From: an uncultured Campylobacter sp. | GTDB lineage: Bacteria; Campylobacterota; Campylobacteria; Campylobacterales; Campylobacteraceae | Length of the DNA stretch: 64,000 nt | Reading direction: 5' to 3' | Assembly (NCBI RefSeq): GCF_938045405.1 | Contig: NZ_CALIMW010000057.1 | Location: 2,312-66,311 of the forward strand | In this document: positions 1-64,000 of the stretch, one piece after another | Position numbering within the stretch: position 1 is the first letter of the stretch | Layout: each line of letters begins with the position of its first letter | Notes under the pieces: model-generated | What the model saw: only the letters and a program-made list of their open reading frames with translations | Database searches by the model: none | Told to the model about the DNA's origin: nothing | Program-made: the position numbers and the translations under genes

Positions 1-165
1 GATCTCAAAAAATTCAAGCACCTGGTCGAGCATCTGCCTGTGCTGCGCCGTAACGCAAACCTTCACTTCAAATTCCGCATGCTTTTGAAATTCCTTTATC
101 AACAGAGCCATCTTAATGGCCTCCGGGCGCGTTCCAAATACTATCAAAATTTTTCTTTTCGTCAT
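1..165 (-). CDS. UDP-N-acetylglucosamine 2-epimerase (WecB/NeuC family), N-terminal fragment running off the window edge
   Basis: Reverse-complement translation gives [55 protein letters not shown]. The [18 protein letters not shown] motif is diagnostic of non-hydrolysing UDP-GlcNAc 2-epimerases. ATG at 163-165 (minus strand). Confidence 0.6.
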
Positions 166-315
166 AAACTCCCCTATATATCGATTTTTTAACCAAATTT
201 ATCGCCGTGATTTTAATTAAATTTTGCTATATCGGCGCTTAACAATACATAAAATCACCTATTTATCGCTACTTAGATGGTATAGAATGTTCTTTGCTTC
301 AAAGACGGCTAAGAT

Positions 316-1014
316 TTATTTTAAATTATCAAAAAATTCCATCGCAAAATCATCGAAAATTTTACCTTTCAAATGCGCTTTACAAAATTCCACGATGAGT
401 CCATGAAATAACACATACGTGCTGTTTTCGTTCTCCAGCTTATCTGCTTTTGCCGCCGCATCGCAGGGAAAATTAGCGAAATTTACAAACTCATAGATCC
501 GCTCAAATTCCAGTTCGCCGAGCCACGCGCTAAGCTCGTCGTAACTTTCAAACTCATAGCCCAAAGCCCCGAGCAGCCGCGCCGAGTAGCTGTCCGCGAC
601 CATCACCGCGCGCTCGCACGCATAGCACAAGATCGCATCGCAGCTCTCCGCGCCGATCCCCTTGCGCGCTAGCAGCCACTCGCGGCTAACGCCCGATTTA
701 AAGCTCTCAAAATCCCCAAAATCCGCGATTATCGCTTTGCAAAGCAAGCTTAGGCGTCTAGCTTTTTGATTATAAAATCCACTTACTTTGATGATCTCCG
801 CAAGCTCCGCTTCATCTAGCCCGGCGATCCCATCTAGACTCAAAAGCCCCTTGCTACACAGGTTTTGCAGTGCCGCATCAGCATTGCGCCACGCCGTATT
901 TTGGATCAAAATCGCCCCCACGACCACCTCAAAGCTTCCAAATCCGGGCCACCAGCGAAAATCCTTGATTTTCACGGCGCGAAAAAGCGCGATAAAAAGC
1001 TCGGTCGCGCTCAT
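316..1014 (-). CDS. HhH-GPD superfamily DNA glycosylase-like protein (endonuclease III-related, no C-terminal 4Fe-4S cysteine cluster)
   Basis: Track ORF of 232 aa. ILIQNTAWRNA and LDGIAGLDEAELAEIIKVSGFYNQKARRL match the HhH-GPD fold. No CX6CX2CX5C cluster. Its ATG overlaps the stop of the upstream ORF (ATGA). Confidence 0.55.
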   Translation of the reverse strand: MSATELFIALFRAVKIKDFRWWPGFGSFEVVVGAILIQNTAWRNADAALQNLCSKGLLSLDGIAGLDEAELAEIIKVSGFYNQKARRLSLLCKAIIADFGDFESFKSGVSREWLLARKGIGAESCDAILCYACERAVMVADSYSARLLGALGYEFESYDELSAWLGELEFERIYEFVNFANFPCDAAAKADKLENENSTYVLFHGLIVEFCKAHLKGKIFDDFAMEFFDNLK

Positions 1015-1379
1015 CTGCCGTCTCCAAGGACGCTGGGAGCATCAAATTTCGGTTCTATAATCCGTACCTCGCCGCATCTTGCGACAAGCGATGCATACGC
1101 CGAAATAATTTTTAAATTTCGCTTAAAGAGTGCCGTGCAACGCATAAAAATTTGAAATTTATGCGTTGCAAAAACAGACGCAAACGGGGTTTGTTCTTGC
1201 AAGACACCTGCGATGAGAAGGAATTTCGACGCACCGCTAGGCTTAAATTTAACGATCGTCGCGCACGTAGCGGCAACTTTAAATTTTAGTGCAGCCGCTG
1301 CCCTGCTTCGCTCCAGAAGCCGCTTTACGCCGCAACTAAGCTCGCTTACGACATTTTGAAATTCTCGCGCCGTATTCAT
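1011..1379 (-). CDS. hypothetical protein (122 aa), translationally coupled between the DUF815 ATPase and the HhH-GPD gene
   Basis: ORF with ATGA overlaps at both ends (1376-1379 and 1011-1014) in an otherwise contiguous minus-strand operon. No recognisable domain. Confidence 0.4.
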   Translation of the reverse strand: MNTAREFQNVVSELSCGVKRLLERSRAAAALKFKVAATCATIVKFKPSGASKFLLIAGVLQEQTPFASVFATHKFQIFMRCTALFKRNLKIISAYASLVARCGEVRIIEPKFDAPSVLGDGR

Positions 1380-2359
1380 CTGCCGCCGCCTTTTAAATTT
1401 GTAAAAAATTCCTCGCTAAAGCTCAAGAAAAACTGCTTTGCCGCGCGGCCGCTGCGGCTTGCGCGAAGCATCGCAAACTCCCTCGCCTTTGCGTGCAGCG
1501 CGTCTAAATTTGCAGCAAAGCTCAAGCGAAATTCCGCCGCGCTCATACCTTTCGCAGCCGCAAAATAGGCATCTACGATCCCCAAATACTCCCGCATGCT
1601 CCCGCCGTAAAAGCTTAGCTGCAGTCCGAAGCGCTCGCTCAGGCTGATTCGCTCGTTCGCCGCGTCGCTTAGGTGCAGCTCGCCGCGACTGATCTGCGCG
1701 GCGTCGTTATCGCTTGCGCATTCGCCTACGATGTGGCGGCGATTGGACGTCGCATACATCAGCACGTTGCGCGGCGCGCGCTCTAAGGATCCTTCTAGCA
1801 GCGGTTTTAGGTGCTTGTAGCCGCTCTCGCCGAGCTCAAAGCTCAAATCATCGCAAAAGATGATAAATTTAAAATTTGTTTCGCGGATCGCGTCGATTAT
1901 ATCCACGAGATAGCCCAGATCGTCCCTGCCGATCTCGATGATCTTAAGGCCTTGCGGGATAAATTTAGAAAAAACCGCCTTCGCAAGGCTTGATTTGCCG
2001 CAGCCGCTCTCGCCCCATAGTAGTGCGTGATTGGCGCTCGCGCCACGCAGGAAGGCGTCAGTGTTTTTTATAAGAGCTGATTTTTGGCTCTCTAGCCCCA
2101 CAAGCGCGTCAATACCCGTGAAATCGATATCGCGGACGATCTTTAGCGCCTTTTTATTTGCGCGAAAGACGGCGACCTGTACCGTGCGCCAATCAATCGC
2201 GCTAAAATCGCTGAAATAAATTTGCTCGCCGGTGCCGCTCTGCGCACTTTTTAGGATGGCTTGCGGCGCTAAATTCAAACCGCTTACCGAGTCTAAATTT
2301 AGCCCTTCGCTTCTGCTTTTGCTCGCGCTTTTTTTGATATTTTCATCGCAAGTTCGCAT
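1376..2359 (-). CDS. DUF815-family AAA+ ATPase
   Basis: 327 aa. Walker A GESGCGKSS and Walker B IIFCDDLSFE. Overall match to the DUF815 predicted ATPase family found next to mfd in Campylobacter. Confidence 0.7.
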   Translation of the reverse strand: MRTCDENIKKSASKSRSEGLNLDSVSGLNLAPQAILKSAQSGTGEQIYFSDFSAIDWRTVQVAVFRANKKALKIVRDIDFTGIDALVGLESQKSALIKNTDAFLRGASANHALLWGESGCGKSSLAKAVFSKFIPQGLKIIEIGRDDLGYLVDIIDAIRETNFKFIIFCDDLSFELGESGYKHLKPLLEGSLERAPRNVLMYATSNRRHIVGECASDNDAAQISRGELHLSDAANERISLSERFGLQLSFYGGSMREYLGIVDAYFAAAKGMSAAEFRLSFAANLDALHAKAREFAMLRASRSGRAAKQFFLSFSEEFFTNLKGGGR

Positions 2360-5303
2360 TTTTTAGCTCCCTTCGCAGATAGATTAAAATTTCGTTTATC
2401 ACGTCGTCATCGTCGCGCGTCTGTGCCTTTAATCGCACCTTATCGCCGTTTGCAAGGGTGATCAAGATATTTTCGTCCATGCTCGAAATCACGCGCAAGC
2501 CAAGCTTCGTAGCCAAAACCTTAATCATCATCACGTCGATGAATTGCTTGGTGTAGACGTCCGCACGCCCGAAGCGGTCCTCGATCTCGCCGAAAATTTC
2601 AAGCACTTCGCTCGCCTCGGCGCACTTGCTAAGCCGCCTGTAAAGATCTAGGCGCAGGCGATCCTCTCTGATAAATTCCGAGTTTAAAAAGGCGTTTACG
2701 GAAATTTTAAGCTCCACGCTCGCAGCGGCGCTCTTTCTGCTTAGCAGCTTGCCGATCTCCTCTTCGAGCATTTTTAGATAAAGCGAGTAGCCGATCGCTT
2801 CGATATGCCCGCTCTGTGCCTCTCCGAGCAGATTTCCGCCGCCGCGAATCTCTAGATCGTGATACGCTAGCACCGAGCCGCTGCCCAAAAACGAGTTGCT
2901 CTCAAGCGCTACGAGCCGTTTTAGCGCGTCCTGCGTAAGAGCGGTTTTATCCTCGATCAAAAAGTAGCAAAAGCCCTGTTTGTTGCTGCGTCCGACGCGG
3001 CCGCGCAGCTGGTGCAGATCGGCGATGCCGAATTTATCAGCGTTTTCGACGATGATTGTATTTACGCGCGGCATATGAATGCCGCTTTCTACGATGCTGG
3101 TGCAAAGTAGCAGATCGTATCCGCCTGCTACAAATTTTAAAATTTCATCCTCCGTAGTTTTAGCGTCGATCTTGGAGTGCAAAATTAGAATTTTAAGGCT
3201 CGGCAAAATTTCAAGCAGTTTCTTTTTGGCGTTTTGCATCGTCGCGATGTGGTTGTGGACGTAAAAAATCTGCCCGCCGCGTCGCAGCTCGCGCGAGATC
3301 GCCTCTTTTATGATCTTTTCGTCCCACTGCTTGACGAAGGTGCGCACGTCCAGGCGATCCTGCGGCGGACTAAGCAGCGTGGAGTAGCTTTTAATCGAGC
3401 TTAGCGCCATATTTAGACTGCGCGGTATCGGCGTGGCAGACATACTAAGCAGGTGCGAGGCGGCGCTTTTCTCTTTGAGCCGCTCCTTTTGCTTAACGCC
3501 GAATTTATGCTCCTCATCGATGATTATGAGCCCTAAATTTGCGGGGTTTAAATTTAAAAGCGAGTGCGTGCCGACCACGACGATCGCCTCGCCGCTTTGC
3601 AGGCGCTTTGTAATCTCGCTCTTTTGTCGCGCGCTGCTAAAGCGATCGAGCTTGAAAACGGGAATTTCAAACTCCCTAAAGCGCTCGCTAAGCGTAGCGT
3701 AATGCTGCGAGCTAAGCAGCGTCGTAGGCACAAAAAACAGCACTGAATGGCCGCTGCGGATGCAAGCAAAGATCGCATTCATCGCAACCTCGGTCTTTCC
3801 AAAGCCCACGTCGCCGCTAAGCAGGCGGTCCATCACCTTGCCGCTTTGCAGATCCGCCAAAATCGCGCCCACCGCCTTTTGCTGATCGCTCGTGTAGTTA
3901 AAGCCGCTTGCGCTTAGAAATTTCGCATAATCCGCGCTTTCGTTTTTGATGACGAGCCCCCGCACCAGCTCGCGCTTTGCCGCCAGCGCGATGATCTTTG
4001 AAGCGATCGCGAAGAGCTTTTCGCGCACTCTCTCTTTAATTTTTGAAAAGCTCGCCCTGCCCAGATGATCCAAGCTCACGGCGCCGCCGCTTGCGACGTA
4101 GCGATCGATCTTATTTAGATACTCTACCGGCAGCAGCAGTTTGTCGCCGCCCTCGTAGAGCAGGGATACGAACTCCTTGCTGCGCCCCATCACCTCGATG
4201 AGCTCAAGCCCGTTAAATTTAGCGATGCCGTGATCTTCATGCACGACGAAATCACCCACGTTTAGCTCATCTAGAGCCAGACTCGATCTTCGCACGCGCT
4301 TTTTAGGCGTCGCTTTGTTTAGCGAAAGAATGATTCGCTCGGCGCTTATTAAATTTACGACGAAATCCTCGCGTAAAATTTCGATATTGCTAAATCCGCC
4401 AAGATCAAACGGCGCGAGCAGTGCGTCGTTTCGCGCGATCAGCGTGATAGCCTCGCTGCGATGAAATTCAAAAAATTCCTGCGACGGCGTCACGGCGAGG
4501 TCTTTAAATTTACGCGCCGCAGGCAATACCTCGATCGCGTCTAAAAAATCCAAATTGCGCTCGGAAAAAATTTCATCCTTTTTGATCTCGTGCAACAAGA
4601 TGCAATCAAACGCGCTCGTGTAATCGACGAAGTCCTCAATGAACCAAAACCCGAGCGAGCCCAGATCGCGAGCTAACGCGTCGCTGTCCGCGCGCGATAT
4701 CTTTTCGCTCACGCTCTCAAACTCGTCCTCGCTTAAATTTGCTAAAAACGGCGCTATCTCGGCTTGCGCAAGCTCATCTTTTTCGCTTTTTTGCGTCGCG
4801 ACGTCAAAGCGCCTGATACTCTCAACCGTCTCGCCGTCGAGTAGAATTCTAACCGCGCTTTCGCTCCCTACCGAAAAAACATCGATGATCTCGCCACGGA
4901 AGCTAACCTCGCCCATGCTTTCGACGATGTCGCGCACGTCGTATCCCAGGCGCAAAATTTCATCTTTCAGCTCGCTTAAGTTTAACTCTTCGCCAAATTT
5001 TAAATTTAGCGGGCGCAGATGGCTTGCGGCGGGGAGTTTATTTAGGATCGTGCGGACGGGAGAGATTAAAATTTTTTTGTCGCTTGTTTTATAAAACGCG
5101 CTAAGAGCGGTGCTGATACCCGCAAGCTCGCCCATGTAGCTGCGAAGATCCTCGCCGAAGCTCGCTCTAAAATCGGGTAGGCAAAAGGTCGCGTAGCCCA
5201 TAAATTTAAGCACCTGCTCGCACGCCGCAGCCTCTTTATCGTCCTCGCAGATCAAAAGCTCTTTTTGGTTTTGCAAAAAGTATTCGTAAACCTCGGCTTG
5301 CAT
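2343..5303 (-). CDS. mfd: transcription-repair coupling factor Mfd
   Basis: 986 aa. Superfamily-2 helicase motifs GDVGFGKTEVA and DEEHKFGV, plus CarD-like and TRCF C-terminal regions. Size is typical for Mfd. Confidence 0.95.
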   Translation of the reverse strand: MQAEVYEYFLQNQKELLICEDDKEAAACEQVLKFMGYATFCLPDFRASFGEDLRSYMGELAGISTALSAFYKTSDKKILISPVRTILNKLPAASHLRPLNLKFGEELNLSELKDEILRLGYDVRDIVESMGEVSFRGEIIDVFSVGSESAVRILLDGETVESIRRFDVATQKSEKDELAQAEIAPFLANLSEDEFESVSEKISRADSDALARDLGSLGFWFIEDFVDYTSAFDCILLHEIKKDEIFSERNLDFLDAIEVLPAARKFKDLAVTPSQEFFEFHRSEAITLIARNDALLAPFDLGGFSNIEILREDFVVNLISAERIILSLNKATPKKRVRRSSLALDELNVGDFVVHEDHGIAKFNGLELIEVMGRSKEFVSLLYEGGDKLLLPVEYLNKIDRYVASGGAVSLDHLGRASFSKIKERVREKLFAIASKIIALAAKRELVRGLVIKNESADYAKFLSASGFNYTSDQQKAVGAILADLQSGKVMDRLLSGDVGFGKTEVAMNAIFACIRSGHSVLFFVPTTLLSSQHYATLSERFREFEIPVFKLDRFSSARQKSEITKRLQSGEAIVVVGTHSLLNLNPANLGLIIIDEEHKFGVKQKERLKEKSAASHLLSMSATPIPRSLNMALSSIKSYSTLLSPPQDRLDVRTFVKQWDEKIIKEAISRELRRGGQIFYVHNHIATMQNAKKKLLEILPSLKILILHSKIDAKTTEDEILKFVAGGYDLLLCTSIVESGIHMPRVNTIIVENADKFGIADLHQLRGRVGRSNKQGFCYFLIEDKTALTQDALKRLVALESNSFLGSGSVLAYHDLEIRGGGNLLGEAQSGHIEAIGYSLYLKMLEEEIGKLLSRKSAAASVELKISVNAFLNSEFIREDRLRLDLYRRLSKCAEASEVLEIFGEIEDRFGRADVYTKQFIDVMMIKVLATKLGLRVISSMDENILITLANGDKVRLKAQTRDDDDVINEILIYLRRELKNANLR

Positions 5304-6208
5304 TATTTAAACCTTTCGATCTGGTGTTGCACGACATTTGCGATCTCCTGCCACGATACGTTAGGCTCCAAGGTTGAGATATTTTTGAAATTCTGCGCGT
5401 TCCAGCTCATAAAATTTGCAGGATCAACGCTTTGAGCCAAAAACCTAACTTCGTAATGCAAGTGCGGACCGGTGCTGTAGCCGGTGTTACCGCTATAGCC
5501 GATGAGATCGCCCTTTTTAACCCAAGAACCGGGCGTTACGACCGCGGAGCTAAGGTGGCCGTAGCGGGTCTCAAAGCCGTAATTGTGCGATAGAATCACT
5601 AAAATTCCATATCCGCTGCCGCTACCACCTGCAAACTGCACGAAGCCCTCTGCCGTCGCAAACACCGGAGTGCCCTCGCTCGCTCGCAGGTCGATGCCGT
5701 GGTGCATCCTCATAACGCCACTGATTGGATGAGTGCGCATCCCAAAAGGGCTAGTAACGCCGCGATACTGCATCGGAAGGCCGTTAGGCACGGCGCTAAG
5801 GATCACGCTCGCCGTTTTTTCGCTAGCTGCGATGTGCGCGCCGGAGCCCTTTTTGCGCTCCTTTTTCATCTCATTCATCGCAAGCATTACCTGGATATCA
5901 CTATCCAGCCCGCCTCCATCGTCTTCGCGTCCGTCCAGCTTGGCAAGCACCTCCTCATTTTTGCCCTCAAGCGCGATATTTTGCTCTTTTAGCGCGAGAT
6001 TTTCGGCGTATAGGGTTTTGTTTAGCTCTTTTAAATTTGAACGGTCGCTCGCGAGTTTAAATATCGCAAAAAACAAAACAAGCAGAAAAATTACAAAAAA
6101 CGCGGATAAAATTTTAAGTTGAAATCTAAAATTTTCGCCAAAATACAGCGTCTTGGTGCCAAAGTGATCGCTTAGGGTAAGTTTAGTTTTAGCCACGGCG
6201 CGCCTCAA
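5303..6208 (-). CDS. M23 family metallopeptidase (LytM-domain peptidoglycan endopeptidase) with N-terminal TM helix and coiled coil
   Basis: HHGIDL ... GNTGYSTGPHLHYEV zinc-binding motifs of peptidase M23. N-terminal hydrophobic helix and heptad-like region. Confidence 0.85.
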   Translation of the reverse strand: MRRAVAKTKLTLSDHFGTKTLYFGENFRFQLKILSAFFVIFLLVLFFAIFKLASDRSNLKELNKTLYAENLALKEQNIALEGKNEEVLAKLDGREDDGGGLDSDIQVMLAMNEMKKERKKGSGAHIAASEKTASVILSAVPNGLPMQYRGVTSPFGMRTHPISGVMRMHHGIDLRASEGTPVFATAEGFVQFAGGSGSGYGILVILSHNYGFETRYGHLSSAVVTPGSWVKKGDLIGYSGNTGYSTGPHLHYEVRFLAQSVDPANFMSWNAQNFKNISTLEPNVSWQEIANVVQHQIERFK

Positions 6209-7874
6209 GCCATAAAATGAAATTTTCTACCAAATGAAACGAGCCAAAAACCAAATACTCCTCGTCCGCTCTAAGCTCGCCGCGAAACGGCGAATGCGGA
6301 ATTTTAAGCGCGTCAAGCGCACGGGTTATCGCCTCTGCCGCCATTTCGCGATCCGCAACCTCGTAGTTAAAGATCTCCACGCGCTCTACCACGGGCGCTA
6401 AAGTCCGCAGCACAGCAGCTACGTCCTTATCGGCAAAGGCGTTGTAAATCAGCACGATCTTTCTGCCCCTGTAGATTTCGGTAATTTCACGGGCGACTTG
6501 CTGCGCCGCAAGCTCGTTGTGTCCGACATCCACGCATAAATTTGGCGCCAAAACTTCCATCCTGCCGCGTAAATTTAGAGGCGGCAGCTGTGAAATTTCA
6601 AATTTCAAATTTAAAAATTTCATCGCGGCAAGCGCTAGGGCTAAATTTGAAATTTGAAATTTAGGTAGATTATTGCACGCGCAAAACTCCGCGATCTGCG
6701 CTTGCTCGCTCTTGCTTAAAAGCTCTGCTGCAAACCTCAAATGAGTTCCTTTTTGCTCTGCGATCTGCTGCGCGATACGAAGCGGAACCTCGCTCATCTC
6801 ATCGCTTAAAATCGCCTCCTTATCCATCGTAATGAGCTTGGTGTGGGCGATCTGCTCTAGATTTTGTCCTAGCATGCCTAAATGATCGGTGCCGATCGGT
6901 GTAAAAAGCGACAGCGTGCGTCCAAAGCTCGACGTAGCGTCAAACTCGCCGCCCATCCCAGCCTCGATCACGCAGTAATCGCAATCCCTAAAAAGCACTG
7001 CCGCCGCAAGAGTGAGATACTCGAAATACGACAGGCTATCTTTAAACTCCGCGGGCAAGCTCTCTTGCAAAAACTCATGCGCGAAATCAAGCTCCTCATC
7101 CGTAGCATCGCGCCCTAGCGAAATGGGAAGCGAGCTTTGAGTGGATTTAAAATTTGATCTTAGCTGAGATTTAAAATTTTGCTCTGGCGAGAATTTTAAA
7201 TTTTGCTCAGACGGCGATTTGAGATCTTGAGAATTCCATAAATTTTGTGTAGAAGTAGAATTTTGCGCGATGAAATTATGCTTGCTACAAAAATTTTGCA
7301 TGGTATAAACGGAGTTCTGCAGGGCAGAATTCTGCTCACCATGCGAATCCTGCATGGTGATAAAATCCTGCGTGGTGGAATTTTGCAAATTAGAAATAGA
7401 AATTTGAGAGGCGGAATTTTCTCTGTTCGCAAAATTTTGCATCTTTATGGAATTTTGTTTTTCCGTAAAATTTGGCGCCAAAGCGGAATTTTGCTCGTTT
7501 TTAAAATTTGAAGCGTCGGAATTCAACGCAAAAACGGGGTTTTGCGCGATCCGTCCGCCTAGATAGATGCGCTCGTTGAGCCTAAAAACGTGCGGGCTGG
7601 TGTAGTGCCCTACGCTAAAGCCCGCTGCGGCGATCGCGTTAGCCAAAAACCGCCCGGTGCTACCCTTGCCGTTGGTGCCGATGATCTGAATGACATTTCT
7701 GAGCGGAATTTTATCTTTAATGGCGGCATATGCCCGCGGGAAGCGCTCGTAGTCGATTTTTTTGTAATAAATCGGGCGATTTTGCAAAAATTCTTTAATG
7801 CTGCGCCCGCTCAAGTCTGAATCCCCTAATCGCAAGCGCCGAAATAAACTCGTCAAACGCCTGCGCGGAGGCAT
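6189..7874 (-). CDS. folC: bifunctional folylpolyglutamate synthase / dihydrofolate synthase FolC carrying a ~145-aa in-frame low-complexity (QNS/QNF-repeat) insertion
   Basis: Mur-ligase motifs IQIIGTNGKGSTGRFLANAIAAAGFSVGHYTSPHVFRLNERI. 561 aa, versus about 380-430 aa for typical FolC. The insertion spans about aa 105-250 (nt ~7127-7562). The true start may be the TTG near 7811, because the track ATG at 7874 overlaps the upstream lipoprotein gene by 80 nt. Confidence 0.8.
   Translation of the reverse strand: MPPRRRLTSLFRRLRLGDSDLSGRSIKEFLQNRPIYYKKIDYERFPRAYAAIKDKIPLRNVIQIIGTNGKGSTGRFLANAIAAAGFSVGHYTSPHVFRLNERIYLGGRIAQNPVFALNSDASNFKNEQNSALAPNFTEKQNSIKMQNFANRENSASQISISNLQNSTTQDFITMQDSHGEQNSALQNSVYTMQNFCSKHNFIAQNSTSTQNLWNSQDLKSPSEQNLKFSPEQNFKSQLRSNFKSTQSSLPISLGRDATDEELDFAHEFLQESLPAEFKDSLSYFEYLTLAAAVLFRDCDYCVIEAGMGGEFDATSSFGRTLSLFTPIGTDHLGMLGQNLEQIAHTKLITMDKEAILSDEMSEVPLRIAQQIAEQKGTHLRFAAELLSKSEQAQIAEFCACNNLPKFQISNLALALAAMKFLNLKFEISQLPPLNLRGRMEVLAPNLCVDVGHNELAAQQVAREITEIYRGRKIVLIYNAFADKDVAAVLRTLAPVVERVEIFNYEVADREMAAEAITRALDALKIPHSPFRGELRADEEYLVFGSFHLVENFILWLEARRG
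7127..7562 (-). repeat. in-frame tandem repeats of ~gaatt(t/c)tgc units (encoding QNS/QNF) inside folC
   Basis: More than 20 imperfect repeats of g/aaatt(t/c)tgc, visible on the + strand at irregular 12-30 bp spacing. Stop-free in the folC frame. Confidence 0.8.
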
Positions 7875-8334
7875 TTTCGATCGCCTTGTAGCGGTCCTTA
7901 TCGCTAATGATCGAGCTCGTATCGTAGCTATTTTTGACTAGGCGGCTAACTTTAAAATCGTAATCGCCCACGCAATCCTTGCTGAAAACCTCGCCGTTTT
8001 TAAGCTTGGTGCTAAAATTTACGATGAGATTTGCGCGGTAGCTAGTGACATAGCCGAACTGATCGTATGAAAGCTCGCTAAAGCTTAGGCTTTTTATGCT
8101 CGCTACTACGATCGTCTGCGCCGAGTTTTTATCCGCAAGGCTCATCCCTAGGCGCTGGACTATACCCTGTCTGATCGCATCTTTGATCGCGACGGTGTTT
8201 TGCGGATCAGTTTTGCTCATCATCACATCCACAAATACGCTTCCACTCATCGTCTCTTTCGCGATCCTTGAAACGGGCTTGTAGCCGCAGCTGATTAAAA
8301 AAATCAAACAAAAAACGGTTAAAACTTTTCTCAT
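7795..8334 (-). CDS. lipoprotein, LptE-like (LPS-assembly lipoprotein) by position downstream of leuS
   Basis: Signal peptide with lipobox LISC|GY. 179 aa. The leuS-lptE arrangement is conserved in E. coli and C. jejuni. Sequence identity to LptE was not verified. Confidence 0.5.
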   Translation of the reverse strand: MRKVLTVFCLIFLISCGYKPVSRIAKETMSGSVFVDVMMSKTDPQNTVAIKDAIRQGIVQRLGMSLADKNSAQTIVVASIKSLSFSELSYDQFGYVTSYRANLIVNFSTKLKNGEVFSKDCVGDYDFKVSRLVKNSYDTSSIISDKDRYKAIENASAQAFDEFISALAIRGFRLERAQH

Positions 8335-8340
8335 CTTCGC

Positions 8341-10788
8341 CTACTTTACCACCAAATTTACAAGCTTGTTTTTGACATAAATTTCTTTTACGATGCTCTT
8401 GCCTTCTAGCCATTTGGCGCAGTTTTGCTTTGCAAGGCTTAAAATTTCGCCCTCGCTTAGGCCTGCATCCGCTTCAAACTCGGCGCGTTTTTTGCCGTTA
8501 ATCGTGACGGCAAGCTTGATCGTATCGCTCTCAAAGACCTCTTCGCAAACTCTCAGCTCGCCGAAATTCCGCCTTTTAAACAGCTTCTCGCTAAGCTCAG
8601 CGCAGATATGCGGCACGATAGGCTCGAGCAGGTTTAAAATCACAAAGTAACCCTCAGTAAATACGTCTTTGTTGCTCTGCGCATTTAGCGCATTTAGCGC
8701 CTCCATACACGCGGCGATTAGGGTATTAAAAGCAAAACTGCTCTCATAAACCTGCTGCGATTTCTTAAGCGCCTCGTAAACTTTGAGGCGGGCGTATTTT
8801 TCCTCTTTATTTAAAGCGGCGTGGTCGATCTGCGGAATTTTATCCGTAGCATAAGCGTTTTCGGCGCGATCGTAGAGGCGGCTAAGAAATTTATACGCGC
8901 CCTCTACCGCGCTGTCGTTCCACTCAAGCTCCTTTTGCGGCGGCGCGGCAAAAAGTATAAAAAGCCTCGCCGTATCGGCGCCGTAGGTCTCGATGATGTC
9001 GTCCGGATCGACGGTGTTTCCTTTGCTTTTACTCATCTTTGCGCCGTCTTTTAGCACCATACCCTGAGTTAGCAGCCGCTCAAACGGCTCGCTATCGCGC
9101 AGATAGCCTATGTCGCGAAGAGCCTTTTGGAAAAATCTCGCATACAAAAGGTGCAAGATCGCGTGCTCGATGCCGCCGATATACTGATCGACGTTCATCC
9201 AGTAGTTCACGCTTTGCTCGTCAAACGCCCGCTGCTGCCACGTCCGTTCGTCGCTTGCGTAGCGCGCGAAATACCATGAGCTTTCAAAAAATGTATCGAG
9301 CGTGTCGGTCTCGCGTACCGCGTCGCCGCCGCATTTAGGGCATTTGCAAAACTTCCAGCTAGGATGCGTATCCAGCGGATTGCCCTTGCCGGTGATCTTA
9401 ATATCCTGCGGAAGCTCTACGGGCAGATTTGAAATTTCCTCGCTTACCAGCCCGCATTTTGGGCAGTGGATCATCGGGATCGGCGCGCCCCAGTAGCGCT
9501 GGCGGCTCACTCCCCAATCGCGCAGTTTAAAATTTACCACGCGGCGTCCGAGCCCTAGCTCCTCAAATTTTGAGATGACGGCGCTTTTTGCCTTCTCGCT
9601 ATCCATGCCGCTAAACTCTTGGGAATTTACCAAAACTCCGCTCTCGACGTAAGCTTTGCTAGCGTCGTAATCGCCGCTTTTAGAAGCGATGCTTTGAATG
9701 ATCGGCAGGTTAAATTTCTTTGCAAACTCGAAGTCTCTCTCATCGTGCGCAGGCACCGCCATGACCGCACCGCCGCCGTATTCTGCTAGGACGAAATTTG
9801 CGGTCCAAACGGGGATTTTTTTGCCGCTTAGCGGATGAAGCACGCTGATTCCGAGGCTCACGCCGTCTTTATCGCTTGCTTGGCGCTCGCGCGGGCTTTG
9901 ATTTAAAATTTCTCTCACCTTCGCCGCAGCTTCGGCGTCAAGTAAATTATTATCCAAAAGTCTCTTTACGACCTCGTGTTCCGGCGCAAGCGCCGCGTAG
10001 CTCATACCATAGATCGTATCGGGGCGCGTCGTAAAGACCTTAAAGCCCTCGATGCCGCCAAGTTTGGCGCTGCTTTGCTCGTCAAATTTAAAGCTAAATT
10101 CCAAACCCTCGCTGCGTCCGATCCAGTTTTCCTGCATCGTAAGCACCTGAGCGGGCCACTTGCCCTCAAGCTGCTTTAGGCAATCCAAAAGCTCCTGCGC
10201 GTAGGCGGTGATTTTTAGGTAGTAGCCAGGCATTTGCTTTTGCACGACCTCGTTGCCGCAGCGCCAACACCTGCCCTCCTCGACCTGCTCGTTGGCAAGC
10301 ACCGTCTGATCGTGCTCGCACCAATTTACCACGGCGCTTTTTCTATAGATAAGCCCTTTTTCAAAAAGTTTGATGAAAAATTCCTGCTCCCAGCGCGTAT
10401 AAAGCGGATCGGAGGTAGCGAGCATGCGGCGAGCCGAAAAGCTAAAGCCAAGGCGGTGCAGCTCCTTTTTCATATAATCGATATTTTCGTAAGTCCAAGT
10501 TTTAGGGTGAATGCCGTGTTTGATCGCCGCATTTTCCGCAGGCATGCCGAAGCTATCAAAGCCGATCGGCTGAAGCACGTTGTATCCGCGCAGCCTGTAG
10601 TAGCGGCTTAGCGCGTCGCCGATGCTGTAGTTTCGCACGTGCCCCATGTGGATGCGGCCGCTTGGGTAAGGAAACATCGAAAGGATATATTTTTTAGGCA
10701 GGCTATAATCGTCCTTAGGCTCGAAAACTCCCTCTTCATCCCAAATTTTCTGCCATTTAAGCTCAATACTTTTACTATCGTAAGGCAT
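8341..10788 (-). CDS. leuS: leucine--tRNA ligase
   Basis: 815 aa. Class I HMGH ([12 protein letters not shown]) and KMSKS (KMSKSKGN) motifs, plus editing domain. Confidence 0.95.
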
Positions 10789-10797
10789 TTTGCGCTC

Positions 10798-11139
10798 CTA
10801 GAATTCGTCTTTAGTTTTTGCTGACTCGATCGCTATTAAAATTAGCGAGAAAAAGTTTGCAAGTAGCGCGCCGATCGCAAGCGAGGTCACGATCGATAGA
10901 TCTCCCGGCGCTACTACAATCAAAACGAACGCCGGTATGAGATGCAGATCCGCTACGAGCGAGCTTGCAAAAAGCTCGGCTGCTAGCATATTTCGCACGC
11001 CTACCTTCAAAAGCGTCGAGACTGCATTCACGCTGGTTGCTATGAAAAGTAAAATTTCATTCTTCTCATACAAAAACCCGCCTATCGTAGTCATACTCAT
11101 CAGCGCAAAAAATATGTAAATTACCCTTCCCCAGTTCAT
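10798..11139 (-). CDS. small integral membrane protein, hypothetical
   Basis: 113 aa with 3-4 predicted hydrophobic helices. Sits between secF and leuS as in C. jejuni. Confidence 0.4.
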   Translation of the reverse strand: MNWGRVIYIFFALMSMTTIGGFLYEKNEILLFIATSVNAVSTLLKVGVRNMLAAELFASSLVADLHLIPAFVLIVVAPGDLSIVTSLAIGALLANFFSLILIAIESAKTKDEF

Positions 11140-11148
11140 CTTCTATCC

Positions 11149-12117
11149 TTACACCGTGCCTTTTTCATACATGGCGCGATTCTTTTCTTTCTCTTTGATA
11201 CGGCGCTGTTTTTCGGCTAAAAACGCGCGGTACTTCTCGACATTAAATTTAAACAAAATCAGCATCGGAGCAGCTACAAATACAGAGCTGAATGTTCCTG
11301 CTATGACGCCTATTAGCATCACGAAGCTAAAGCCGTGGATCATCTCACCACCCCAAACGAATAAAATCACAATGACGATGAGAGTCGTAAGCGAAGTAAG
11401 CAACGTACGCGATAGCGTGTGAGAGATCGATTCGTTTATAACCTCATCAAGCTTAATCGATTTACTATCTTTTACACCTTCTCGAATTCTATCGAAAACA
11501 ACGATGGTATCGTTAAGCGAGTAGCCCATTATAGTTAGAAGCGCAGCTAAAATTTCAAGGTTGAAATCCACGCCGGCTAAAATCATCGCACCTACGGCAA
11601 CTACGACGTCGTGCAGATCCGATAATACGGCCGCAATCGCAAATCTCCATTCAAACCGCAGGGTGATATAAACCAAAATGAGCGCAAACGACACGCATAC
11701 CGCTAAAATTCCGTTTGTGCGAAGCTCCTCGCCGACTTTAGAACCTACGATATCGACCTTGCGAATGTCGAAATTTCCGCTGCCTTGCAAAATTTTTTGC
11801 GCCGCTAAAGCAGGATTATCGCCCAGTTCACTCGCAGCGCCTGAATATCTAATCGTAACTTCTTGATCGCTGCCGAATTCTGTAACGTTGATATTGCCTA
11901 AATTTGCCGCCTCGAAGCGTTTTCTGATCTCATCAAGCGGTGCTTTAGCGTCGTATTTAACCTGAATGAGCGTACCGCCGCTAAAATCGATGCCGTAATT
12001 AATGCCCTTAATGAAAAACAGCGCAATGGAGCCTATTATCAAAACAGCAGAAAGCGCAAAAGTAAAATATCTAAATTTCATAAAATCATAAATTTTGCCC
12101 TTATCAAACACTTGCAT
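11149..12117 (-). CDS. secF: protein translocase subunit SecF
   Basis: 322 aa with SecD/SecF family TM architecture, immediately downstream of secD. Confidence 0.9.
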   Translation of the reverse strand: MQVFDKGKIYDFMKFRYFTFALSAVLIIGSIALFFIKGINYGIDFSGGTLIQVKYDAKAPLDEIRKRFEAANLGNINVTEFGSDQEVTIRYSGAASELGDNPALAAQKILQGSGNFDIRKVDIVGSKVGEELRTNGILAVCVSFALILVYITLRFEWRFAIAAVLSDLHDVVVAVGAMILAGVDFNLEILAALLTIMGYSLNDTIVVFDRIREGVKDSKSIKLDEVINESISHTLSRTLLTSLTTLIVIVILFVWGGEMIHGFSFVMLIGVIAGTFSSVFVAAPMLILFKFNVEKYRAFLAEKQRRIKEKEKNRAMYEKGTV

Positions 12118-13705
12118 TTGCGCCTCCTCTTACTTTATAACCGAGCCAAAGCGCGGTATTTTTGCTCTTTTCCATCTTATCCATTACTAGCTCAAACATT
12201 CCGTGGGTGCCTAAAATAGCCGTTATCATCGACGCTACGATACCGATACTCATCGTGACGGCAAAGCCCTTCACTGGACCCGTGCCGTAAGCATAAAGCG
12301 CAGCAGAAGTAATTAGCGTAGTGATATTTGAATCCACGATCGCGCTCATCGCGTTTTCATAGCCTTTATTTATACTTTGGCGGATTGAAACTCCCGTCCT
12401 TAGCACCTCTCTAACGCGCTCATTAATGATTACGTTCGCATCTACCGCCATACCGATAGTTAGCACGATTCCCGCCATTCCAGGAAGCGTTAATGTTGCA
12501 CCAAAAAGCGCCATACAAGCGATCAAAAACAAGATATTTACCACAAGCGCGATGTCGGCAAAAAGCCCCGCTACGCCGTAGTAGAAAATCATAAAGATCA
12601 AAATCGCAACCGCTGCAAGACTAAGCGCCGCCATACTTTTATCGATGCTATCTTGTCCTAGGCTAGGGCCGATGCTGCGCGTTTCGGATACTTTAACCGG
12701 AGCTAAAAGCGCACCGCTTCTAAGCGCGATCGCTACGTCGTGCGCCTCCTCGACGCTAAATCCGCCGCTGATCTGACCGCTGCCGCCGCCGATGCGCTCG
12801 TTAATGCGCGGTGCGGAGTAAACCTTGCCATCAAGGACGATCGCAAGGCGCTTACCGACATTTTTGCCGGTAAAATCGCCAAAAATTTGAGCGCCTTGAG
12901 AGTTCAGCGTAAAATTTATGATCGGCTGGTTGGTGTGCTGATCGAAAGCTACCTTCGCATCAACTAGCATCGCGCCATCAAGCACCGGAATTTCGTTTAT
13001 GAGATACTTGTAATTCGGATTTTTAACGTCCGGGTAGATCACGTCGCCGTAAGCTCTGGCATCCGCTGCACTGATAGTCTGCGCGCGGTCTTGGCGCACG
13101 TCGTCCACCGCCATAAGCTGCAAGTGAGCCGCTTTGGCGATCAGATCTTTGGCGCGCTGCTCATCCGCCGCACTTTTGACGCCCGGAAGCTCAACCAAAA
13201 TATAACTCTCGCCCTGCTTTGCTACCGTCGGCTCCGCAAGTCCGAATTGATCCAAGCGGTTTCGGATAGTTTCTACAGCCTGTTCGATCGCGTACTTTTT
13301 AGTCGCTTCGACCTCCTCGGGCGTTAGCGTAACGCGATATTTTTCGCCCGATTTTTGAATGTCTAATCCGCTTGCGGCGCTATGCAAAATCGCATCAAAT
13401 TTAGAAGCCTCGTCTGCGTCTAAAATTTCAAACTCAAACGAATCGCCTTCCAATTTTAGCCCGTCCATCAGCAGATCATCGCGCTTGGCGGCGTAATTGA
13501 CGCTCGCAGCGATCGATTTGATCTTTGAAACGACCGCCTCGTCGCTTTGAACTTCCAAAAGCATATGCAGGCCACCTTGCAGATCCAGACCCAAGTTTAT
13601 CTTGCTTCCCTTTTCGGTCTGAAAGATCGAAGGCGCGGCAAAAATCGCCGAAAAAATTACCGCAGCCAAAAAGATCAGCAGGCGGTATGAAATTTTACTG
13701 CTCAT
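12104..13705 (-). CDS. secD: protein translocase subunit SecD
   Basis: 533 aa. Large periplasmic loop plus C-terminal six-helix bundle typical of SecD. Overlaps secF by 14 nt. Confidence 0.9.
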   Translation of the reverse strand: MSSKISYRLLIFLAAVIFSAIFAAPSIFQTEKGSKINLGLDLQGGLHMLLEVQSDEAVVSKIKSIAASVNYAAKRDDLLMDGLKLEGDSFEFEILDADEASKFDAILHSAASGLDIQKSGEKYRVTLTPEEVEATKKYAIEQAVETIRNRLDQFGLAEPTVAKQGESYILVELPGVKSAADEQRAKDLIAKAAHLQLMAVDDVRQDRAQTISAADARAYGDVIYPDVKNPNYKYLINEIPVLDGAMLVDAKVAFDQHTNQPIINFTLNSQGAQIFGDFTGKNVGKRLAIVLDGKVYSAPRINERIGGGSGQISGGFSVEEAHDVAIALRSGALLAPVKVSETRSIGPSLGQDSIDKSMAALSLAAVAILIFMIFYYGVAGLFADIALVVNILFLIACMALFGATLTLPGMAGIVLTIGMAVDANVIINERVREVLRTGVSIRQSINKGYENAMSAIVDSNITTLITSAALYAYGTGPVKGFAVTMSIGIVASMITAILGTHGMFELVMDKMEKSKNTALWLGYKVRGGANASV

Positions 13706-13967
13706 CTAATTTTCTTGCTACGAATTGTTTATCTAGCTCAACCATGACCTCATCGTTAAGCTTAACTGTGATAAAATCATTGTTTGTTTTCACGACCGTG
13801 CATTTTATGCCACCGCTAGTTATGATCTTATCGCCTTTGCCGAGCGCATCGACCATCGCTTTATGATCCTTGGCCTGTTTTTGCTGCGGTCTGATAATCA
13901 AAAAATACATAATCGCAAAGATTACGACGATAGGCAGGATTGATGCAAAGAAGTTTCCTTGTTCCAT
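13695..13967 (-). CDS. yajC: preprotein translocase subunit YajC
   Basis: 90 aa. N-terminal TM helix followed by IIRPQQKQ, the classic YajC motif. Overlaps the secD start. Confidence 0.85.
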   Translation of the reverse strand: MEQGNFFASILPIVVIFAIMYFLIIRPQQKQAKDHKAMVDALGKGDKIITSGGIKCTVVKTNNDFITVKLNDEVMVELDKQFVARKLDEQ

Positions 13968-15286
13968 GTGTTTCCTTCATTAGAAATTTAAAAAGTAGCT
14001 ATTTTACATTAAGTTACATAAATAAAGGCTTTGTTCTTGCCCTTGCGCTTTCAAATTTTATTTTCGTAGAAATTTTAAGCTCTAAATTTGACGGTTTAAT
14101 CGCTCTAGCGGCGGAATTTTTCTCGCCTTTAATTGCGATAGCGGCGCTTTATTATCTGCTAAAGGCAAGCAAGGCGGAGTGGTTTTGGTGCGGATTTTTT
14201 ATCGGCGCGCTGTGGATGCACTGGATCAGCTTCAGTCTGATCTATTTTAATCTCGCGTTTTTGATCCCGCTTGAAATTCTTGGAATTTGTCTCGTTTATG
14301 CCTTTATTTTCCGCATCTTTGCGATCTTTGACGCGCCCGTTTTGCGCGCTGCATGCCTTTTAATTCTAAAATTTATCCATCCTTTCGGCTTTGATTGGCT
14401 AAATTTTGAATTGCTGCTAAGCCATGGAATTTTCAGAGCCGATCTTAGCGCGCTGGCTCTTGTTTTAGCGGGACTTTGCGCAGTTTTGTATCTACGCGGA
14501 CGAGGCGCCAGAGCTAAGCTTAACGCCTCGATTTTCGCGGCGTTTTTGATCTGCGCGCTGCAATTCGGCCAAAAAGAGCCCGAGCCGCTACCGATTAAAA
14601 TTTCACTCGCAAACACCGATATTTCGCAGCATGACATCTGGACGAAAGATAAAATTTTATCCGCCGCGTTGGCAAATTTGGCTCGGATTGATGATGCGAT
14701 CGCAGAGGGACAAGACGCGATAATACTGCCCGAGAGCGCCTTTGCGATGCCGCTAAATTTAGAAAACGTGCTAGTTGGAGCTCTAAAGGAAAAATCGCGC
14801 GCAATTACTATCGTAGCGGGCGCGGAAGCGTATGAGAACGGGAAATTTTACAACAGCGCCTATCTTTTTGCGAACGGAGAAATGAAGCGCTTCGATAAGC
14901 ACATTTTGGTACCGTTTGGCGAAATGGTGCCGCTGCCGGAATTCGCGCGAAATTTCATCAACCGCGTGCTGCTAGGCGGCGCGACCGATTTTTCCACAGC
15001 TAGCGGCTTTAGCGACTACGAGCTTGGCGGGCGAAGCGTAAGAAGCGCCGTTTGCTACGAGGCTACGCGCGCAGAGCTTTACGAGGGCTCGCCCAAATAC
15101 GTCGTAGCGATCAGCAATAACGGCTGGTTCGTGCCGAGCTACGAGCCCTATTTGCAGCGCCTCATAATCCGCTACTACGCGAGCTTGCACGGTACATTGA
15201 TCTATCACGCCGTAAACGGCAGCGCTAGCGAGATAATCGCTCCGAAAAAGATCTGGATAAACCGCCTTAAAGATCATCTAAAATAG
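13940..15286 (+). CDS. lnt: apolipoprotein N-acyltransferase
   Basis: 448 aa. N-terminal polytopic membrane domain plus C-terminal CN-hydrolase domain (catalytic Cys in VCYEATRAE). Divergent from yajC as in C. jejuni. The start overlaps yajC by 28 nt on the opposite strand, so the true start may be downstream. Confidence 0.8.
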   Translation: MMQRSFLVPCVSFIRNLKSSYFTLSYINKGFVLALALSNFIFVEILSSKFDGLIALAAEFFSPLIAIAALYYLLKASKAEWFWCGFFIGALWMHWISFSLIYFNLAFLIPLEILGICLVYAFIFRIFAIFDAPVLRAACLLILKFIHPFGFDWLNFELLLSHGIFRADLSALALVLAGLCAVLYLRGRGARAKLNASIFAAFLICALQFGQKEPEPLPIKISLANTDISQHDIWTKDKILSAALANLARIDDAIAEGQDAIILPESAFAMPLNLENVLVGALKEKSRAITIVAGAEAYENGKFYNSAYLFANGEMKRFDKHILVPFGEMVPLPEFARNFINRVLLGGATDFSTASGFSDYELGGRSVRSAVCYEATRAELYEGSPKYVVAISNNGWFVPSYEPYLQRLIIRYYASLHGTLIYHAVNGSASEIIAPKKIWINRLKDHLK

Positions 15287-15310
15287 CCTAAAAAGTTATT
15301 TTTAAACGAC

Positions 15311-16070
<760 letters not shown>

Positions 16071-16090
16071 AATTTTAAATTTAAGGAGAA

Positions 16091-16312
16091 TTGATGAGAA
16101 CCGAACAAATTGTAGCCAAGGCTTTAAAAGTAACGGGCGGAGACCGATATAAGCTATCTTTGATGATAAGCAAACGCGCCGAGCAGCTAGCTGCTGGCGA
16201 ACCTCCGCTGATAGAGAACGTAGATACTCGCAGGATGAAATTTGCCGATATAGCAATCTTGGAACTAGCCGAAGGTAAGATCGCATTAGATGGAATCGTT
16301 GACAAGGATTAA
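16091..16312 (+). CDS. rpoZ: DNA-directed RNA polymerase subunit omega
   Basis: 73 aa. RYKLSLMISKRAEQL omega motif. Conserved position upstream of spoT. Confidence 0.8.
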   Translation: MMRTEQIVAKALKVTGGDRYKLSLMISKRAEQLAAGEPPLIENVDTRRMKFADIAILELAEGKIALDGIVDKD

Positions 16313-18482
16313 TGATAACTTCTTAGAAAGTCTCATCGACGATGTCGTCGATACCAAAGACATTCAAAGCGCCAAGCAGCTGCTTTATAATCTAAAAGAG
16401 CCTACTCCGTTACTGGTGGATGCTATAAATTTATGCATCGCGCAGCACGACGGGCAGTTTCGCAAAAGTGGCGAGCCGTATGCGATCCATCCGATTTTGG
16501 TAGCTTGCTTCGTATCTTTTATGGGCGGAGACGACGCAATGGTGATATCTGCGCTACTACACGACGTAGTAGAGGATACAGATTACAGCATCGAGCAGGT
16601 TAGACAAAGATTCGGCGACGAAGTAGCCAAAATCGTAGAAGGGCTTACTAAAATCGTAAACATCAGAGAGGATAAATTAGCCCCATCCAGCGATAGTAAC
16701 GCCAAGCTACGCACCACGGCGCTTACCTTCCGCAGGATGCTGATGATCTCCATTAACGATCAGCGCGTCCTAGTCGTAAAGCTCTGCGATAGGCTGCACA
16801 ATATGCTAACCCTAGACGCACTTCGCCCCGATAAACAAAAACGCATCGGCGAAGAGACACTTTTGGTTTATGCGCCGATCGCGCACAGGCTTGGAATTTC
16901 ATCGATCAAAAACGTGCTTGAGGATCTTAGCTTCAAATACGTTATGCCTAAAGAATACGCAGCGATCGCCGATTACGTCGAGGAGCATAAGCAGCAGCTT
17001 CAGATGAGCTTGAGCAAATTTAGCGAAAAGATCAAGGAGTATATGCTTTCAAACGGCTTTAGCGAGGGCAGCTTTGAGATCCAAAAGCGGATGAAGCACT
17101 ACTACTCGATCTTTTTAAAAATGCAGCGCAAAGGAATTTCGATCGAGGAGGTGCTCGATCTTTTGGCTATCCGCATCATCGTGCAAAAGCCGATGGATTG
17201 CTACTTGGCTCTAGGTATAATCCATACTAAATTTAATCCGCTCATATCGCGCTTTAAGGATTATATCGCGCTTCCGAAGCAAAACGGCTACCAGACGATC
17301 CACACGACCGTTTTTAACGAAAGTATGATCGTAGAGGTGCAGATCCGCACCTTCGATATGCATAACACCGCGGAATTCGGCGTCGCCGCGCACTGGAAGT
17401 ATAAATATAGCGGCTCAATCAATCCGAAGCTCGATTGGCTAAACGATATCGGCATGCAGGAAGAGGACGACGCCAACGCCGAGGATCTTTACGAATACGC
17501 TAAAGACAGCCTCTACGTCGAGGATATCGCCGTGTATTCGCCAAAGGGCGGAATTTTTACATTGCCGCGCGGCGCTACGGCGCTTGATTACGCCTACGAG
17601 ATACACTCTCAAGTGGGCTTAAAAGCGACCGAGGCCTTTATAAACCGCGTCAAGGTGCCGCTATTAACGGAGCTAAAAAACGGAGATATCGTTCATATCA
17701 TTACCGGAAGCGAGCCACACTACCGCTGCAGCTGGCTAAGCTCTGTAAAAACGGGCAAGGCGCGCGCAACGATAAAGGCGTTTTGCAAGCAAAAGATCAG
17801 AGATATAAATTTTGAAGTAGCGATTAAAATTTTATGCGCGATCTTTACGACGAGTAAGGAGAGCATTCTAAGCTGGCTTGAAAAAGAAAATTTAAGCAAA
17901 AAGATCGGCAAAGCTGCCTACGACTCGGTATTTTTAAAAGACGTCGTAAACGCGCTGAAAAAATACCCGCTCAAAGAGAAATTTTTCAATATGAAATTTC
18001 GCAGCAAGTATGAGATCGAGAAGCAAAAATTTGACAACATCGTGGTGTATTCAAATTTTAAAATCGACGAGGTTGAGTTTGATTACTGCTGCAACCCAAA
18101 GCGTGGCGACGACATCATCGGCTTTCGCAACGGACACGGCGTGACGGTGCATCATAAGCTGTGCGAACGTGCAAGCGAGCTAATCAAAACCGATGAGATG
18201 ATCTTCGTAAAATGGACGCGTAATGCGCCGCACCGCTACAAGATCATATTAAATTTAGAAAACAAGCGCGGCTCGCTGGCGACGTTTTTGAACTATTTAG
18301 TCAAGCTCGAGGTCGATCTAGTGTCGATAAGCCTCAACGAAAATAGCGAAACGACGTCGGATTATTTTGAGATTATCATCGAGCTAAACGAAAATTTAGA
18401 CTCTACGGAGATTAAAGACAAACTCAAAAACCGCTTTAAAATCGTGGATTTCGTATCGCTTACGGACGTATATAAAAACTAA
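16290..18482 (+). CDS. spoT: bifunctional (p)ppGpp synthetase/hydrolase (RelA/SpoT homologue)
   Basis: 730 aa. HD hydrolase motif (HDVVEDT), RelA/SpoT synthetase domain, TGS and ACT-like C-terminal domains. Confidence 0.9.
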   Translation: MESLTRINDNFLESLIDDVVDTKDIQSAKQLLYNLKEPTPLLVDAINLCIAQHDGQFRKSGEPYAIHPILVACFVSFMGGDDAMVISALLHDVVEDTDYSIEQVRQRFGDEVAKIVEGLTKIVNIREDKLAPSSDSNAKLRTTALTFRRMLMISINDQRVLVVKLCDRLHNMLTLDALRPDKQKRIGEETLLVYAPIAHRLGISSIKNVLEDLSFKYVMPKEYAAIADYVEEHKQQLQMSLSKFSEKIKEYMLSNGFSEGSFEIQKRMKHYYSIFLKMQRKGISIEEVLDLLAIRIIVQKPMDCYLALGIIHTKFNPLISRFKDYIALPKQNGYQTIHTTVFNESMIVEVQIRTFDMHNTAEFGVAAHWKYKYSGSINPKLDWLNDIGMQEEDDANAEDLYEYAKDSLYVEDIAVYSPKGGIFTLPRGATALDYAYEIHSQVGLKATEAFINRVKVPLLTELKNGDIVHIITGSEPHYRCSWLSSVKTGKARATIKAFCKQKIRDINFEVAIKILCAIFTTSKESILSWLEKENLSKKIGKAAYDSVFLKDVVNALKKYPLKEKFFNMKFRSKYEIEKQKFDNIVVYSNFKIDEVEFDYCCNPKRGDDIIGFRNGHGVTVHHKLCERASELIKTDEMIFVKWTRNAPHRYKIILNLENKRGSLATFLNYLVKLEVDLVSISLNENSETTSDYFEIIIELNENLDSTEIKDKLKNRFKIVDFVSLTDVYKN

Positions 18483-18496
18483 ATAAGGGAGAGCAA

Positions 18497-19702
18497 ATGG
18501 CTGACATTCAAAGCATTATGGAAAATTTTAAGCGCGGCGTCGCGGAAATCATCGGCGAGGAGCAGATTGAAGCACTGATTAGGCGCTATTACGACAGCGG
18601 CGAGGTCTTTTACGTCAAAATCGGCATGGATCCCACTGCTGCGGATCTGCACCTAGGTCACGCCGTCGTGCTAAATAAGCTTGCGTTTTTACAAAACCAC
18701 GGCGCGATCGTGCAGTTTCTAATCGGCGATTTTACCGCTCAAATCGGCGATCCTACGGGCAAGAGCGAGACTCGCAAAAAGCTAGCGCGCGAAGTTGTGC
18801 TTCAAAACGCCAAAACTTACGAGCAGCAGGTCTTTAAAATTCTAAATCCCGCAAAAACTAAGGTGATGTTTAACTCCGAATGGACCAACCGCCTGGGTGC
18901 TAGCGGTATGATTGAGCTATCAAGCACTTTTAATGTTGCCCGGATGCTCGAGCGCGACGACTTTGAGAAGCGCTACAAGGCCGAGCAGCCGATCAGCATC
19001 AGCGAGTTTATGTATCCGCTACTGCAAGGATACGACAGCGTTTGCATGAAATGCGATATAGAATTCGGCGGTACCGATCAGAAATTTAATCTTTTAATGG
19101 GTCGCCAGCTGCAAAGAATTTATGATGTCGGCAAAGAACAAAGCGTCGTGATGATGCCGCTTTTGGTAGGTACCGACGGCACGAATAAGATGAGCAAGAG
19201 CCTGGGTAACTACATCGGCGTAACCGATACGCCTCATGATATGTACGGCAAGGTGATGAGTATCAGCGATGCGTTAATGTGGGATTGGTATAATCTGCTA
19301 AGCCAAAAAAGCAGCGAAGATATTGAGCTAATAAAAGGCTTCGTGGCGGATGGCTCGATCCATCCTAAGGCGGTTAAGGAGGAGCTTGCCTCCGAGATCG
19401 TCACGCAATTTTATGACGAAAATACCGCCTTTGAAGCCAAGCAGGAATTTGACCGCGTCCATGGCGCCGGCGAGCTTCCTAGCGAGATCAAGGAGTACCA
19501 CGTAAGCTCGCCTGCATGGATCGTAAAGGCGCTCATCAGCTGCAAGCTTGCCGTCTCTAGCTCGGATGCGCGCAGGCTGATAAAATCAAACGCCGTCAGT
19601 ATCGATCAAAATAAAATTTTAGATGAGCAGCTTCAGCTTAGCTCGGGCGAATACACGCTTCAAGTAGGGAAGAAGAAATTCGCTAAATTAAAGGTGGATT
19701 AA
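18497..19702 (+). CDS. tyrS: tyrosine--tRNA ligase
   Basis: 401 aa. HLGH and KMSKS motifs, C-terminal S4-like domain. Confidence 0.95.
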   Translation: MADIQSIMENFKRGVAEIIGEEQIEALIRRYYDSGEVFYVKIGMDPTAADLHLGHAVVLNKLAFLQNHGAIVQFLIGDFTAQIGDPTGKSETRKKLAREVVLQNAKTYEQQVFKILNPAKTKVMFNSEWTNRLGASGMIELSSTFNVARMLERDDFEKRYKAEQPISISEFMYPLLQGYDSVCMKCDIEFGGTDQKFNLLMGRQLQRIYDVGKEQSVVMMPLLVGTDGTNKMSKSLGNYIGVTDTPHDMYGKVMSISDALMWDWYNLLSQKSSEDIELIKGFVADGSIHPKAVKEELASEIVTQFYDENTAFEAKQEFDRVHGAGELPSEIKEYHVSSPAWIVKALISCKLAVSSSDARRLIKSNAVSIDQNKILDEQLQLSSGEYTLQVGKKKFAKLKVD

Positions 19703-20790
19703 TGAGTATAAAGATAGGCAAACACGAGATTGCGCACCCGATAATTCAAGGCGGCATGGGACTTGGTATCAGCTGGGACAAGCTAGCCGGCAATGTCAGC
19801 CTAAACGGCTGTCTAGGCGTCATTAGCTCGGTCGGCACCGGCTATTACGAAAATCTTAAATTTGCCAAAAAATCGCTCGATGGCAGACCATATCAAAGCG
19901 AGAATTTTTATAGCAAAGAGGCGCTTTTTGCGATAGTGCGAAACGCCCGTAAAATTTGCGGCAATGCGCCTTTGGGGATGAACGTAATGTGTGCGGCGAA
20001 CGACTACGAGCGCATCGTAAGGGATTCGTGCGAGGCGGGTATCGACATCATCATAAGCGGCGCGGGACTTCCTACCAATCTGCCGGAATTTACGGCAGAT
20101 TTCCCGAACGTCGCGCTCGTGCCCATCGTCTCCTCCGCCAAGGCTCTTAAGATCATCGCCAAACGCTGGAAGCAGCGCTACGACAGAATTCCCGACGCCG
20201 TAGTGCTGGAGGGTCCTCTTAGCGGCGGACATCAGGGCTTTACCTACGAGCAGTGCGGCGATCCGGCGTTTGCGCTGGATAATCTAATCCCGCAAGTAAA
20301 AGCGGAAATCTCGCAATGGGGCAGCTTCCCGCTATTTGTCGCAGGCGGAATTTGGGATAAAACCGACATCGATCGCGTGAAATCTTTGGGCGCGGACGGC
20401 GTGCAGATGGGTACGCGCTTCATCGGCACCTTTGAATGCGACGCCGCGGAGGAATTTAAGCAGGTGCTTCTTAATGCCAAAAAAGAGGACATCCGGCTTC
20501 TAAAATCGCCCGTAGGCTATCCCGCGCGAGGAATTCATACCAATCTGCAAGATATGATCGCCGCAGGCACGGCGCCTAAGATCCGCTGTATCAGCAACTG
20601 CGTAAGCCCATGCGAGCGCGGCAAAGGCGCTAACGCCGTAGGATACTGCATCGCCGACCGCCTAAGCGACGCATATCTGGGCAAAACGCAAAGCGGCCTG
20701 TTTTTCACCGGCGCGAACGGATGGCGATTAAACGAGATAATATCCGTGAAGGAATTGATAGAAAAACTTGTAAATGGCGAAGATAGTTAA
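19702..20790 (+). CDS. NAD(P)H-dependent flavin oxidoreductase of the nitronate monooxygenase / FabK family
   Basis: 362 aa. PIIQGGMG FMN-binding motif and TIM-barrel NMO fold. Start is coupled (ATGA) to the tyrS stop. Confidence 0.75.
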   Translation: MSIKIGKHEIAHPIIQGGMGLGISWDKLAGNVSLNGCLGVISSVGTGYYENLKFAKKSLDGRPYQSENFYSKEALFAIVRNARKICGNAPLGMNVMCAANDYERIVRDSCEAGIDIIISGAGLPTNLPEFTADFPNVALVPIVSSAKALKIIAKRWKQRYDRIPDAVVLEGPLSGGHQGFTYEQCGDPAFALDNLIPQVKAEISQWGSFPLFVAGGIWDKTDIDRVKSLGADGVQMGTRFIGTFECDAAEEFKQVLLNAKKEDIRLLKSPVGYPARGIHTNLQDMIAAGTAPKIRCISNCVSPCERGKGANAVGYCIADRLSDAYLGKTQSGLFFTGANGWRLNEIISVKELIEKLVNGEDS

Positions 20791-22612
20791 AATTTTTCTA
20801 ATCGCGGCTTTTAGCTGCGTATTGGCGTTTGGAGCTTCCAGCGAGGCGTTTTTTGCGAAATTCGACAAGGATTTCATCGTAGCGACGCCGAATTATAAGC
20901 GCTCGCTGCACAAGGAGCTAAAATCGCTCTACCAAGGCGCGTCCGATAAAGAAGTCCGCATCAAAGCGCTAAAGAGGCTGGTTTACAGCTCGAAAAATTT
21001 AGGGCTTGATTCCTCGCCTTATGAATCTGCGCTAGCCAAATTACAGGGCAAAGCAAGCGATAGCAGCACGCATTCTAAAAAACTCAAAGATGAAAACGCA
21101 AAAAATTCCAAAAGCTCGGACGAGAAAAACGCTTCAAATTTAGCGCATAGCCCCAAAGCCTCCGCCTCCAAAAATTCTAAAAATTCAAAATATTCCACTT
21201 CCAAAAATCTCAAAAATACGCGCGCGCCAGAAGAAGCCGATCTAAGCTCGCTATCTAGTGAGGATTTGGAATTTTTACGCTCCACTAGGCCCCGCGGCGC
21301 GGACGACGCAAAAAATTCAACAGACGATGCGCATAGCAGCGACTCAAGCGAAAATCCCGCAGGAGCCAACGACTCCTCGCAAGCGCAGAATTCAGCAGGT
21401 AGTACTGCGACCGAGCGATTAGATTCTGAGCTTCGCAAAAGCAGCGTAAAAAAATCCTCCTCCGATGCCAAACTCGCTTTAGCATCGCTGCGCGGCGATG
21501 GGGATGAGATCGTGCTTGAGTTTAACCGCGATCTAAAGCGCGGCGATTATAAAGATTTTACGATCGCAAGTAGCGATAATTTTCGCTTCGTGATTGATTT
21601 TAGCGCGCGGCAAAAGTCACAAAAAACGCGGCTTAAAGATAGCTTTGTTAGCGATGTACGCGTCTCGCAATACAACGACAAGACCGTGCGCATCGTACTT
21701 AGCGACCCGAAAGAATTTAACGCAAACGTTGAAATTAGCGGCAATATGATGATTTTAAGTACGGCTGAAGGCTTAAAAGCCGCAAAATCCGCGCGCGCAG
21801 AAAAAAACAAGGATCAAAAATCAGGGCGCAATCGCAGACGCGAGCAAGATAGCGAGCCGCAAATCAGCACGATAGATGATGCGCAAGGTGCCAAAACCGC
21901 GTCCGTGGCCGTCGGTAAAATTTACAAATCGACCAAGGGCAAGCTCATCGTAATTGATCCGGGTCACGGCGGCAGCGATTCGGGCGCGGTCGGAAACGGG
22001 CTGAAGGAAAAAAATGTCGTGCTAGCCACATCCAAAAAGCTCGGCGCATTGCTTCAGAAACGCGGCTATAAGGTGCTTTATACGCGCAGCACCGACGTTT
22101 TTATAAATTTAAGGTCGCGCACCGCTTTCGCCGCTAAAAAAAACGCCGATATGTTTATCTCGATCCACGCAAACGCCGCTCCTAACGCTAGCTCAGCACT
22201 TAAAATGAGCGGCGTGGAGACCTTTTTCTTAAGCCCGGCTAGAAGCGAGCGCAGCAAAAACGCCGCCGCGCTCGAAAACAGGGGCGATTTGGAGGATATG
22301 AATACCTTCTCGAAGCAGACCTTCCTAAATTTTTTAAACCGCGAGAAGATAATCTCTTCAAACAAGCTTGCCATCGATATTCAAAGCTATATGCTAAGCT
22401 CGGTCAAAAAGAGCTTCTCAAGCAGAGACGGAGGCGTGCGCGAGGCGCCATTTTGGGTGTTGGTGGGCGCTACGATGCCCGCGGTGCTCGTGGAGATGGG
22501 CTACATCACGCACCCGCAGGAGGGTAAAAATTTAGGCAAAAGCGCCTATCAGGACCGCATCGCCCAAGGCATCGCAAACGGCGTAGACGCGTACTTTCAG
22601 AAAAACAAGTGA
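20774..22612 (+). CDS. amiA: N-acetylmuramoyl-L-alanine amidase (AMIN domain + Amidase_3) with a long S/K/N-rich low-complexity linker
   Basis: 612 aa. Signal peptide, AMIN-like segment, then LIVIDPGHGGSDSGA ... ISIHANA Amidase_3 catalytic motifs. Position equals C. jejuni amiA. Confidence 0.85.
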   Translation: MAKIVKIFLIAAFSCVLAFGASSEAFFAKFDKDFIVATPNYKRSLHKELKSLYQGASDKEVRIKALKRLVYSSKNLGLDSSPYESALAKLQGKASDSSTHSKKLKDENAKNSKSSDEKNASNLAHSPKASASKNSKNSKYSTSKNLKNTRAPEEADLSSLSSEDLEFLRSTRPRGADDAKNSTDDAHSSDSSENPAGANDSSQAQNSAGSTATERLDSELRKSSVKKSSSDAKLALASLRGDGDEIVLEFNRDLKRGDYKDFTIASSDNFRFVIDFSARQKSQKTRLKDSFVSDVRVSQYNDKTVRIVLSDPKEFNANVEISGNMMILSTAEGLKAAKSARAEKNKDQKSGRNRRREQDSEPQISTIDDAQGAKTASVAVGKIYKSTKGKLIVIDPGHGGSDSGAVGNGLKEKNVVLATSKKLGALLQKRGYKVLYTRSTDVFINLRSRTAFAAKKNADMFISIHANAAPNASSALKMSGVETFFLSPARSERSKNAAALENRGDLEDMNTFSKQTFLNFLNREKIISSNKLAIDIQSYMLSSVKKSFSSRDGGVREAPFWVLVGATMPAVLVEMGYITHPQEGKNLGKSAYQDRIAQGIANGVDAYFQKNK

Positions 22613-22649
22613 TGAAATTTCACGCGCTGCGCTTTCTGAGAGCAGGATG

Positions 22650-23000
22650 AAATTTTATTTCGGCGCGAGATTTGCTCCGCGGATATAAGTTTGGTGAGCG
22701 GCACAGATCTTGCGATAAACAGAGCGCGGAGGCGGTAAATTTAAAATTTTAAAGCCCACAGCGCTAAATTTAAAGCAAAACGTGCGGCGTTTGCATGCAA
22801 AATTCGCTCGCATGCCAAATATTTACTACGGGCAGGTAAATTTTACGGAGCGTCTTGCGGCGCCACGAGCTAGGGATGTATACGGCTTAGGCGCGGAATT
22901 TTAACGCGGCTCGGCGTAAAATTTTAAAGCACGGACTTGACACCACTTGCTCAGCATAGTGCGACTGGCGGTAAAATTTACCGACAGAATCGCATTTAAG
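22650..23000. repeat. intergenic cluster of GC-block + RAAATTY repeat units
   Basis: Units include ggcggtaaatttaaaattttaaagcc, gctaaatttaaagc, gcatgcaaaattcgctcgcatgcc, gggcaggtaaattttacggagcg, ggcgcggaattttaacgcggc, cgtaaaattttaaagcacgg and ggcggtaaaatttaccgac. Confidence 0.7.
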
Positions 23001-23279
23001 CCGCGCGAAAATAGCGATTTTGTCGCACTAACGCAAGTCGTGTTTCAAACCGCATCCGCGCAATTAGGATTGCGTTTAAGTTATGAGTATGTGTATCGCT
23101 CAAGCCACGCTTAACGGCGCAGTGGCGTCCTGAAATTTCGCTCTATGTCCGCAGGACGCGCAATAATATTTGCGTAATGCTGCGAACGCGGCAATTACAG
23201 CGTGCCGATGCCTGCGCTCTATGTGCATTAAAGGTGCGGCTGAATCGTAAATTTAAAGATAAAATTTAAAAGGTCTGAA

Positions 23280-23999
23280 ATGAAAAAAATCGTATTTTTG
23301 ATCCTGCTTTTCGCAGCCGTTGCGCTCGCGCTTTATGTTACTTCGCGCGTAAATCCAAATCTTTTCGCCGAAATCAAAATCCTAGGCGCACTACTAAACG
23401 CCACGATTTTCGGCGTCGCGCTCATCGCCTTAGCGATCGGCGAAAAGGAGCTCGTGCGCTTTCCGTTTCTTACCGCCTCGCTACTGGCGCTGTTTTCGGG
23501 ACTGGTAGAGGGCGTGCTGCTCTTCGAAAACCGCTACTACATCGCGATCACGGCGGCAGCGTTCGTCGCCTTCGTCTTTTATCTGCAGATAAGGCACAAA
23601 AGATTTTCAAACAAAGCTTATAAAAATTCTGCGAACGAAGGCTCTAGAAATTTAGATGAGAGCGCAAATTTAAAAGACGCGGATTTCGGCGGCGCAAAAG
23701 AGGCGCAGGAGCTGCAAAATAAAAGCGCCGCGGCGGATGAAATTTTAAACTTTAAAAGCGGTGGCGAAATTTCAAATTCTCAAAGCGAGGATGAAATTTT
23801 AAATTCTAGTGGCGATCTCGGTGAAAATTTCGCGAGCGGCGCCGATGAAAATTCTACGCATCGCGCTGATGAAAATTCCGACGAAAATTTTAAAATTTTA
23901 AACGGCGGCGCGGGCGAAGGTAGCGCGGACGAAAATTCCGTGCAAAATTTCAATCAGGATGGTGAAAATTCCGCGCCCGGCGCAAGGCGCGATAGATGA
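23280..23999 (+). CDS. membrane protein with C-terminal acidic ENS/ENF/EIL low-complexity repeats, hypothetical
   Basis: 239 aa. About 4 TM helices, then about 120 aa of D/E/N/S repeats encoded by gatgaaaatt-type units. ATGA-coupled to the next ORF. Confidence 0.5.
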   Translation: MKKIVFLILLFAAVALALYVTSRVNPNLFAEIKILGALLNATIFGVALIALAIGEKELVRFPFLTASLLALFSGLVEGVLLFENRYYIAITAAAFVAFVFYLQIRHKRFSNKAYKNSANEGSRNLDESANLKDADFGGAKEAQELQNKSAAADEILNFKSGGEISNSQSEDEILNSSGDLGENFASGADENSTHRADENSDENFKILNGGAGEGSADENSVQNFNQDGENSAPGARRDR

Positions 24000-24322
24000 T
24001 CAAATCCGCGCTGATCGCGCTTGCAGTGATATTTTTGCTGCTTTTAAATTTAGCCAATCTCTTCGGCATGACACGCATAAGCGGGCCGGTGCCTGCGATG
24101 ATCTGGTTTGCGATCAGCTTCTGCGGGGTTTTTTACCTATACAAATTTTGCGGCGCAAAGCCCGTCGCGGCGCGGATCGGGATCTTTGCCGTAGCCTTCG
24201 TGGGCGGGTTTTTCACGAGCGTTTTGTACTACGGATTTTTTAATTCGCAAACTTTGGAATTTGCCTTTACATACGCCCTTTTCGCGGTGGTTTTTACGCT
24301 CGGTATCGGCGTGATTTTGTAG
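23996..24322 (+). CDS. small integral membrane protein, hypothetical
   Basis: 108 aa with 4 hydrophobic helices. Start overlaps the stop of the previous ORF. Confidence 0.5.
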   Translation: MIKSALIALAVIFLLLLNLANLFGMTRISGPVPAMIWFAISFCGVFYLYKFCGAKPVAARIGIFAVAFVGGFFTSVLYYGFFNSQTLEFAFTYALFAVVFTLGIGVIL

Positions 24323-24424
24323 CGAGTTTTAATTTAGCGCCTACTTCAAATTTCACCGCCGACTTAAAAACAAGTCCTGCGCGATTTTGTAGAATTTCAA
24401 AATTTATCCGTGCGAGAACCAAAT

Positions 24425-25531
24425 TTACATCCTTATCTTGTAGGTTTTGTAGTTATCCTTCATCCTAAACGTCAGCAAATTTTGCAAAATTCCAAAGAGG
24501 ATCATAAAGGTGATGAAGCTGCTACCGCCATAGCTGAAAAACGGCAGCGGCACGCCTACGACGGGCGCGAAACCCACCACCATCGAGATATTAACGCCCG
24601 TGTAGATGAAAATGAGCGAGGCAAGCGCGCTCGTAAAGACCCGTATCAGATAGTCGCTTTTAAAATCGTAGTTCAGGCTCAGCAGATGCAGTATCAGCAG
24701 CGCATACAGCGCGATCAGCGCGGCAGCCCCCACGAAGCCGAAGCGCTCGATCGTATAAGCGAAGATAAAATCGCTCGTCGCAATCGGCAAGAATTTAAAG
24801 TGCGTCTGCGTCGCTTCATCCTTATCCTTGCCGTAGATGCCGCCGTTTCCGATAGCGATGATCGCCTGCTTGACCTGGTAATTGGGCTCCTCGCTGATAA
24901 AATCGGCGATGCGCTTTTTTTGATAATCGTGCATGTTTTCGTACAAAATCGGCGAGCTGGCCACAAAAACGATGATCAGCGTAAGCCAAATTTTTTTATC
25001 CACGCCGATGATGAAAAGAATAGCAAATCCGGTCAAAAAAAGTATCGCGGCGGTGCCCAGATCGGGCTCTTTAGCGATCAAAACGAAAGGTAGAAGTATG
25101 TAAAAGCTAAGGCGCAAAAAATCCTTCAGCCCGTAGCCGTTTTTCGGCGGCGGATTTTTATGTATAAGATACATCAGCATCAGGATAAACGCGGGCTTCA
25201 TCACCTCGCTGGGCTGCAGCGTAAAATGCACGAAAGGGATCTCCAGCCAGCGCCTAGCTCCTAGCTTGCTAACGCCGAAAAAATCGACGCTGAGCAGCAA
25301 TATGATATTTGTCCAATAAAATATCGGAATCAGATATAAAAATTTGCGTATCGGAAAGAGAAAAAATAGAGTAAAAACGGCAAATCCTACGCCGAAATAA
25401 ACGACCTGTTTCGATGAGAGTACGTCGTTTGCCTCGCTTATTAAAACGTATGAAAAAACCACTATCGGCACGATCAAAAAAGGTTGAATGAAATCAAAAT
25501 ATGCTAAAATCTTTTTGTCAATTTTAAACAA
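24425..25531 (-). CDS. SEDS-family peptidoglycan glycosyltransferase (RodA/FtsW)
   Basis: 368 aa polytopic protein matching the FtsW/RodA/SpoVE family. C. jejuni mrdB occupies this position. Confidence 0.85.
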   Translation of the reverse strand: MFKIDKKILAYFDFIQPFLIVPIVVFSYVLISEANDVLSSKQVVYFGVGFAVFTLFFLFPIRKFLYLIPIFYWTNIILLLSVDFFGVSKLGARRWLEIPFVHFTLQPSEVMKPAFILMLMYLIHKNPPPKNGYGLKDFLRLSFYILLPFVLIAKEPDLGTAAILFLTGFAILFIIGVDKKIWLTLIIVFVASSPILYENMHDYQKKRIADFISEEPNYQVKQAIIAIGNGGIYGKDKDEATQTHFKFLPIATSDFIFAYTIERFGFVGAAALIALYALLILHLLSLNYDFKSDYLIRVFTSALASLIFIYTGVNISMVVGFAPVVGVPLPFFSYGGSSFITFMILFGILQNLLTFRMKDNYKTYKIRM

Positions 25532-25584
25532 CGCTTAATCCTAATTAAAATTTTGACGTAAGAATAGCCAAAAAAGGTATAAAT

Positions 25585-26937
25585 TTGGATAATCTAATAG
25601 CACAATGCAGCGAAAGGCTCGACGTTTTTTTAAGCTCGCAGCTTGGAATTTCGCGCAACCAAATATCAAGCCTGATCAAATCCGCAGCGGTCAGAGTGGA
25701 CGGCGCGGTGCAAACTAAGCCCGGCTACAAACTATCTGCAGGCGAGCTCGTGCACATCGACTACCCCGCGCCTGCGCCGCAGCAAACGAGCGCGGAGCGG
25801 CTGAATTTCGACGTTAAAATTTTATACGAGGACGATGATCTGCTCGTGGTAAATAAGCCCGCGGGCCTTACCGTCCACCCCGCCGCAAGCGTCAAAGAAC
25901 CCACGCTCGTGGACTGGCTCAAGTCTCGCGGCTATCTGCTTTCCACGCTCGGCGGCGAGCTTCGCGCAGGCATCGTGCACCGCCTTGATAAGCTTACCAG
26001 CGGCGCCCTGCTCGTCGCTAAAAACAACGCCGCGCATGCCGCGCTATCGGCACAGCTAAGCGATAAGAGCATGGGGCGGATATACCTCGCGCTCATCGAT
26101 CTGCCGCTGAAAGAACCCTGCGTGATCGAGCGCCCGATCGCTCGCAACCCAGCAAACCGCCTAAAAATGGGGATCGTACCCGGCGGGCGCAACGCAAAGA
26201 GCGCGTTTTATGAAATTCTAAGCGGCACAGAACTAACGGAGCTTCAAAACTCCGCCCAGAAGTGCGATGAAATTTTAAGTACGGGCGCGAGTACGGCTGC
26301 GGGCAAGAGCGCGGGCATGGATGAAATTTTAAACGACTATGCAGGCGCGGACAACGCGGACGAAATCTCAAATAGCTGCATGCAGAGCGCGGATAAAATT
26401 TCAATCCAAAGCGCAGATAAAATTCCAAGCAGCCGCGCGGGCAACGCAGGTAAAATTCCAAACAATCTCGTAGATAGCGCAGATAAAATTTTAACCGCCA
26501 AAATGAGCGCGGATCAAACCCGCACCGCCCGTCTCGCCGAGAATAAATTTTTAAATTTTAAAAATCCCGCTCAAAACTATAAGTTGCCGCCGATAAACCT
26601 AAAGAGCTTTAATCTCGTCGCGGCAAAGCTCTTCACGGGTCGCACGCATCAGATCCGCGTGCATTTAAGCTCGATAAATCGGCACATTTTGGGCGATCAT
26701 TTATACGGATTTAAGAGCGAAAACGCTAAAATTAGCAGGATTTTGCTCCATGCCTATTTGCTCTATTTCATCCATCCGCGAAGCGGCAAAGAGGTGAAAA
26801 TATGCGCGGGCTTGCCGAGCGAATTTCTAAATTTTACGACAAATCAAAAGGTAAAGGATGAAATTTATGAAAAAATTTTACCGACTAACGTTGAGCGCTA
26901 CTTTAGCGATATTAGCGGGTGGCTGCGCTATGTCTAG
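25585..26937 (+). CDS. rluD: 23S rRNA pseudouridine synthase, RluA/RluD family, with a ~125-aa in-frame low-complexity insertion
   Basis: S4 domain N-terminus. Catalytic HRLDKLTSG motif. C-terminal QIRVH motif. 450 aa versus about 300-330 aa typical. The insertion spans about aa 215-340 (nt ~26227-26605), made of DEIL/ADKI repeats. Confidence 0.85.
   Translation: MDNLIAQCSERLDVFLSSQLGISRNQISSLIKSAAVRVDGAVQTKPGYKLSAGELVHIDYPAPAPQQTSAERLNFDVKILYEDDDLLVVNKPAGLTVHPAASVKEPTLVDWLKSRGYLLSTLGGELRAGIVHRLDKLTSGALLVAKNNAAHAALSAQLSDKSMGRIYLALIDLPLKEPCVIERPIARNPANRLKMGIVPGGRNAKSAFYEILSGTELTELQNSAQKCDEILSTGASTAAGKSAGMDEILNDYAGADNADEISNSCMQSADKISIQSADKIPSSRAGNAGKIPNNLVDSADKILTAKMSADQTRTARLAENKFLNFKNPAQNYKLPPINLKSFNLVAAKLFTGRTHQIRVHLSSINRHILGDHLYGFKSENAKISRILLHAYLLYFIHPRSGKEVKICAGLPSEFLNFTTNQKVKDEIYEKILPTNVERYFSDISGWLRYV
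26227..26605 (+). repeat. in-frame ~27-33-bp periodic GCGSRGATAAAATTY repeats inside rluD
   Basis: Units such as gcgatgaaattttaagt, gcgcggataaaatttcaatcc, gcgcagataaaattccaagc, gcaggtaaaattccaaac and gcgcagataaaattttaacc. Confidence 0.8.
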
Positions 26938-27532
26938 CGCGCCTAGTGCAAGCGACGAGAGCCTGCCGCGCGTAGAGGGGATCAGGACGATCACGAGCGA
27001 CGATGAGATCGGGCTTGAGTGGCCTAGATACGACTCAAATACCGCCGTGTTGGGCTTTGTCGTCTACCGAGCACCTGCAAGCGGCGGCGAAGCCAAAAAG
27101 ATCGCCACCATCGCAGACCCATACTCCACTCACTACGTAGATACGAGGCTGCAGCCGGGCACTTCGTATAAATACACGGTGCGCACATACGGCGCCAAGG
27201 GCGTTTCGGCTCCTTCTCCGGTCGCTATCGCAAGCACCGCTAAGATGCTAGAGTCCGTGCCGTTTGCGCAGGCGATCTACGGGCTTCCGGGCCGCGTTAA
27301 GATCATCTGGCGCCCGCATCCGGATCTTCGCGTAAGCTCCTATCTAATCGAGCGCCGTCCTAAGGGAGGCGAGTCATGGAGCACGATTAAAGAGGTTCGC
27401 GGCAGACTTAGCGCTGAATATATCGACAATATCGATTACGGCGAAGGATACGAATACCGCATCACCGTCAAAACCGAAAACGGAGAGCTGTCCAAGCCTA
27501 GTGCAGTCATTGCCGCAGCGCAGGCAGAATAA
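26858..27532 (+). CDS. fibronectin type III domain lipoprotein (FlpA-like, two FN3 repeats)
   Basis: Lipobox LAGGC|A. Two FN3-like modules (YKYTVRTYGAKG, YEYRITVKTENGELSKPS). Syntenic with C. jejuni flpA, but shorter than the three-FN3, roughly 410-aa FlpA I recall from C. jejuni. The true start is probably the internal Met (MKKFYRL). Confidence 0.65.
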   Translation: MKFMKKFYRLTLSATLAILAGGCAMSSAPSASDESLPRVEGIRTITSDDEIGLEWPRYDSNTAVLGFVVYRAPASGGEAKKIATIADPYSTHYVDTRLQPGTSYKYTVRTYGAKGVSAPSPVAIASTAKMLESVPFAQAIYGLPGRVKIIWRPHPDLRVSSYLIERRPKGGESWSTIKEVRGRLSAEYIDNIDYGEGYEYRITVKTENGELSKPSAVIAAAQAE

Positions 27533-27535
27533 AGT

Positions 27536-29632
27536 TTGCCGAATTTCATAACCCAAAGCGTGAGCCTGCCGCGGCTGCCGATTAAGCTCGGCGAGACCGA
27601 GTTTTTAGAGACGGCACGCGGTAGAAATTTAACGCTCGTGCGAACCAAAAGCTTTGATAGCGAGTTTTTTATCATCGTTAAGCCCAGCGGCGACAAAGTG
27701 ATAGTAAAGGGCGAAAAGATCACCAAGCCCGCCAAGATCGGCCATCTGCAACGAGCGCTCGAAATTTTTAAAGAGCGCTTCTGCGGGCAGATCATCTCGC
27801 AGGCGTTTGCCTACAAAGACAGCTCACTTACCGAAAAAACGCCGCTGATTTTGGACGAGAATGAAATTTTATCCCTCGTAAAAAGCTCTAAATTTAATAA
27901 AATTTTCATCGAGATCGGCTTCGGCTCAGGCAGACACCTGCTTCATCAAGCGCGCTCAAATCAAGACGCGCTGCTAATCGGCATCGAAATTTACAAGCCC
28001 GCGATCGAACAGGTCGCAAAGCTAGCGATCCGCGAGGGGCTGCAAAACATTGCGCTGATTGCCACCGACGCACGGGTTTTACTAAGCCTGCTTCCCGCAG
28101 GCTGCCTGCAGCGCGTATTTTTGCACTTCCCCGTGCCGTGGGACGACGCGCCGCACCGCCGCGTCATAAGCGACGAGTTCGCCTCGCAGATCGCACGCAC
28201 GCTCGGGCGCAGCGGCCGCTTCGAGCTTCGCACCGACAGCGAGGAGTACTTCCTCTACGCGATGCAAAAGCTCTCGCCCTACGTTCAGCACAAAGCGGGC
28301 GAAATTTCGCACTTCAAAAACCGAGACGCCGCCGTAGCGAGCAAATACGAGGATAGATGGCGCAAAATGGACAAAAACATCTACGATCTGATCTACGAGA
28401 ACAAAACCGCGGGCGTGGACGAACCGCAGCAGTTTGAGATGGAATTTTTAAAATTTGACGCGGCGGCAATCGCGCGAAATTTTAAAAATTCTACCTTCAA
28501 AGGCGAGGATTTTTTCGTGCATTTTGAGGAAATTTTTTACTTTGACGCGCAGAAAGACTTGGACGCGGATGGGGCTTGCGCGGAGCGCGGCGTAAATTTA
28601 AGCGGCGCGGGCGAAGTCATGAACGACGAGGCTACAAATTTGGACGCAATGCGCGGCAAAAATTTAACCGAGCGCGCAAGCGTGGATGAAATTTCGTCAG
28701 GCGGCGGCAAAATTTTAGCTACGACACCCGCGGATAAAATTTCAGCTTGCACGAACGCTACGCAAATTCTAAAAAAAGCAAGCGTTCTACCAAATACAAA
28801 CCGCGCGGATGAAACAGGCGTAAATTTAAACGAGGATCGCTTGAGCGCAAACGGCGTAAATTTAGCAAGCGATGTTCCTGTCGCGGTAAGCGCTAAATTT
28901 AGCCGCACTGCCCCTGGCGAAAAACGCGCTTTAGCCTGCGAGCAGATCGTAACAAAGCAAGGTACGCAGATAAACAGCGCAGCCGCCTCAAGCGATACAC
29001 CAAAAGCAAATAACCCGCTCGCAACAATCGACGCAAGCAACGCGCTAAATTCTATCGGCGCAGAGGGGGCGCCTGCAACTATCGACGCGACAGGGGCAGG
29101 CAATACACCCACAACGATCGATGCAATAGATGCGAGCAATGCGTTGAATGCGGACGGCTCGTTCGCAGCAGCCCGCACAAACGAAGCAAACGCGGCGCTA
29201 AACATAAGCGCAGTACCTTGCAAAAATGAATCGCAAGCTGAATTACAAAATAAGTCAAACTCTATCAAATCGCAAGTCGGTCGCCGAAGCGAGCCAGGCC
29301 ATGACGAGCTACAAGCCGAACACCAAGGCAAATTAAATCGTGCCGAGCAGCAATGGCAAGGCAAACCAAGCTGCGTTAAGTCGCAAGACGAATGGCAAAG
29401 CGAACCAAGCTGTACCGAGCAGCAAAACGAACGGCAAAGCAAGCCATGCGCCGCCGAGCCGCAGGACGTGCTAATCCTGCTTTCGCTCGGGGCATTCGAC
29501 TTTCCGCAGCAGTGTTTCATCCGCGCAAACGCAAGCGGCACGCGCTACTTCATCCGCCGCCCGCTTCCTACGCGCGAAAACCACGCGGCACATCAAAAAA
29601 TTTCGGAGATATTTTCACAATGGCAGAGATAA
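27536..29632 (+). CDS. trmB: tRNA (guanine46-N7)-methyltransferase TrmB with an N-terminal extension and a ~360-aa low-complexity C-terminal extension
   Basis: TTG start. SAM-MTase core IEIGFGSGRHLL ... LHFPVPWDD, about aa 110-340. Residues about 340-698 are repeat-derived low complexity (VNL/KNL/DEI units). The stop overlaps ftsE by 13 nt. Confidence 0.7.
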   Translation: MPNFITQSVSLPRLPIKLGETEFLETARGRNLTLVRTKSFDSEFFIIVKPSGDKVIVKGEKITKPAKIGHLQRALEIFKERFCGQIISQAFAYKDSSLTEKTPLILDENEILSLVKSSKFNKIFIEIGFGSGRHLLHQARSNQDALLIGIEIYKPAIEQVAKLAIREGLQNIALIATDARVLLSLLPAGCLQRVFLHFPVPWDDAPHRRVISDEFASQIARTLGRSGRFELRTDSEEYFLYAMQKLSPYVQHKAGEISHFKNRDAAVASKYEDRWRKMDKNIYDLIYENKTAGVDEPQQFEMEFLKFDAAAIARNFKNSTFKGEDFFVHFEEIFYFDAQKDLDADGACAERGVNLSGAGEVMNDEATNLDAMRGKNLTERASVDEISSGGGKILATTPADKISACTNATQILKKASVLPNTNRADETGVNLNEDRLSANGVNLASDVPVAVSAKFSRTAPGEKRALACEQIVTKQGTQINSAAASSDTPKANNPLATIDASNALNSIGAEGAPATIDATGAGNTPTTIDAIDASNALNADGSFAAARTNEANAALNISAVPCKNESQAELQNKSNSIKSQVGRRSEPGHDELQAEHQGKLNRAEQQWQGKPSCVKSQDEWQSEPSCTEQQNERQSKPCAAEPQDVLILLSLGAFDFPQQCFIRANASGTRYFIRRPLPTRENHAAHQKISEIFSQWQR
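28556..29470 (+). repeat. repeat-derived low-complexity tract forming the trmB C-terminal extension
   Basis: Recurring GC-rich block + (g/c)taaattta/gaaattt units. Both the sense frame and an antisense frame (28537..29541) are stop-free. Confidence 0.75.
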
Positions 29633-30309
29633 CGGACGATTACAACATCATCACCGCAGCGGGCCTCACGCTGGGCTACGAAAAGGCGGGCGCGGTCATC
29701 CAAGACGCGAGTTTCGGCATCGGCGCGAAGGACTTCGTCATCATCACGGGCAAGAGCGGCAGCGGCAAATCCACGCTGCTTAAGTCCTTCTACGGCGGCA
29801 TCGACATCATCGGCGGCGAGCTGAACGTCTGCCTGTGCGATCTAAAGGGCATCACAAACTCCGATCTGCGCACCCTGCGCCAGCGTATCGGCATTATCTT
29901 TCAAAACTACCGCCTGATCAACGAATGGACGATCGAGCGCAACATAATGCTTCCGTTAATGATAATGGGCTACAATCAGCAGGTCTGCCAAGACCAAGCC
30001 AAAAAGCTACTGCGCCACGTCGAGCTCGGGCATAAGATGGGCAAGTATCCGCTCGAGCTTAGCGGCGGCGAGCAGCAGCGCGTGGCTTTGGCGCGTGCGA
30101 TGGCGCATAATCCGCGCCTACTGCTGTGCGACGAGCCTACGGGAAATTTGGACGACTACTCCAGCGCCATTATTTGGAATTTGCTGCGCTCGGCGTGCGA
30201 GTCGTGGAACGCCTGCGTCGTCATCGTAACGCACAAAATGCCCGCCACGCTGCGTTTTAGGCACCGACATTTTGAGATTAAGGACGCTAAAGTAAATGAA
30301 ATCGATTAA
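29620..30309 (+). CDS. ftsE: cell division ATP-binding protein FtsE
   Basis: The internal ATG at 29620 gives a 229-aa protein starting [11 protein letters not shown]. Walker [13 protein letters not shown] signature LSGGEQQR, Walker B LLLCDEP. The longer track ORF from 29392 is an upstream extension into the trmB tail. Confidence 0.9.
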
Positions 30310-31111
30310 AACCCATTTCGGCGTGATCTTTTCGCTCGTCGCGCTGCTTTTTTCCGTGCAGTTTGGAATTTTTATGAGCAATCTGACCAAAAGCTACGAG
30401 CGCTCGATCCAAAACGAATATAACATCGTGCTAGTCTCCAAAACCTCGCTCAGCTTGCAAGACGCGCAAAAAGCGGTGCCTAAAATCAGCTCGATTAGCG
30501 AAATTTCCACAGCGGGCATCACCGAGCGACTGAAGGGTAAAATTTCACAAAACGCCTTTGCCGAGCTTAGTAAAAATTTGCCTAAATTTTATAGCGTCAA
30601 GCTCGAAAGCTTCCCCGACGCCGCGCAGCTTGCCAAGATTGAGCAGGATCTAAAGTCGATCGGCTCGCTCACGCGGGTTGAAATTTTTAAAAAGACCCAC
30701 GATGAAATTTTTAAAATTTTACTGCTTATAAAAAGCCTCGTTTACGGCTTTGCGTTTCTGATCGTGCTTTTAGGCGTGATGTTAATTCACCGCCAGATGC
30801 GTATCTGGGTTTACGAACACAAAGAGCGCATCGAGATCATGGAGCTTTTCGGCGCGTCGTTTCTGATAAAAAGCGGCAAACTCTACCGAATGGCGATAAT
30901 AGACTCCTTCATCGCTACGCTGATCGTGACCTGCTTCTACATAGCGCTTCCAGGCTGGGAGGTGTTTTCGACCACGCTTAAGGGTATCGGCGATCTGCGC
31001 ACCGCCATAGTGCTGCCTTACGATGCGCTGATTCTTTTGGGTGTCGCCTTGGCGCTATCTATCATCGCGGTAAGTTTTGTGATGCTGCAAATCGGAAATA
31101 AACGAGCATGA
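30296..31111 (+). CDS. ftsX: cell division permease FtsX-like
   Basis: 271 aa. Periplasmic loop plus C-terminal 3-TM FtsX-like permease. Overlaps the ftsE stop. Confidence 0.8.
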   Translation: MKSIKTHFGVIFSLVALLFSVQFGIFMSNLTKSYERSIQNEYNIVLVSKTSLSLQDAQKAVPKISSISEISTAGITERLKGKISQNAFAELSKNLPKFYSVKLESFPDAAQLAKIEQDLKSIGSLTRVEIFKKTHDEIFKILLLIKSLVYGFAFLIVLLGVMLIHRQMRIWVYEHKERIEIMELFGASFLIKSGKLYRMAIIDSFIATLIVTCFYIALPGWEVFSTTLKGIGDLRTAIVLPYDALILLGVALALSIIAVSFVMLQIGNKRA

Positions 31112-32490
31112 AAAGAGCTTTTTTAGCGCCGCTTCTTACGCTGGGGCTTGCCGCGGGTTTTATTTATGCCGCGCCCGCAAAGCAGCAGAGCACGAAAGAT
31201 AAGATCGCCAAAGCGGGTCAAGAGCTCAAAAGCTCGCAAAAGGAGGGGATGCAGCTCTCGCAAAAGATCGACGAGATTGCAGGTCAAATCGTAAAGGAGC
31301 AGGAGGGCTTTAAAAAGCGCGAGGGCGAGATCAAACAGCTAAGCGAAACGATCGAAGATCTAAAGGATCAATACGCCGCCGAAGCGCAGGAGCTTGAAAA
31401 GCTAAATAGCCAAAACGCCACGCTTCTTAGCGTGCAAAACGATCTGGAGAGCAAGATCATAAGCGTGATCTCGCAAGAGTTATCATTTGATCTAATCACC
31501 GACGTAAATTCCACCACCACGCCCGATTCTATCGTAGCTAGCGAAATTTTAGAGGGGCTCGGCGTCGTTATGAACGACGAGCTTAAAGGGCTAATCAAAG
31601 ACTACGAAAATAATCAAAATTTTATCAACGAGCAGAACAAAAAGATCAAATCGATCCAGGCGAGCATGGCGGGCTATGACAAGAAAAAAACCGATCTTGA
31701 CGCCAAGCAAACCACCCAAAAAGAGAAGCTCGCGCAGATGAAAAAGGACAAAGAGGACTACATCGCGCGCCTAGAGAAGATAAACGACGAGCAAGACGCC
31801 ATATCTAAGACCCTGCAGGAGCTTAAGATCATCGACGACGCCGAGGAAAAAGCCAAAGCGCAAAAGGAGGAAGCGGCACGCCAAGCAAAGCTTGAAGCGC
31901 AGAAGCAAAAGGAGCGCCAGGCGCGCGAAAAAGAGTATGCCAAAGCAAAAGCGGCTGCCAAAAAGGCGGGCAAACCCGAGCCTGCGCCTCCTAGCGAACC
32001 CGAGCCCGAAGTGAGCGAGCCGGCGGATGAGCGCGTAAGCAAGATCAACCAAAAGGTCAAGCAGTACGGCTCGAGCTATCAATCCTCGCGCGTTAAAAAA
32101 TACAGCGGAGCCAAGACCACAGCGCCTCTGAACGGCGCGTATTTGAAGAGAAAATTCGGCAACTACAACGATCCCGTATATAACATCAAACTTTTCAACG
32201 AAAATATCGTGCTGGGCTCAAACAGCGGCGACACGCAGGTTAAAGCGGTGCTGCCGGGCAAAGTGGTCTTTGCTAAAGAAACCGCCGTGCTCGATAAGGT
32301 CGTGATCCTAGAGCACAGCGGCGGCATCCACACGATCTACGCGCATCTAAATCAGATCCCGCCTACCGTGCGCGTCGGCTCCAACGTCAAAAAGGGCTAC
32401 ATCATCGGGCGCATCGGCTCGGATCTGACCTTTGAGGTGACGCAGCAGAACTACCACATCAACCCGCTCGATCTCATCAGCTTGAGGTAA
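31108..32490 (+). CDS. EnvC-like murein hydrolase activator (coiled-coil + C-terminal M23/LytM domain)
   Basis: 460 aa. Signal peptide, long coiled coil, then C-terminal LytM-type domain (HSGGIHTIYAHL). Canonical ftsE-ftsX-envC arrangement. Confidence 0.8.
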   Translation: MKRAFLAPLLTLGLAAGFIYAAPAKQQSTKDKIAKAGQELKSSQKEGMQLSQKIDEIAGQIVKEQEGFKKREGEIKQLSETIEDLKDQYAAEAQELEKLNSQNATLLSVQNDLESKIISVISQELSFDLITDVNSTTTPDSIVASEILEGLGVVMNDELKGLIKDYENNQNFINEQNKKIKSIQASMAGYDKKKTDLDAKQTTQKEKLAQMKKDKEDYIARLEKINDEQDAISKTLQELKIIDDAEEKAKAQKEEAARQAKLEAQKQKERQAREKEYAKAKAAAKKAGKPEPAPPSEPEPEVSEPADERVSKINQKVKQYGSSYQSSRVKKYSGAKTTAPLNGAYLKRKFGNYNDPVYNIKLFNENIVLGSNSGDTQVKAVLPGKVVFAKETAVLDKVVILEHSGGIHTIYAHLNQIPPTVRVGSNVKKGYIIGRIGSDLTFEVTQQNYHINPLDLISLR

Positions 32491-32493
32491 GCC

Positions 32494-32886
32494 GTGGGCA
32501 GGGGAAATTCTAAATTTAGCGGATCTTGCGAGGATGCCGAAAGTTTAAATTTAAGCGGACAGAATTCAGGCTGCGATTTAAATTTAGATGAGCAGAATTC
32601 TTTAAAAGAGCAGAATTTCGCCACTTCAAATTTGAACGATGAAAGCTCTGCGGCGGCGTTAAATTTAAACAGTCAAAGCTCTGCCGCCATAGATATTGCC
32701 TCTACGTCAAATTTAGATAGCGAGAATTCCGCCACGGGAGCCACTGCATTAAATTTTAAAAATAAGAATTCCGCGACGACGGACATCATAGCGACATCAA
32801 AAACGATGGCGGGCGCCGCAAAAACAGGAAGCTACAACGAGCGTCGTAGAAGTAAAAACGACGAAAACAGCGCAAAACGATATTGA
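32494..32886 (+). CDS. low-complexity ORF (QNS/ENS/LNL repeats); possibly a translated repeat array rather than a genuine gene
   Basis: 130-aa ORF made entirely of cagaattc/aaattt repeat units. No domain. Starts 4 nt after the envC stop. Confidence 0.25.
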   Translation: MGRGNSKFSGSCEDAESLNLSGQNSGCDLNLDEQNSLKEQNFATSNLNDESSAAALNLNSQSSAAIDIASTSNLDSENSATGATALNFKNKNSATTDIIATSKTMAGAAKTGSYNERRRSKNDENSAKRY

Positions 32887-32911
32887 GATTACAAGGGTAG
32901 CGGAGGAAATA

Positions 32912-33727
32912 ATGACAACAGAAATGGCGGCAGCAAAAGAAGCAGAAGCGGCGAAACCGCAAATCCAAGAGCTCACCAATTTTCTTAGCGAATACACCGC
33001 CAAGATGCTTAGCATCGGCACTTACACCGCGCGTATAGAGCACTGCGTGCGCAGGATAGCGGACGCTTACGACTATGAGGCTAGCCTGATGATCTTTGTG
33101 CGCCACTTCATCATCAGCGTGATGGATCCTGCGGACAACTCTATCCGCCGCACCTACGTCAAAACGGGCGCTGCGGCGCAGATCAGCTTCGATCTAATCT
33201 CGGAGCTAAGCGCGCTTAGCTGGGAAATTTACGACGAAAAAATCCCCCTTGCGCGCGCCAGAGCCTCATTTGCCGAAATTTTAGCCTCGCAGAAGAAAAG
33301 CTTTGCCAAAACTCTTATTTTGCTAAGCGTCGCAAATGCCGCATTCTGCGAGCTTTTTGGCGGCGACGGCGGCGCAATGGCGCTCGTTTTTGCGGCTACA
33401 GCTTTTGGAATTTGCGCCCGCTATCTGCTTAGCAAGCTTAAAATCAACCTAAAAATCCAATACATCGCAGTTTCGTTCGCAGTCTCCTTCATCGTCTCGC
33501 TAGGGGCTCGCTACGGGCTTAGCGCCACGCCCGACGTCGCCGTGGGATCGAGCATACTCTTTTTGATCCCGGGCGTCTGGCTGATCAACTCGGTATTTGA
33601 CATCCTAAACGAAAATATGCTCGTAGGCATCAGCAGAGGGCTAAACACGGGGCTTTTGATCATCTGCATCGCAATCGGGCTCTTTCTGACGCTTAGCATA
33701 TCAAATTTGGGGCTTGTAAATGTTTGA
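32912..33727 (+). CDS. threonine/serine exporter family protein (ThrE N-terminal domain, YjjP-like)
   Basis: 271 aa. Family-like N-terminus (IGTYTARIEHCVRRIADAYDYEASLMIF), multiple TM helices. Confidence 0.7.
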   Translation: MTTEMAAAKEAEAAKPQIQELTNFLSEYTAKMLSIGTYTARIEHCVRRIADAYDYEASLMIFVRHFIISVMDPADNSIRRTYVKTGAAAQISFDLISELSALSWEIYDEKIPLARARASFAEILASQKKSFAKTLILLSVANAAFCELFGGDGGAMALVFAATAFGICARYLLSKLKINLKIQYIAVSFAVSFIVSLGARYGLSATPDVAVGSSILFLIPGVWLINSVFDILNENMLVGISRGLNTGLLIICIAIGLFLTLSISNLGLVNV

Positions 33728-34220
33728 TATAGCGCTTTCGGTATTTAAAGACGCTTGCTTTGCCGCTGCGGCGGGGCTGGGGTTTGCGTATGCGTGCATG
33801 CCGCCAAAAAAGACGCTTATTTTCTCGGCGCTGCTTGCGGCAGTTGCGCATTCGTGCAGGTTTTTGCTGATTCAAAGCCAAATTTTCTCGATCGCCGCCG
33901 CGACGCTTTTTGCGTCGTTTCTGATCGGCGTTTTGGGGATGCTCTGCGCCAAGCGCCTCAAAGTGCCCGCAGAGATCATCGCCTTTCCCGCGCTGCTTCC
34001 GATGATCCCCGGCATCTACGCTTACAAGACGGTTTTAGCGCTGTTTTCTTATATCAAAGCCGCGGGCGCGCAGCAGAAGCTCGCCCACCTCATCTCGTTT
34101 TTCGACAACGCCCTCGCCACGGTCTCGATCTCGCTGGCGCTCGGCACGGGCGTTTCAATAACGCTGCTAATTTTCTACGAACAGTCCTTGATGATCACTC
34201 GAGGCGCAAGGAGCAAATAG
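33720..34220 (+). CDS. threonine/serine exporter family protein (YjjB-like partner subunit)
   Basis: 166 aa with 4-5 TM helices. Start overlaps the previous gene. Typical two-gene YjjP/YjjB arrangement. Confidence 0.65.
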   Translation: MFDIALSVFKDACFAAAAGLGFAYACMPPKKTLIFSALLAAVAHSCRFLLIQSQIFSIAAATLFASFLIGVLGMLCAKRLKVPAEIIAFPALLPMIPGIYAYKTVLALFSYIKAAGAQQKLAHLISFFDNALATVSISLALGTGVSITLLIFYEQSLMITRGARSK

Positions 34221-34346
34221 CGCTAAATAAGAAATTTTAAGCAGGCGCGGCGGGTAAATTTAAATTTTATTATCTTCGCTAGCGAGGTAAAATTTTATAA
34301 ATTTACCGCTCTTGCCGCGAAGGTAAAATTTAGTTATATCTTTCAT

Positions 34347-35354
34347 TTATCGCTCATTATTCGATATTTGTTTTATTGTTTTCTCTTTTTCATCGTAGTA
34401 GTATCCCATATAACTCAAAAGCATATTTCTGTAGCCCAAGATATATTTAAAGCTCTTATCTATCAATATGATATAAAAATCATATGTTGCATAATTATCT
34501 CTATATTTGAAAGCTATTTTATTGAATGGGCGGCTAGTGTCTATATCGCTATTTTCATAAATTTTATAAGTCATGCAAAATTCTTCCAAATTATTTTTAA
34601 AATTTCCATTTTCTTCACCATTAAGTAGTTTATATAAATTAAGAAATAATAAATTTATAGGGATTATGAGCGATGCTTCGATATTATTAATATCTATATT
34701 TGGATCTTGTAGATCTATCTTATACTTATAAACTCCATAATTTATTATTGCTTTATTCATGTCGCTTTCGCTAGCAAAATATAGATTGTATCTTAGATCC
34801 CCGTTTTCTAAAACCAAACTTTCCTTATCTTCCCAAGGATATACGACTTCGGTTTTAAAAATTTCTTTATCTATATAGGTCTCGGCATCTTGTATCGCCT
34901 TGCCGTTTCTACAAATTTTTGAGCCCAAATCCATAAGATAATCTAAATTTAGCCTTTTATCTATCTTGTAAAATTCGCATTTATCATCGGGGCGTTTATC
35001 CCCATGACATTTACTATGGACGCGTGTTAAATAATCTTTTAATTCTAGATCTTCAATATCTTCTTCGATGTGAAGATTTTTATATTTCATTCGGATATCA
35101 TCTATTTTTTTAGCGATTTTTTCTTTAGAAAAGTTTTCGCTTTCATGCATCTTTTTAAGCATACACTTTAACGCTCTATCTTTAAGCTGTATATCCGTAA
35201 GATTGCCATCTAGATCGCATACCCATTCATATGGATCGGTTTCAATTTTTTCGGCTGAATTTGGGTATTTATACTCCGCGATAATCGAAAGTATCGCGCA
35301 CAAAGCGCATATTATTATGATGAAGACCAAGCACAGATAATATCTCGTTTTCAA
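34347..35354 (-). CDS. AT-rich orphan membrane-anchored protein, hypothetical
   Basis: 335 aa. TTG start with AGGAG 8 nt upstream. N-terminal TM anchor. Very Lys/Asn/Tyr/Ile-rich, with gene GC far below neighbours. No recognisable domain. Confidence 0.55.
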   Translation of the reverse strand: MKTRYYLCLVFIIIICALCAILSIIAEYKYPNSAEKIETDPYEWVCDLDGNLTDIQLKDRALKCMLKKMHESENFSKEKIAKKIDDIRMKYKNLHIEEDIEDLELKDYLTRVHSKCHGDKRPDDKCEFYKIDKRLNLDYLMDLGSKICRNGKAIQDAETYIDKEIFKTEVVYPWEDKESLVLENGDLRYNLYFASESDMNKAIINYGVYKYKIDLQDPNIDINNIEASLIIPINLLFLNLYKLLNGEENGNFKNNLEEFCMTYKIYENSDIDTSRPFNKIAFKYRDNYATYDFYIILIDKSFKYILGYRNMLLSYMGYYYDEKEKTIKQISNNER

Positions 35355-35538
35355 ATTTCGCTCCTAAAATTTTCCGCAATATACCTCACATATACTTAAT
35401 CTACGATAATTTTAGTATGCCTCAAATATCGTTAAATCAGGGCTTTTCTTGATCCGCTTCGGCAAATTTCATCTCAATGATTCGTAGATATTTGGCTCTC
35501 TTGCGCCGCTCGTCGCACCTCTATCGCCAAAGTAAAAT

Positions 35539-36699
35539 TTAGCCGAGCTTTTCTGACTTAAACGCCCTTTTTACCGTCATATAAAAGCCGCTAAAGATAA
35601 AAAGCGCCATACAAAGCGAGATGAACGACCATAAAATTTTACCCGCTAGCCCGAAAAAATAGCCCGTATGCAGCTGATAGTTCGCGTTTTTGACGTCATC
35701 TGCGGTGATGCCCTCCGCCTGCTTCTGCTCCGCGACCTTGCCCTCCTTTAGCTTCACGCTCACGCCTTTTGGACGCGCAGTGGCAGGCGCATCAGGCTCG
35801 TAGTATCTGATGCTCATCTTATCTCCGGCTGCGAGCATTAGGGTAAATTCTTTATACTCTATGCCACTTGATCTGAATATCTCATAAGCCCTCTGCGCGT
35901 CGCTAAATTTATACGTAGCGGGCTTTTTGCCCTCCTCTTTAGCAGGTGCGGCGGCGTGATCTTTAGAAGTGGCGGCTTTAGGTGCGCTAGCTTGCGGCAA
36001 ATTTTGCGAACTTACGAAAAGCTTCATCACGGCATCGTTATACCAGCTATACGACCAGTTAAGCCCGGTTAAACAGATGAGCAGGTAAATTATCGCGCTT
36101 AAAGAACCTAGGCTCGTGTGTAGATTGTAAAAAAGAGCGTATTTTTTGAGTTTAAAATTTGGCCTTATCGCCTCGATAAATTTACGCCTAAGCCTTGGGA
36201 AATACAGCCAGACGCCGCTTATTACGAGCAGTATCATCGCCACGGCGCTCGCGCCTACGATCTGTTTGCCGATCTCGCCCGCGGTTTTGTTGCCGCTTAG
36301 CGCTAGTCCTAAATTTCGGTGAAGCGACATCACCGTTAGCACAAAGCCCGTGCCGCGATCCTTGCCGATGATCTGCGCGGTGTATGGATTGACCAGATAC
36401 GCATCATTTCTGTTTGCGTAAATGACGAAGGCTTCGTCATCGCTTTTGGGCACGACGAGCCTTACGGGCTGCTTAGCGCCCGTTTGCTCGCTAAAGCTTT
36501 GCAGGATTTTCTCCACGCTTTGCATTTCGCCCGTTTTTTCGACCTTTTTAGAGCCCGCGTTTATTAGCGCCTCAAACTCGTGCTGATACGATAAAATCGC
36601 ACCCGTAACGCCAATGATAAGCAGCGGTATAGAAAAAACTATCGACAAAATAAGATGGACGTTAAACAAAATTTTATTGCGCTTCAAAAGCGAGCTCAT
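35539..36699 (-). CDS. PepSY-associated TM helix domain protein (PiuB-like)
   Basis: 386 aa. N-terminal KRNKILFNVHLILSIVFSIPLLIIGVTGAILSY is typical of the PepSY_TM family. Second TM pair at the C-terminus. Confidence 0.8.
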   Translation of the reverse strand: MSSLLKRNKILFNVHLILSIVFSIPLLIIGVTGAILSYQHEFEALINAGSKKVEKTGEMQSVEKILQSFSEQTGAKQPVRLVVPKSDDEAFVIYANRNDAYLVNPYTAQIIGKDRGTGFVLTVMSLHRNLGLALSGNKTAGEIGKQIVGASAVAMILLVISGVWLYFPRLRRKFIEAIRPNFKLKKYALFYNLHTSLGSLSAIIYLLICLTGLNWSYSWYNDAVMKLFVSSQNLPQASAPKAATSKDHAAAPAKEEGKKPATYKFSDAQRAYEIFRSSGIEYKEFTLMLAAGDKMSIRYYEPDAPATARPKGVSVKLKEGKVAEQKQAEGITADDVKNANYQLHTGYFFGLAGKILWSFISLCMALFIFSGFYMTVKRAFKSEKLG

Positions 36700-36775
36700 T
36701 GTAGATCCTTGCGAGATAAATTTAATCTTTATTTGATTGAGGTTCGCAATTATATTGTGCGATTTTAAATATTTA

Positions 36776-36791
36776 GATAATTATCATTAAG
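36776..36791. promoter_or_regulatory. putative Fur box (iron-responsive operator) upstream of the PepSY gene 35539..36699
   Basis: gataattatcattaag closely resembles the GATAATGATAATCATTATC Fur consensus. It lies about 80 bp upstream of the PepSY-TM gene start (minus strand) and about 260 bp upstream of paralogue A. Confidence 0.45.
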
Positions 36792-37049
36792 ATTTAGGAT
36801 GCGAAATTTTAAGGCACGTTATGGCATCGCAAGAGCGCCTAGGCACGTCGCGTAATGTCATAAACTGCATATTTCAGAATATCAAAGCTAAAAATTTAAT
36901 CCGCCTTTCGCGCGGCAAGATCACGCTAGCGAGATAAAATTCTAATCGCGATTTATAAAAAGCGCGCTTAGAATCTCGTAAATTTAGAAATTTTGCGCTA
37001 AAATTGCCAAAGACGCGAGCTTGCGTAATCCAAAAACAAGGTCATTATT

Positions 37050-37739
37050 ATGTCGCAAAGTATAGTCGAGTTTGCTACGATAATCCTTTATGTTACGATA
37101 GGCTTTTGCCTTCTTGTTTCATTGCTTCAGACAAACAGATCGTATAAAACCGTCTATCGCGGGACATTATTTATCCCAACCGATCCGCTTTTAAAAATAC
37201 CTATGTTTATAATATGCCTAAGCTTCGGTGTAGTCACTCTATCCAGCCCGCACGTAGCAAAACATAACGGCAATCCCATACCCTGCTTTTACACCCATGA
37301 TAAAGTTTGCTCGCAAGAGTATAAAGCGGCGGGCATAAATTTAAGATGCTTCGAAGAAGGCGATCCCAGATGTGTGGATGGATATCTGCAAATAAGCGAG
37401 CCTAGACTAATACTCGGCAAAATCATATCTGTCTGCGCCATAATTTTTTCCTTTATCGTGCTAATTCAAAAAGGAATCAGAATAGATAAAAGCGGCATCT
37501 GCAAAGAATGGGAGGTTCTGCCGTTTAGGCATACGGAAAAGATATACTTTGATGAGATGAACTACGCCACATGGTTTATAAGAGGCGTAAAAATAATCAG
37601 CATACGAGGCAAAATTAGCGGCGTTAAATTCGGAGCGGGATTTTTATATGCACGAAGAGATATAGATTTTTTGCAAAATTTTATATTAGAAAAGCTAGCT
37701 GAAATTTCAAAAGCCGAAGCAGCCGAGCGAAACACTTGA
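37050..37739 (+). CDS. membrane protein, hypothetical (tandem paralogue A; possible C-terminal bacterial PH-like domain)
   Basis: 229 aa. Three hydrophobic helices, a Cys-containing periplasmic segment (CFYTHDKVC...CFEEGDPRC), and a C-terminal EWEVLPFRHTEKIYFDE segment. Paralogous to the next ORF. Confidence 0.5.
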   Translation: MSQSIVEFATIILYVTIGFCLLVSLLQTNRSYKTVYRGTLFIPTDPLLKIPMFIICLSFGVVTLSSPHVAKHNGNPIPCFYTHDKVCSQEYKAAGINLRCFEEGDPRCVDGYLQISEPRLILGKIISVCAIIFSFIVLIQKGIRIDKSGICKEWEVLPFRHTEKIYFDEMNYATWFIRGVKIISIRGKISGVKFGAGFLYARRDIDFLQNFILEKLAEISKAEAAERNT

Positions 37740-37781
37740 GCTTAATTTAACGCTAAAAATATCTAAATTTAAGGCGGCGGC

Positions 37782-38408
37782 ATGATATTTTTATATTTGA
37801 TATTCGGCATAAATCTTTTACTGTTTGGGCTTGCTATTTTAAAAAGCATGGTTTTTAAAAGCAAAGCCTCTTATAAAACCGTGCAAAAGGGCGCCTGGCT
37901 CATACCTCCTAGCCCCATAGCAAAAACTATGCTTATCGTGCTATTTTTATCCTGGGGTTCGTTGGTGGCGTTTGATGAGCCTTGGATAAAAACAACAAGA
38001 GGCGGAGGTAAAGTTGCATGCTTTGATGCAAACGACCCTTTATGCGTAGGCGGGTATATGCAAAGAGGCGGCGGCGAGACCGCACTCGTGATCGTAATGG
38101 GTCTTGCAATGATGTTAATTGCCATACTGCCGTTATCCGAAAAGGGCGTCATCATAGATAGCCGCACCGCAAGGAAAGAGTGGAGATTTTTATCGTTTAA
38201 ATTTAGCACAAAGATCGATATAGAAAACGCCCTTACGGAGAAAGGGATGAGGGGCGAGATGCCGATTTTGATAGTAGAAGACGGGCAAAGCGGAAAAAAT
38301 TTCACGCTCTCATTCCCATACGCACAGCAAGATATAAAATTTATTGAAGCAGAGATAAGAAAGAGGCGCTATAAGATGATAAAATCAAAAGAGGCAAGAG
38401 TCCCTTAA
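37782..38408 (+). CDS. membrane protein, hypothetical (tandem paralogue B)
   Basis: 208 aa. Same architecture as 37050..37739: SYKTVQKG vs SYKTVYRG, CFDANDPLC vs CFYTHDKVC, EWRFLSFKFSTKIDIE vs EWEVLPFRHTEKIYFDE. Confidence 0.5.
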   Translation: MIFLYLIFGINLLLFGLAILKSMVFKSKASYKTVQKGAWLIPPSPIAKTMLIVLFLSWGSLVAFDEPWIKTTRGGGKVACFDANDPLCVGGYMQRGGGETALVIVMGLAMMLIAILPLSEKGVIIDSRTARKEWRFLSFKFSTKIDIENALTEKGMRGEMPILIVEDGQSGKNFTLSFPYAQQDIKFIEAEIRKRRYKMIKSKEARVP

Positions 38409-38540
38409 ATCCGCGCTCAAAAAAACTATAAGCTTAAAAGGCGCGAATGAGCGCACAAACATAGAAATTCTAAAAAAAGACAAAGAGGGCGCGGGCGATT
38501 AAATTTTAAATTTAGCCACGCGCGAGCAATAGCTGTGAAA

Positions 38541-38633
38541 ATTTATGACAAGTTGCGGCGAAGAGACGTAATGATCACGAGCAGTAGCTGCATTTATGAC
38601 AAGCCGTAGCAAAGCGATGTAATGTTCGCGCGG
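38541..38633. repeat. two tandem copies of a ~51-bp direct repeat (atttatgacaagYYG...gacgtaatg...)
   Basis: Copy 1 at 38541-38591 and copy 2 at 38592-38633. The first ~33 nt are well conserved. Confidence 0.8.
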
Positions 38634-38635
38634 CC

Positions 38636-38679
38636 AAGCCCAACGCAAGCCCAACGCAAGCCCAACGCAAGCCCAAAAA
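38636..38679. repeat. 11-bp tandem repeat caagcccaacg, about 3.6 copies
   Basis: The sequence ccaagcccaacgcaagcccaacgcaagcccaacgcaagcccaaaaaag is directly visible. Confidence 0.9.
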
Positions 38680-38806
38680 AGATGAGCCGAACGCTTAAAA
38701 TTTAACTCGCGATTTTAAAATCCGAAATTCTAAATCGCTCCGCCTAAATTTAGCTTATTTTTTACATAAAATTCGTAAAATTACAATTTTTAATTTACAA
38801 AAAAGG

Positions 38807-39706
38807 ATGCAGATGAATAAAAGTTTGGAATTCAGAGCCGACATCGGAATGCTATTCGTTGCGATCGCTTTTGGGCTCGGGTATCTGCCCACCTCGCAGG
38901 CGCTTGCGAGCAACAACGTCTTCGTGCTGCTATTTTGGCGCTTTTTCGCCGCGAGCATCATCGCAGGCGCGATATTTTTCCCAAAGCTCAAAGCCATAAC
39001 TTTGCGCGAGATCAAGCACGGCGCGGTGCTTAGCCTGTTTTTATTTGCGGGCTTTACGTCGCAGACCTTTGCCTTTAAATTTGCGCAAAGCTCCTCCGTG
39101 GCGTTCATCATCGGCCTAAACGTCGCGCTCGTACCCTTCATCGCCGCGGCGCTGTTTAGGCACAAAATTTACTCCTACGCCTACGCGGGCATCGCGCTTG
39201 CGATCGCTGGGCTCTACCTCATCGGCGACACGCAGCTAGGCCTGGGCAAGGGTGAAGCGCTGGCGCTAGTCTGCGCGTGCGCGTATTCGTTTCACATCGT
39301 GCTGACCAACCGCTTCGTGCAAAGCTGCGACGTAGCGGGCATCGCCTACGTACAGATCCTCTGCCTAAGCGCGCTTTGCTGCTTCGCGGCGATCTTTTTT
39401 GAAAGAGTCAGCATCGTGCCGGTGATGGATAAAAGCTTTTTCGTCGCGATGGCGGTGATCTGCCTGCTGGGAACGGTTTTTGGCTTTTTTGCGCAGGCCT
39501 TGATGCAAAAATACACGACGCCCGTCAAAACCGCTCTGTTTTTCACGCTCGAGCCCGTAACGGCGGGCATCATGGGCGTATTCGTGGGCGGCGAGAGGCT
39601 AAGCGTGATGCAAATTTTAGGCGCGGCGCTCATCCTATCTGGCGTTTTAATAAGTGAGATTGGAAGCTACCTCAGCGCAAAACGGAGCAGATCCGCAGGC
39701 GCTTGA
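38807..39706 (+). CDS. EamA/DMT-superfamily transporter
   Basis: 299 aa with 10 predicted TM helices in two EamA-like halves. Confidence 0.8.
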   Translation: MQMNKSLEFRADIGMLFVAIAFGLGYLPTSQALASNNVFVLLFWRFFAASIIAGAIFFPKLKAITLREIKHGAVLSLFLFAGFTSQTFAFKFAQSSSVAFIIGLNVALVPFIAAALFRHKIYSYAYAGIALAIAGLYLIGDTQLGLGKGEALALVCACAYSFHIVLTNRFVQSCDVAGIAYVQILCLSALCCFAAIFFERVSIVPVMDKSFFVAMAVICLLGTVFGFFAQALMQKYTTPVKTALFFTLEPVTAGIMGVFVGGERLSVMQILGAALILSGVLISEIGSYLSAKRSRSAGA

Positions 39707-39714
39707 TTTCGCGG

Positions 39715-39920
39715 CGGCGCAAATTCCATGCCACGTGGAATTTTGCGTCATAAAATTCCGTACCACATAAAATTTACACGCGAAATTCCGTGCCGTATAA
39801 AATTCTACGCCTTTAAAATTCCACAGCGAAATTCTGCGCCATGCAGAATTCTATGTCACGCCGAACTTTGCGGTGCCGTGCGCAAGGATACGTTAAAATT
39901 TCGTATTAAATTTACCCAGC
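39715..39920. repeat. ~16-bp-periodic tandem array of (R)AAATTCYRYRCC units, about 10 copies, between eamA and the vWA gene
   Basis: The aatt cores fall at about 39722, 39739, 39754, 39771, 39785, 39800, 39817, 39830 and 39847, giving spacings of 13-17 bp. The array spans the spurious ORF 39728..39943. Confidence 0.8.
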
Positions 39921-40008
39921 AGAGGCGTGCGGCGAAGCTTTAGCAATAAAATTTCATTGCTTAAGCGATACAATAGTAAAATAATGAAATTTTAACAAAG
40001 GAGCCCCT

Positions 40009-40722
40009 ATGAAAAAAATCATCCTTCTTGTTGCCGCGCTTGCGGGCATATTGTTTGCCAAAAGCGTAGAGCTCGCCACGCCGCCCGATCATAAAGACGG
40101 CGTAAATCACCTGGAATTGGTGCTGATCCTAGATAAATCGGGCTCGATGAGCGGGCTTGAGAGCGATACGATCGGCGGATTTAACTCGATGATAGAAAAG
40201 GAGCGCAAAGAGGGGATCGACGCTAGCGTCACGACCGTGCTTTTCGATACGAAATTTAATGTCATCCATGATCGCACGCCGCTTAAGAAGGTCGAAAACC
40301 TAACGTCCAAAGAGTACTACGCCGGCGGCAATACCGCGCTACTAGATGCGATCGGCAGCACGATAGCGCGTATCGAGCGAGTACCCGACATCTATGCCAA
40401 AAACAATCGCGTGCTTTTCGTCATCATCACCGACGGGATGGAGAACTCAAGCCGCGAATACTCCAAAGCGCAGATTAAGAAGATGATTAGCGACAAGCAG
40501 GAAAAATACGACTGGGAGTTTATCTTTTTGGGCGCTAATATCGACGCCGCGAGTGAGGCGCAAAGCATCGGCATCAAAAGCGAAAATGCCCTAAAATACG
40601 AGAATTCCAAAGAGGGTGTAAGTAAAAATTTCGAAGCGGCAGCCGAGATATCCAAAGACGTAGCGACCGACAATAAAGCAAACTCAAAGTGGCGCGACAA
40701 GGTGCTTCAGGACAAAAAATAG
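40009..40722 (+). CDS. secreted von Willebrand factor type A (vWA) domain protein
   Basis: Signal peptide. MIDAS motif LILDKSGSMSG. Rossmann-like vWA fold features (FVIITDG). Confidence 0.75.
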   Translation: MKKIILLVAALAGILFAKSVELATPPDHKDGVNHLELVLILDKSGSMSGLESDTIGGFNSMIEKERKEGIDASVTTVLFDTKFNVIHDRTPLKKVENLTSKEYYAGGNTALLDAIGSTIARIERVPDIYAKNNRVLFVIITDGMENSSREYSKAQIKKMISDKQEKYDWEFIFLGANIDAASEAQSIGIKSENALKYENSKEGVSKNFEAAAEISKDVATDNKANSKWRDKVLQDKK

Positions 40723-41339
40723 AAAATCACAAAGAGAGGCGCACCAGAAATGAAGTATCGCTGCTAAACGAGCGGCGGTGTGAAAATAGGCGGCGATGTG
40801 CAGCGCGCGGCGCAAAACGAGCTTTAGCAAAAAACGCGGGCGACGGCACGGAAACAGAGACAACAGCGCAAAACGGCTAGTGCGTCGGATCGCTTGCCGA
40901 AAAATTTAACGCGAATATGCGCCGCAAGAAAAATAGACGCGCTAGGAATAAAACGGCGTGAAGCGGAGCTGAAAACTCCGTGAGCCTAGCGGTACGGCGC
41001 GCATATTGATTTTTACTCGGCGCATTTTAAAATTTTATTTTGACTTTTTCATGCGGCGCGCGGTATTGCTTTTGCCTGCGCTGCTTTGTGCGGCAAGGAA
41101 ACGCAAATCTACTCGCCAAATTCAGACGCTTCGCGAAGGGCACCGATTTACACGGCGCGCAAACTGCATTTCGCAGACGAAGCTAAATTTACGACGCGCA
41201 AATTCCGCTTTCGCAGGCGGCACGTAAATTTCGCCCTTTGCAAGTCGCGCTAAATTTTAAAATTTAGGCGCTACAAAACTAGCGCAGCTACCAAGCTCGG
41301 CTGAATTAAAATTTCGTAAATTTAAAGAGGAGGGAGCTT

Positions 41340-42446
41340 ATGAGGGTATCTGAGATCGACACACCGGCGCTGCTGATTGATCGCGAAATCGTGCTTCGCA
41401 ACCTGCAAAAGATGCAAAACTACGCAAACGCCGCGGGCGTGAGCCTGCGTCCGCACACCAAAACGCACAAAATGCCCTATTTCGCGAAGCTGCAAGAAAG
41501 TATCGGCGCTGTGGGCATCACGGTCGCCAAAACGGGCGAGGCCGAGATCATGGCGGCAAACGGGCTGAAAGATATATTTATCGCAAACGAGATCGTGGGC
41601 GAGCTAAAATTTCAGCGCATCATCGCGCTTTTGCGCGCGGGGATAAACTTAAGCTTCGGCGTCGACAGCATAGAGCAGGCGGGCCTGATAGAGCGCGCCT
41701 TTGAGCGCAGCGGCACGAAGGCCTGCGTGCTTGCCGAGATCGAAGTGGGCGAAAACCGCTCTGGCTTCGTAGAAAAGCAGGATTTCACGGCGTTTATAAA
41801 ATTTATAAAAGGCTGTAAAAATATCGAATTTCGCGGCGTGTTCTCCCACGACGGTCACTCCTACAAAGCCGCCGATAAGAGCGAATGCGAGCGCATCCAC
41901 CTAGCCGCGCAGCGCCGCACGCTGGAGTTTGCGGATATCGCGCGCGAGCTGGCTCTGCCCGCACGCGTCGTTAGTATCGGCTCGACGCCATCGCTCATCA
42001 ACGATTTTGAAATTTTAAAGGGCGTCACCGAGATCCGCCCGGGCACATATATCTTTATGGATGCCTCGCAGGCGCAGGCGTACGGCGATTATTCGATGAA
42101 CGCCGCGAGCATCCTTACGACCGTCATCAGCAGACCTACGGCGGATCGCATCATCACCGACGTCGGCGCCAAGGGGCTCACGCAGCAAAGGCGCACCGAG
42201 GGCTTTACGGCAACGCCCGGGCTCGGGCGCATAAAGGGTACGGAGGTGTGGGTAAATGGCGTTTACGACGAGCACGCGATCATCTACGACAGAGCGCTAC
42301 GAGACGCCGTGCGCGTGGGAGATCGGCTCGAAATTTATCCGAACCATATCTGCCCCGTCGTAAATTTACACGAGTTCGCCTACCTCGTTAGCGGCGGCGA
42401 GGTCGTAGAAAAGATCCCCGTGCTATGCAGAGGCAAGCTGCAATGA
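41340..42446 (+). CDS. PLP-dependent alanine-racemase-fold enzyme of the DSD1 / D-threonine aldolase / D-serine deaminase-like family
   Basis: 368 aa. N-terminus TPALLIDREIVLRNLQKM ... RPHTKTHK is the hallmark of the DSD1 family (PLP-binding Lys in HTKTHK). Confidence 0.7.
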   Translation: MRVSEIDTPALLIDREIVLRNLQKMQNYANAAGVSLRPHTKTHKMPYFAKLQESIGAVGITVAKTGEAEIMAANGLKDIFIANEIVGELKFQRIIALLRAGINLSFGVDSIEQAGLIERAFERSGTKACVLAEIEVGENRSGFVEKQDFTAFIKFIKGCKNIEFRGVFSHDGHSYKAADKSECERIHLAAQRRTLEFADIARELALPARVVSIGSTPSLINDFEILKGVTEIRPGTYIFMDASQAQAYGDYSMNAASILTTVISRPTADRIITDVGAKGLTQQRRTEGFTATPGLGRIKGTEVWVNGVYDEHAIIYDRALRDAVRVGDRLEIYPNHICPVVNLHEFAYLVSGGEVVEKIPVLCRGKLQ

Positions 42447-42589
42447 GCGGGTAAATTTTAAAGGTGCGGCGAGATAAAATTTAGCCTCTAATCTAGGGCG
42501 CGACCAAATTTAAGGCGCGAATTTATTGCCGCTCAGGCTGCGGCGCAAAGCGCGCCGAATTTGACGACGAAATTTAACGAAAGGTAAAA

Positions 42590-43030
42590 ATGAGGCTTTG
42601 GACGATAAGCTTTAAATATCTCGATGCAAAGGGGCTAGTCGCACTTTGGCGTGAGGCGCTGCTAGCCAAAAACGTGCTGGCTGGGCTTACTAAGGGCTAC
42701 AAAAATCACCCGCAGCTTGACCGCTTTTACGCGTATGAAAACGCGCTAGAGGCGATAAATGCGTATCTGGCGGAGGTTTATGCGCAGAGCTGCGCTCGCG
42801 GGTATAAATTTGATGCAGGAAAAGTTGGCGAATTTGACGAGCGAAATTTAGCCAAAATAGCCGTCACTCGCGGGCAGATAGAGTATGAATTCGCATTTTT
42901 GCAAGAGAAGCTAAAATCACGCGACATCAAGGCTTACGAGCGAAATTTAAGCGTAAAAAATATAGAAATTGCGAGCATTTTTAAAGAGGTCGAAGGCGAA
43001 ATCGAGCCGTGGGAAAAGGTGAAAATTTAG
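42590..43030 (+). CDS. pyrimidine dimer DNA glycosylase-like protein (Pyr_excise family)
   Basis: 146 aa. MRLWTISFKYLDAKGLVALWREALLAKNVL ... KGYKNHPQL matches my recollection of the family N-terminal consensus. Confidence 0.55.
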   Translation: MRLWTISFKYLDAKGLVALWREALLAKNVLAGLTKGYKNHPQLDRFYAYENALEAINAYLAEVYAQSCARGYKFDAGKVGEFDERNLAKIAVTRGQIEYEFAFLQEKLKSRDIKAYERNLSVKNIEIASIFKEVEGEIEPWEKVKI

Positions 43031-43463
43031 CGCCGTCGCGCTCTAGATTATTGGGCTTGCTTGAACAAATTTGATTAAAAACGCCAAAATACATTACGTC
43101 GATTTCCCCTTAAATTTTACGTAAAAATCTCAAATTTACGATTAGTGGCGATTTGCCAAAAAGGCAAGCAATTTTATCCGCTTTGGCGAGAAATTATGGG
43201 CAATTCGTCAAATTTTAAAAGACGAACCTAACGTCAAATTCGCCTCTATTTTTAAAAATAAAAGCCGATCCGCAAAATCCCGCGCTTAAAATTTACTCGC
43301 AAGCGAGCAAATTCAGCCAAATTTTGCAAATCGGTAACTCTACTCCACTCTCATCTTAGTACCTACGAATGCTAAGCTTAAATCGCGACTAGACCGGAGC
43401 TAAATTTAAACCCCAAGGCGAGCGCGCAAAAAAAATGGAGGCGCAAAGAATAAAATTTTAAAA

Positions 43464-45110
43464 TCACGCCAGTCCGCTTATGAGCCCCTCGCTCGTGATC
43501 CTCATATTTAGCGCGTTAGGAGCCTTCGGCAGCCCCGGCATAAGCATTATCTTGCCGCAAACGGCGACGATGAAGCCCGCTCCCGTGCGGATCTGAAGAT
43601 CTTTGACGCTGAGTTTAAAGCCGCGCGCCCGTCCGAGTGCCTTGGCATCGTCGCTGAAGCTATACTGCGTCTTTGCGATGCAGACGTTTAGCCGCTCAAG
43701 CCCCAAGGCCTTGATGTGCTGCAGCGCCTTTTGCGCCTCGGGCTCAAAAACGACCTCGCTCGCGCCGTAAATTTTAGTAGCGATCTTTTCGATCTTGCTC
43801 GCCGTATCGTCGCTAAGCTCGTAGGCGAATTTCAGCTCCTTAGCGCGCTCGCATTCATCTATGACGAGACGGGCTAGCTCAAGCGCGCCCTCGCCGCCTT
43901 TGGCGAAATTTTCGCAAATCGCCATCTGCACGCCGCGCTGCTTGCAATACTCGCGCACGAAAGCGATCTCCTCGTCGCTATCGAAGCTAAAGCGATTAAG
44001 CGCCACGACCGGATTTAGCCCGAAGTTTTGTAAAATTTCAATATGCCCGCCTAAATTTACGATGCCTTTTTGAAGCGCGGCAAGATCAGGGCTCGCGATA
44101 CTTTCTTTATCCGCGCCGCCGTTGTATTTAAGCGAGCGGATCGTGCTAACTAACACCGCGGCGTCCGGAGCGATACCCGCGCGGCGGCACTTGATGTCGA
44201 TAAATTTTTCAGCCCCGAGCTCGCTTCCAAAGCCCGCCTCCGTCACGGCGTAATCGGCAAGACTTAGAGCTAACTTGCTCGCCATTATTGAGTTGCAGCC
44301 GTGCGCGATATTTGCAAAGGGTCCTCCGTGCACGAGCGCGGGCGTATGCTCAAGGCTTTGGATGAGATTTGGCTTCATCGCGTCTTTTAGCAGGATCGCC
44401 ACGGCATCCGCGCAGCCCAGATCGCGCACGTATATAGGCTCTCCCTGCGTATCGTAGGCGACCATTATGTTTGCGATGTTTTGCTTAAGCTCGGCAAGAT
44501 CGTTTGAGAGGCACAGCACTGCCATTATCTCGCTAGCCGCGGTGATATTAAAGCCGTCCTCGCGCTGCACTCCGTCAGTGCGCCCGCCCTGTCCTACGGT
44601 GATGTGGCGCAGCGCGCGGTCGTTCATATCCATGCAGCGCTTCCATAAAATTTTCTCGATCTTTAGCGGGTTTTCTTGATACAGCGAGTTATCGATAACC
44701 GCCGAAATGAGATTATTCGCGGAGGTGATCGCGTGAAAATCGCCGTTGAAGTGCAAATTTAGATCATCCATCGGCACCAGCTGCGAATACCCGCCGCCGG
44801 CAGCCCCGCCTTTGATACCAAAAACCGGCCCCAGCGACGGCTCGCGCAGCGCAAGGCAGACGCTTTTGCCTAGACGCTTTAGCGCGTCGGCTAGACCGAT
44901 GGAGGTCGTCGTCTTGCCCTCGCCAAACGGCGTCGGATTGGTCGCCGTGACCAAAATAAGCTTCGAAGCGCGCGATCGCGGCTTGATGTTTAGCTTGGCT
45001 TTGTAGTGGCCGTACAGCTCGATCTCATCCTCGCTAAGCCCCAAATTTTTCGCAACGTTTGAAATTTTATCCGGCCTCGCCGCATTTGCTATTTCGATAT
45101 CGCTCAACAT
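43464..45110 (-). CDS. fhs: formate--tetrahydrofolate ligase
   Basis: 548 aa. PTPFGEGKTTTSIGL P-loop. Family-wide similarity. Confidence 0.95.
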   Translation of the reverse strand: MLSDIEIANAARPDKISNVAKNLGLSEDEIELYGHYKAKLNIKPRSRASKLILVTATNPTPFGEGKTTTSIGLADALKRLGKSVCLALREPSLGPVFGIKGGAAGGGYSQLVPMDDLNLHFNGDFHAITSANNLISAVIDNSLYQENPLKIEKILWKRCMDMNDRALRHITVGQGGRTDGVQREDGFNITAASEIMAVLCLSNDLAELKQNIANIMVAYDTQGEPIYVRDLGCADAVAILLKDAMKPNLIQSLEHTPALVHGGPFANIAHGCNSIMASKLALSLADYAVTEAGFGSELGAEKFIDIKCRRAGIAPDAAVLVSTIRSLKYNGGADKESIASPDLAALQKGIVNLGGHIEILQNFGLNPVVALNRFSFDSDEEIAFVREYCKQRGVQMAICENFAKGGEGALELARLVIDECERAKELKFAYELSDDTASKIEKIATKIYGASEVVFEPEAQKALQHIKALGLERLNVCIAKTQYSFSDDAKALGRARGFKLSVKDLQIRTGAGFIVAVCGKIMLMPGLPKAPNALNMRITSEGLISGLA

Positions 45111-45248
45111 TTTCTCTCCTTAAATTTAAAATTTTATCGCGCTGTATTTACGCACCGCCTCTTTAAATCCGCGCATTAGCCGCTGCTATGCGCACCTTGC
45201 CCACAAGCCGCGCAAAATCAAAGCTTGCAGGCGTGAAATTTGCCCCGG

Positions 45249-46025
45249 CTAAATTTCGATCTCGATGCCCACGGGGCAGTGGTCGCTGCCCATCACGTCG
45301 CTTAGGATGAAAGCGTCCTTTAGCCGCGAGCGCAAATTTGCCGAGATGAAAAAATAATCGATCCGCCAGCCTACGTTTTTGGCGCGCGCGTTAAAGCGGT
45401 AGCTCCACCACGAGTAGGCGTCCCGCAGCTCGCCGCGCACGGCACGGAAGGTATCGACGAAGCCCGCCGCCTCCACCTCATCGAGCCACGCCCGCTCGAT
45501 CGGCAAAAAGCCCGAGGTTTTGGAGTTTGCTTTTGGGTTTGCAAGATCGATCTCGCGGTGCGCGGTATTTACGTCGCCGCAAAATATCACTCCGAGCCCC
45601 TGCTCCGCGAGGCTGCGCGCGTAGGCTAGGAATTTCGCGCAAAATTCCATCTTGTAGGCTAGCCGCGCCTCGTCCTTTTGGCCGTTGGGAAAGTAGATAT
45701 TAAAAAGCACGACATCGCCGAAGCGGTGCTGCAGCACGCGCCCTTCGTCGTCTGGGAAAAACAGCGCCTTGCTCGTCTCGCTTTTAAATTTCGCTAGGCT
45801 CGCCACGCCCGAATAGCCCGCGCGAGCGGCGGAATTTAGATCTATCTGAGAAAATCCGAGCTCATAAAGCCCTTTCGGAGCGTCCTTTTCGCTCACCTTG
45901 ATCTCTTGCAAGCCCAAAAAATCGGGGTTTTGCTCCGCAAGCCACGCAAAGCCGTCTTTGCCGAGCACTGCGCGCAGTCCGTTTACATTCCAACTAATCA
46001 GTTTCAAATTTAGCCTTTGGCGCAA
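45249..46025 (-). CDS. xthA: exodeoxyribonuclease III
   Basis: 258 aa. KLISWNVNGLRA N-terminus and EEP-fold catalytic residues (DVMGSDHCPV). Confidence 0.9.
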   Translation of the reverse strand: MRQRLNLKLISWNVNGLRAVLGKDGFAWLAEQNPDFLGLQEIKVSEKDAPKGLYELGFSQIDLNSAARAGYSGVASLAKFKSETSKALFFPDDEGRVLQHRFGDVVLFNIYFPNGQKDEARLAYKMEFCAKFLAYARSLAEQGLGVIFCGDVNTAHREIDLANPKANSKTSGFLPIERAWLDEVEAAGFVDTFRAVRGELRDAYSWWSYRFNARAKNVGWRIDYFFISANLRSRLKDAFILSDVMGSDHCPVGIEIEI

Positions 46026-46074
46026 AAATTTTGGTATGATTATACGAAATTTTGACTAAATTTAAAGGAAAATT

Positions 46075-46437
46075 ATGCGCAATCAGCCCAAATACCGATT
46101 TTTTGCCAACTGGGGCTACGCGATGGCGGGTCTTGCCGAGATGCTGTGCAGCGAGCGTAGCTTTAGACTCGAGCTTTGCGTGTTCGTCCCGCTTCTGCTG
46201 TCGCTATTTTTTTGGAATTTCGGCGCGGTACTAAATCTATTTTTGATCTTCGGCGCGGTCTTTACGCTCACAACCGAGTGCATAAACTCCGCCATTGAGC
46301 GTGCGGTCGATCTTGCCACGAGCGAAATCCACCCGCTAGCCAAGGGCGCTAAAGATACCGCAAGCACGGCCGTGATGATGAGCCTATTTCTCAACGCCGC
46401 GCTGTGGGGATATGCGCTTATCGGTAAATTCTTTTAA
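46075..46437 (+). CDS. dgkA: diacylglycerol kinase
   Basis: 120 aa, three TM helices. ECINSAIERAVD matches the DgkA catalytic region. Confidence 0.8.
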   Translation: MRNQPKYRFFANWGYAMAGLAEMLCSERSFRLELCVFVPLLLSLFFWNFGAVLNLFLIFGAVFTLTTECINSAIERAVDLATSEIHPLAKGAKDTASTAVMMSLFLNAALWGYALIGKFF

Positions 46438-46818
46438 TCGCGTGATTGCAAATTTCGCGATAAAAGATTTAAATCGCTGCAACGCAGAGTTTTTTTGGCG
46501 AGTGCGGAATTTGCAAGCCACTTGAGTCGTTGATCGTCCACGCCTGCAACCCAAACACGACCCTGCGTGATATTGAAATTTTAAAATCCGAAATTTGCTT
46601 TAAATTTAAACTCTCCTGTGCGCGAAAATTTTAATATTCGCTCGGCTCTTAAAATTTTAAAATAGCTTTTAAAAATTTCTATAGATAAATCATTCAAGCA
46701 AATTTTACGCCGTAAAATTTTAGCTATAAAATTATAACGACTTTCAAGATGCTTTAATACAATTTTCATTAAAATCACGCCGTCTTAATTAAAATAATTT
46801 TCAAAAAAAAGGAAAATT

Positions 46819-47961
46819 TTGTCTAAATCCTTTCGCAAAATCTCGCGCAAATTTCATTTGTGGCTATCTTTGATATTTTGCATACCCCTTATAATCGTAT
46901 CCGCAAGCGGCTCGGTCTTAGTCTATGCGGAGCGGATCGATGAAGCTTTGCTGAAAGACAAGGTGTTTAGGACCCAAGAAAGCGTGGCGAAATTCCCCGT
47001 TAGAATGAAATTCAGCGCTTTGCAATCCGAGATAAAATCCAAATTTAAAGAGTACGCGATCATGGGCTGGAGCATCGCGCAAGATCCTTTAAAGACCGAT
47101 AAAATCAGACTTTCCTCTCAGAAACTGCAAAAGCGGATCATAATTTACTTAGACGCTTTTAGCGGCGAGATTAAAGGCGCGCCCATGCCGCGAGATGAGG
47201 GCTTTATCGGCGCGATAAATAAACTGCACGCGGAGCTGTTTTTAGGTCGCGGCGGTAGAATTTTTACGGGTATCGTGGGGCTTAGCGCGCTACTTATCGG
47301 CATTAGCGGCTTTTTTATCTACAAAAAATTTTGGCAAAACTTATTCTCGCTGAGGCTAGATCGGGCCATATATTTTATGCGCGGCACTCACCGCCTAATC
47401 GGAGTCGCGAGCACTCCCGTAATGTTTGCTATAGCTATAAGCGGAGCATGGTGGGAGCTAAGGGCGGTAACTTACAAGCCGCTCGCAAATCCATGCGGCG
47501 CGGTCTTGCAGAATTTTAAGACCGAGCAAAATTCCACCGTCGCAGCATCAAACGGGGCGGTAAGCATGAAAGCGGTGCAAAATCTTGCGACGCTAGATGA
47601 GGCTTTAGCGCGGATAGCGGTTAAATTTAAAGAATTTCGCTCCACCTATATCGCCTTTCCGCTCTGTCCGGGCGGCGCTTTTACCGTATACGGCTTCGAG
47701 GCGGGGCAAAACCCGCTGCAAAGCCCTTACGCGAGCCGTATCACGATATCAGATACAGGCGAAATTTTAAAAGCGGACTTTATAAACGATGCGGATTTTT
47801 CGGACAAACTTCAAGACGGCTTTCGTCGCGCCCATGCGGGCTCATACGGCGCAATAACGAAGCTTATATGGTTTTTAGCGGGGCTTGCGCCCCTATTTTT
47901 AAGCATTTGCGGATTTTACATAACCCTAAAAAATAGAAATTCTAAAAGGAGAAAGTTATGA
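46819..47961 (+). CDS. PepSY-associated TM helix domain protein
   Basis: 380 aa. N-terminal RKFHLWLSLIFCIPLIIVSASGSVLVY typical of the PepSY_TM family. ATGA-coupled to the downstream TonB-dependent receptor. Confidence 0.8.
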   Translation: MSKSFRKISRKFHLWLSLIFCIPLIIVSASGSVLVYAERIDEALLKDKVFRTQESVAKFPVRMKFSALQSEIKSKFKEYAIMGWSIAQDPLKTDKIRLSSQKLQKRIIIYLDAFSGEIKGAPMPRDEGFIGAINKLHAELFLGRGGRIFTGIVGLSALLIGISGFFIYKKFWQNLFSLRLDRAIYFMRGTHRLIGVASTPVMFAIAISGAWWELRAVTYKPLANPCGAVLQNFKTEQNSTVAASNGAVSMKAVQNLATLDEALARIAVKFKEFRSTYIAFPLCPGGAFTVYGFEAGQNPLQSPYASRITISDTGEILKADFINDADFSDKLQDGFRRAHAGSYGAITKLIWFLAGLAPLFLSICGFYITLKNRNSKRRKL

Positions 47962-50093
47962 AGAAAGTATCTCTTTCGCTCGTAGTCGCATTAAATATGC
48001 TAACTTCGCTTTATGCGGAAAATAACGCCACTGCGAGCACCCCGGAGGACTTAGGCACCATAGAAGTGCAAGATACCCAAAAGCTCCGTCGCGACGACAG
48101 AGATTATGAGGCTAGAAAGCTCGTTAAAAGTACCACCAGGCTCGATCTTACGGCGAGAGAAACGCCCCAGTCTCTTACCGTGGTGACCGAAGCCAAGCTA
48201 AAAGATATGGGGATAACCGATTATCAGGTGCTGATGCGAAATATCGCGGGCATTACGAGCGGGCGTTGGGATGAGAGGCTCTATCCTACGGCGCGCGGAT
48301 TTAGCATAGATTATTATCTGCTTGATTCGATGCCTAGCTTCGGAGGTTTTAGCCTCGGGGCGAACGATCTAAATTTGCTACCGTATGAGCGCGTCGAGGT
48401 CGTAAAGGGCGCGAACGGATTATTAGCAGGCGCAGGAAATCCTGCCGCGAGTTTAAATTTTATCCGTAAGCACGCAGATTCCACCATCCCAAAAGGTTAT
48501 ATAAGTCTAAACGGCGGCTCATACGACAAATACGGGCTTAAAACCGATGTGCAAAGCCCACTCAATCAAAGCGGTTCGGTGCGCGGACGCCTAGCGTTTA
48601 TGCATGAACGATCGCACTCCTATATGGACTATTACAATCGTCGCAATACTGCCGTTTATGGCGTATTAGATATCGATGTAACAGACGATTCAAGGCTGAG
48701 CTTTGGCTCATTTTATCAGACTCTACGCCGACATGGCACGCGCTGGGGCGGAATGCCCGCGTTTAACTCGGATGGTACGCGCACGCACTTCGGCAAAAAC
48801 AAAATTTTCTCTCAGCCTTGGACGCGATACGACATCTCTACGCTTGATTTTTATGCCGATTTTAAACAATATTTCTCAAACGAGGCGAGTTTAAGCTTGA
48901 GTTATTCGTTTCGTCGCGCTCATACCGATTCAAATTTGCTCTATTATGGCGGCAGGGTAGGCCCTGGCGGCATCGGAAACGTCGCCGATCTTAGCGTTTA
49001 TGCTAACAAGCGCGAAGAGAATATACACAATATCGATGCCTATGTGAATATCCCTTATGAATTTTTCGAACAAGATCATGAATTTGTATTTGGTGTGATG
49101 TATAATCTTTACAAAAAAGGATCTGATAACGTAAGTAGCTACTGGAATAGTCGAAACACTCCGGCAGGCCTTGCTTATGCCGCGCGTACTAGAATAAATT
49201 TTAACGACCTTCATATTGAAGATCCACGCTTACCGTATGTAGATCAAAATAATGCCGATCGAACTATTCAAAAAGCAATTTATGCCGCGAATAAACTCTC
49301 AATCACCGAGGATTTAAAGCTCTTATTAGGAACGCGGATGAGTTACTATAAATATAAAATTACAGGTGGAGCAGATAATAGAAATTTTACCCGCGAAATT
49401 ACTCCATATGCAGGGATCACCTATGATTTAGACGATCATCATACCCTTTATGCAAGTTATACGAGTATTTTTAAACCTCAAACCTACAAGGACAAAAACA
49501 ATAAATATCTTGATCCCATCCAAGGCAAGGACTACGAAGCGGGCATCAAAGGCGAGTATTTTGACGGCGATCTGCAAGCAAGCCTGGGCGTTTTTAAGAT
49601 CATCCAAGATAAGCTCGGCATCCGCACCGACGAGTATATCACGGGCACAAATTCCTACGCTTACAGGCAGGGTCGCGGAGTAACCAGCAGGGGCTTTGAA
49701 GCGGATGTAAACGGTAAAATTACCGATGCACTAAGCCTAAGCATAGGGCTAGCGCACTACAAAGCCAAAGATGCTGACGGCAATATCTACGCCAACGACT
49801 CCTCCCGCACCAGCGCAAATCTTTTTGCAAAATATGAGATCGGCACATTTAGAATCGGCGCAGGCGCGATGTATCGCTCAAAGATTTATTCCGACTCGCC
49901 ATACGGCAGGATCGAGCAGAAAGCCTACACGATTGCAAACGTAATGCTAGGCTACAAAGCGAGTAAAAACCTAGATGTGCAGCTAAACGTCGATAACATA
50001 ACCGATAAGCGCTATTTTGAGGGTATCGGTTCTAATCGAATGATCTACGGCGATCCGCGCACCTTCAATCTAAGCCTTACGTATAACTTTTGA
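47958..50093 (+). CDS. TonB-dependent outer-membrane receptor (siderophore/iron-complex type)
   Basis: 711 aa. Signal peptide. TonB-box-like ETPQSLTVVT, plug and 22-strand barrel. C-terminal aromatic terminus ...LTYNF. Confidence 0.9.
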   Translation: MKKVSLSLVVALNMLTSLYAENNATASTPEDLGTIEVQDTQKLRRDDRDYEARKLVKSTTRLDLTARETPQSLTVVTEAKLKDMGITDYQVLMRNIAGITSGRWDERLYPTARGFSIDYYLLDSMPSFGGFSLGANDLNLLPYERVEVVKGANGLLAGAGNPAASLNFIRKHADSTIPKGYISLNGGSYDKYGLKTDVQSPLNQSGSVRGRLAFMHERSHSYMDYYNRRNTAVYGVLDIDVTDDSRLSFGSFYQTLRRHGTRWGGMPAFNSDGTRTHFGKNKIFSQPWTRYDISTLDFYADFKQYFSNEASLSLSYSFRRAHTDSNLLYYGGRVGPGGIGNVADLSVYANKREENIHNIDAYVNIPYEFFEQDHEFVFGVMYNLYKKGSDNVSSYWNSRNTPAGLAYAARTRINFNDLHIEDPRLPYVDQNNADRTIQKAIYAANKLSITEDLKLLLGTRMSYYKYKITGGADNRNFTREITPYAGITYDLDDHHTLYASYTSIFKPQTYKDKNNKYLDPIQGKDYEAGIKGEYFDGDLQASLGVFKIIQDKLGIRTDEYITGTNSYAYRQGRGVTSRGFEADVNGKITDALSLSIGLAHYKAKDADGNIYANDSSRTSANLFAKYEIGTFRIGAGAMYRSKIYSDSPYGRIEQKAYTIANVMLGYKASKNLDVQLNVDNITDKRYFEGIGSNRMIYGDPRTFNLSLTYNF

Positions 50094-50314
50094 CCCAAAT
50101 AGTCGCGGCGGAATTTGTCTAGTGCTTAGCTCTAATAGAATTCCATCGCGACGCCATAGATAAATGGCAAATTAAGCCTAAATTTCGTAAAATCACCGCT
50201 AAGACGCGAGGTCGCGTAATACGTTTAAAGGCAAACGATGCAAAGTTCAACCCCATAAATCCCGCTAAATTTAAACCAAATCAACCATCAAATTTAAATT
50301 TAACGGAGACAACC

Positions 50315-52768
50315 ATGAAAAGACGAGATTTTCTAAAACTAGGCGCGCTGGCGGCGGCTTCAGCGCAGGCAAAACAATTAGGCGCGGCGGCGCAGGCGAT
50401 ATTTGACGAGCAGATGGGGCTTTGCGCGAATAAATTCGGCGCGTTTTACGTCCAAACCATCGGCGGCAGGGTCGTGGGCACAGAGCCGTTTGAGGGCGAC
50501 GCGATGCCAACGGTGCTAAATAACGCTCTAAGCGATCACATCCAAAACGAAACGCGCGTGAAATACCCTTATGTGCGCAAAAGCTTCCTTGCCGATCCCT
50601 CAAATCCAAAGCCGCAGCTTCGCGGCAAAGAGCCCTTCGTGCGCGTTAGCTGGGACGAGGCGATAAAGCTAAGCGCTAAAATTTTAAAAGAAAACTTCGA
50701 CAAATACGGCTCGGAGGCCATTTACGGACAGCTTTATCAGTGGGGCAGCCTCGGTAAGGTCGGCCACTCGCAGCGCACCGCAAAGCGCATGCTAAACGCG
50801 CTTGGAGGCTACGTGAGCGAGCTTGGCGGCTACTCTTACGGCGCGGCGACGGCGTTTTTGCCTCACGTGACGGGCTCTATCGATCCGACGCACGCTCCGA
50901 CGCGCTGGGAGGGCGTGATAAAGGAAGCCAAAACGATCGTGTTTTGGGGCACGAATCCCGTCGTTTCAAACAAGATCGCTATCGGCGTACCGATGCACAA
51001 CTCCTACGCCTACTACGAGATTATGAAGGATAAATTTAAAAAAGGCGAGATGAAAATTTACAGCGTCGACGTTTACCGCAACGAAACGGCGGAGTATTTC
51101 GGCGCGCAGTATCTAGCCGTGCGCCCTTGCACCGATACGGCGATGCTGATCGGGCTTTGCGAATATCTTTACGAAAACGGACTTTACGACAAGGAATTTA
51201 TCGAGCGCTACACGGTCGGGTTTGATAAATTTAAGGATTATTTCACGGGCGCGAAAGACGGCGTGAAAAAGGATCTAAAATGGGCGAGTAAAATTTGCGG
51301 CGTGAGCGAAAAGGAGTTAAAAAATTTAGCCGATACGCTGGCCAAAAAAGACACGCTCATCGTCACGGGCTACGCGATACAGCGCCAGCACCACGGCGAG
51401 ATGGCGTACTGGGCGCTGATCACGCTAGCGGCGATGCTAGGCGACATCGGCAAGACCGGGCGCGGCTACGTGATGAACGATCAGATGCATAAAAACGCCG
51501 ACATTAGCTTCATCGCGCCAAAGCTTCAGGCTTTTAATCCCGCGGTAAACGAAAAATACATCGCCCCGCAGGGCAAGCTAGCTAAGGCTAAATATCACGA
51601 GATACCAAACAGCAGGCTCATAGACGCGATCATGGAGCCGGGCAAAGAGATCGAGCGCAACGGCAAAAAGTACGTCATGCCGCACATTCGCGTGATGTTT
51701 AACGCCAACGGCTCGACCTTCACCCGCCACCCGGACACCAACCGCGCGGTCGCAGCGATGAAAAAGATCGAAGCGATCATCACCACGGAACCGTTTTGGA
51801 CGAGTACGGCGAGGCTTAGCGACATCGTGCTGCCGTCGGCTCTGGAGTGCGAGCGCACGGATATAGAGTTCGCAAATTCGACTAGCGAGTATCTTTTTGC
51901 GATTAAGCCGCTAGTAAAGCCCGCAGGCGAGAGCAAGAGCGACTTTGAGATCGCGCGGCTCATCTGCGCTCAGTGGGGCGAGGAGTACGAGCAGGCCTTT
52001 AGCGAGGGTAAAACGGAGCTTGAGTGGGTGAAGGAAATCTACGCCGATGCAGTCCAAAAAGCCGAAGGCATGGGCATAGCAATGCCGAAATTTGAGGAGT
52101 TTTGGCAAAAAGGCTACGTTAAATTTGATAAAATCGACGAGAAAAAGCGGTACTTCACAAACTACGCGGACTTCCGCGCCGATCCCGAGAAAAACGCGCT
52201 AAAAACCCCGTCGGGCAAGATCGAACTCTACTCCGAAGCGGTCGAAAAGCTAGGTTACGGCGACTGCCCGCCGCACGCGACGTGGATGGAGCCGTTTGAG
52301 TGGCTGGACGGCGACGTGAGCAAGTATCCTATCGCCATCAGCGGCGCGCACTCTAAATTTAGGCTCCACTCGCAGCTAAACAGCTCGCTCATCCGCAACT
52401 ACGCCGAGATCGCTAACCGCGAACCCGCGCTAATTAGCCCCGCCACGGCAAAGGCGCGCGGTATCAAAACGGGCGACGTAGTGAGGATCTACAACGACCG
52501 AGGCGAGATCCTCTGCGGCGCGCTGGTGAGCGACACGGCGCAAGATAACGTCGTGATCGTAAGCGAAGGCGCGTGGTACGATCCCGCCGTCTGGGGCGAG
52601 CGTAACCTATGCAAGCACGGCAACATAAACGTGCTAACCAAGGATGTGCCTAGCTCGCAGCTATCGCAAAGCAACACCGCGCACACAAGCATGGTGCAGA
52701 TCGAGAAATTTAAAGGCGAACTACCGAGCGTAACGGCGTTTGATAGGCCCGCGACGATAGAGGTTTAG
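50315..52768 (+). CDS. Tat-exported molybdopterin (bis-MGD) oxidoreductase of the TMAO/DMSO/biotin-sulfoxide reductase (TorA/BisC) family
   Basis: 817 aa. Twin-arginine signal MKRRDFLKLGALAAASAQA. No N-terminal Fe-S Cys motif (TorA/BisC type). Molybdopterin and C-terminal dinucleotide-binding domains. Confidence 0.85.
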   Translation: MKRRDFLKLGALAAASAQAKQLGAAAQAIFDEQMGLCANKFGAFYVQTIGGRVVGTEPFEGDAMPTVLNNALSDHIQNETRVKYPYVRKSFLADPSNPKPQLRGKEPFVRVSWDEAIKLSAKILKENFDKYGSEAIYGQLYQWGSLGKVGHSQRTAKRMLNALGGYVSELGGYSYGAATAFLPHVTGSIDPTHAPTRWEGVIKEAKTIVFWGTNPVVSNKIAIGVPMHNSYAYYEIMKDKFKKGEMKIYSVDVYRNETAEYFGAQYLAVRPCTDTAMLIGLCEYLYENGLYDKEFIERYTVGFDKFKDYFTGAKDGVKKDLKWASKICGVSEKELKNLADTLAKKDTLIVTGYAIQRQHHGEMAYWALITLAAMLGDIGKTGRGYVMNDQMHKNADISFIAPKLQAFNPAVNEKYIAPQGKLAKAKYHEIPNSRLIDAIMEPGKEIERNGKKYVMPHIRVMFNANGSTFTRHPDTNRAVAAMKKIEAIITTEPFWTSTARLSDIVLPSALECERTDIEFANSTSEYLFAIKPLVKPAGESKSDFEIARLICAQWGEEYEQAFSEGKTELEWVKEIYADAVQKAEGMGIAMPKFEEFWQKGYVKFDKIDEKKRYFTNYADFRADPEKNALKTPSGKIELYSEAVEKLGYGDCPPHATWMEPFEWLDGDVSKYPIAISGAHSKFRLHSQLNSSLIRNYAEIANREPALISPATAKARGIKTGDVVRIYNDRGEILCGALVSDTAQDNVVIVSEGAWYDPAVWGERNLCKHGNINVLTKDVPSSQLSQSNTAHTSMVQIEKFKGELPSVTAFDRPATIEV

Positions 52769-52796
52769 CGCGCTTTCTAGCTCTTGTGCCAAAGCC

Positions 52797-53846
52797 CTAC
52801 CAGCCGTTTATCGCAAACAAAATCGCTAAGTTTTTCTGCGCCAAGAGCTCATCCGAGAGGCGGTCGTATTCGCCCCCGAGCCCCTTTTCTTGTGCCATAG
52901 ACGGCGGCTCATCATCCCAAGAGCCCATCGCACCGAATACATCGGCGATCCCCGCTGCGGCAAACGCCCTCAAGCTCGGCTGCGGCAGCGCTGCAAACGA
53001 AACGGCGTAATACTCGCCCACAGCGACTTCGCCCCGCAGCGTCTTAAGCGCATTATCAAACGTCTGCGCAAAGTTTTCGCAGCCTATCTTGCTCGCAAAA
53101 TCCCTGATTTGCACTAAAACATTCTCGAATTCTGCGCTGTTATCGCGCGCGCTTAGCGCATCCCGCGGCATCCCGCGCCAAAGGCGCTCGACGTATTTCA
53201 CGCGCCAAGCCTTTTTATCGCGATCGTATTTCCAATCAGGCGTAAAAACGCCATCAAAGTCCTCAAAGCGGCAGACGATGCCGTTTACGCTCATACCCGA
53301 AAAGCCCAAAAGCGCTCTATCTTTTGCGAAAGTTGGAATACTAAGCCCCGCGTCCTTCAGACCGAGCTTTAGGCACTGCTCTATCCAACGTCGCCGTGCG
53401 GAGATCGGCTCGTCCTCGCGCCCTTTTTGCGCGAGCCGTCCGGTGAAAAACTCGCGCTCTTTTTGCGCGACTTGCTCGGTAAAAAATTTGTGCTCTTTTT
53501 GCAGAAACGACGAGCCCGTGCTTTCGTCGGCGCCTTTTTTACCCGCCGTTTTTTCATTTACTGCTTCTTTGCCGTTCGCGCGCTTTTGCTCCGTTACATC
53601 GCCGCTCTCGGCGACTTTGTCCGTCGCACTGCTCTGCACTGCGCCGTACGCATCTTTACTTGCGTCGTTTACGCCGCCATACGCTGCGCGGATCGCGCCC
53701 TCTGCGGTGCGAAAATGCTCCTTTGCAAACTCAAAATTTAAATATTTTATATATTTTTGATCTTGCAGGAGTGGCTTAGGATTGCCGCGCAGAGCTAATT
53801 TTAGCGCGACGCACAGCGCGCACGAGAGATATATTTCGCCGTTCAT
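52797..53846 (-). CDS. hypothetical protein with N-terminal low-complexity region and internal 11-aa duplication
   Basis: 349-aa ORF convergent with the molybdoenzyme gene. GC-rich, consistent codon usage. No recognisable domain. Contains a 33-bp direct repeat (53440-53510). Confidence 0.45.
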   Translation of the reverse strand: MNGEIYLSCALCVALKLALRGNPKPLLQDQKYIKYLNFEFAKEHFRTAEGAIRAAYGGVNDASKDAYGAVQSSATDKVAESGDVTEQKRANGKEAVNEKTAGKKGADESTGSSFLQKEHKFFTEQVAQKEREFFTGRLAQKGREDEPISARRRWIEQCLKLGLKDAGLSIPTFAKDRALLGFSGMSVNGIVCRFEDFDGVFTPDWKYDRDKKAWRVKYVERLWRGMPRDALSARDNSAEFENVLVQIRDFASKIGCENFAQTFDNALKTLRGEVAVGEYYAVSFAALPQPSLRAFAAAGIADVFGAMGSWDDEPPSMAQEKGLGGEYDRLSDELLAQKNLAILFAINGW

Positions 53847-53949
53847 AGATATCCTTTAATTTCGATCGCTGCCGTTCATGCGGCGGATTATTTATGCTCC
53901 GCACCAAAAGCTAGCGGCGGCAAAATTTTAAAATTTTGCGCCTTAGCGA

Positions 53950-54450
53950 CAAATTTAATCACGATAAAATTTGCGCGTGAAGCAAAAACAAATCTGCGCA
54001 AAGATAGAATTCACAACCACCGCGAACATAAAATTAAAAGCAGCTGCCGTATCGAAAAAGGTACCGCTATAAATTTAGAGCAGCTCACACACGGGCACGG
54101 ATAAAATTCCGAAGCCGAAATCTACAAATACCACAAACAAGGCGACTTGCGTTAAATTTACGCGCACTTTAAAAATGACAAACCGCTTTAAAGAAATTTC
54201 AATCGCGCTCGCGCTATGAAATTTTAAAAGCAAGTTACCACACCGAGCTACCGATAAATTTAAGCAAGGCGATCGCACTACTGGATCAAAGATCGCGCCG
54301 ATACCGAGCAAAACGCGCTATGAAATTTTAAAGACAAGTCGCCGCGCCTACGCTGCCACCAAATTTAAAATGAACCGATCGCACCGCAAAATTTTAAAAG
54401 CGAGCCGTTGCGCCCAAACTAGCTAAATTTAAAATAAAGTAATCGCTCCG
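53950..54450. repeat. degenerate ~50-bp tandem repeats (gaaattttaaaagcRag...cc...aaatttaa) between the hypothetical gene start and the pyrC 3' end
   Basis: Recurring gcgctatgaaattttaaaagcaagttaccacaccgagctaccgataaatttaagcaaggcgatcgcac-like units with several partial copies. Confidence 0.65.
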
Positions 54451-54526
54451 TTTATGCTACGAATGCCGCCCGTCAGCAAGCTGCGCCCGCCAAGTCGCCG
54501 CTCGCAAGCTCTACGCCGAAAGCGTG

Positions 54527-55807
54527 CTACGCTACGACGTTTGGAAACTCATAGACCACGCGGCCGCTTTTGATCGTGCAAACCGCAGCGCCCGTAAGCT
54601 GCTTGCCGAGAAGCGGCGAGTTGCGCGATTTGGACTTATTTAGCGCCTCGTCGTAAACGTAGGAAATCTGCGGATCGATGATCGCGACGTCGGCCAAAAA
54701 GCCCTCTTTGATCTCGCCCTTGTCCTTTAAATTTAGAATTTTGGCCGGGTTAAACGAGCAGAGGCGCACCATGTCTTCAAGGCTGATGACCCCCTCGTTT
54801 ACGAGCCGCAGCGTAAGCGGCACGAGGGTTTGAAGCCCTAAAATTCCAAACGGCGCGTGATCAAATTCTACGAATTTATCGTCGGTATTATGCGGAGCGT
54901 GATCGGTCACGATGGCGTCGATCAGACCGCTTTTAAGCGCCTCTCTGATCGCCTGCACATCGCTTTGGGTGCGAAGCGGCGGCGACATTTTAAAATTCGT
55001 ATCGTATCCCATCAGCTCGCGCTCGTCGAAGGTGAAGTGATGCGGCGTAGCCTCGCAGGTGACGCGGATACCCTCGCGCTTAGCCTGCTCGATGAGTTTT
55101 AGCGACCACGCCGAGCTTACGTGCGCGATGTGGATGTGCCCGCCCGTCTTTTTGGCAAGCAGCAGATCGCGCGCGATCATAATCTCCTCTTTTTCGCTCG
55201 CCATCCCCTTTAGACCGAGGATCGCGCTGACTTTGCCCTCGTTCATCACGCCGCCGTGGCAAAGCGAGCAATCCTCGCTGTGATTTATCACGAACGAGCC
55301 GAAGTGAGCGGAGTATTCGAGCGCCTGTCGCATCACGGAGCTGTCGGTCACAGGCAGCCCGTCGTCGCTGAAAGCCACACAGCCCGCCTCAAGCATATCG
55401 CCCATCTCGACGATTTTTGCGCCCTTGCAGTCCTGCGAGATCGCGCCTATCGGTAGTAGATCAATAAGCCCGCGTCCCTTAGCCTTGGCGATCATCGCGC
55501 GCGTGATGCTGGAGTTGTCGTTTACGGGCTTGGTATTTGCCATCGGAAGGCAGGTCGTCACGCCGCCTGCGACCGCGGTTTCGCTGCCGCTAATGACGTC
55601 ATCTTTGTATTCGAGCCCCGGATCTCTAAAATGCACGTGCATATCGATGAGCCCAGGCATCACGAGCTTGCCCGCAGCGTCTATGACGCGGTCTGCGGCG
55701 GGACACTCGCGCGTGATCTTTGAAATTTTATCGCCCTCGATCAGGACGTTCGCCTCCTCGCTGCCGTTATGATTAACGATCGTGCCGTTTTTTATCAAAA
55801 TTTTCAT
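54527..55807 (-). CDS. pyrC: dihydroorotase (multifunctional-complex type)
   Basis: 426 aa. LIDMHVHFRDPG metal-binding motif. Amidohydrolase fold. 4-nt overlap with pyrB. Confidence 0.9.
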   Translation of the reverse strand: MKILIKNGTIVNHNGSEEANVLIEGDKISKITRECPAADRVIDAAGKLVMPGLIDMHVHFRDPGLEYKDDVISGSETAVAGGVTTCLPMANTKPVNDNSSITRAMIAKAKGRGLIDLLPIGAISQDCKGAKIVEMGDMLEAGCVAFSDDGLPVTDSSVMRQALEYSAHFGSFVINHSEDCSLCHGGVMNEGKVSAILGLKGMASEKEEIMIARDLLLAKKTGGHIHIAHVSSAWSLKLIEQAKREGIRVTCEATPHHFTFDERELMGYDTNFKMSPPLRTQSDVQAIREALKSGLIDAIVTDHAPHNTDDKFVEFDHAPFGILGLQTLVPLTLRLVNEGVISLEDMVRLCSFNPAKILNLKDKGEIKEGFLADVAIIDPQISYVYDEALNKSKSRNSPLLGKQLTGAAVCTIKSGRVVYEFPNVVA

Positions 55808-56733
55808 CGTGCGCTCCTATTTAAATTTATCGTATGAAGTATCGCCATTCGCATCGCCTCGCCGTTTTCTACCTGATCTAAAACGCAGCTATAGCGCGGA
55901 TCGTCGGCTACGTCGGAGTTGATCTCCACGCCGCGGTTGATCGGGCCTGGGTGCATTATCATGACGCCCTCTTTCGCCGCTTGCATTCGCTTGGCGGTAA
56001 GTCCGAAAAATTTCGAGTACTCGCGCACGCTCGGGAAGCTCGGCTCGCCGTCTTGCCGCTCGAGCTGTATTCTAAGCATGATGATGACGTCGGCGCCCTC
56101 TATCGCCTCCTCTACGCTTTTGCATATCGGGCAACCGAACGCGTCGCAGTCGCGCAGCATCATCGGAGGGCCGAAGAGCCGCACGTTTATGCCGAGCTTT
56201 CGCATCGCCCAGATGTCGCTTCTAGCTACGCGCGAGCGAAATATATCGCCGATGATCGCGACGTTTAAATTCTCGATCCTGCCCTTGTGCTCGCTGATCG
56301 TAAAAAGATCCAGCAGCGCCTGGCTCGGGTGCTCGTTCAGCCCGTCGCCCGCATTTACGATCGATGCGTCGCAGTTGGCCGCGACGAATTTCGCCGCGCC
56401 CGAGCAGCTGTGGCGCAGCACGAATATATCCGTGCGCATCGCCTGCATATTTCTGATGGTATCGATCAGCGTCTCGCCCTTTTTCGTGCTGCTGTCCGCA
56501 GCCGTGAAATTTACGCTGTCCGCGCCCAGGCGCTTGGCTGCGATCTCAAAGCTCGTGCGGGTGCGGGTGGAGTTTTCAAAAAACGCGTTGATGACCGTCT
56601 TGCCGCGAAGCGAGTCGGATTTTTTGATATCGCTGCGGTTGAGCGATTTAAACTCGCGCGCCAGATCAATGAAGTCGTAGATGTCCTCGCGGCTCAGATC
56701 CTGCGCGCTAAGAAGATGCTTTAGCTTATACAT
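55804..56733 (-). CDS. pyrB: aspartate carbamoyltransferase catalytic subunit
   Basis: 309 aa. STRTR carbamoyl-phosphate motif. HPGP / HCLP-type Asp-binding region (MIMHPGP). Confidence 0.95.
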   Translation of the reverse strand: MYKLKHLLSAQDLSREDIYDFIDLAREFKSLNRSDIKKSDSLRGKTVINAFFENSTRTRTSFEIAAKRLGADSVNFTAADSSTKKGETLIDTIRNMQAMRTDIFVLRHSCSGAAKFVAANCDASIVNAGDGLNEHPSQALLDLFTISEHKGRIENLNVAIIGDIFRSRVARSDIWAMRKLGINVRLFGPPMMLRDCDAFGCPICKSVEEAIEGADVIIMLRIQLERQDGEPSFPSVREYSKFFGLTAKRMQAAKEGVMIMHPGPINRGVEINSDVADDPRYSCVLDQVENGEAMRMAILHTINLNRSAR

Positions 56734-57012
56734 TCCCTCTCCTTTTTTGGGCCGAATTTCAGCCGTAATTGTATAAAAAAATCTCTGATAAAATTTTAAA
56801 ATTTAAGAGCGGGGCTCAAATTTAGACGCGAAATTTTGCTTGGAATTTCATTTAAGATCACATACGAAGCGTGAGCGGAATTTTGGGGTAAAATTTAAAA
56901 ATTTTAGGATTAAATTTGAGCTTTTTGAGCGAAAATTTTAAAAAATCCGCCACGCCACTTACGTAAAATTTTAAAGCTTTACGCGCGGCGGGCGGCTAGA
57001 AAAACAAAGAAT

Positions 57013-57543
57013 TTAAAGCTTATTTAAATACTTTATATAATTTTTCGCGCTATTTTCTACGGCTTGCTCGCTTTTATCGTAAGTAAAGCCGTATGAGACG
57101 AAATTTGGTAGCGCAATCGCGCCGACGAAATTAAACGTAGCCTTAAATGGCGCTAGCACCTCATCTACGCTAAAGCCCACAATGCCGTTTTTAGAGTAGT
57201 TTGCCTCGGTCGCGCCAAGTGAGATCGCAAGCGCGAATTTTTTGCCCTTAAGTTTGCCGCCATCCTCTCCGCCATAAGCCCAGCCGCGCGTAAAAACATC
57301 CTCAAACCACTGCTTAAGAAGCGGCGTGCAGTTTGAAAAACGAAACGGAAACTGAAGCACGATTTTATCGTGGCTTTCGAGCAGTTTTTGCTCCTTTTCC
57401 ACATCGATTTTAAAATCCGCATAAAGCGCGTAAAGATCATGAAGCTCGAACTTATCAGGATGGGCTAGCACAGCATCCCTCCAGTGGCGGTTTACGAGCG
57501 AGTTTGCGATATTTGGATGAGCCAAAATAATGAGAGTTTTCAT
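57013..57543 (-). CDS. flavodoxin-like fold NAD(P)H-dependent oxidoreductase (NAD(P)H dehydrogenase (quinone) / general stress protein 14 family)
   Basis: 176 aa. MKTLIILAHPNIANSLVNR N-terminus characteristic of the Flavodoxin_2 family. Confidence 0.75.
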   Translation of the reverse strand: MKTLIILAHPNIANSLVNRHWRDAVLAHPDKFELHDLYALYADFKIDVEKEQKLLESHDKIVLQFPFRFSNCTPLLKQWFEDVFTRGWAYGGEDGGKLKGKKFALAISLGATEANYSKNGIVGFSVDEVLAPFKATFNFVGAIALPNFVSYGFTYDKSEQAVENSAKNYIKYLNKL

Positions 57544-58103
57544 TTCTATCCTTTAAATTTGAAATTGCGGGGCGCATTATAGCCCTACTTCGTAAAATTT
57601 TTCTCGTTTTATCGCAAGCAGCCTTAAATTCTAAAGCTTTACCAGCCGCCACCCGCTTATCTTTGACAGCGGCTTCAAAGAGCGCGAGCTTTGAATTTCA
57701 AACTTCATCCATTACTCGCGCTTTATTTTAGAAATGCTCGCCCTTGGGGCACTCGTCGCGTTTTACGGAGGTTTATCACTTCTTTGCAAATATTCATATT
57801 CCATTGCGGAAGCTCGCGCGAGTAAAATTTTAACGAAGCCGCCGCGCAGGGGAAATTTTAATAAAATTTAGCATCGTTTCTCTGCGAGCATTCGCCACAA
57901 CAAATAAAATTTAGATGAAATCTAGCCGTGCTTTAAACTATATAATCTTGCCATCGGTTCCGTCGTCGGGCTGCGGGTGCTCATCGCGCTCTTATGAGTG
58001 TCCGTCACGCTTTCGTGCAGGCTCGTTACGCTCCTGCGAAGACTTGCCGCTTTCCTGCGGATGGTAGTTGCAACAAAAAATTTTGAGTAGAATTTAGCGT
58101 AAT

Positions 58104-58955
58104 TTAAATTCTAAAGCTTTGCCTACCAGCCGCCTCTTCAGGATCTGAATTATCATCGCGCTCCTGCGAGCGCCCGCCGCGCAGCTCCTGTCTGGGCTGC
58201 ACGCCAAAGCCCTCCAAGACCTTGCCTAGGCTTTCATTAGCGTCCTTGATGATACCTTGCAGGCTTTCGCCCATCTGATCAAGGTTTTTGCCCGCCTCGC
58301 GCGCCGCCGCCTCGCCCTGCTTTAGCAGATCCTTGGTCCTATCGGCGTTGCGAGCGGCGAAATCGTTCAGCGCTTCGGGCGCCTTTTTCTGCAAATTTTG
58401 CAAGGCCTCGCCCAAAACTTTAGCATCGTTTGCAAGCTCGTCTATCGTGGAATTTAGATCGGATTTTTGCTTGCTCTCAAAGCCCTGCGGCACGGAATTT
58501 TGCGTGGAGCCTTGCATAGAATTTTGTGTGGAGCTTTGAACGGAATTTCGCCCCGAGCTATCCGTGCTTTTATTAAAATTTCGCCCTTGATTACTCGCGC
58601 TAAAATTCTGTTCCGATCGTGCGCTTTGTTCGCGATTTTGCGCGTCTGATCCGCCGTCGCAGCCGCTTAAAATACATATCGCGGCTAACGCCAAAGTAAA
58701 ATTTCGCGCCGCGTTTATAAAACTAAAATTTCTAGCGCGACCCGCTGAGATAAAATTTAATCCGCCCTGCGCCGAGATAAAATTTCGCCCGCTGCCGATC
58801 TTTATAAAATTCTGCCTAACGTATGCCGAAGTAAAATTTCGCCCGCCATCCGCCGAATCGAAATTTCGCGACCGTCCAGAGCCCGGCTCGCCGCTAGCTC
58901 TGATAAAATTCTGCGCCAAATCCCGTCCGCACCCTTTCAAAATTCGTCTTTTCAA
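58104..58955 (-). CDS. putative lipoprotein with coiled-coil C-terminal region; the N-terminal ~90 codons are a 27-bp-periodic repeat array and may be untranslated
   Basis: The track ORF starts at TTG 58955, 12 nt after the cinA stop. Residues 1-90 are RNF/QNF 9-aa repeats. A lipobox-like ALAAICILSGC|D sits at about aa 89-99 (Cys at nt ~58661). The C-terminal 150 aa is helical and charged. Confidence 0.45.
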   Translation of the reverse strand: MKRRILKGCGRDLAQNFIRASGEPGSGRSRNFDSADGGRNFTSAYVRQNFIKIGSGRNFISAQGGLNFISAGRARNFSFINAARNFTLALAAICILSGCDGGSDAQNREQSARSEQNFSASNQGRNFNKSTDSSGRNSVQSSTQNSMQGSTQNSVPQGFESKQKSDLNSTIDELANDAKVLGEALQNLQKKAPEALNDFAARNADRTKDLLKQGEAAAREAGKNLDQMGESLQGIIKDANESLGKVLEGFGVQPRQELRGGRSQERDDNSDPEEAAGRQSFRI

Positions 58956-58960
58956 AATCC
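58690..58960. repeat. 27-bp-periodic tandem array (gAGATAAAATTTCGCCCGC-type units), about 8 copies, between cinA and the lipoprotein gene
   Basis: The aaatt cores fall at about 58698, 58735, 58752, 58779, 58806, 58833, 58860 and 58906. The central five are spaced exactly 27 bp apart. Confidence 0.85.
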
Positions 58961-58966
58961 GCTCCT

Positions 58967-60124
58967 TTAAATTTCATCTCTCGCAGGCGCGCTCGGAAGC
59001 CGCCCGAAAAACAGATCGCTTCTAAGCTTCAAAAGCAAGCAGATAGCGATATCGGCGCTTTGTTCGCGGATATAGTTTCGATCGCCTTTTAGATGAAATT
59101 CCCCGACGATCTGTTTGCCGCCCTGCTCCTTCGCGCCGATAAAGACCGTCCCTACGGGCTTTTGCGCGCTTCCGCCGCCGGGGCCTGCGATACCGCTTAC
59201 TGCAAGAGCGAAGCTTGCCCCGCTGCTTTGTAGCGCGCCCTCCAGCATCTCGCCCACGGTTTGTGCGCTGACCGCGCCGTAGCGCGCGAGCGTATCTTCG
59301 CCTACGTTTAGCCAGAGATTTTTTATCTCGTTGGCGTAGCTTACGAGCGAGCCGTCAAAAACGTCGCTCACGCCCGCGACCGCGCCGAATTTTGCGGCGA
59401 TAAGCCCTGCGGTGCAGCTTTCGGCGAAGGTTATTTTAGCGCCTATCTCGCGCAGTCTATCCACCACAAAGCCCATAAAATCGCCGCCTTCGATGTAGCA
59501 GCTCTCATAATACTTGCCGACGCTTTGCAAAAACGCGTCCAGCGCTCCGAATTTCATCGCACTGGCGCGCACGAGTAGCAAAAAGGAGCCGGGTCTGCTG
59601 ATCGTAAGCGAAATTTTATAGCTAATCGCAAGGCTTTCTAGGCGCTGCTTTACACTTTCGTATTCGCAGTCAAAAAGATAAAAGCTCTCGCCCGCGCTCG
59701 GCGCGTCTTGAAGGATCGGCGGCAGGCTCTGCAAGCAAAGAGCCTTGATCACGTTTACCGAGCAGCCTCTGACGTTTAGCAGGAAGCTGTTTTTCGCCAC
59801 CGTGCGCGCCATCGAGGGCGCTAGGGTTTCTCCATTTTTCAGCTCAAGCGAATCGAAAGAGAGCGTCGATAAAATTTTACCGACGACCGCGTAGGCGGAG
59901 TTTGCCGCAAAGATCGTGATAAAATCGTACGAATCGATCATCTTTTCAAGTGCGAAGGGCAAAACCTTATCGTTTTCGCTTAAGAATTTCAAATCGTCGA
60001 TCCGCCCAAAAACTCGTTCGTAGCTGCGAGATATATAGCTCATCAAAGCCGCGTCGTAGCGGATCTCCTCGCCGATTACAAGGATGATATTTTTCATAAA
60101 GACCCTCATTAAATTTTCGCACAT
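58967..60124 (-). CDS. cinA: CinA-family protein (C-terminal nicotinamide-nucleotide amidohydrolase PncC-like domain)
   Basis: 385 aa. C-terminal ITFAESCTAGLIAAKF ... GAVSAQTVGEM matches the CinA_C domain. N-terminal MoCF-biosynthesis-like domain is divergent. Confidence 0.75.
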   Translation of the reverse strand: MCENLMRVFMKNIILVIGEEIRYDAALMSYISRSYERVFGRIDDLKFLSENDKVLPFALEKMIDSYDFITIFAANSAYAVVGKILSTLSFDSLELKNGETLAPSMARTVAKNSFLLNVRGCSVNVIKALCLQSLPPILQDAPSAGESFYLFDCEYESVKQRLESLAISYKISLTISRPGSFLLLVRASAMKFGALDAFLQSVGKYYESCYIEGGDFMGFVVDRLREIGAKITFAESCTAGLIAAKFGAVAGVSDVFDGSLVSYANEIKNLWLNVGEDTLARYGAVSAQTVGEMLEGALQSSGASFALAVSGIAGPGGGSAQKPVGTVFIGAKEQGGKQIVGEFHLKGDRNYIREQSADIAICLLLKLRSDLFFGRLPSAPARDEI

Positions 60125-60215
60125 TATAGCATAAACGCAGACTGCTCTTTCAGAGCTTTTTAATGGCGTTTTGGATAAACTTCACAAATTTTTTAAGACA
60201 CGAAAAGGTACAAAT

Positions 60216-62975
60216 ATGGACTACAAAGATACTCTCTTTCTTCCTACGACGGACTTTGCGATGCGAGGCGCGCTACCGCAAAACGAACCTGCGCGGTTTA
60301 AGGCATGGTATGACGAGCGTAAAATTTACGAAAAGATGAAAGCTAGGCGCAAGGGCGCAAGCGTCAGCTTCAATATCCACGACGGCCCGCCGTATGCCAA
60401 CGGACACCTCCACATCGGCCACGCGCTGAATAAAATTTTAAAAGACATCATCACCAAAACCCATTATTTTTTCGGCGAGGATATCCGCTACGTGCCGGGC
60501 TGGGACTGCCACGGCCTGCCGATCGAGCAGCAAGTAGAGATCAAGCTAGGCGAGCGGAAAAAATCGCTTTCAAAAGTGCAGATCCGCGAGCTTTGCAGAC
60601 AGCACGCCAAAGAGTTCATCGACGTGCAGCGCAATGAATTTAAAGATATGGGGATTTTGGGCGACTGGGACGATCCGTATCTGACGCTAAAATTTGAGTT
60701 TGAGGCTGAAATTTACAAAGCGCTCTGCCAGATCGCGAAAAAAGGAATTTTAATCGAGCGAAGTAAGCCCGTGTTTTGGAGCTGGGCGGCAAAAAGCGCG
60801 CTCGCAGAAGCCGAGGTCGAGTACAAAGACAAAGAGGACTACTCGATCTTCGTGGCGTTCGATCTAAGCGATGAAGCGAACGCTAAAATCGGCGCGAAAG
60901 GCGCCAAAGCGGTCATCTGGACGACCACGCCTTGGACGCTGCCTGCAAACGGCGCGATATCTTTGAACCCGAATGAAATTTACGCGCTGACGAGCGAAAA
61001 TTTAATCTTTGCAAAACCTTTGGTCGAAAGCCTCGTAAGACTGGGCATCACGAAGGGCGAGATAGTAAAAGAATTTAAAGCCGCCGAGCTTGAGGGCTTA
61101 AACGCGATCAATCCACTAAACGATAGAGCTTCGAAATTTATCCTCGGCGAGCACGTCCTGATGGACGGCGGCACCGGGCTCGTGCATACGGCTCCGGGGC
61201 ACGGCGAGGACGATTATTTCGTAGGGCTTAAATACGGCATCGAGGTGATTATGCCCGTGGATGAGGGCGGCTGTTTCGACGAGACGCTTAAAACCAAAAA
61301 ACTCTTCCGCGCAGACGTCGTAGATGAGCTCGTGGGGATGCATATTTTCAAAGCAAACGAGAAAATTTTAGAGCTTCTAGGCCCCGCACTTATCAAATCC
61401 GGCAAATTCGTCCACTCCTATCCGCACTGCTGGCGCACGCACAAGCCGGTGATCTACCGCGCGACGAAGCAGTGGTTTATCGCGATGGATGAGCCCAAAC
61501 TCAGCGGCAAGACGCTGCGCCAAGTAGCACTTGAAGAGATCGAAAAGGTTAAATTTTATCCGCAAAGCGGCATCAACCGCCTAAGCTCAATGATAGAAAA
61601 CCGCCCCGATTGGTGCATCTCGCGCCAGAGAGATTGGGGCGTGCCGATCGCGTTTTTCCGCGACAAAAGCACCAAAGAGCCGATCTTTGATGAGAAAATT
61701 TTAAATAATATCTACGAAATTTTTAAAGCCAAAGGCGCGGATGCTTGGTGGCAGATGGAAATTTCGGAGCTCTTGCCGCAAGATAGCGGCTATAAGCCTG
61801 AAAATTTAGAAAAGGTGATGGATATCTTAGACGTTTGGTTCGATAGCGGCTCTACGTGGAAAGCGGTGCTACAAAGCGGCGCCTACGATGCGGGCAAATT
61901 CCCTGCGGATATGTATCTTGAGGGCAGCGACCAACACCGCGGCTGGTTTCAAAGCTCTCTGCTTCTAAGCTGCGCAATCAACGAATGCGCGCCGTACAAA
62001 AGCATACTCACGCACGGATTTACCGTCGATGAGAAGGGCCAGAAGATGAGCAAGTCCGTCGGAAACGTCGTCTATCCGCAAGAGGTCGCAAAGAGCCACG
62101 GCGTGGAAATTTTACGCCTTTGGGTCGCGATGAGCGATTATTCGACCGATCTAAAGATCAGCGACAATATCCTAAAGCAGGTAAGCGAGCAGTACCGCAA
62201 GATCCGAAATACTATAAGATTTCTACTCGCAAGCACCAGCGATTTAAATGAGATCGAGACGAGTAATTTTACGCGGCTTGATCGCTGGATCCTAACGCGC
62301 GCGGCAAACGCCTTTGCGGGCGCGGAAGCGGCGTTTAGAAACTACGATTTTTCAAAGGGCTTCAACGCCTTACTAAATTTCTTAAGCGCCGATTTGAGCG
62401 GCATCTATCTTGATATCTGCAAAGACAGGCTCTACTGCGACGCACCCGACGAGCCGCGCCGCAGAAGCGCGCAAAGTGCGATCGCTCTGATTACGCGAGC
62501 GCTGCTACCTCTGATCGCGCCTACGCTAACCTACACGATTGACGAAGTAATGGAATTTGCGCCGCAAATCATTAAAGAGGGCAAGCAGGACGCTTTCGAT
62601 CTAATCTACAAGCAGGTAGAATTTGACGATTTTCTAGAATTCGACGAAATTTTAATCAAATCGAGGGAGAAATTTTTCGAACTCATTGACGCGCTGAAAA
62701 AGGACAAGATTATCAAGTCGACGCTTGAGCTGGTTTTGCAGACGAGCTCGAACGAAATTTTATCAAACGACATCCTAGGCGTGGCGGATTGGTTCATGGT
62801 AAGCGACGTGGACACTCTGCAAAGCGAGGAGGCTCTAGCGGAGTTTAAGATAAACGATGAAATTTTCCGCCTCGTAAAATCCTCTAAACACAAATGCCCT
62901 AGATGCTGGAAATTTAACGCAAAAGAGCCGTATGAGCTCTGCCCGCGCTGCGCGAAGGTCATGCATGCTCGCTAG
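60216..62975 (+). CDS. ileS: isoleucine--tRNA ligase
   Basis: The start was re-set to the ATG at 60216 ([18 protein letters not shown] aligns with the E. coli IleS N-terminus MSDYKSTLNLPETGFPMRG), with AAAGG 8 nt upstream. HIGH (HIGHALN) and KMSKS motifs. C-terminal Zn-finger CPRCWKF...CPRC. Confidence 0.95.
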
Positions 62976-63075
62976 CCCCATAAGTCTCAGCTTCGTATTT
63001 TTTACGATCGCGCTGATCTGCGTAGCGACGGGCGTGGGGATCTATTTCGTGAATAAATTTAAGGATGGCAGATGA
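62965..63075 (+). CDS. 36-codon hydrophobic micro-ORF (single predicted TM helix), translationally coupled between ileS and gatA
   Basis: ATG at 62965 lies inside the last ileS codons. The ORF encodes [36 protein letters not shown] and stops at TGA 63073-63075, overlapping the gatA ATG (ATGA). Below the track's 60-aa cutoff. Confidence 0.35.
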
Positions 63076-64000
63076 TAAGTTTGAAAGAGGCTCTAAAGCT
63101 GAGCGCGGATGAAATTTCGGCGCTTAGAGCGGAGCTAAAGGATAAAATTTTAAAAACCAAAGAGCTCGGCGCCTACGTAGAGCAGCTCACGGGCGAGGCT
63201 CTAAATATCAGCGGCCAGGGCGTGCCGATCGCGATCAAAGATAATATCCAAGTAAAAGATTGGAGCGTCACCTCGGCGAGTAAAATTTTGCAAGGCTACG
63301 TTGCGCCATACGATGCGACGGTGATCAAAAAGCTACGCGAGCGCGGCCTGGCGCCGTTTGGGCGAACGAATATGGATGAGTTTGCGATGGGAAGCACGAC
63401 CGAGAGCTCATTCTACGGCAAAACTCTCAATCCGACCGATCACTCGCGTGTACCCGGCGGCAGTAGCGGCGGAAGCGCGGCTGCCGTAGCGGCAAATATC
63501 GCCGTAGCCGCACTCGGAAGCGATACGGGCGGCTCGATCCGCCAGCCGGCGGCATTTTGCGGCTGCGTAGGCTTTAAGCCGAGCTACGGCAGGGTAAGCC
63601 GCTACGGGCTTGCGGCGTATTCTAGCAGCCTCGATCAGATAGGACCGATTACGCGCAGCGTCGAGGACGCGGCGATCTTATACGACATCATCGCAGGGCG
63701 CGACGAGATGGATAGCACGAGCTACGCGGGCGCCTACGAAAGCACCGCGGATAAGCTAAACGCGGATCGCAAGCTTAAGATCGCCGTTATAAAAAACTAC
63801 GTGGACGAGGCCTCGCAGCAGGTCAAAGAGGCTCTAAATTCGGCTATAGAAAAGCTAAAATCATTCGGGCATGAGATCGTTTACCGCGATCTTTGCAGCT
63901 CCAAATACGACATCGCGACCTACTACATCATCGCAACCGCCGAGGCTAGCGCAAATTTAAGCCGCTACGACGGCGTGCGCTACGGAAACCGCGCAAAGGC
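63072..64000 (+). CDS. gatA: glutamyl-tRNA(Gln) amidotransferase subunit A, 5' portion running off the window edge
   Basis: [15 protein letters not shown]... with the amidase-signature [13 protein letters not shown] and [12 protein letters not shown]. No stop within the window. Confidence 0.9.

Follow-up and report, generated by a model that had tools for sequence, protein, structure and literature searches.

A dense and conserved RAATTY signature, dominated by AAATTT, in genes and intergenic DNA of an oral Campylobacter lineage

The analysed window, a stretch of 64,000 bp with a GC content of 49%, belongs to an uncultured oral Campylobacter. Its LeuS was 96–99% identical to the proteins of uncultured oral Campylobacter MAGs and 73% identical to those of C. 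showae and C. concisus, and its TyrS was 86% identical to that of Campylobacter sp. JMF_01 NE2. Along its whole length (1..64000, no strand assigned), 619 dispersed RAATTY sites were counted, comprising 423 AAATTT, 171 AAATTC/GAATTT and 25 GAATTC. This corresponds to 9.7 sites per kb, compared with about 66 sites (about 1 per kb) expected from base composition, an observed-to-expected ratio (O/E) of 9. Sites were separated by 103 bp on average and by 793 bp at most, and at least one was present in every 1-kb segment.

RAATTY density was 2.5 times higher in intergenic DNA (20.5 per kb) than in coding sequence (8.1 per kb). Coding sequence held 458 of the 619 sites, with all three frames in use (143/141/176), and most sites were solitary and located within conserved codons.

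Among the intergenic regions, none of them assigned to a strand, cores were found in the tracts 34221..34346 (six AAATTT in 126 bp, 47.6 per kb), 39707..40008 (13 cores, 43 per kb) and 56734..57012 (12 cores, 43 per kb, with clusters at 56791-56848 and 56878-56938), as well as in a cluster of eight at 46576..46720. At 39721-39851, nine cores followed one another at distances of 13–17 bp (about 16 bp, eight times) and formed a degenerate tandem array. Spacing was irregular at 22613..23279 (13 cores, 19.5 per kb) and at 53847..54526 (15 cores, 22 per kb, 8–67 bp apart).

In-frame, stop-free tracts had also been noted in the initial annotation for folC, rluD, trmB and the ORFs 23280..23999, 32494..32886 and 58104..58955, and all of them were recovered. 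The low-complexity insert of folC (7115..7530, minus strand; amino acids 116–253, about 140 residues) carried 38 RAATTY per kb in QNS, QNF and ENS units, i.e., xxA-AAT-TYx, including an array at 7378-7524 in which AAATTT alternated with AAATTC at an 18-bp period (five times). This insert was missing from FolC of C. concisus and C. showae, differed by 15/18-bp indels among close MAGs, and was shorter and different in the relative L014. The conserved C-terminal part of the same gene contained a cluster of eight cores (6571..6662, minus strand) within 7-bp AAATTTC/AAATTTG repeats encoding KF/LKF.

On the plus strand, the disordered C-terminal tail of the hypothetical membrane protein 23280..23999 (23620..23990) held 16 cores (43 per kb) in DEIL, ENS and ENF units, partly at 24-bp spacing (23740-23898). 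Repeated DEIL/DKI units bearing cores made up the low-complexity insert of rluD (26230..26590, plus strand), whose product was 450 amino acids long, compared with 337–354 in C. geochelonis and C. rectus. The trmB ORF encoded 698 amino acids, while the TrmB model stopped near residue 337 and orthologs had 391–392; its C-terminal extension (28550..29632, plus strand) included a core cluster at 28636-28769 with spacing of about 27 bp. A small low-complexity ORF (32494..32886, plus strand) reached 33 RAATTY per kb, and its array at 32547-32633 alternated 15- and 18-bp spacing. An exact 27-bp array of seven cores (six periods) occupied 58699..58866 on the minus strand, a degenerate tandem repeat, AAATTTTAYCTCGGCG..., in the 5' part of ORF 58104..58955; it probably lies upstream of the real lipoprotein start.

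In the tracts singled out by the initial annotation, for which dozens of sites per kb had been estimated by eye, 16–48 per kb were measured. The densest tracts were situated in lineage-specific, indel-prone low-complexity inserts, a location that agrees with the behaviour of uptake sequences.

Core clusters (at least five cores) were more frequent than under random placement, with 12 observed against 2.06 expected (maximum of 6 in 200 trials). Local degenerate tandem arrays with periods of about 16, 18, 24 and 27 bp do exist. Of the periodicities proposed earlier, the local spacings at 39721-39851, 7378-7524, 58699-58866 and 23740-23898 were confirmed, but pair-distance spectra revealed no global periodicity of 16–17, 27 or 50 bp. 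The sole signal was a period of 3 in coding sequence; helical phasing of 10–11 bp, as in phased A-tract (intrinsically curved) DNA, was absent from the spectrum, and TRF detected just a few weak arrays.

The tracts had been interpreted as a REP-like repeat family. Units of a REP/BIME- or MITE-like interspersed family, spreading with a RAATTY core into intergenic DNA and genes, would account for regularly spaced local arrays with GC-rich spacers and for the 15–18 bp units gained and lost in arrays between relatives. However, a position matrix built from all 423 AAATTT sites yielded no common unit and no information beyond ±2 nt, apart from a weak T-N-AAATTT-N-A preference, and the units and spacers of different arrays were unrelated to one another. 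Furthermore, solitary sites in conserved codons of all three frames formed the majority, about 40% of sites occupied positions common with C. showae and C. concisus, and Rfam returned no matches. The likeness to REP/BIME and MITE repeats is a visual impression alone, in that a short conserved core interrupts GC-rich blocks in intergenic DNA; the copies had neither a conserved unit some tens of bp long nor a stem-loop consensus in common, and they were not restricted to intergenic DNA, with 458 sites being coding. At the level tested, a REP-like family was refuted, and we regard it as very improbable. RAATTY, above all AAATTT, is instead a free-standing 6-bp palindrome saturating the chromosome, within genes in all frames and between genes.

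AAATTT was the top-ranked hexamer of the window. Its count exceeded expectation 24.5-fold for base composition, 5.7-fold for dinucleotides and 4.8-fold for an order-2 Markov model, so the earlier impression of a motif far above chance held. An order-4 Markov model did reproduce the count (O/E 1.05), as would be expected if the excess followed from composition alone, through a 'blocky' AT/GC dinucleotide pattern, the codons used or the amino acids encoded; this agreement shows no more than an excess present at the pentamer level, in AAATT and AATTT. In coding sequence, 301 AAATTT were present against 82.6 ± 6.9 in 300 synonymous-codon shuffles (3.6-fold, z = 31.7), and the excess over codon permutations was 6.7-fold. 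Of the 99 Lys-Phe dipeptides, 97 were spelled AAA-TTY; the spelling AAG-TTT was used once, where 25.8 instances were expected. Other AT hexamers were scarce (AATATT 9, ATTAAT 5 and TAATTA 8 sites), and related genera of similar GC content had no AAATTT excess. The RAATTY excess is large and genuine, far beyond composition and codon usage; an origin in these was ruled out by the shuffles, the dinucleotide and order-2 Markov expectations and the related genera, and its probability is negligible.

Enrichment over synonymous shuffles was 3.6-fold for AAATTT, 1.65-fold for AAATTC/GAATTT and 1.2-fold for GAATTC, compared with 0.9-fold for AAATTA, 0.25-fold for AAATTG and 0–0.6-fold for all YAATTR or mixed words. 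NAATTN words outside RAATTY were neutral or depleted (CAATTG had no sites), and 85% of AATT occurrences fell within RAATTY. TTTAAA overlapped a RAATTY in 110 of 156 cases, and only the overlapping ones were conserved, so its excess is secondary. The enriched set matches exactly the R...Y boundaries of the known methylase target. At 49% GC, RAATTY degeneracy alone predicts neither the order AAATTT >> GAATTY >> GAATTC nor the weak flank preference.

AAATTT ranked first and RAATTY reached 8–10 per kb in all Campylobacter loci sampled, which spanned 35–51% GC and came from the window lineage, C. showae, C. concisus, C. rectus, C. geochelonis and a Campylobacter sp. JMF_01-like lineage. The signature was absent from Sulfurospirillum, Sulfurovum, Helicobacter and outgroups; O/E values were close to 1 for Sulfurospirillum and Sulfurovum as well as for Veillonella and Clostridia. 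It is a genus-wide trait at near-constant density whatever the GC content; the link of the repeated cores to RAATTY gained support from this confinement and from the enrichment of R..Y classes alone, whereas the expansion suggested initially does not hold as a recent event or a peculiarity of this genome, given this density and the shared sites.

Mobile DNA was less enriched than the chromosome. On the C. jejuni plasmid pVir, O/E was 1.2 and 34% of AATT lay in RAATTY, and C. concisus plasmids showed 2.1–2.2 compared with 4–4.6 for the chromosome. The Rep3/ParA module of the relative L005 had an O/E of 3.6 against 10.7 in its flanks, and the low-GC ORFs of the window showed 2.4–2.8.

Between the window and L014 (89.6% identity), AAATTT remained intact in 87.7% of cases, compared with 56% for all hexamers and 51% for AT-only hexamers. 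Divergence at third-codon A/T positions was 5.4% within AAATTT and 33.1% outside (p = 2e-20), and same-codon controls gave 3–7 times slower divergence inside sites. In intergenic DNA, divergence was 3.0% inside cores and 13.9% outside (p = 9e-7); against L005, which overlaps the part of the window containing 53847..54526, it amounted window-wide to 2/173 (about 1%) inside and 130/970 (about 13%) outside. Intactness was graded, with 0.90 for AAATTT, 0.73 for AAATTC/GAATTT and 0.32–0.50 for near-cognates. RAATTY is thus shielded from substitution 6- to 10-fold at otherwise neutral positions.

AAATTT is probably kept intact by selection. The 12 losses and 3 gains counted on terminal branches fit purifying selection and give no direct sign of ongoing drive. 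A context-dependent mutation or repair bias would dispense with selection for function: a mutational sink, e.g., methyl-directed or very-short-patch-like repair, would restore RAATTY, and such a sink has been proposed for HIP1 in cyanobacteria. It would explain the depletion of one-step neighbours (AAG-TTT, AAATTG), and divergence data alone cannot separate a low out-rate from selection. C. concisus plasmids were enriched to an intermediate degree, which is what plasmids ameliorating in their host would show, and this leaves room for such a host-wide bias. However, pVir resides in Campylobacter and is near random for the motif, and recent branches lose more sites than they gain, the opposite of a sink; to our knowledge, no RAATTY-restoring repair activity has been described in Campylobacter. 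We consider this explanation distinctly improbable.

Conservation of this strength at a genus-wide constant density might also reflect an architectural or binding-site code, in which AAATTT (A3T3, narrow minor groove) would be kept because an abundant protein of the nucleoid or of gene regulation binds it or because it bends the DNA, with uptake playing no part; any methylation would then affect how genes are expressed or how the chromosome is organised. The preference for AAATTT over GAATTC, the weak palindromic flank, the 2.5-fold intergenic density and a site number far beyond the need for uptake tagging are in line with it. Neither helical phasing nor fixed spacing was found, however, and the enrichment ended at the R/Y boundary of the methylase target (AAATTA neutral, AAATTG depleted fourfold), and such a code does not explain the unenriched C. 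jejuni plasmid. We know of no candidate protein, and this possibility appears unlikely, though it deserves some weight.

In C. jejuni, RAATTY is already on record as abundant; the orphan m6A methyltransferase CtsM/Cj0208, conserved in Campylobacter, methylates RA(m6)ATTY and marks DNA for uptake, which is limited to methylated DNA (PMC4687069, PMC10046745, PMC13436318). Records of m6A at the third base of RAATTY come from four species only (C. jejuni, C. coli, C. lari and C. fetus), the dependence of uptake on the methylated motif has been demonstrated in C. jejuni alone, and the methylase was kept in 331/331 C. fetus genomes examined. The phenomenon has been described in essence, although the initial annotation knew of no description. 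Within the roughly 64 kb and flanks read from this lineage, no ctsM/D12 methyltransferase was seen, and no DPPY-type or Dam-like ORF was present in the window or the sampled Campylobacter loci, which cover only a few percent of a genome; to that extent, this counts against CtsM targeting.

The window lineage shares with the C. jejuni system (Beauchamp et al. 2017; Cj0208) the RAATTY motif, the genus, the distribution of sites across nearly every gene and the density (8–10 per kb here; published strand counts give 8.4 per kb in C. jejuni and C. coli). It differs in that O/E is roughly 2 in C. jejuni (30% GC; computed from published counts) and 9 here (24 for AAATTT), and in the dominance of AAATTT, the depletion of non-RAATTY AATT words, the local arrays and the in-frame inserts. 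The sites of the window lineage are best read as belonging to the C. jejuni system, which would here take an extreme form.

Selection on AAATTT most likely acts because the word is a methylated 'self' tag for DNA uptake. We hold it reasonably probable that RAATTY sites are putative CtsM targets, tagged with m6A and maintained by uptake-biased drive and/or selection. The sites would be methylated by the genus-conserved orphan N6-adenine methyltransferase CtsM (Cj0208 family, D12 class), and m6A-RAATTY would be required by the competence machinery, as in C. jejuni. Fragments with more tags would be taken up and recombined preferentially, and the motif would therefore behave like a DNA uptake sequence. 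One-step neighbours (AAGTTT, CAATTT) could be converted into RAATTY by molecular drive biased by uptake and/or by selection, and the motif would build up where constraint is lowest, in intergenic DNA and disordered protein linkers. There, slippage of short core-plus-spacer units may produce unstable local arrays, whose spacers would decay while cores are retained.

The abstract of Beauchamp et al. 2017 reportedly calls the motif 'an overrepresented 6-bp sequence', and that study reportedly found a single methylated site to be sufficient for C. jejuni uptake. If one site suffices, 8–10 sites per kb far exceed the need of one tag per fragment, which counts against the tag reading and requires dose-dependent drive or a second function. 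The unpredicted gradation among the RAATTY words speaks against it likewise.

Like the DUS of Neisseria and the USS of Pasteurellaceae, RAATTY is a genus-specific short word over-represented in coding and non-coding DNA, conserved among relatives, scarcer in mobile DNA, concentrated where proteins tolerate it and explainable by uptake-biased molecular drive. DUS and USS, in contrast, are non-palindromic, 9–12 nt long, read directly by a receptor and present at about 1 per kb, whereas RAATTY is a degenerate 6-bp palindrome with uninformative flanks, about ten times denser, and would be recognised only when methylated. AAATTT resembles HIP1 (GCGATCGC, cyanobacteria) in being a palindrome that is hyperabundant both within and between genes, to a degree that codon usage does not explain, and that is conserved at orthologous positions; HIP1 has associated cognate methyltransferases and has lately been tied to transformation efficiency. 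The two differ in word, phylum (Campylobacterota here) and length (8 bp for HIP1), and the arrays and in-frame inserts seen with AAATTT/RAATTY have not been reported for HIP1.

RAATTY was found at 619 sites in the 64-kb window (9.7/kb), compared with approximately 66 expected from base composition. AAATTT alone accounted for 423 sites and ranked first among all 4096 hexamers, with an excess of 24.5-fold over the base-composition expectation, 5.7-fold over the dinucleotide expectation and 4.8-fold over the order-2 Markov expectation. Other AT palindromes were scarce in the window (AATATT, ATTAAT and TAATTA with 9, 5 and 8 sites, respectively). RAATTY density reached 20.5/kb in intergenic DNA versus 8.1/kb in coding DNA, and ranged from 16 to 48/kb in the tracts singled out by the initial annotation. 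The enrichment that the annotation had noticed by eye was borne out, both against the Markov background and in the comparison of coding with intergenic DNA within the window.

To control for codon usage, 300 shuffles were run in which synonymous codons were exchanged only within their own gene, leaving proteins and codon usage unchanged. In coding DNA, 301 AAATTT sites were observed compared to 82.6 ± 6.9 after shuffling (z = 31.7), and 460 RAATTY sites compared to 183 (z = 29). Lys-Phe was spelled AAA-TTY in 97 of 99 cases, and AAG-TTT occurred once where 25.8 occurrences were expected. Coding sites were distributed over all three frames (143, 141 and 176) and are therefore not attributable to any single dipeptide. 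By the shuffles and the composition results, the excess is both genuine and large, and it lies in the DNA itself; base composition and codon usage are ruled out as its cause by the Markov models and the shuffles.

Among the ten classes of NAATTN words, only the three RAATTY classes were enriched relative to synonymous shuffles: AAATTT 3.58-fold, AAATTC/GAATTT 1.65-fold (z = 7.2) and GAATTC 1.23-fold. Values for AAATTA/TAATTT and AAATTG/CAATTT were 0.92 and 0.25, respectively, and all Y...R and mixed classes fell between 0 and 0.6. Overall, 85% of AATT tetramers stood in an R...Y frame, compared with the 25% expected. TTTAAA was considered as an independent signal and rejected, as its excess is secondary to RAATTY: 110 of 156 TTTAAA sites overlapped a RAATTY, and conservation was limited to those overlapping one.

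The initial annotation had also described a REP-like repeat family built around the RAATTY core, and this part of the description did not hold. The position matrix of the 423 AAATTT sites was flat beyond two bases per side, with only a weak T-N-AAATTT-N-A preference, equally in coding and intergenic DNA. TRF detected few and weak arrays, and the Rfam scan of the window gave no matches. The proposed global periodicity was likewise abandoned, as pair-distance spectra showed no preferred spacing in intergenic DNA, period 3 only in coding DNA, and no helical phasing of 10–11 bp. The motif is a free-standing palindrome with RAATTY boundaries, hyperabundant beyond codon usage.

Locally, regular tracts were confirmed. 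Twelve clusters of at least five cores (single RAATTY sites) with gaps of at most 30 bp were observed, compared with a mean of 2.06 and a maximum of 6 in 200 random-placement trials. Several clusters were degenerate tandem arrays whose period differed from array to array: about 16 bp ×8 at 39721–39851, 18 bp ×5 at 7378–7524, 27 bp ×6 at 58699–58866, 24 bp at 23740–23898 and 15/18 bp at 32547–32633. Spacers were unrelated between arrays, and the core alone was common to them. A perfect 11-bp tandem repeat (CAAGCCCAACG, ×3.8), unrelated to RAATTY cores, was also present at 38635–38676, within an intergenic region.

In-frame, stop-free motif tracts inside genes were found as the annotation had stated. 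The densest tracts were low-complexity segments in which the motif was read as xxA-AAT-TYx (QNS, QNF, ENS, RNF, LNL) or, alternatively, as GAA-ATT-TTx (DEIL). FolC carried an insert of 140 aa (aa 116–253, 38 sites/kb) between two conserved parts; it was missing from FolC of C. concisus and C. showae, and present in close MAGs, where it differed by indels of 15 and 18 bp, with a shorter, different version in the relative L014. RluD (25585–26937) comprised 450 aa versus 337–354 aa, and the TrmB ORF (27536–29632) 698 aa versus 391–392 aa, in the orthologs of C. geochelonis and C. rectus. This additional length of 100–300 aa is due to low-complexity segments, as in FolC. MnmC of C. rectus, with 873 aa versus 620–653 aa, suggests similar inserts in other genes and species.

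The minus-strand ORF 58104–58955 has a TTG start, and its lipoprotein-type signal (LALAAICILSGC) begins only near residue 88. Its first ~85 codons, including the 27-bp array, are probably a non-coding leader that is stop-free by chance, which would place the array upstream of the true start of the lipoprotein gene.

Conservation of the sites was determined by aligning approximately 20 kb of the window to relatives (L012, L043 and L044 at 95% identity, L014 at 89.6%) and a further 9 kb to the related MAG contig L005 at 94% identity. Compared with L014, 87.7% of AAATTT sites were intact, versus 55.9% of all other hexamers and 51.2% of AT-only hexamers. Divergence from L014 at third-codon A/T positions was 5.4% within AAATTT versus 33.1% elsewhere (p = 1.8e-20); the corresponding values for the 95% relatives were 1.3–1.8% and 12–14%. 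The same was seen codon by codon, with divergence inside versus outside of 3.9% versus 22.3% for AAA, 5.7% versus 40.9% for ATT, 7.0% versus 31.2% for AAT and 4.7% versus 28.3% for GAA. Intergenic divergence from L005 was 2/173 inside sites versus 130/970 outside, and pooling the intergenic data gave p = 9e-7.

Intactness was graded, from 0.90 for AAATTT through 0.73 for AAATTC/GAATTT to 0.55 for GAATTC, which is about background, and 0.32–0.50 for near-cognates. At approximately 70% DNA identity, 37–47% of RAATTY sites had a counterpart at the identical alignment position in C. showae or C. concisus, compared with less than 1% under random placement and about 12% for a hexamer free of constraint. 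On the terminal branches between the window (350–20790) and L012, polarised with L014, 12 AAATTT losses and 3 gains were counted; losses are in excess on recent branches.

The window has a GC content of 49% and derives from a human-oral uncultured Campylobacter; its proteins had exact copies on contigs from human oral metagenomes. One query for an exact protein match returned no entry. LeuS was 96–99% identical to that of eight 'uncultured Campylobacter sp.' MAG species and only 73–74% identical to that of C. showae, C. concisus and Campylobacter sp. MOP7. TyrS showed 86% identity to Campylobacter sp. JMF_01 NE2 and VBCF_05 NA6, and 68–70% to C. rectus, C. mucosalis and C. geochelonis. Gene content was ordinary housekeeping (mfd, folC, leuS, secDF, yajC, lnt, pyrH, rpoZ, spoT, tyrS, amiA, rodA, rluD, trmB, ftsEX, pyrB, pyrC-like and ileS), and no tRNAs were found in the window.

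In every Campylobacter locus examined, AAATTT was the top hexamer and RAATTY occurred at 8–10/kb. GC content of these loci was 47–51% in the window lineage, 47% in C. showae, 46% in C. rectus, 42% in the JMF_01-like locus, 38–40% in C. concisus and MOP7, and 35% in C. geochelonis. Loci of the C. showae and C. concisus type shared the NAATTN class profile of the window, but Sulfurospirillum, Sulfurovum and Veillonella did not, and the observed/expected ratio (O/E) was about 1 in other Campylobacterota and outgroups. Published methylome strand counts are 27,514 for C. jejuni IA3902, 28,170–28,482 for C. coli and 24,750 for C. fetus (PMC4687069, PMC13436318); halved and divided in this analysis, they correspond to approximately 8.4 sites/kb for C. 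jejuni as well as C. coli, with 6.6/kb for C. fetus. Absolute density was therefore near-constant over 30% to 51% GC, so that the fold-enrichment of RAATTY grows with GC from about 2 to about 9, and that of AAATTT reaches 24.

Mobile or foreign-looking DNA was less enriched. The conjugative plasmid pVir of C. jejuni 81-176 was not enriched (O/E 1.2; 34% of its AATT tetramers inside RAATTY), and the two plasmids of C. concisus 13826 lay between random and chromosomal values (O/E 2.1–2.2 versus a chromosomal 4.0–4.6). In L005, the O/E of a ParA/Rep3 module was 3.6 versus 10.7 in its flanks, and the low-GC ORFs at 34347–38408 had the lowest values in the window (2.4–2.8). The RAATTY palindrome is genus-wide and resists substitution at both silent and intergenic positions, and its enrichment is lower in mobile DNA.

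The ORFs at 34347–38408 are hypothetical, with 30–42% GC and no NCBIfam matches, and this segment is probably recently acquired DNA. The plasmid-like ParA and Rep3 module (GC 37%; L005 1–3400, and 1–2400 of the related contig L006) adjoins pyrB. The same place in the window (56734–58103) holds a kefF-like gene, and homology to the window stops at 56807. The junction marks a site of integration or variability, or else the contig is chimeric.

In Campylobacter, RAATTY is the target of a conserved orphan m6A methyltransferase, CtsM/Cj0208, whose annotation is D12 class or FokIM-like, and the RAATTY methyltransferase was retained in 331 of 331 C. fetus genomes examined. In C. jejuni, where RAATTY is described as frequent in the chromosome, only DNA with methylated RAATTY is taken up, discrimination occurring at the first uptake step (PMC4687069, PMC10046745, PMC13436318).

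No ORF with a (D/N/S)PP(Y/F/W) motif was found in the window or the related Campylobacter loci, which represent a few percent of a genome, and a phmmer search of every ORF in these loci with E. coli Dam gave no matches. The genes of the window (mfd, folC, leuS, secDF, spoT, tyrS, amiA, rluD, trmB, ftsEX, pyrB, ileS and others) are not known to neighbour cj0208 in the gene order of C. jejuni NCTC 11168. The PDB yielded Dam, DpnM and T4 Dam only, tblastn with Dam against plasmids and phages returned enterobacterial and phage Dams only, and PLSDB held no mislabelled Campylobacter chromosome. The methylase of phage DA10 was rejected as CtsM-like, being of the N6_N4 type and not D12.

We infer that the RAATTY sites of the window are putative CtsM targets, kept as the DNA uptake sequences of Neisseria (DUS) and Pasteurellaceae (USS) are. 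Tag-rich DNA would be preferentially taken up and recombined, and/or selection would act, so that sites are maintained; the motif would pile up in the least constrained sequence, and local arrays would arise as core-plus-spacer units slip. The methylation and uptake interpretation of the initial annotation has partial support: the link to CtsM is plausible and agrees with all available tests, but it is not new, being known for C. jejuni.

Two features weaken this reading: AAATTT was favoured far above GAATTC, and density went far beyond a one-tag requirement. With methylase and methylation putative here, the motif may therefore serve a second, architectural or epigenetic function, or stem from biased repair. 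A broader reading, to which we give only slender credence, is that the RAATTY load is kept at about 8–10 sites/kb genus-wide, from 30% to 51% GC, by more than uptake of 'one tag per fragment': either by a dose-dependent uptake drive or by a second, chromosome-wide role of m6A-AAATTT. Such a drive would continuously rewrite synonymous sites and seed unstable core-plus-spacer mini-arrays; these might then expand in frame, essential enzymes such as FolC, RluD and TrmB gaining 100–300 residues of motif-encoded low-complexity peptide (QNS/QNF/ENS/DEIL). Either way, a DNA-level self-tag would visibly shape proteomes and intergenic architecture, an effect stronger and more general than that described for DUS/USS.

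The initial annotation knew of no earlier description of the phenomenon. In C. jejuni, over-representation of RAATTY and its role in uptake are already known; the constant density throughout the genus whatever the GC content, the degree to which silent sites are conserved, the scarcity of near-cognate AATT words and the motif-laden in-frame inserts appear undescribed in the literature searched.

If the uptake interpretation is true, oral and GC-richer Campylobacter would be the clearest natural case of a methylation-dependent tag evolving like a classical DNA uptake sequence. Their base composition no longer favours the motif, having drifted from it, which makes its maintenance conspicuous (24-fold excess, silent substitution 6–10 times slower), whereas the AT-rich background of C. 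jejuni largely masks this signal. It would also provide a way to quantify how strong uptake-driven drive or selection is, a testable account of lineage-specific low-complexity inserts in housekeeping proteins, and a metagenome marker separating Campylobacter chromosomal from mobile DNA (AAATTT at rank 1, more than 75% of AATT inside RAATTY).

Other words were also under-represented in the window. CAATTG was absent where about 16 sites were expected, and words containing GGCC, GAAC/GTTC or GTAC were strongly depleted relative to synonymous shuffles (GCGGCC/GGCCGC z = −7.3; TGAACA 0 versus 19.8 expected), a pattern that looks like restriction-site avoidance. The locus from Helicobacter sp. 11S02629-2 was the extreme opposite to Campylobacter, with 3 RAATTY sites in 22 kb (O/E 0.1) and nearly all AATT-containing hexamers almost missing, which suggests AATT-directed restriction avoidance.

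Follow-up and report, generated by a model that had tools for sequence, protein, structure and literature searches.

Why does an ordinary enzyme carry a long, repeat-rich segment inside its ATP-binding domain, and what keeps it there? FolC is an essential folate enzyme and a drug target, and we examined its gene in a 64,000-nucleotide stretch of DNA from an uncultured oral Campylobacter sp. (hereafter, the window). A sequence-only reading of the window had described folC as interrupted in frame by a tract of QNS/QNF/ENS repeats, had assigned the tract to the same family as repeats lying between genes, and had likened it to the palindromic elements of Rickettsia.

An intact FolC core with an in-frame insert

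The folC coding sequence (folylpolyglutamate/dihydrofolate synthase; 6189..7814, minus strand) begins with TTG, overlaps the end of lptE and encodes 541 aa. An alternative ATG, which would give a longer ORF to 7874 that overlaps lptE, is probably not the true start. The product is identical to a protein named bifunctional FolC by NCBI (P0001). It scored 238.4 bits against the TIGR01499 folC profile (cut-off 162.65), in two stretches with the insert between them; it also exceeded the cut-off for Pfam Mur_ligase_M (24.7 vs 24) and fell just below that for Mur_ligase_C (28.3 vs 28.4), a borderline result. A HMMER search of the PDB matched it to Helicobacter pylori FolC (6k8c; E = 2e-70). An AF2 model (pTM 0.72) has the predicted two-domain FolC fold, matching 6k8c with E = 6e-32 and a target-normalised TM of 0.81, and Escherichia coli FolC (1w78) with a TM of 0.74.

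The P-loop GTNGKGS, the SPH loop, and the acidic and His motifs of the ATPase domain are all present, and an alignment of 42 sequences (this FolC plus 41 Campylobacter FolC) has invariant columns at G46-L57, T72-H75, E81, R82, E265, E284, D292, D310 and H311. The protein falls into two conserved blocks. The N-terminal block (7557..7814, minus strand; delimited by alignment, pLDDT ~68-95) contains the P-loop GTNGKGSTGRF and the TSPH loop, and ends in the ERIYLG strand. The remainder (6189..7115, minus strand; aligned to 6k8c residues 103-386, with pLDDT 82-98 over most of its length) contains the rest of the ATPase domain, with its SYFEY, EAGMGGEFDAT and DH motifs, and the C-terminal domain. 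We read the core of the enzyme as intact, with purifying selection acting on it as usual.

Between the two blocks, at 7116..7556 (minus strand), lies an in-frame insert of ~147 aa (GRIAQ...PISL), defined as the alignment gap relative to insert-free FolC. The ~145-aa insertion reported earlier is thus confirmed and its location was right, but alignment shifts its limits from 7127-7562 to approximately 7116-7556; even these may be off by a few residues, since the insert lies between LGGR and LGRD. We also considered a short duplication at its borders, where CTAGGCGGACG and CTAGGGCGCGA encode LGGR and LGRD, and set it aside, the signal being too weak for interpretation.

The insert separates the ERIYLG strand from the GRDATDEEL helix. 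In agreement with the loop location proposed from sequence, the corresponding site in 6k8c, and in Campylobacter FolC that lack the insert (379-395 aa), is a single hairpin turn. Alignment with these Campylobacter proteins places the insert exactly between ERFYLN and GRDxSDxEL, and the HMMER match to the PDB splits FolC into two blocks with a ~148-aa gap between 6k8c residues 101 and 103. The insert is rich in Ser (17%), Asn (15%) and Gln (12%), and its GC content is 38%, compared to 51% in the rest of folC. Confidence in the model drops to pLDDT <50 for residues 95-227 (mean ~29), compared to mostly 82-98 in the flanks, and the insert is predicted to be an intrinsically disordered loop.

The insert in related genomes

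Every genome recovered from the C. gracilis clade carried the insert, and complete loss was never seen. More than 160 independent homologous sequences bear it. The comparison across strains that the sequence-only reading had proposed found lengths of 61-153 aa among clade genomes, a 2.5-fold range. The frame was open in all 49 measurable loci, in which 103-195 aa separate SPH from SYFEY, compared to 42 aa in the insert-free Campylobacter sp. M4. Among 120 homologues, all internal indels were confined to the insert; these included units of 6 and 8 aa, which are the repeat sizes, and the insert at one locus (L038) represents a clean deletion between two QNF copies. The insert of the L046 lineage could not be aligned with that of the window, yet it contains 31 RAATTY/kb, all in the same phase. 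We judge it probable that the insert is a lineage-specific loop occupying a hairpin turn where the ATP-binding domain permits extra sequence, and frame conservation argues that it is translated. The pN/pS ratio of 0.135 in the flanking codons, along with the open frame in all genomes, suggests that the enzyme is active with the insert present.

FolC proteins from other Campylobacterota also carry inserts, either at the same loop (P0214, P0209, P0151 and P0223) or at another position, immediately ahead of the C-terminal domain (P0126, P0136 and P0144). They resemble the window's insert in that the same enzyme has been extended at the same permissive loop, and several are also rich in xN[S/F/L], but their sequences are unrelated to it and their origin is probably independent.

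RAATTY hexamers in the insert and elsewhere in folC

The insert contains 18 RAATTY hexamers in 444 nt, compared to ~4.2 expected from the remaining window (Poisson p = 5e-7), and 16 of the 18 share the codon phase xxR-AAT-TYx, which is read as x-Asn-Ser/Phe/Leu. With 19 xN[S/F/L] tripeptides, including 12 of the form [Q/E]N[S/F/L], the motif array described earlier is present, although the figure of more than 20 repeats was slightly high. The repeat units are 18 and 24 nt long and degenerate, the repeat families are 63-79% identical, and every spacing within the insert is a multiple of 3. TRF identified the clearest tandem repeat at 7144..7220 (minus strand), a 24-nt unit in 2.7 copies that encodes SEQNLKFSPEQNFKSQLRSNFKS, and an 8-aa indel separates relatives at this point; TRF and a repeat search of the insert found no other clean tandem array. 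A phase-variable contingency repeat is ruled out, the units being 18/24 nt and degenerate and all observed alleles being in frame.

A density scan located a second RAATTY-dense patch within the conserved domain (6570..6690, minus strand; 8 hexamers in 120 nt, with TRF 7-nt arrays at 6593-6622 and 6643-6662). The peptide KFQISNL, which is kept in other Campylobacter FolC, is encoded here as AAATTTCAAATTTCAAATTT, which faces an inverted AAATTTG x3 array. In RAATTY density, the insert is equalled by four further 300-nt stretches of the window; thus, the folC tract is not unique in the genome.

Constraint on the loop and on the hexamer

Codons of the insert lying outside the motif had a pN/pS of 0.47, whereas flanking codons had 0.135. 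At codon positions 1/2/3, diversity was 0.071/0.093/0.118 for the insert, compared to 0.023/0.027/0.104 for the flanks. The loop residues therefore appear to be weakly constrained, while a ratio below 1 suggests that some constraint remains at the protein level. The AATT cores behaved differently from the spacers: their diversity was 0.0135 vs 0.095, approximately 7 times lower (p = 4e-5), a difference that repeat-to-repeat alignment may inflate in the insert, as it may in intergenic arrays. Changes at the R and Y edges of the hexamers were mostly A/G and C/T. Asn is encoded by AAT at 18 of 22 positions in the insert, compared to 53% genome-wide (p = 0.0045); these Asn positions are nearly invariant, and Ser, Phe and Leu replace one another at residue +1 to the motif Asn. 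Other than the open frame, the feature of the loop that stands out in the alignments as strongly conserved is the AATT core of its hexamers.

RAATTY across the window and related contigs

The window contains 423 AAATTT sites, 24.6x the mononucleotide expectation, while RAATTY as a whole reaches 9.3x. The R position is A in 82% of RAATTY sites, and AAATTT accounts for most of them. All three codon phases are used (74/106/122 AAATTT sites), and AAATTT density is 5.3/kb in coding vs 15.8/kb in non-coding DNA. Intergenic arrays at 39720-39990 and 56750-57010 share the insert's short motif. To this extent the single repeat family proposed earlier holds, but the insert is not a copy or expansion of a discrete element; common to it and the intergenic arrays is a 6-bp word that is hyper-abundant throughout, both within genes, where it takes all three codon phases, and outside them. 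RAATTY tracts also occur in three other ORFs (23280-23999, 32494-32886 and 58104-58955) that matched no Pfam or NCBIfam family, so these tracts could not be placed relative to orthologues. Related contigs, at 38-52% GC, mostly have 9-10 RAATTY/kb (range 7.2-12.2), and six more distant contigs have 3.4-6.5/kb.

The hexamer is also conserved at synonymous sites of ordinary coding sequence, a result unaffected by repeat alignment. Third codon positions within RAATTY cores had a diversity of 0.0015 vs 0.113 elsewhere in the 7.6-kb folC region of 35 genomes (p = 6e-11), a 75-fold effect. In a second, independent region (window 41-60 kb), the effect was smaller, at 3.6-fold (0.031 vs 0.112; p = 3e-5), and intergenic RAATTY sites in the same region had a diversity of 0.0035 vs 0.066 (p = 7e-8). 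DNA-level constraint on the motif thus appears to extend beyond the insert in both regions tested. Codon usage is ruled out as its cause, since the synonymous alternatives are common or preferred genome-wide (AAC 408 vs AAT 453; ATC 811 vs ATT 350), as is a pure A/T-context mutation rate, third-position diversity being 0.036-0.14 in other A/T tetramers vs 0.012 for AATT. In the literature that we searched, including the C. gracilis genome paper, we found nothing on AAATTT over-representation in Campylobacter and no report of RAATTY accumulation or conservation in the genus.

Origin and maintenance of the array

Overall, the account that we favor, and hold to be likelier than its competitors combined, is that of a tolerated disordered loop, grown by slippage, whose RAATTY array is under DNA-level constraint. 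Growth and ongoing length change would probably occur by slipped-strand events or unequal recombination among the 18-/24-nt units, each of which would bring one RAATTY in the phase xxR-AAT-TYx and thus one x-Asn-Ser/Phe/Leu. On this view, a hyper-abundant DNA word forms an array within a coding region, having built up at a place that the protein tolerates; slippage would have expanded the array in a permissive loop, and drive or selection at the DNA level would retain it. Housekeeping proteins of Plasmodium falciparum provide a parallel: Asn-rich, non-globular loops, in frame and length-polymorphic, lie between their conserved blocks and arise by slippage of AAT-containing repeats. The FolC insert is likewise an in-frame, length-polymorphic, Asn-rich loop in an ordinary enzyme, but base composition offers no explanation in a bacterial genome of 49% GC, and conservation falls on one particular hexamer, not on a run of AT-rich codons.

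A second group of parallels consists of short over-represented words, namely cyanobacterial HIP1 (GCGATCGC), the Neisseria DUS and the Haemophilus USS. Like RAATTY, these occur in all frames and between genes, are conserved at synonymous sites, and sit preferentially in places that the protein tolerates. USS and DUS are present at approximately one tenth of RAATTY's ~10/kb. RAATTY differs from all three in being only 6 bp long and degenerate, and in forming a 147-aa in-frame array within an enzyme. For each of these words, a connection to a methylase or to the specificity of uptake has been made, HIP1 reportedly being tied to transformation (bioRxiv 10.1101/2024.09.10.611283); for RAATTY, the link is CtsM in C. 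jejuni (PMC10046745), a species that imports only DNA methylated by CtsM at RA(m6)ATTY (PMC10046745, PMC8468864). Methylation of RAATTY is common across Campylobacter species (PMC13436318).

By analogy with these other species, the constraint on RAATTY in the C. gracilis clade is most likely tied to CtsM methylation and DNA uptake, with a DNA-binding protein, DNA curvature and methylation-based regulation among the alternative causes of its conservation. If RAATTY is the target of a CtsM-type m6A methylase here, a bias in uptake or recombination (molecular drive), or selection on motif density, would keep and multiply the sites. We tentatively extend this to a broader proposal, for which the chances are somewhat less than even: that in the C. 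gracilis group, and probably across many Campylobacter, RAATTY acts as a self-propagating 'uptake and methylation word' that holds a density of ~10/kb whatever the GC content, fixes synonymous sites, and builds or maintains arrays within genes, including the FolC loop.

Were this proposal true, some of the low-complexity sequence in the proteome would have arisen as a side effect of selection acting on a DNA mark used in natural transformation. In the FolC loop, protein sequence would be seen to be written by a process at the DNA level, its Asn-Ser/Phe/Leu being due to a hexamer and not to a role in the enzyme, and the idea of uptake sequences and molecular drive would extend to Campylobacter, where recognition of self-DNA uses a methylated 6-bp motif. 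The density of methylated RAATTY would be predicted to govern uptake, with the arrays as uptake hot spots. As a practical matter, FolC is a drug target, and its surface is markedly different here.

Alternative explanations

The alternative that survives best, though we regard it as fairly unlikely, is that the insert is a neutral low-complexity product of slippage tolerated by FolC, and that RAATTY is conserved for a reason other than transformation, for example binding by a nucleoid or regulatory protein, bending of the DNA, or regulation through methylation. The relaxed pN/pS fits tolerated slippage, and so do lengths that vary in repeat-sized units. Moreover, AAATTT, the majority form of RAATTY, is an A-tract junction, and such junctions are favored by many minor-groove binders. 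The degeneracy at the motif edges (A/G, C/T) argues the other way, in that it coincides with the published methylase motif (PMC13436318), but transitions are the commonest changes generally.

A function at the protein level, in which an Asn/Gln/Ser-rich disordered loop would serve regulation, partner binding, localisation or condensate formation, could explain why all clade genomes retain at least 61 aa of insert, why pN/pS stays below 1, and why Asn positions barely vary. We consider it improbable, given that length varies 2.5-fold, the sequence at this site in a sister lineage cannot be aligned, and other Campylobacterota FolC carry unrelated inserts there. The unlike residues Ser, Phe and Leu swap exactly where the DNA motif permits, the AAT bias of Asn codons is not demanded by any need of the protein, and the motif is likewise conserved at synonymous and intergenic sites elsewhere.

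The likeness to Rickettsia palindromic elements was not supported, and insertion of such a mobile element into folC now appears very improbable. Both situations involve in-frame extra sequence in essential genes whose host protein is apparently functional; similar motif arrays lie between genes in the window, and the tract folds better, as RNA or DNA, than its shuffles (z = -3.8). The fold signal, however, is that expected from palindromic CARAATTYTG units, and all 21 short inverted pairs in 6900-7800 can be explained by the palindromic hexamer/decamer; a scan of the same interval revealed no terminal inverted repeats of the insert. Rickettsia elements are discrete and multi-copy with a recognisable consensus, whereas the insert has no element-like consensus, ends, or second copy in the 64-kb window: a blastn search of the other 63.5 kb with the insert as query found only motif-length matches, the best at 36 bits, compared to 34.7 reached by shuffled inserts. 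The lack of an extended copy elsewhere in the window sets the insert apart from such elements, as does its variation by internal repeat units and not by whole-element presence or absence.

Finally, an assembly artefact or frameshifted pseudogene can practically be dismissed: well over 100 independent assemblies, drawn from several sources, share this architecture, and the frame is open in all of them, even though a few MAG contigs (L043/L055, L052/L053) end in the tract, where assemblers struggle. Those who annotate genomes or predict structures in this clade should be prepared for such loops, in which assemblers break.

An otherwise normal FolC interrupted by a disordered loop

The gene carrying the insert, folC (6189-7814, minus strand), has a TTG start, encodes 541 aa and lies among mfd, an M23 peptidase gene, lptE and leuS, all on the same strand. 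An ATG-initiated ORF extending to 7874 overlaps lptE, and that ATG probably does not mark the real start. The product is a 100% match to an NCBI protein named bifunctional FolC (uncultured Campylobacter), and the curated folC model TIGR01499 matches it in two stretches with 238 bits (cut-off 162.65). Alignment with 41 other Campylobacter FolC proteins revealed no variation in the catalytic motifs. On either side of the insert, folC is under ordinary purifying selection (pN/pS 0.135; diversity at codon positions 1, 2 and 3 of 0.023, 0.027 and 0.104).

The same alignment placed the insert exactly between ERFYLN and G(R)DxSDxEL. As a gap relative to insert-free FolC it spans ~7116-7556 (minus strand), in agreement with the 7127-7562 proposed by the sequence-only reading; named relatives with insert-free FolC (C. 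curvus, C. mucosalis, C. sputorum, C. blaseri and C. geochelonis) have proteins of 383-407 aa. A structure search used a 531-aa translation that starts 10 residues inside the 541-aa protein. Its residues 2-83 matched residues 18-101 of the H. pylori FolC structure (6k8c) and residues 232-523 matched 103-386, so that ~148 residues separate positions that are neighbours in the solved enzyme. AlphaFold2, given the 42-sequence FolC alignment, modelled the domains with confidence (pLDDT mostly 82-98; target-normalised TM-score of the model to 6k8c, 0.81), and residues 95-227 as a single continuous stretch with pLDDT <50 (mean ~29) and no secondary structure. The earlier expectation of a surface-loop insertion therefore holds, with the loop predicted to be disordered.

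The insert is rich in Ser (17%), Asn (15%) and Gln (12%), and has a GC content of 38% versus 51% in the rest of folC. Its 444 nt contain 18 copies of the six-base word RAATTY, 16 of which share the codon phase xxR-AAT-TYx; at the frequency seen elsewhere in the window, ~4.2 copies would be expected (p = 5e-7). There are 19 xN[S/F/L] tripeptides, 12 of them [Q/E]N[S/F/L]. The repeats are degenerate, forming families at 63-79% identity whose spacings within the insert are all divisible by three; TRF reported a single array there (7144-7220, minus strand, within folC; 24-nt x 2.7).

Scanning a single genome for each species recovered ~55 C. gracilis-clade loci, including one MAG named C. gracilis; the nearest is 99% identical. 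At every clade locus spanning the site the insert is present and the frame open, which confirms the reported in-frame repeat insertion, and conservation of the frame suggests that the tract is translated. The distance from SPH to SYFEY is 103-195 aa in the clade versus 42 in the insert-free Campylobacter sp. M4. The 120 proteins most similar to this FolC (89-100% identical; 523-553 aa) have all their internal indels within the insert; the indel sizes include 6 and 8 aa, which is the repeat size, and one short allele (L038) shows a precise deletion running from one QNF copy to another. We infer with good support that repeat units of 18 and 24 nt underlie the growth and continuing change of the tract, by slippage or by unequal recombination between them. 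In a few MAGs (L043/L055, L052/L053) the contig stops within the tract, so short-read assemblies break at this repeat, and the lengths given for some folC alleles may be affected.

In a sister lineage (locus L046, protein P0121) the site is occupied by another sequence, which cannot be aligned with this one and shares its ending, NFK(S/T)A-PIGRD, indicating that the insertion is old and fast-evolving. Some FolC alleles, P0291 and P0320 among them, are 87-90% identical overall to the window protein and have the sister-type insert, followed by a helix that is also of the sister type, a pattern that suggests recombination across the folC region with breakpoints around the tract. Unrelated low-complexity inserts occur at the same loop in other Campylobacterota FolC cluster representatives (P0214, P0209, P0151, P0223), and a second insert site, just before the C-terminal domain, occurs in P0126, P0136 and P0144; several inserts of these other representatives are also xN[S/F/L]-rich. 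This makes the loop a recurrently used permissive site. Together, the results show a genuine loop, read in frame, disordered and variable in length, which occupies a permissive turn of a FolC that is normal in other respects. On its own it counts among low-complexity loop insertions as a moderately unusual variant, and the more interesting result is the DNA-level constraint behind it.

Conservation of RAATTY inside and outside the insert

The insert was examined in 48 clade sequences aligned by codon, of which 47 were scored and sister locus L046 was excluded. Protein constraint on it is relaxed, short of full neutrality: at non-motif positions, diversity is 0.071, 0.093 and 0.118 at codon positions 1, 2 and 3 and pN/pS is 0.47, and codons overlapping a motif have a pN/pS of 0.265. 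The AATT cores of the hexamers have a diversity of 0.0135, compared to 0.095 at other insert positions (p = 4e-5), and most substitutions at the edge positions R and Y exchange A with G or C with T. In the protein, Asn is nearly invariant and the next residue swaps among Ser, Phe and Leu, which is what the DNA motif allows and is not a pattern that a structural role would favour. AAT accounts for 18 of 22 Asn codons versus 53% genome-wide (p = 0.0045). The inserts of all lineages, the unalignable one included, hold 31-46 RAATTY per kb, and the hexamer is the strongly conserved content of the tract.

Across the window (1-64000), AAATTT, one form of RAATTY, is the most over-represented hexamer (423 sites, 24.6x mononucleotide expectation); RAATTY as a whole is at 9.3x. 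AAATTT uses all three codon phases (74/106/122) and is threefold denser between genes (15.8 per kb) than in coding sequence (5.3 per kb). In a 7.6-kb alignment of the folC region from 35 genomes (~95% identity), third codon positions within RAATTY cores have a diversity of 0.0015 (n=76) versus 0.113 at other A/T third positions (p = 6e-11), and no other A/T tetramer came close to AATT. An independent region (window 41-60 kb, contigs from a metagenome scan) gave 0.031 inside RAATTY versus 0.112 at coding third positions (p = 3e-5), and 0.0035 versus 0.066 at intergenic positions (p = 7e-8). In each of the two genome regions tested, these comparisons show DNA-level constraint on the hexamer.

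In related Campylobacter (26 contigs, 38-52% GC), RAATTY mostly occurs at 9-10 sites per kb (range 7.2-12.2), so the observed/expected ratio climbs from 3.8 to 11.4 as GC rises from 38 to 52%. Values of 3.4-6.5 per kb were obtained for six contigs that are more distant, and contig L057 (36% GC) has 8.1.

DNA uptake by C. jejuni requires the m6A mark of a CtsM-type methylase at RAATTY (PMC10046745, PMC8468864), and RAATTY methylation is widespread across the genus (PMC13436318). By extension from these other species, RAATTY here may be the site of a CtsM-type m6A methylase tied to DNA uptake. Bias in uptake and recombination, or selection that favours dense motifs, could then act on the hexamer, and would lead to its abundance, its conservation and its build-up where proteins tolerate it. 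If either applies, uptake sequences and HIP1, the cyanobacterial hyper-abundant palindrome, would be parallels. A DNA-binding protein or a regulatory role may instead explain the motif. Codon bias is ruled out as the cause, because alternative codons are common or preferred.

No support for an element-like origin, and other motif arrays

The sequence-only reading had likened the insert to Rickettsia palindromic elements. A blastn comparison with the rest of the window returned motif-length matches only (best 36 bits; shuffled inserts, up to 34.7 bits), which makes a mobile element of this kind very unlikely, and the favourable fold energy of the tract (z = -3.8) is the expected product of palindromic CARAATTYTG units. 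The analogy is thus limited to extra in-frame sequence in an essential gene: a loop insertion sharing a motif stands, element-like insertion does not.

The short motif proposed as common to the insert and intergenic repeats is borne out by RAATTY arrays at 39720-39990 (13 per 300 nt; period roughly 16-18 nt; aaattccgtgccgtataaaattctacgcc) and 56750-57010 (13 per 300 nt). Three ORFs also contain dense arrays of the motif in frame. The low-complexity C-terminal tail (23700-23999) of the ORF at 23280-23999 (plus strand) has the hexamer in the insert's codon phase (DEILNFKSGGEISNSQSEDEILNS...ENSVQNFNQDGENS). A putative 130-aa ORF at 32494-32886 (plus strand) is made up for the most part of xN[S/L/F] units (LNLSGQNSGCDLNLDEQNSLKEQNFATSNLN...) and directly follows an M23 peptidase gene, and the ORF at 58104-58955 (minus strand) has RNF/QNF/LNF motifs every ~10 residues (GRSRNFDSADGGRNFTSAYVRQNFIKIGSGRNFISAQGGLNFISAGRARNFS). 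Searches of these three ORFs against Pfam and NCBIfam gave no family match. CAATTG has 0 sites in the whole window versus ~16 expected, which looks like restriction-site avoidance.

Lastly, a patch in the conserved FolC domain (6570-6690, minus strand) holds 8 hexamers in 120 nt. There AAATTTCAAATTTCAAATTT encodes the conserved peptide KFQISNL, with a 7-nt period and all three phases used; 20 nt from this repeat is an array of AAATTTG x3 in inverted orientation, so that a hairpin or cruciform could form inside folC.

Follow-up and report, generated by a model that had tools for sequence, protein, structure and literature searches.

How does a housekeeping enzyme come to carry some 125 extra residues between its catalytic motifs and keep its reading frame? 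We address this question for an RluD-like gene in a 64-kb stretch of DNA from a gut Campylobacter (the window), in which a first-pass annotation, made from the letters alone, had noted an in-frame insertion of DEIL/ADKI units and proposed that such repeats spread by a mechanism that tolerates, or is selected for, preservation of the frame.

The gene occupies positions 25585–26937 of the plus strand, on which all of its features given below lie, and encodes a 450-aa RluD-like (RluA-family) 23S rRNA pseudouridine synthase with a TTG start, as read from the open reading frame list, Pfam and NCBIfam. One database record places this start 7 codons further upstream. The protein begins with an S4 RNA-binding domain (aa 10–56, 25612–25752; PF01479, E = 2.9e-9; AF2 pLDDT >90), and PF00849 (PseudoU_synth_2) matches it in two stretches (E = 4.6e-27; 95.5 bits against a cut-off of 26.8, which places it in the RluA family). 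The NCBIfam RluA-subfamily model TIGR00005 is also passed, with 224 bits (224.1 against 192.7). Motif II, HRLD (aa 132–135, 25978–25989), holds the catalytic Asp135 (25987–25989) within an intact HRLDKLTSG (25978–26004), and motif III, GRTHQIRVH (aa 352–360, 26638–26664), is intact as well; in a 115-sequence alignment of homologues the columns of H132, R133 and D135 and of G352, R353, H355, Q356, R358 and H360 are invariant. Together with the fold matches, these results confirm the family and the intact motifs that had been read from the sequence.

Among solved structures, and by fold, the protein matches E. coli RluD best (1v9f/2ist/7bl5), with an N. gonorrhoeae RluD entry ranking just above it among the PDB sequence matches, and Foldseek lists RluD ahead of RluC and RluA. 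The RluD equivalog NF008385 scores best among the NCBIfam equivalogs and reaches 155.6 bits, below its cut-off of 351, a score that the split by the insert and the divergence of the Campylobacterota both reduce; the substrate specificity is therefore putative. By its sequence the product is an RluD-type enzyme, presumably specific for 23S U1911/1915/1917, and the JGI name for its relatives is 23S rRNA pseudouridine1911/1915/1917 synthase. These uridines, in helix 69, are the target of RluD.

Alignment to E. coli RluD and the AF2 model agree on the location of the insert: in the model it sits in the turn of a beta-hairpin right before motif III. The last core element ahead of it is the strand KSAFYEIL (aa 205–212, 26197–26220; pLDDT >90), whose DNA already holds one AAATTC (26213–26218), and the core fold resumes with the strand NLVAAKL (aa 343–349, 26611–26631; pLDDT 95), which aligns with E. 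coli RluD from residue 224 onward. Query residue 210 pairs with residue 212 of 1v9f and query residue 346 with 224, and these offsets leave about 124 extra residues in the query, in line with the 125 or so first estimated. HRLD and GRxHQIR lie 220 aa apart here, whereas the spacing is 96–97 aa in the majority of some 140 diverse RluD representatives. By alignment the insert covers 26221–26610, slightly more than the 26227–26605 noted before, and it contains no stop codons. E. coli RluD shares the order of S4 and RluA-family catalytic domain and the HRLD and GRTHQIR motifs, whereas the Campylobacter protein has, besides the 124 or so residues added at the hairpin turn, a C-terminal tail of some 35 aa whose coding sequence runs into the following gene.

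The insert had been described as about 380 bp of repeat units, which holds for part of it: its two flanks are non-repetitive and conserved. The N-terminal flank (aa 213–244, 26221–26316; SGTELTELQNSAQKCDEILSTGASTAAGKSAG) is conserved in 49 of 49 alleles and the C-terminal flank (aa 308–342, 26506–26610; SADQTRTARLAENKFLNFKNPAQNYKLPPINLKSF) in nearly all of them. Between them lies the variable unit array (aa 245–307, 26317–26505), recognized by whole-unit indels in the allele alignment and by the direct-repeat families D1–D5. Its units comprise 6–13 codons around a central GAY-RAA-ATT-YYA (D-E/K-I-L/S/P); they run head to tail with lengths divisible by 3, so that the array, also seen by TRF, is a coding tandem repeat. 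Seven GAYRAAATYYYA-type units lie at 26266, 26320, 26359, 26392, 26416, 26449 and 26482, eight RAATTY sites fall within 26270–26558, and RAATTY spacings in inserts are codon multiples of 18–36 bp (18, 24, 30, 33 and 36 nt). TRF also reports a tandem repeat with a 33-bp period, 2.5 copies and 75% matches (26410–26490; SADKIPSSRAG / NAGKIPNNLVD), one copy of which is missing from most other alleles; the allele in the window is a "short" one. A Pfam search finds no intein or further domain in the insert. A structured RNA or an intron can be dismissed, since there is no Rfam match at E <= 1 and the fold z is -0.83.

The AF2 run with the 115-sequence alignment, which we use for all pLDDT figures, has a mean pLDDT of 82, with the core above 90. 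A single-sequence AlphaFold run gave only 33.6. Residues 249–326 fall below 50, and the variable part lies at 35–46. In the N-terminal flank the model has a helix at aa 214–237, with block means dropping from 94 to 92 to 75 across aa 211–240, and in the C-terminal flank the pLDDT climbs to 66 and then to 95 near aa 340. The net charge of the insert is -2, which is therefore not RNA-binding-like. The insert is thus predicted to be a largely disordered, low-complexity segment in a surface loop.

We compared the C. gracilis-like clade through alleles of 49 genomes and through 120 protein clusters, and in all of them the insert is present and in frame. In the 49 genomic alleles, all of them open, the insert takes up 89–247 aa between an N-terminal core of constantly 212 aa and a C-terminal core of about 108 aa; the protein clusters span 437–567 aa. 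Alleles differ by whole-unit indels in the variable middle, with the flanks conserved. Unit number is polymorphic among close relatives, since the core genes are about 5% apart (median nucleotide divergence 4.8%), and the Spearman correlation of insert length with core distance is about 0. Because the alleles were taken from short-read MAGs, in which several contigs break at the array (L047, L050 and L052 begin at residues 213–227, inside or next to it), some of their lengths may be wrong. These contig ends are what would speak for an assembly artefact, or the gene for a decaying pseudogene, and we regard both as having negligible probability: the insert recurs in one position in over 100 independent assemblies, which stem from different studies, its frame is open and the motifs are intact in each, and the core evolves under purifying selection (pN/pS 0.13). 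The insert had thus rightly been taken as real.

The pooled pN/pS of 0.47 in the insert versus 0.13 in the core, calculated from no more than six pairs of alleles of equal length that are not independent of one another, indicates relaxed constraint on the insert. This value is still below 1 and, together with the conserved flanks and the aa 214–237 helix, suggests that part of the insert may have a role at the protein level. In a stronger form of this idea the insert would be a functional module: together with the helix, a disordered linker or docking segment would modulate how active RluD is, where it is located or what it contacts during ribosome assembly, and its length would be adaptive. 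Its retention in every clade genome, the confident prediction of the helix, the flanks and the pN/pS would suit such a module, but the variable part is predicted to be disordered, the net charge does not resemble that of an RNA-binding segment, and length is uncorrelated with phylogeny. We return to this point with the DNA and with other lineages.

At the DNA level each array unit holds one AAATTY (RAATTY) hexamer, and in the 49 alleles the RAATTY density is 20–30 per kb in the inserts versus 7–9 per kb in the core. The K/E-I codons of the inserts are written AAA/GAA-ATT 623 times, AAA/GAA-ATC 9 times and AAG-ATx never, and synonymous minority codons make up 0.75% at motif codons versus 8.8% elsewhere (Fisher p = 7e-32). 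Synonymous sites are therefore tighter inside the hexamer than outside, which indicates a constraint on the DNA and argues against a purely protein-level module.

This preference extends to the ordinary genes of the window. They contain 461 RAATTY versus 186 +/- 9 after synonymous-codon shuffling (2.5-fold), AAATTT is their most over-represented hexamer (303 versus 85 expected, z = 32.7), and its one-mismatch variants are depleted, with AAGTTC, AGATTC and AAGATT among the near misses that are too rare. Within the 64-kb window, the word is thus over-represented past the amino-acid and codon-usage expectation while its near misses are avoided, and codon pairs show biases in all three frames. Overall RAATTY occurs 9.7 times per kb at 49% GC, and GCGSRGATAAAATTY is found 37 times at up to 2 mismatches (4.4 +/- 1.9 expected). 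In the insert as across the window genes, AAATTY is kept as a DNA word.

These results bear on whether the array is simply a neutral coding minisatellite, with units alike through recent duplication or gene conversion and an unselected hexamer. The 33-bp tandem repeat, the whole-unit indels and the relaxed constraint are all what such a minisatellite would show. Homogenisation, however, should keep whole units, whereas unit identity is 63–85%, with diverged spacers, and the synonymous positions of the hexamer are near-invariant; nor would it produce the excess of the hexamer and the depletion of its one-mismatch variants in ordinary genes. We consider this explanation unlikely.

The RluD insert had been called the second of its kind in a housekeeping enzyme of the window, and indeed FolC (6189–7874, minus strand) and TrmB (27536–29632) also carry AAATTY-repeat segments, and arrays of similar look recur in a number of unrelated genes as well as between genes. 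A small mobile element inserted in frame, like the Rickettsia palindromic elements (RPEs) or a MITE, could leave such look-alikes, and RPEs are known as selfish DNA that lies in frame within housekeeping genes (PMC10969869). However, when the insert is compared by blastn with the remainder of the window, the longest matches measure 13–19 nt, all centred on AAATTT. What the arrays share is a 6–8-nt core, AAATTY, which is contained in RAATTY, and nothing beyond it, so that their units are "identical in type", as first described, in this core only. In the flank logo the sites are surrounded by near-random sequence outside +/-2 nt, and terminal inverted repeats are absent, with only 10–22-nt imperfect matches arising from the palindromic hexamer itself. 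The RNA/DNA fold is ordinary (z = -0.83), and alleles differ by single short units instead of presence or absence of a whole element. Encoded peptides also vary with the host gene: the RAATTY core is read as DKIL/DEIL in RluD and as QNS/QNF in FolC. A mobile element is thus largely refuted and highly improbable, and the short matches, random flanks, missing terminal repeats and host-specific frames equally leave the frame-aware spreading first proposed without support. A mobile repeat with a family consensus of about 100 nt or more was rejected on the same 13–19-nt matches across the window and on the random flanks.

Outside the clade, the RluD of other Campylobacter lineages reads the RAATTY core as ENS/LNS. 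Three such proteins (P0124, P0130 and P0132, loci L077–L079) have inserts in the matching hairpin with 30–68 RAATTY per kb, mostly in the frame xxR-AAT-TYx; their placement in Campylobacter follows from synteny with a downstream fn3 gene, the LIAAKLFTGRTHQIR signature and named neighbours (C. troglodytis). The C. troglodytis RluD protein itself has 611 aa and a further one (P0301) 765 aa, with unrelated inserts in the matching hairpin. The C. jejuni and C. coli proteins (321–322 aa) and the Arcobacter orthologues have no insert. As judged from these comparisons, other lineages have filled the identical hairpin independently with RAATTY-dense DNA in a different frame. The convergence of unrelated inserts on one hexamer argues further against a neutral minisatellite. 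For the protein module, too, it is unfavourable that the peptide motif changes between lineages (DKIL versus ENS/LNS/DKF) while the DNA hexamer is conserved, and that the C. jejuni, C. coli and Arcobacter enzymes work insert-free; we find the module improbable.

The reading that we prefer, with a probability of roughly 0.6, is that of a lineage-specific, length-hypervariable and largely disordered hairpin insert produced by local unit turnover, selection for frame and a genome-wide drive toward AAATTY. Replication slippage, or unequal recombination at the short cores that the units share, would add and remove units in a loop that is probably structurally permissive, and such local gain and loss would explain the variation in length. 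Variants with a frameshift or stop would be purged on account of motif III downstream; purifying selection on this essential motif would yield the preservation of the frame that is observed. The array may then act as a "sink" to which the genome-wide drive adds copies at little cost to the protein, by analogy with DNA-uptake sequences, which pile up at poorly conserved protein positions. Since the array is made of the most over-represented hexamer, it has the appearance of a by-product arising in the DNA rather than of a new domain.

The source of the drive is the most speculative step. Campylobacter has an RAATTY m6A methylation system with an orphan methylase of the CtsM / M.CjeI type. Methylation of RAATTY is conserved in the genus, and DNA uptake in C. 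jejuni needs methylated RAATTY (PMC13436318, PMC10046745). The drive could be this methylation and methylation-dependent uptake system, and a link between the array and the methylation/DNA-uptake motif is plausible.

On the other hand, AAATTY could be kept for another DNA-level reason, such as A3T3 curvature, a nucleoid-protein site or a promoter-like or replication signal, with the arrays as clusters of sites. In the window genes AAATTT is strongly enriched, AAATTC moderately and GAATTC not at all; the favoured word is therefore only part of RAATTY and may have a function other than methylase or uptake. Site counts in the window (AAATTT 423, TTTAAA 156, GAATTC 25, AATATT 9), the weak palindromic flanks (T at -2, A at +7), the peak RAATTY density of 20 per kb in non-coding DNA and -10-like TAAAAT matches on the minus strand within the insert point the same way. 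Spacing histograms, however, give no helical phasing of AAATTY sites, the spacings being codon multiples; the internal promoter/terminator scan of the insert is weak (5 matches versus 2.2 expected, all weak); and RAATTY is the known conserved methylation target of the genus. This alternative is possible but doubtful.

An equally doubtful possibility is that the arrays are no mere by-products and are themselves selected clusters of the methylated RAATTY uptake or recognition signal. GC-rich lineages would then "park" clusters in permissive loops, C-terminal tails and intergenic DNA, and housekeeping loci would bear high-affinity tags for uptake of, and recombination with, self-DNA. Selection for such clusters would account for a density of 9.7 per kb at 49% GC, close to the value in AT-rich C. 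jejuni (some 8.4 per kb, assuming that both strands are included in the published figure of 27,514), for the independent refilling of one hairpin in several lineages and for insert alleles shuffled relative to the core-gene tree.

The preferred reading, a tolerated sink for AAATTY, has its closest parallel in the uptake sequences (USS/DUS) that reshape Haemophilus and Neisseria proteomes at poorly conserved positions (Findlay & Redfield 2009, PMC2817400). These, too, are short over-represented words that lie within genes in several frames and bias peptides at permissive positions. AAATTY differs in being only 6–8 nt long and palindromic, and in forming dense in-frame tandem arrays, that is, long hypervariable inserts undescribed for USS/DUS (PMC2817400); in C. 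jejuni, moreover, uptake hinges on RAATTY methylation and not on sequence alone (PMC10046745). RPEs likewise add non-homologous in-frame peptides to conserved enzymes, apparently at tolerated surface positions (PMC10969869), but they are discrete elements of about 100–150 bp with a family consensus, palindromic and encoding a conserved peptide, features none of which we found in the RluD insert. With VNTRs and low-complexity inserts the array shares degenerate head-to-tail units of 3-nt multiples, copy-number polymorphism, predicted disorder and relaxed constraint; in contrast to them, its unit core is a hexamer over-represented in the window genes and held at synonymous sites, and independent lineages appear to have rebuilt the insert of the RluD loop from the identical hexamer in another frame. 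A limited literature search returned no prior account of AAATTY/RAATTY arrays or of low-complexity inserts in Campylobacter proteins.

If the preferred reading is correct, a 6-nt word under genome-wide drive makes large hypervariable inserts in essential enzymes, repeatedly and in various frames, and the coevolution of uptake sequences and proteomes would be widened from single tripeptides to whole disordered segments; a merely tolerated minisatellite would be an ordinary curiosity. On the preferred reading the RluD arrays would offer a concrete and cheap system for testing RAATTY as an uptake or self-recognition signal outside C. jejuni, and strains of the C. gracilis group, whether from gut or mouth, could be typed by them. 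The arrays also break up short-read assemblies and inflate protein-cluster counts, with hundreds of 90%-identity clusters for the RluD gene.

The RluD gene (ORF 25585-26937, forward strand) encodes a 450-aa product that is 100% identical to proteins annotated as RluA family pseudouridine synthases of uncultured Campylobacter sp.; among named genomes, a C. gracilis MAG is the nearest, and the source of the window is an uncultured gut Campylobacter closely related to C. gracilis. The product has an S4 domain at aa 10-56, and its match to the PseudoU_synth_2 domain is split into two stretches. It passes the NCBIfam RluA-subfamily model, and its best-scoring equivalog, that of RluD, scores under its cut-off. 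RluD structures are the top fold matches of the protein model, and neither HRLD (aa 132-135) nor GRTHQIRVH (aa 352-360) is disrupted; both motifs fall in columns of the alignment that are invariant. The protein is an RluD-like member of the RluA family. The last 80 nt of its gene (26858-26937) are shared with the beginning of a gene downstream that encodes an fn3-domain lipoprotein, and the distant loci L078 and L079 show a like overlap and gene order.

We place the insert at nt 26221-26610, in agreement with the first-pass annotation (26227-26605). Residues 210 and 346 align with residues 212 and 224 of E. coli RluD, which leaves about 124 extra residues, and the spacing from HRLD to GRxHQIR is 220 aa compared to 96-97 aa in about 140 diverse representatives. 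An AlphaFold model computed from an alignment of 115 homologues (mean pLDDT 82, core above 90) bounds the insert by the predicted strands KSAFYEIL (aa 205-212) and NLVAAKL (aa 343-349), with a predicted helix at aa 214-237 and pLDDT below 50 over aa 249-326.

To the window sequence we aligned 48 other full-length alleles, from genomes that GTDB ranks as separate species within the clade. The insert has three parts: two conserved flanks (N-flank aa 213-244, C-flank aa 308-342) enclose a variable middle built from units of 6-13 codons, every unit being centred on GAY-RAA-ATT-YYA (D-E/K-I-L/S/P); the flanks and the modelled helix may have a role at the protein level. The window allele is short. 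It counts seven units of this kind and eight RAATTY sites, and a tandem repeat in it has a period of 33 bp and 2.5 copies, one of which is missing in most other alleles. Insert length ranges from 89 to 247 aa among the aligned alleles, with a constant N-core of 212 aa and a C-core of about 108 aa, and protein length ranges from 437 to 567 aa across the 120 best RluD clusters. Core-gene divergence has a median of 4.8% nucleotide, and insert length shows no relation to core distance (Spearman ~0), indicating that length changes fast or recombines freely. The insert contains an array of AAATTY-bearing units in a hairpin turn that is probably permissive, and the number of units changes rapidly. 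All aligned alleles are open reading frames, and pooled over six equal-length allele pairs, pN/pS reaches 0.47 for the insert against 0.13 for the core; allele variation, open frames and pN/pS exclude both an assembly artefact and a pseudogene, with one caveat on contig breaks.

Several of the MAG contigs L047, L050, L052 (contig ends), L054 and L055 begin within or beside the RluD array, and their matches start at residues 213-227 or 330. The array is thus a point where short-read assemblies break, and MAG allele lengths need caution. A 122-aa antisense ORF with EFYLR/KFYPR repeats (26093-26461, minus strand) crosses the insert; rather than a gene, it most likely reflects the palindromic core of the repeats.

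Across the RluD array, the hexamer is kept intact at its synonymous positions. RAATTY is read in the frame xRA-ATT-Yxx at 681 of 757 sites in the RluD inserts, where K/E-I is encoded by AAA/GAA-ATT 623 times, by the motif-breaking AAA/GAA-ATC 9 times and by AAG-ATx never; ATC is the Ile codon preferred in the window, yet it is rare in these pairs. Synonymous minority codons amount to 0.75% at motif codons versus 8.8% elsewhere in the insert (p = 7e-32). Homogenisation through duplication is unlikely to be the sole reason that the hexamer is kept: this would keep whole units, yet the spacers have diverged and unit identity is 63-85%.

The AAATTY word is probably under genome-wide drive, judged from its enrichment within the 64-kb window. 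AAATTT is the commonest hexamer there (423 sites), and RAATTY occurs at 619 sites (9.7 per kb, at a GC of 49%); its density in non-coding DNA, 20.1 per kb, exceeds that in coding DNA, 8.2 per kb. Genes contain 461 RAATTY sites compared to 186 +/- 9 after within-gene synonymous codon shuffling, and in the same test AAATTT is the top outlier among all hexamers (303 vs 85, z = 32.7). The depleted one-mismatch neighbours of AAATTY include AAGTTC, AGATTC, AAGATT and AAACTT. Codon pairs are biased towards AAATTY in all three frames: AAA-TTY in 98 of 100 K-F pairs, GAA-ATT in 59 E-I pairs against 13 expected, and AAT-TTA in 58 N-L pairs against 9 expected.

What causes this drive is the least certain part of the account. 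Campylobacter species share a conserved methylase that targets RAATTY, and C. jejuni DNA uptake requires methylated RAATTY (PMC13436318, PMC10046745, PMC4294202); methylation and uptake may drive AAATTY accumulation, which at the genome level resembles that of uptake sequences, known to remodel proteomes at poorly conserved positions (PMC2817400). Against this, GAATTC, also a RAATTY word, is not enriched in the window, and AAATTC is enriched moderately. Curvature of A3T3 tracts, or protein binding by them, is a possible alternative.

The first-pass annotation suggested that the repeats have spread by a mechanism compatible with an open reading frame. The window does hold more copies of its 15-mer than expected (37 vs 4.4), but the longest matches between the insert and the remaining 63 kb are 13-19 nt, every one centred on AAATTT. 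A flank logo of 618 of the 619 RAATTY sites is near-random past +/-2, with a weak T at -2 and a weak A at +7. A search of the insert for terminal inverted repeats found none, an Rfam search gave no match, and its fold is nothing unusual. The insert thus differs from an RPE/MITE-type element, failing on its short AAATTT-centred matches, lack of terminal inverted repeats and ordinary fold. The repeat peptide also varies by host: RluD has DKIL/DEIL, FolC (6189-7874, minus strand) has QNS/QNF, the tail of 23280-23999 has both DEIL and ENS/ENF, and 58104-58955 has RNF. What the arrays have in common is therefore the DNA word, not a peptide or an element.

The same loop is occupied in other lineages. 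An insert is lacking from the RluD homologues of Arcobacter (328 aa) and of C. jejuni, C. coli and C. upsaliensis (321-325 aa). Other Campylobacter-lineage proteins (among them P0304, P0303, P0124, P0308, P0302, P0132, P0130, the 765-aa P0301 and the 611-aa P0310 of C. troglodytis) carry inserts at the hairpin, exactly between the AFxNxL and NLIAAKLFTGRTHQIR strands, and P0311 has about 8 extra residues there. Their peptides (ENS, LNS, LNL, KNS, DKF) are unrelated to DKIL; RAATTY reaches 30-68 per kb compared to 4-9 per kb in the cores of the same proteins, mostly in the frame xxR-AAT-TYx. The recurrent inserts have converged on a single loop and a single DNA word.

We propose that slippage or unequal recombination between short common cores would add or remove units, and that selection on the downstream motif III would eliminate frameshifts. 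Such selection would explain the preserved frame without the special frame-preserving mechanism suggested earlier. Under a genome-wide drive, extra copies of AAATTY would collect in permissive loops, in the tails of proteins and in intergenic DNA, which would act as sinks. The insert works like a coding minisatellite; it is itself a variation on known kinds, and alone a modest curiosity. The interesting part is the recurrent, motif-driven, frame-independent origin, which is open to direct testing. We found no earlier description of such arrays or inserts in the literature searched.

Further arrays occur in the window. In the TrmB gene (27536-29632, forward strand; passes the PRK14121 equivalog), a low-complexity insertion of about 310 aa (roughly nt 28550-29490) separates the methyltransferase domain from the conserved C-terminus; this segment is 151-438 aa long among related loci and open in every one. 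It resembles the RluD insert in its first part (VDEISSGGGKILATTPADKIS), and the remainder, with TIDA and QSEP/QSKP units, is of other composition. FolC (passes TIGR01499) has an insertion of about 135 aa with QNS/QNF/QNL units after the P-loop region (about nt 7140-7541), the densest RAATTY cluster of the window (48-72 per kb), read as xxR-AAT-TYx on the minus strand. The membrane protein 23280-23999 (forward strand, no Pfam match) mixes DEIL with ENS/ENF units in its tail of about 115 aa (about nt 23650-23999), so the AAATTY word is read in two frames within one gene. The 130-aa ORF 32494-32886 (forward strand) is nearly all QNS/LNL/ENS low-complexity, and 58104-58955 (minus strand; array 58393-58974) has N-terminal RNF/QNF repeats upstream of an apparent lipoprotein signal (ILSGC); both may be intergenic arrays open by chance rather than real coding sequence.

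Unlike the AAATTY arrays, a perfect tandem repeat with an 11-nt unit, CAAGCCCAACG, occupies 38635-38676 (3.8 copies with 100% matches) in the gap that separates gene 37782-38408 from gene 38807-39706; it may be a contingency or phase-variable tract. Finally, ORF 34347-35354 (minus strand) has a GC3 of 0.29 compared to 0.5-0.7 in its neighbours; it is compositionally foreign and was possibly acquired horizontally.

Follow-up and report, generated by a model that had tools for sequence, protein, structure and literature searches.

A probable lineage-specific, disordered low-complexity insertion of variable length in the tRNA methyltransferase TrmB of uncultured Campylobacter

The window analysed here is a stretch of 64,000 nucleotides from an uncultured Campylobacter sp. 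(contig NZ_CALIMW010000057.1), in which trmB occupies positions 27536..29632 of the + strand and codes for 698 aa, with TTG as start and TAA as stop codon. Relatives of the enzyme in other species have 377-403 aa. A sequence-only reading of this DNA had drawn attention to the surplus, describing it as a repeat-derived extension, some 360 aa long and running into the next gene, ftsE, and had pointed out that an antisense frame of 334 aa (28537..29541, - strand) is open across the same tract; the list of open reading frames confirms that both frames are real. What is the extra sequence, what keeps it free of stops, and what, if anything, does selection see in it? We consider that the tract, 909 nt long, is very probably a lineage-specific, disordered low-complexity insertion that is translated as part of TrmB.

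The identity of the gene is supported by several lines of evidence. The Pfam family Methyltransf_4 (PF02390) matches aa 121-285 with 129.5 bits against a cut-off of 24 (E=1e-37), and an NCBI protein named TrmB, from uncultured Campylobacter sp., is 100% identical to the 698-aa protein of the window. When the structural model was compared with the PDB using Foldseek, a Rossmann-like methyltransferase fold was recovered, that of TrmB from E. coli, B. subtilis and S. pneumoniae (E ~1e-13), with target TM-scores of 0.71-0.80 for these solved structures; phmmer matched 3dxx at 1.6e-18 among PDB sequences. The SAM-binding glycine-rich motif and the core residues are kept across 80 homologues, in which E126, G128, G130, D178, H197-F198-P199, P201-W202, R232 and D234 vary little or not at all. 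By homology, the ORF is a tRNA m7G46 methyltransferase TrmB of the Campylobacter type, and the protein is presumably made and active.

Comparison with short TrmBs shows where the surplus lies. The N-terminal part, aa 1-340 (27536..28555, + strand), includes, besides the methyltransferase core, an N-terminal beta domain of the Campylobacter type and the opening strands of the C-terminal domain. It is delimited by conservation among relatives (it varies hardly at all in 34 of them), by dN/dS, by an AlphaFold2 pLDDT above 90, and by alignment with residues 1 to ~337 of the 377-403 aa TrmBs. The last 55 residues, aa 644-698 (29465..29629, + strand), form three beta-strands and a helix, also with pLDDT above 90; they are near-invariant among the 120 relatives listed, and they align with the C-termini of the short proteins at G652, P657, Y671, P676, T679, N682, A685 and H686. 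Only these two parts find a match in short TrmBs, which are 42-47% identical to them. The TrmB of C. gastrosuis (WP_284937077.1, 395 aa) is a case in point: it has the same plan of N-terminal beta domain, Methyltransf_4 and C-terminal beta-helix, and compared with it the window protein has 303 additional residues, which separate two strands of the C-terminal domain.

As aligned, the tract is an internal insertion between two conserved beta-strands and no C-terminal extension. The insert comprises aa 341-643 (303 aa, 28556..29464, + strand) and is missing from other Campylobacter TrmBs; of the roughly 360 aa proposed as an extension to the protein end, only these are extra, and the remainder is the native C-terminus. 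Nor does the tract run into ftsE in any unusual way. The trmB stop (29630-29632) does lie 13 nt inside ftsE, as had been said; this gene (29620..30309, + strand; ATG at 29620) encodes an ABC ATPase with Pfam ABC_tran. The same overlap is present in C. gastrosuis (11176..11188 in L056), along with a gene order like that of the window: rluD, FN3 lipoprotein, trmB, ftsE, ftsX and M23 peptidase. To judge from insert-free species, whose TrmB has 395-398 aa, the C-terminal 55 aa, the gene order and the 13-nt overlap are ancestral.

The insert characterizes a whole lineage. It was found in 46 of 46 complete intact trmB genes from 55 related representative genomes, always in frame and always without stops in the sense frame, with a length that ranges threefold, from 138 to 425 aa, and that never falls below 138 aa. 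For comparison, the non-coding sense-strand frames of the insert carry 3.9-7.6 stops per 100 codons. Two signs had been named beforehand as telling against a genuine extension, namely a stop near aa 340 and a close strain without the extra sequence; such a stop occurs in none of the relatives, and all members of the lineage carry the insert. More widely, an insert-bearing TrmB of 612-812 aa is found in over 120 protein clusters, formed at 90% identity and drawn from independent assemblies.

Predicted structure and rates of evolution describe the insert in similar terms. In the AlphaFold2 model, aa 341-349 and 359-635 have pLDDT below 50 and are devoid of secondary structure, and the insert is flanked by strands 327-336 and 645-653, both with pLDDT above 90. 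It is thus predicted to be disordered and to sit in a beta-hairpin surface loop of the accessory C-terminal domain. No Pfam domain was detected in aa 341-643, and the composition is 53% GC. The dN/dS ratio is 0.53 in the insert, where the protein-guided alignment pushes dN downwards, whereas the core has 0.11 and the C-terminus 0.07; conservation in the insert is flat across the three codon positions (0.789/0.812/0.791). The lack of predicted structure, the biased composition, the relaxed constraint and the placement in a loop are together those of a disordered low-complexity insertion.

Length varies among alleles mostly by duplication and loss of dispersed modules. One module of about 40 aa (NATQILKKAS..NTN..ETGVNLNEDRLSxNGVNL; 28754..28870, + strand) occurs twice in longer alleles: in L046 and L023 the copies are offset by 157 and 134 aa and agree at 20 of 28-29 residues, the window allele has copy 1 only, and P0016 has a fused copy. 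Further along are degenerate repeats of the TIDASNALN type (29015..29202, + strand; direct-repeat families D3 and D9, spaced 99, 54 and 36 nt apart), where a sliding-window identity scan finds the protein matching itself at a 33-aa offset, and repeats rich in Q, E and K with a unit of 39 nt, or 13 aa (29241..29468, + strand; families D1 and D2). These families are weak, at 60-94% identity; Tandem Repeats Finder reports one weak array, at 29383..29463 (period 39 nt, 2.1 copies, 76% matches), and blastp of the protein against itself gave no off-diagonal matches. The spacings of direct repeats within the insert are all divisible by 3, which bears out the codon-phased repeat structure suggested in the sequence-only reading.

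From these observations a course of evolution can be proposed. The insert would change in size through duplication and deletion of modules; the putative mechanism is unequal recombination, or slippage, at repeats that are degenerate and codon-phased. Its amino-acid sequence would be drifting under strongly relaxed constraint. Selection would keep the frame open, so that the C-terminal strands and helix are made and ribosomes arrive at the ftsE start within the overlap. In the first part of the insert, a DNA-level constraint that works genome-wide would hold the AAATTT hexamers in place.

Two known systems help to place such a segment. In Plasmodium falciparum, housekeeping proteins carry in-frame, disordered, repeat-prone inserts in surface loops, whose length differs between isolates and whose near-neutral evolution proceeds by unequal recombination or slippage. 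The TrmB insert is likewise in-frame, disordered by prediction, repeat-prone and length-variable, in a loop of a conserved enzyme, but it is bacterial, it is not Asn-rich, it lacks extreme AT content, and it is partly punctuated by a conserved hexamer. Bacterial proteins also have disordered linkers of variable length, such as the C-terminal linker of FtsZ, which are little conserved, join domains and are ancient. The TrmB insert resembles them in its predicted disorder, poor conservation, variable length and position between conserved elements; unlike them, it splits a hairpin inside a domain, occurs in a single lineage and differs between near relatives.

The hexamer requires closer attention. 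Nine copies of AAATTT lie within 28594..28900, starting at 28594, 28636, 28660, 28689, 28710, 28737, 28822, 28858 and 28895 (no strand assigned), so that the aaattt repeats described earlier are indeed there; the motif is not special to the tract, however, with 423 copies in the 64-kb window (~25-fold over-represented), and the local repeats are weak. Coding regions contain 296 copies, where shuffling of synonymous codons leaves 81±6.7 (z=32). Density is 14.4/kb in non-coding sequence, 5.3/kb in coding sequence and ~23/kb over the insert's first 390 nt, falling to zero in its second half (28946..29464). The enrichment is a genome-wide property and nothing particular to the trmB tract. Within the insert the hexamers fall in all three codon phases, encoding N-L, E-I-S, K-I-L/S and K-F, and across 46 relatives they are 98% conserved, while the rest of 28556..28945 is conserved at 80-83%; no random set of nine hexamers reached the former value in 10,000 draws. 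Third codon positions are 97.6% conserved within AAATTT and 78% outside it. Such invariance in three phases, with synonymous positions kept, points to a constraint on the DNA and not on the peptide, and we infer this to be the reason for the conservation of AAATTT.

This evidence bears directly on a rival reading that we regard as rather unlikely, in which the disordered segment has a function in TrmB, perhaps as a tether, as a scaffold for interactions or as an arm that binds RNA, with N-L, K-I-S and K-I-L as short linear motifs. A dN/dS below 1 means that some protein-level constraint may exist, the whole lineage has retained an insert of at least 138 aa, and several insert residues are invariant (N354, N376-L377-T378, I386, K392-I393, D400-K401-I402 and Q410-I411). 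Against it, those invariant residues fall on AAATTT in its three phases, the length range is threefold with entire modules gained and lost, and the segment has neither a Pfam domain nor predicted structure. The functional reading overlaps in part with that of an insertion under relaxed constraint, and the two are not exclusive.

A second alternative takes the DNA itself as the object of selection: AAATTT-bearing sequence, serving for example as a methylated signal for self-recognition or uptake or as a bendable A-tract element, would enter tolerant coding loops with the peptide as a passenger. We consider this unlikely as the reason for the tract's existence, although it has more than the hexamer excess and the conserved islands that the hexamers form in the insert to recommend it. 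A comparable sequence texture is seen in the low-complexity ORFs 32494..32886 and 58700..58955 and in rluD (25585..26937, + strand), two genes upstream of trmB, which carries a second hypervariable low-complexity insert at ~26230..26600. In RluD, Pfam matches PseudoU_synth_2 in two stretches, and the distance from HRLDK to GRTHQIR ranges over 179-336 aa in 49 sequences; in insert-free species the entire protein has 332-337 aa. (A Pfam scan of ten other window proteins found Mfd, LeuRS, IleRS and SpoT to be of ordinary length, so that inserts are not universal in this genome.)

Known biology offers a possible role for such DNA, as uptake by C. jejuni requires CtsM-methylated RAATTY sites, a pattern that AAATTT fits (PMC8468864). 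Like RAATTY in C. jejuni and HIP1 in cyanobacteria, AAATTT is a short palindrome, hugely over-represented in coding and non-coding sequence and in every frame; this likeness concerns the hexamer and not the whole insert. Other RAATTY hexamers do not share the enrichment, though all fit the pattern: under synonymous-codon shuffling GAATTC is unenriched (z=1.0), and GAATTT (z=5.3) and AAATTC (z=5.7) are modestly enriched, so that in this lineage only AAATTT stands out strongly. Also against the DNA-level reading are the stretch 28946..29464, which lacks the hexamer, and the differing positions of AAATTT between species, with only 1-2 sites common to the window and C. gastrosuis or C. sp. 19-13652; density is kept and single sites are not. 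In its broadest form the proposal would be that a DNA-level force both creates and preserves AAATTT, and that filler DNA punctuated by it expands wherever tolerated, including loops of TrmB, RluD and an amidase. The force might be A-tract chromosome organisation, or a process of the RAATTY/CtsM kind in which methylation governs self-recognition or DNA uptake. The chances of this are low in our estimate; if true, a genome-wide DNA signal would generate hypervariable disordered protein segments.

We return to the preferred reading, an in-frame insertion under relaxed constraint, and to the question of whether it has the hallmarks of a mobile element. Rickettsia palindromic elements add in-frame extra peptides to protein genes at tolerant surface positions, and the TrmB insert, too, is an additional in-frame peptide in a surface loop of a housekeeping protein, with weak inverted repeats near its borders (I3, 20 nt, 75% complementary). 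An origin as such a palindromic element, a MITE or an intein is nevertheless very unlikely. The second arm of the inverted repeat lies in the conserved C-terminal coding region, off the insert border; no consensus element is present, length and sequence are hypervariable, and a tblastn search with the insert found no further copy in the whole window or, with trmB masked, in 55 related loci. A dispersed element can be rejected on that search, and the lack of further copies there and the misplaced arms do not agree with an element of the RPE or MITE type. As for an intein, Pfam finds no Hint or intein domain in aa 341-643, and the junctions (D341 ... Q643/D644) are not intein-like, the insert starting with D-L-D and ending with E-P-Q before D644. 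An intron removed at the RNA level is also rejected: sequence that is spliced out needs no frame, yet all 46 relatives are in frame and stop-free. An Rfam scan of 25000..31000 at E≤1 returned nothing but two chance matches to microRNA models, both upstream of the insert in the conserved core (28428..28502).

The antisense frame might be thought to explain why both strands are open, were it a real overlapping gene, and we hold this to be very improbable. The insert has zero stops both in the sense frame and in one antisense frame, whereas dinucleotide shuffles lead one to expect about 10 per frame, and none of 5000 shuffles had any open frame on either strand, so that the two opposed frames are, as claimed, non-random by that measure; codon shuffling gives P=0.02 for the 334 open codons. 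Once the sense protein is held fixed by synonymous shuffling, however, antisense openness has P=0.13-0.19. The frame is open in 13 of 46 relatives and broken by 1-5 stops in the other 33, its product is of low complexity too, and a promoter and terminator scan gave no excess over shuffled expectation, with no surplus of promoter-like sites for the antisense ORF. The absence of stops has a simple cause: Tyr is absent from the insert, and codons for Gln and His seldom come after a codon ending in T; a stop in that frame can arise in no other way. Because it is unconserved and largely explained by the amino-acid sequence, the antisense ORF is a side effect of sense composition and not a gene. Selection for translatability, suggested in the sequence-only reading for both strands, holds for the sense strand and not for the antisense one.

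The least probable reading of all, an assembly artefact or a decaying gene, can draw on the fact that every insert-bearing sequence is from a metagenome assembly, in which repeats are prone to mis-assembly, that five related contigs break at the insert or just within it, and that 1 of 47 complete related genes (L036) has a frameshift within it, either a MAG consensus error or a true pseudogene; but the identical architecture recurs in NCBI, ENA, JGI and Logan assemblies, and the low dN/dS of the C-terminus, which can be translated only via the insert, indicates strong purifying selection on the flanks.

A search of the literature on Campylobacter TrmB insertions, Campylobacter AAATTT and C. 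gracilis repeats found no description of either the insert or the hexamer bias. For practice, the locus gives a caution in annotation, as the composition of a sense protein alone can yield a long stop-free antisense frame. The insert is a likely source of contig breaks, and it could be used as a hypervariable strain-typing marker for uncultured gut Campylobacter in metagenomes. The strong AAATTT bias shapes synonymous codon choice and may mark a Campylobacter-wide DNA signal. For the biology of the lineage, TrmB would represent a bacterial counterpart of the Plasmodium phenomenon: the enzyme is conserved and accommodates a large disordered insert that evolves fast and is firmly constrained only to stay in frame.

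The sense ORF described by the sequence-only reading was found as stated: it occupies 27536..29632 on the + strand, begins with TTG, encodes 698 aa, and ends 13 nt inside ftsE (TrmB stop 29630-29632, ftsE ATG 29620). The product belongs to the TrmB family, in its long Campylobacter form. Pfam places the methyltransferase domain at aa 121-285, and no domain was found by Pfam downstream of it. What had been taken for an extension running into ftsE is an internal insertion, since short TrmBs align on both sides of the tract. The proposed length comparison within Campylobacter separates the two forms: in a search of 5.8 billion proteins, the close relatives (>120 clusters, all from uncultured Campylobacter) have lengths of 612-812 aa and query coverage of 99-100%, whereas the next-nearest TrmBs, from 1.84 billion cluster representatives searched, are only 42-47% identical and 377-403 aa long (e.g., 395 aa in C. 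gastrosuis and 398 aa in Campylobacter sp. 19-13652). The short proteins align to aa 1-340 (the core) and aa 644-698 (the C-terminus), with a gap spanning the entire tract between them. In a 34-sequence alignment of the long form, these two segments are nearly invariant, and substitutions and in-frame indels crowd into aa 341-643 (28556..29464), hereafter the insert. The last ~55 residues (DVLILLSLGAFDFPQQCFIR...SQWQR) are almost invariant among the near-relative TrmBs.

The order rluD, FN3 lipoprotein, trmB, ftsE, ftsX and M23 peptidase is common to the window, C. gastrosuis and Campylobacter sp. 19-13652. The two latter genomes, although free of the insert, also have the trmB/ftsE overlap (13 nt and 26 nt, respectively), and the overlap is therefore ancestral and unrelated to the extra sequence, contrary to the tie drawn earlier. 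The ftsE ribosome-binding region (GGAG at 29605-29608) lies within the trmB C-terminal coding region, 29465..29632. This region has a dS of 0.10 versus 0.21 for the core, which is consistent with a double constraint from the TrmB C-terminus and from the ftsE ribosome-binding region and start.

In an AlphaFold2 model built from 80 homologues, pLDDT exceeds 90 for aa 1-340 and 645-698, and the folded core is similar to solved TrmB structures. The insert leaves the fold after strand 327-336 and rejoins it at strand 645-653; aa 341-349 and 359-635 have pLDDT below 50 and are modelled without secondary structure.

Within 28556..29464, the sense frame and one antisense frame contain no stops, and the remaining four frames contain 11-21. 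Dinucleotide-preserving shuffles predict ~10 stops per frame and gave an open frame in 0 of 5000 trials, so the open frames are not a chance feature of random DNA of this composition. We scanned one representative genome per GTDB species and obtained 55 loci, every one of them in this Campylobacter group and one labelled C. gracilis; all sequences used are metagenome-assembled. The suspicion that translatability is preserved held for the sense strand: its frame is open in all 46 complete intact genes, in which the insert ranges from 138 to 425 aa, against 3.9 and 7.6 stops per 100 codons in the two other sense frames. In one additional gene, at locus L036, the insert is frameshifted (about 2700..2800 of that locus), through a consensus error or because the gene is a true pseudogene. 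Five related contigs (L039, L047, L049, L050 and L051) stop at or just within the insert, as would be expected where assembly is difficult.

In the DNA alignment of these 46 genes with that of the window, identity to the window at codon positions 1, 2 and 3 is 0.976, 0.970 and 0.891 for the core and 0.995, 0.996 and 0.960 for the C-terminus, and it is flat across the insert (0.789, 0.812 and 0.791). The core and the C-terminus have Nei-Gojobori dN/dS values of 0.11 and 0.07, and the insert one of 0.53; these values hinge on how the repetitive region is aligned. Direct-repeat spacings inside the insert are all multiples of 3, and tandem structure is weak (a 39 nt unit, 2.1 copies). A module of ~40 aa (..QILKKAS..NTN..ETGxNLNEDRLSxxGVNL..) is present in two copies in longer alleles and in one copy in the window, and one allele (P0016) resembles a fusion of both; such a pattern would be expected under unequal recombination between repeats.

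The antisense ORF (28537..29541, - strand, 334 aa) also exists as reported. In its phase, a stop requires either a TA-starting sense codon preceded by a T- or C-ending one, or a CA-starting sense codon preceded by a T-ending one; the insert lacks Tyr codons, and none of its 20 CA-starting codons is preceded by T. Permutation, suggested as a check, made the absence of stops look rare with codons shuffled (P=0.02) but far less so with the protein fixed, whether codons were resampled from the window's usage (P=0.13) or synonymous codons were shuffled within the insert (P=0.19). Selection on this frame is contradicted by the relatives, of which only 13 of 46 keep it open and the others carry 1-5 stops. 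No excess of promoter-like sites was found for the antisense ORF, nor any match of note in Rfam. We conclude that the composition and phase of the sense sequence produce this ORF as a by-product.

The insert phenomenon recurs in this genome and is not universal. Two genes upstream of trmB, rluD (25585..26937) has a hypervariable low-complexity insert inside its catalytic domain (about 26230..26600); the distance from HRLDK to GRTHQIR varies from 179 to 336 aa among 49 sequences, and the protein has 450 aa in the window versus 332-337 aa in C. gastrosuis and Campylobacter sp. 19-13652. An Amidase_3/AMIN cell-wall amidase (20774..22612) has 612 aa, and its syntenic counterpart in C. gastrosuis 447 aa; long Ser/Lys/Asn-rich low-complexity stretches lie at its aa 66-253 and 309-405. 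The lengths of Mfd, LeuRS, IleRS and SpoT are ordinary. Between rluD and trmB, a lipoprotein with one fn3 match (26858..27532) has 224 aa versus 401-403 aa for the syntenic genes of the two insert-free species, and occupies the place that flpA has in C. jejuni. GC-rich spacers with AAATTT at intervals give the RluD insert a texture that two low-complexity ORFs share. The first, a 130-aa ORF that separates the M23 peptidase gene from the next one (32494..32886), consists almost entirely of AAATTT/GAATTC-punctuated sequence (..SLNLSGQNS..LNLDEQNS..) and is either a gene or spacer DNA. The second is the 5' part (58700..58955, - strand) of a 283-aa ORF with no Pfam match, and this part resembles an intergenic array punctuated by AAATTT and read through; its units, ~33-40 nt apart, each end in GAAATTT(T/C) or TAAATTTT and read as RNF/LNF repeats.

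The AAATTT repeats noticed in the tract are real, with nine hexamers across the insert's first 390 nt (~23 per kb), but they are not particular to it: the 64-kb window holds 423 copies, evenly spread, at 24.6 times the mononucleotide expectation, with 14.4 per kb in non-coding versus 5.3 per kb in coding sequence. Coding copies in all three phases number 299 versus 44±6 after codon shuffling. With proteins fixed and synonymous codons shuffled, 296 are observed versus 81±6.7 (z=32), and hence codon choice is biased toward forming AAATTT. The nine insert hexamers occur in three codon phases, encoding N-L, E-I-S, K-I-L/S and K-F, and are 98% conserved among relatives versus 80-83% for the remaining bases, a level reached by random hexamer sets in 0 of 10,000 draws. 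The seemingly invariant insert residues in the 34-sequence alignment are those encoded by these hexamers, and across the whole gene third codon positions are 97.8% conserved inside AAATTT versus 84.5% outside. The density is 6.7 per kb in C. gastrosuis (38% GC) versus 6.6 in the window, and individual sites compared between species are not shared. AATATT is depleted in the window. AAATTT matches RAATTY, and DNA uptake in C. jejuni needs RAATTY sites methylated by CtsM (PMC8468864); by analogy, a link to this system can be hypothesized. GAATTC showed no enrichment in the window.

Our literature search found no description of a TrmB insert or of an AAATTT bias. Specific tests contradict four other readings, namely a mobile element, an intein, an antisense gene and an assembly artefact. 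The best-supported reading is that a hairpin loop tolerant of extra sequence has received, in this lineage only, an insertion that is probably translated and disordered. Such an insert would grow and shrink through module duplication and loss, its sequence nearly free to vary, and would stay in frame because the C-terminal strands, which are essential, and the coupled start of ftsE lie downstream, while also being subject to the genome-wide AAATTT constraint. It behaves like the low-complexity inserts in Plasmodium housekeeping proteins, and a looser likeness exists to in-frame Rickettsia palindromic elements and to variable disordered linkers such as that of FtsZ. The insert may have a weak function, given its dN/dS of 0.53 and the fact that the whole lineage carries it. 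AAATTT itself may belong to the highly iterated palindromes, with a possible tie to RAATTY methylation or DNA uptake; the hexamer bias is a more surprising observation than the insert, and merits separate follow-up.
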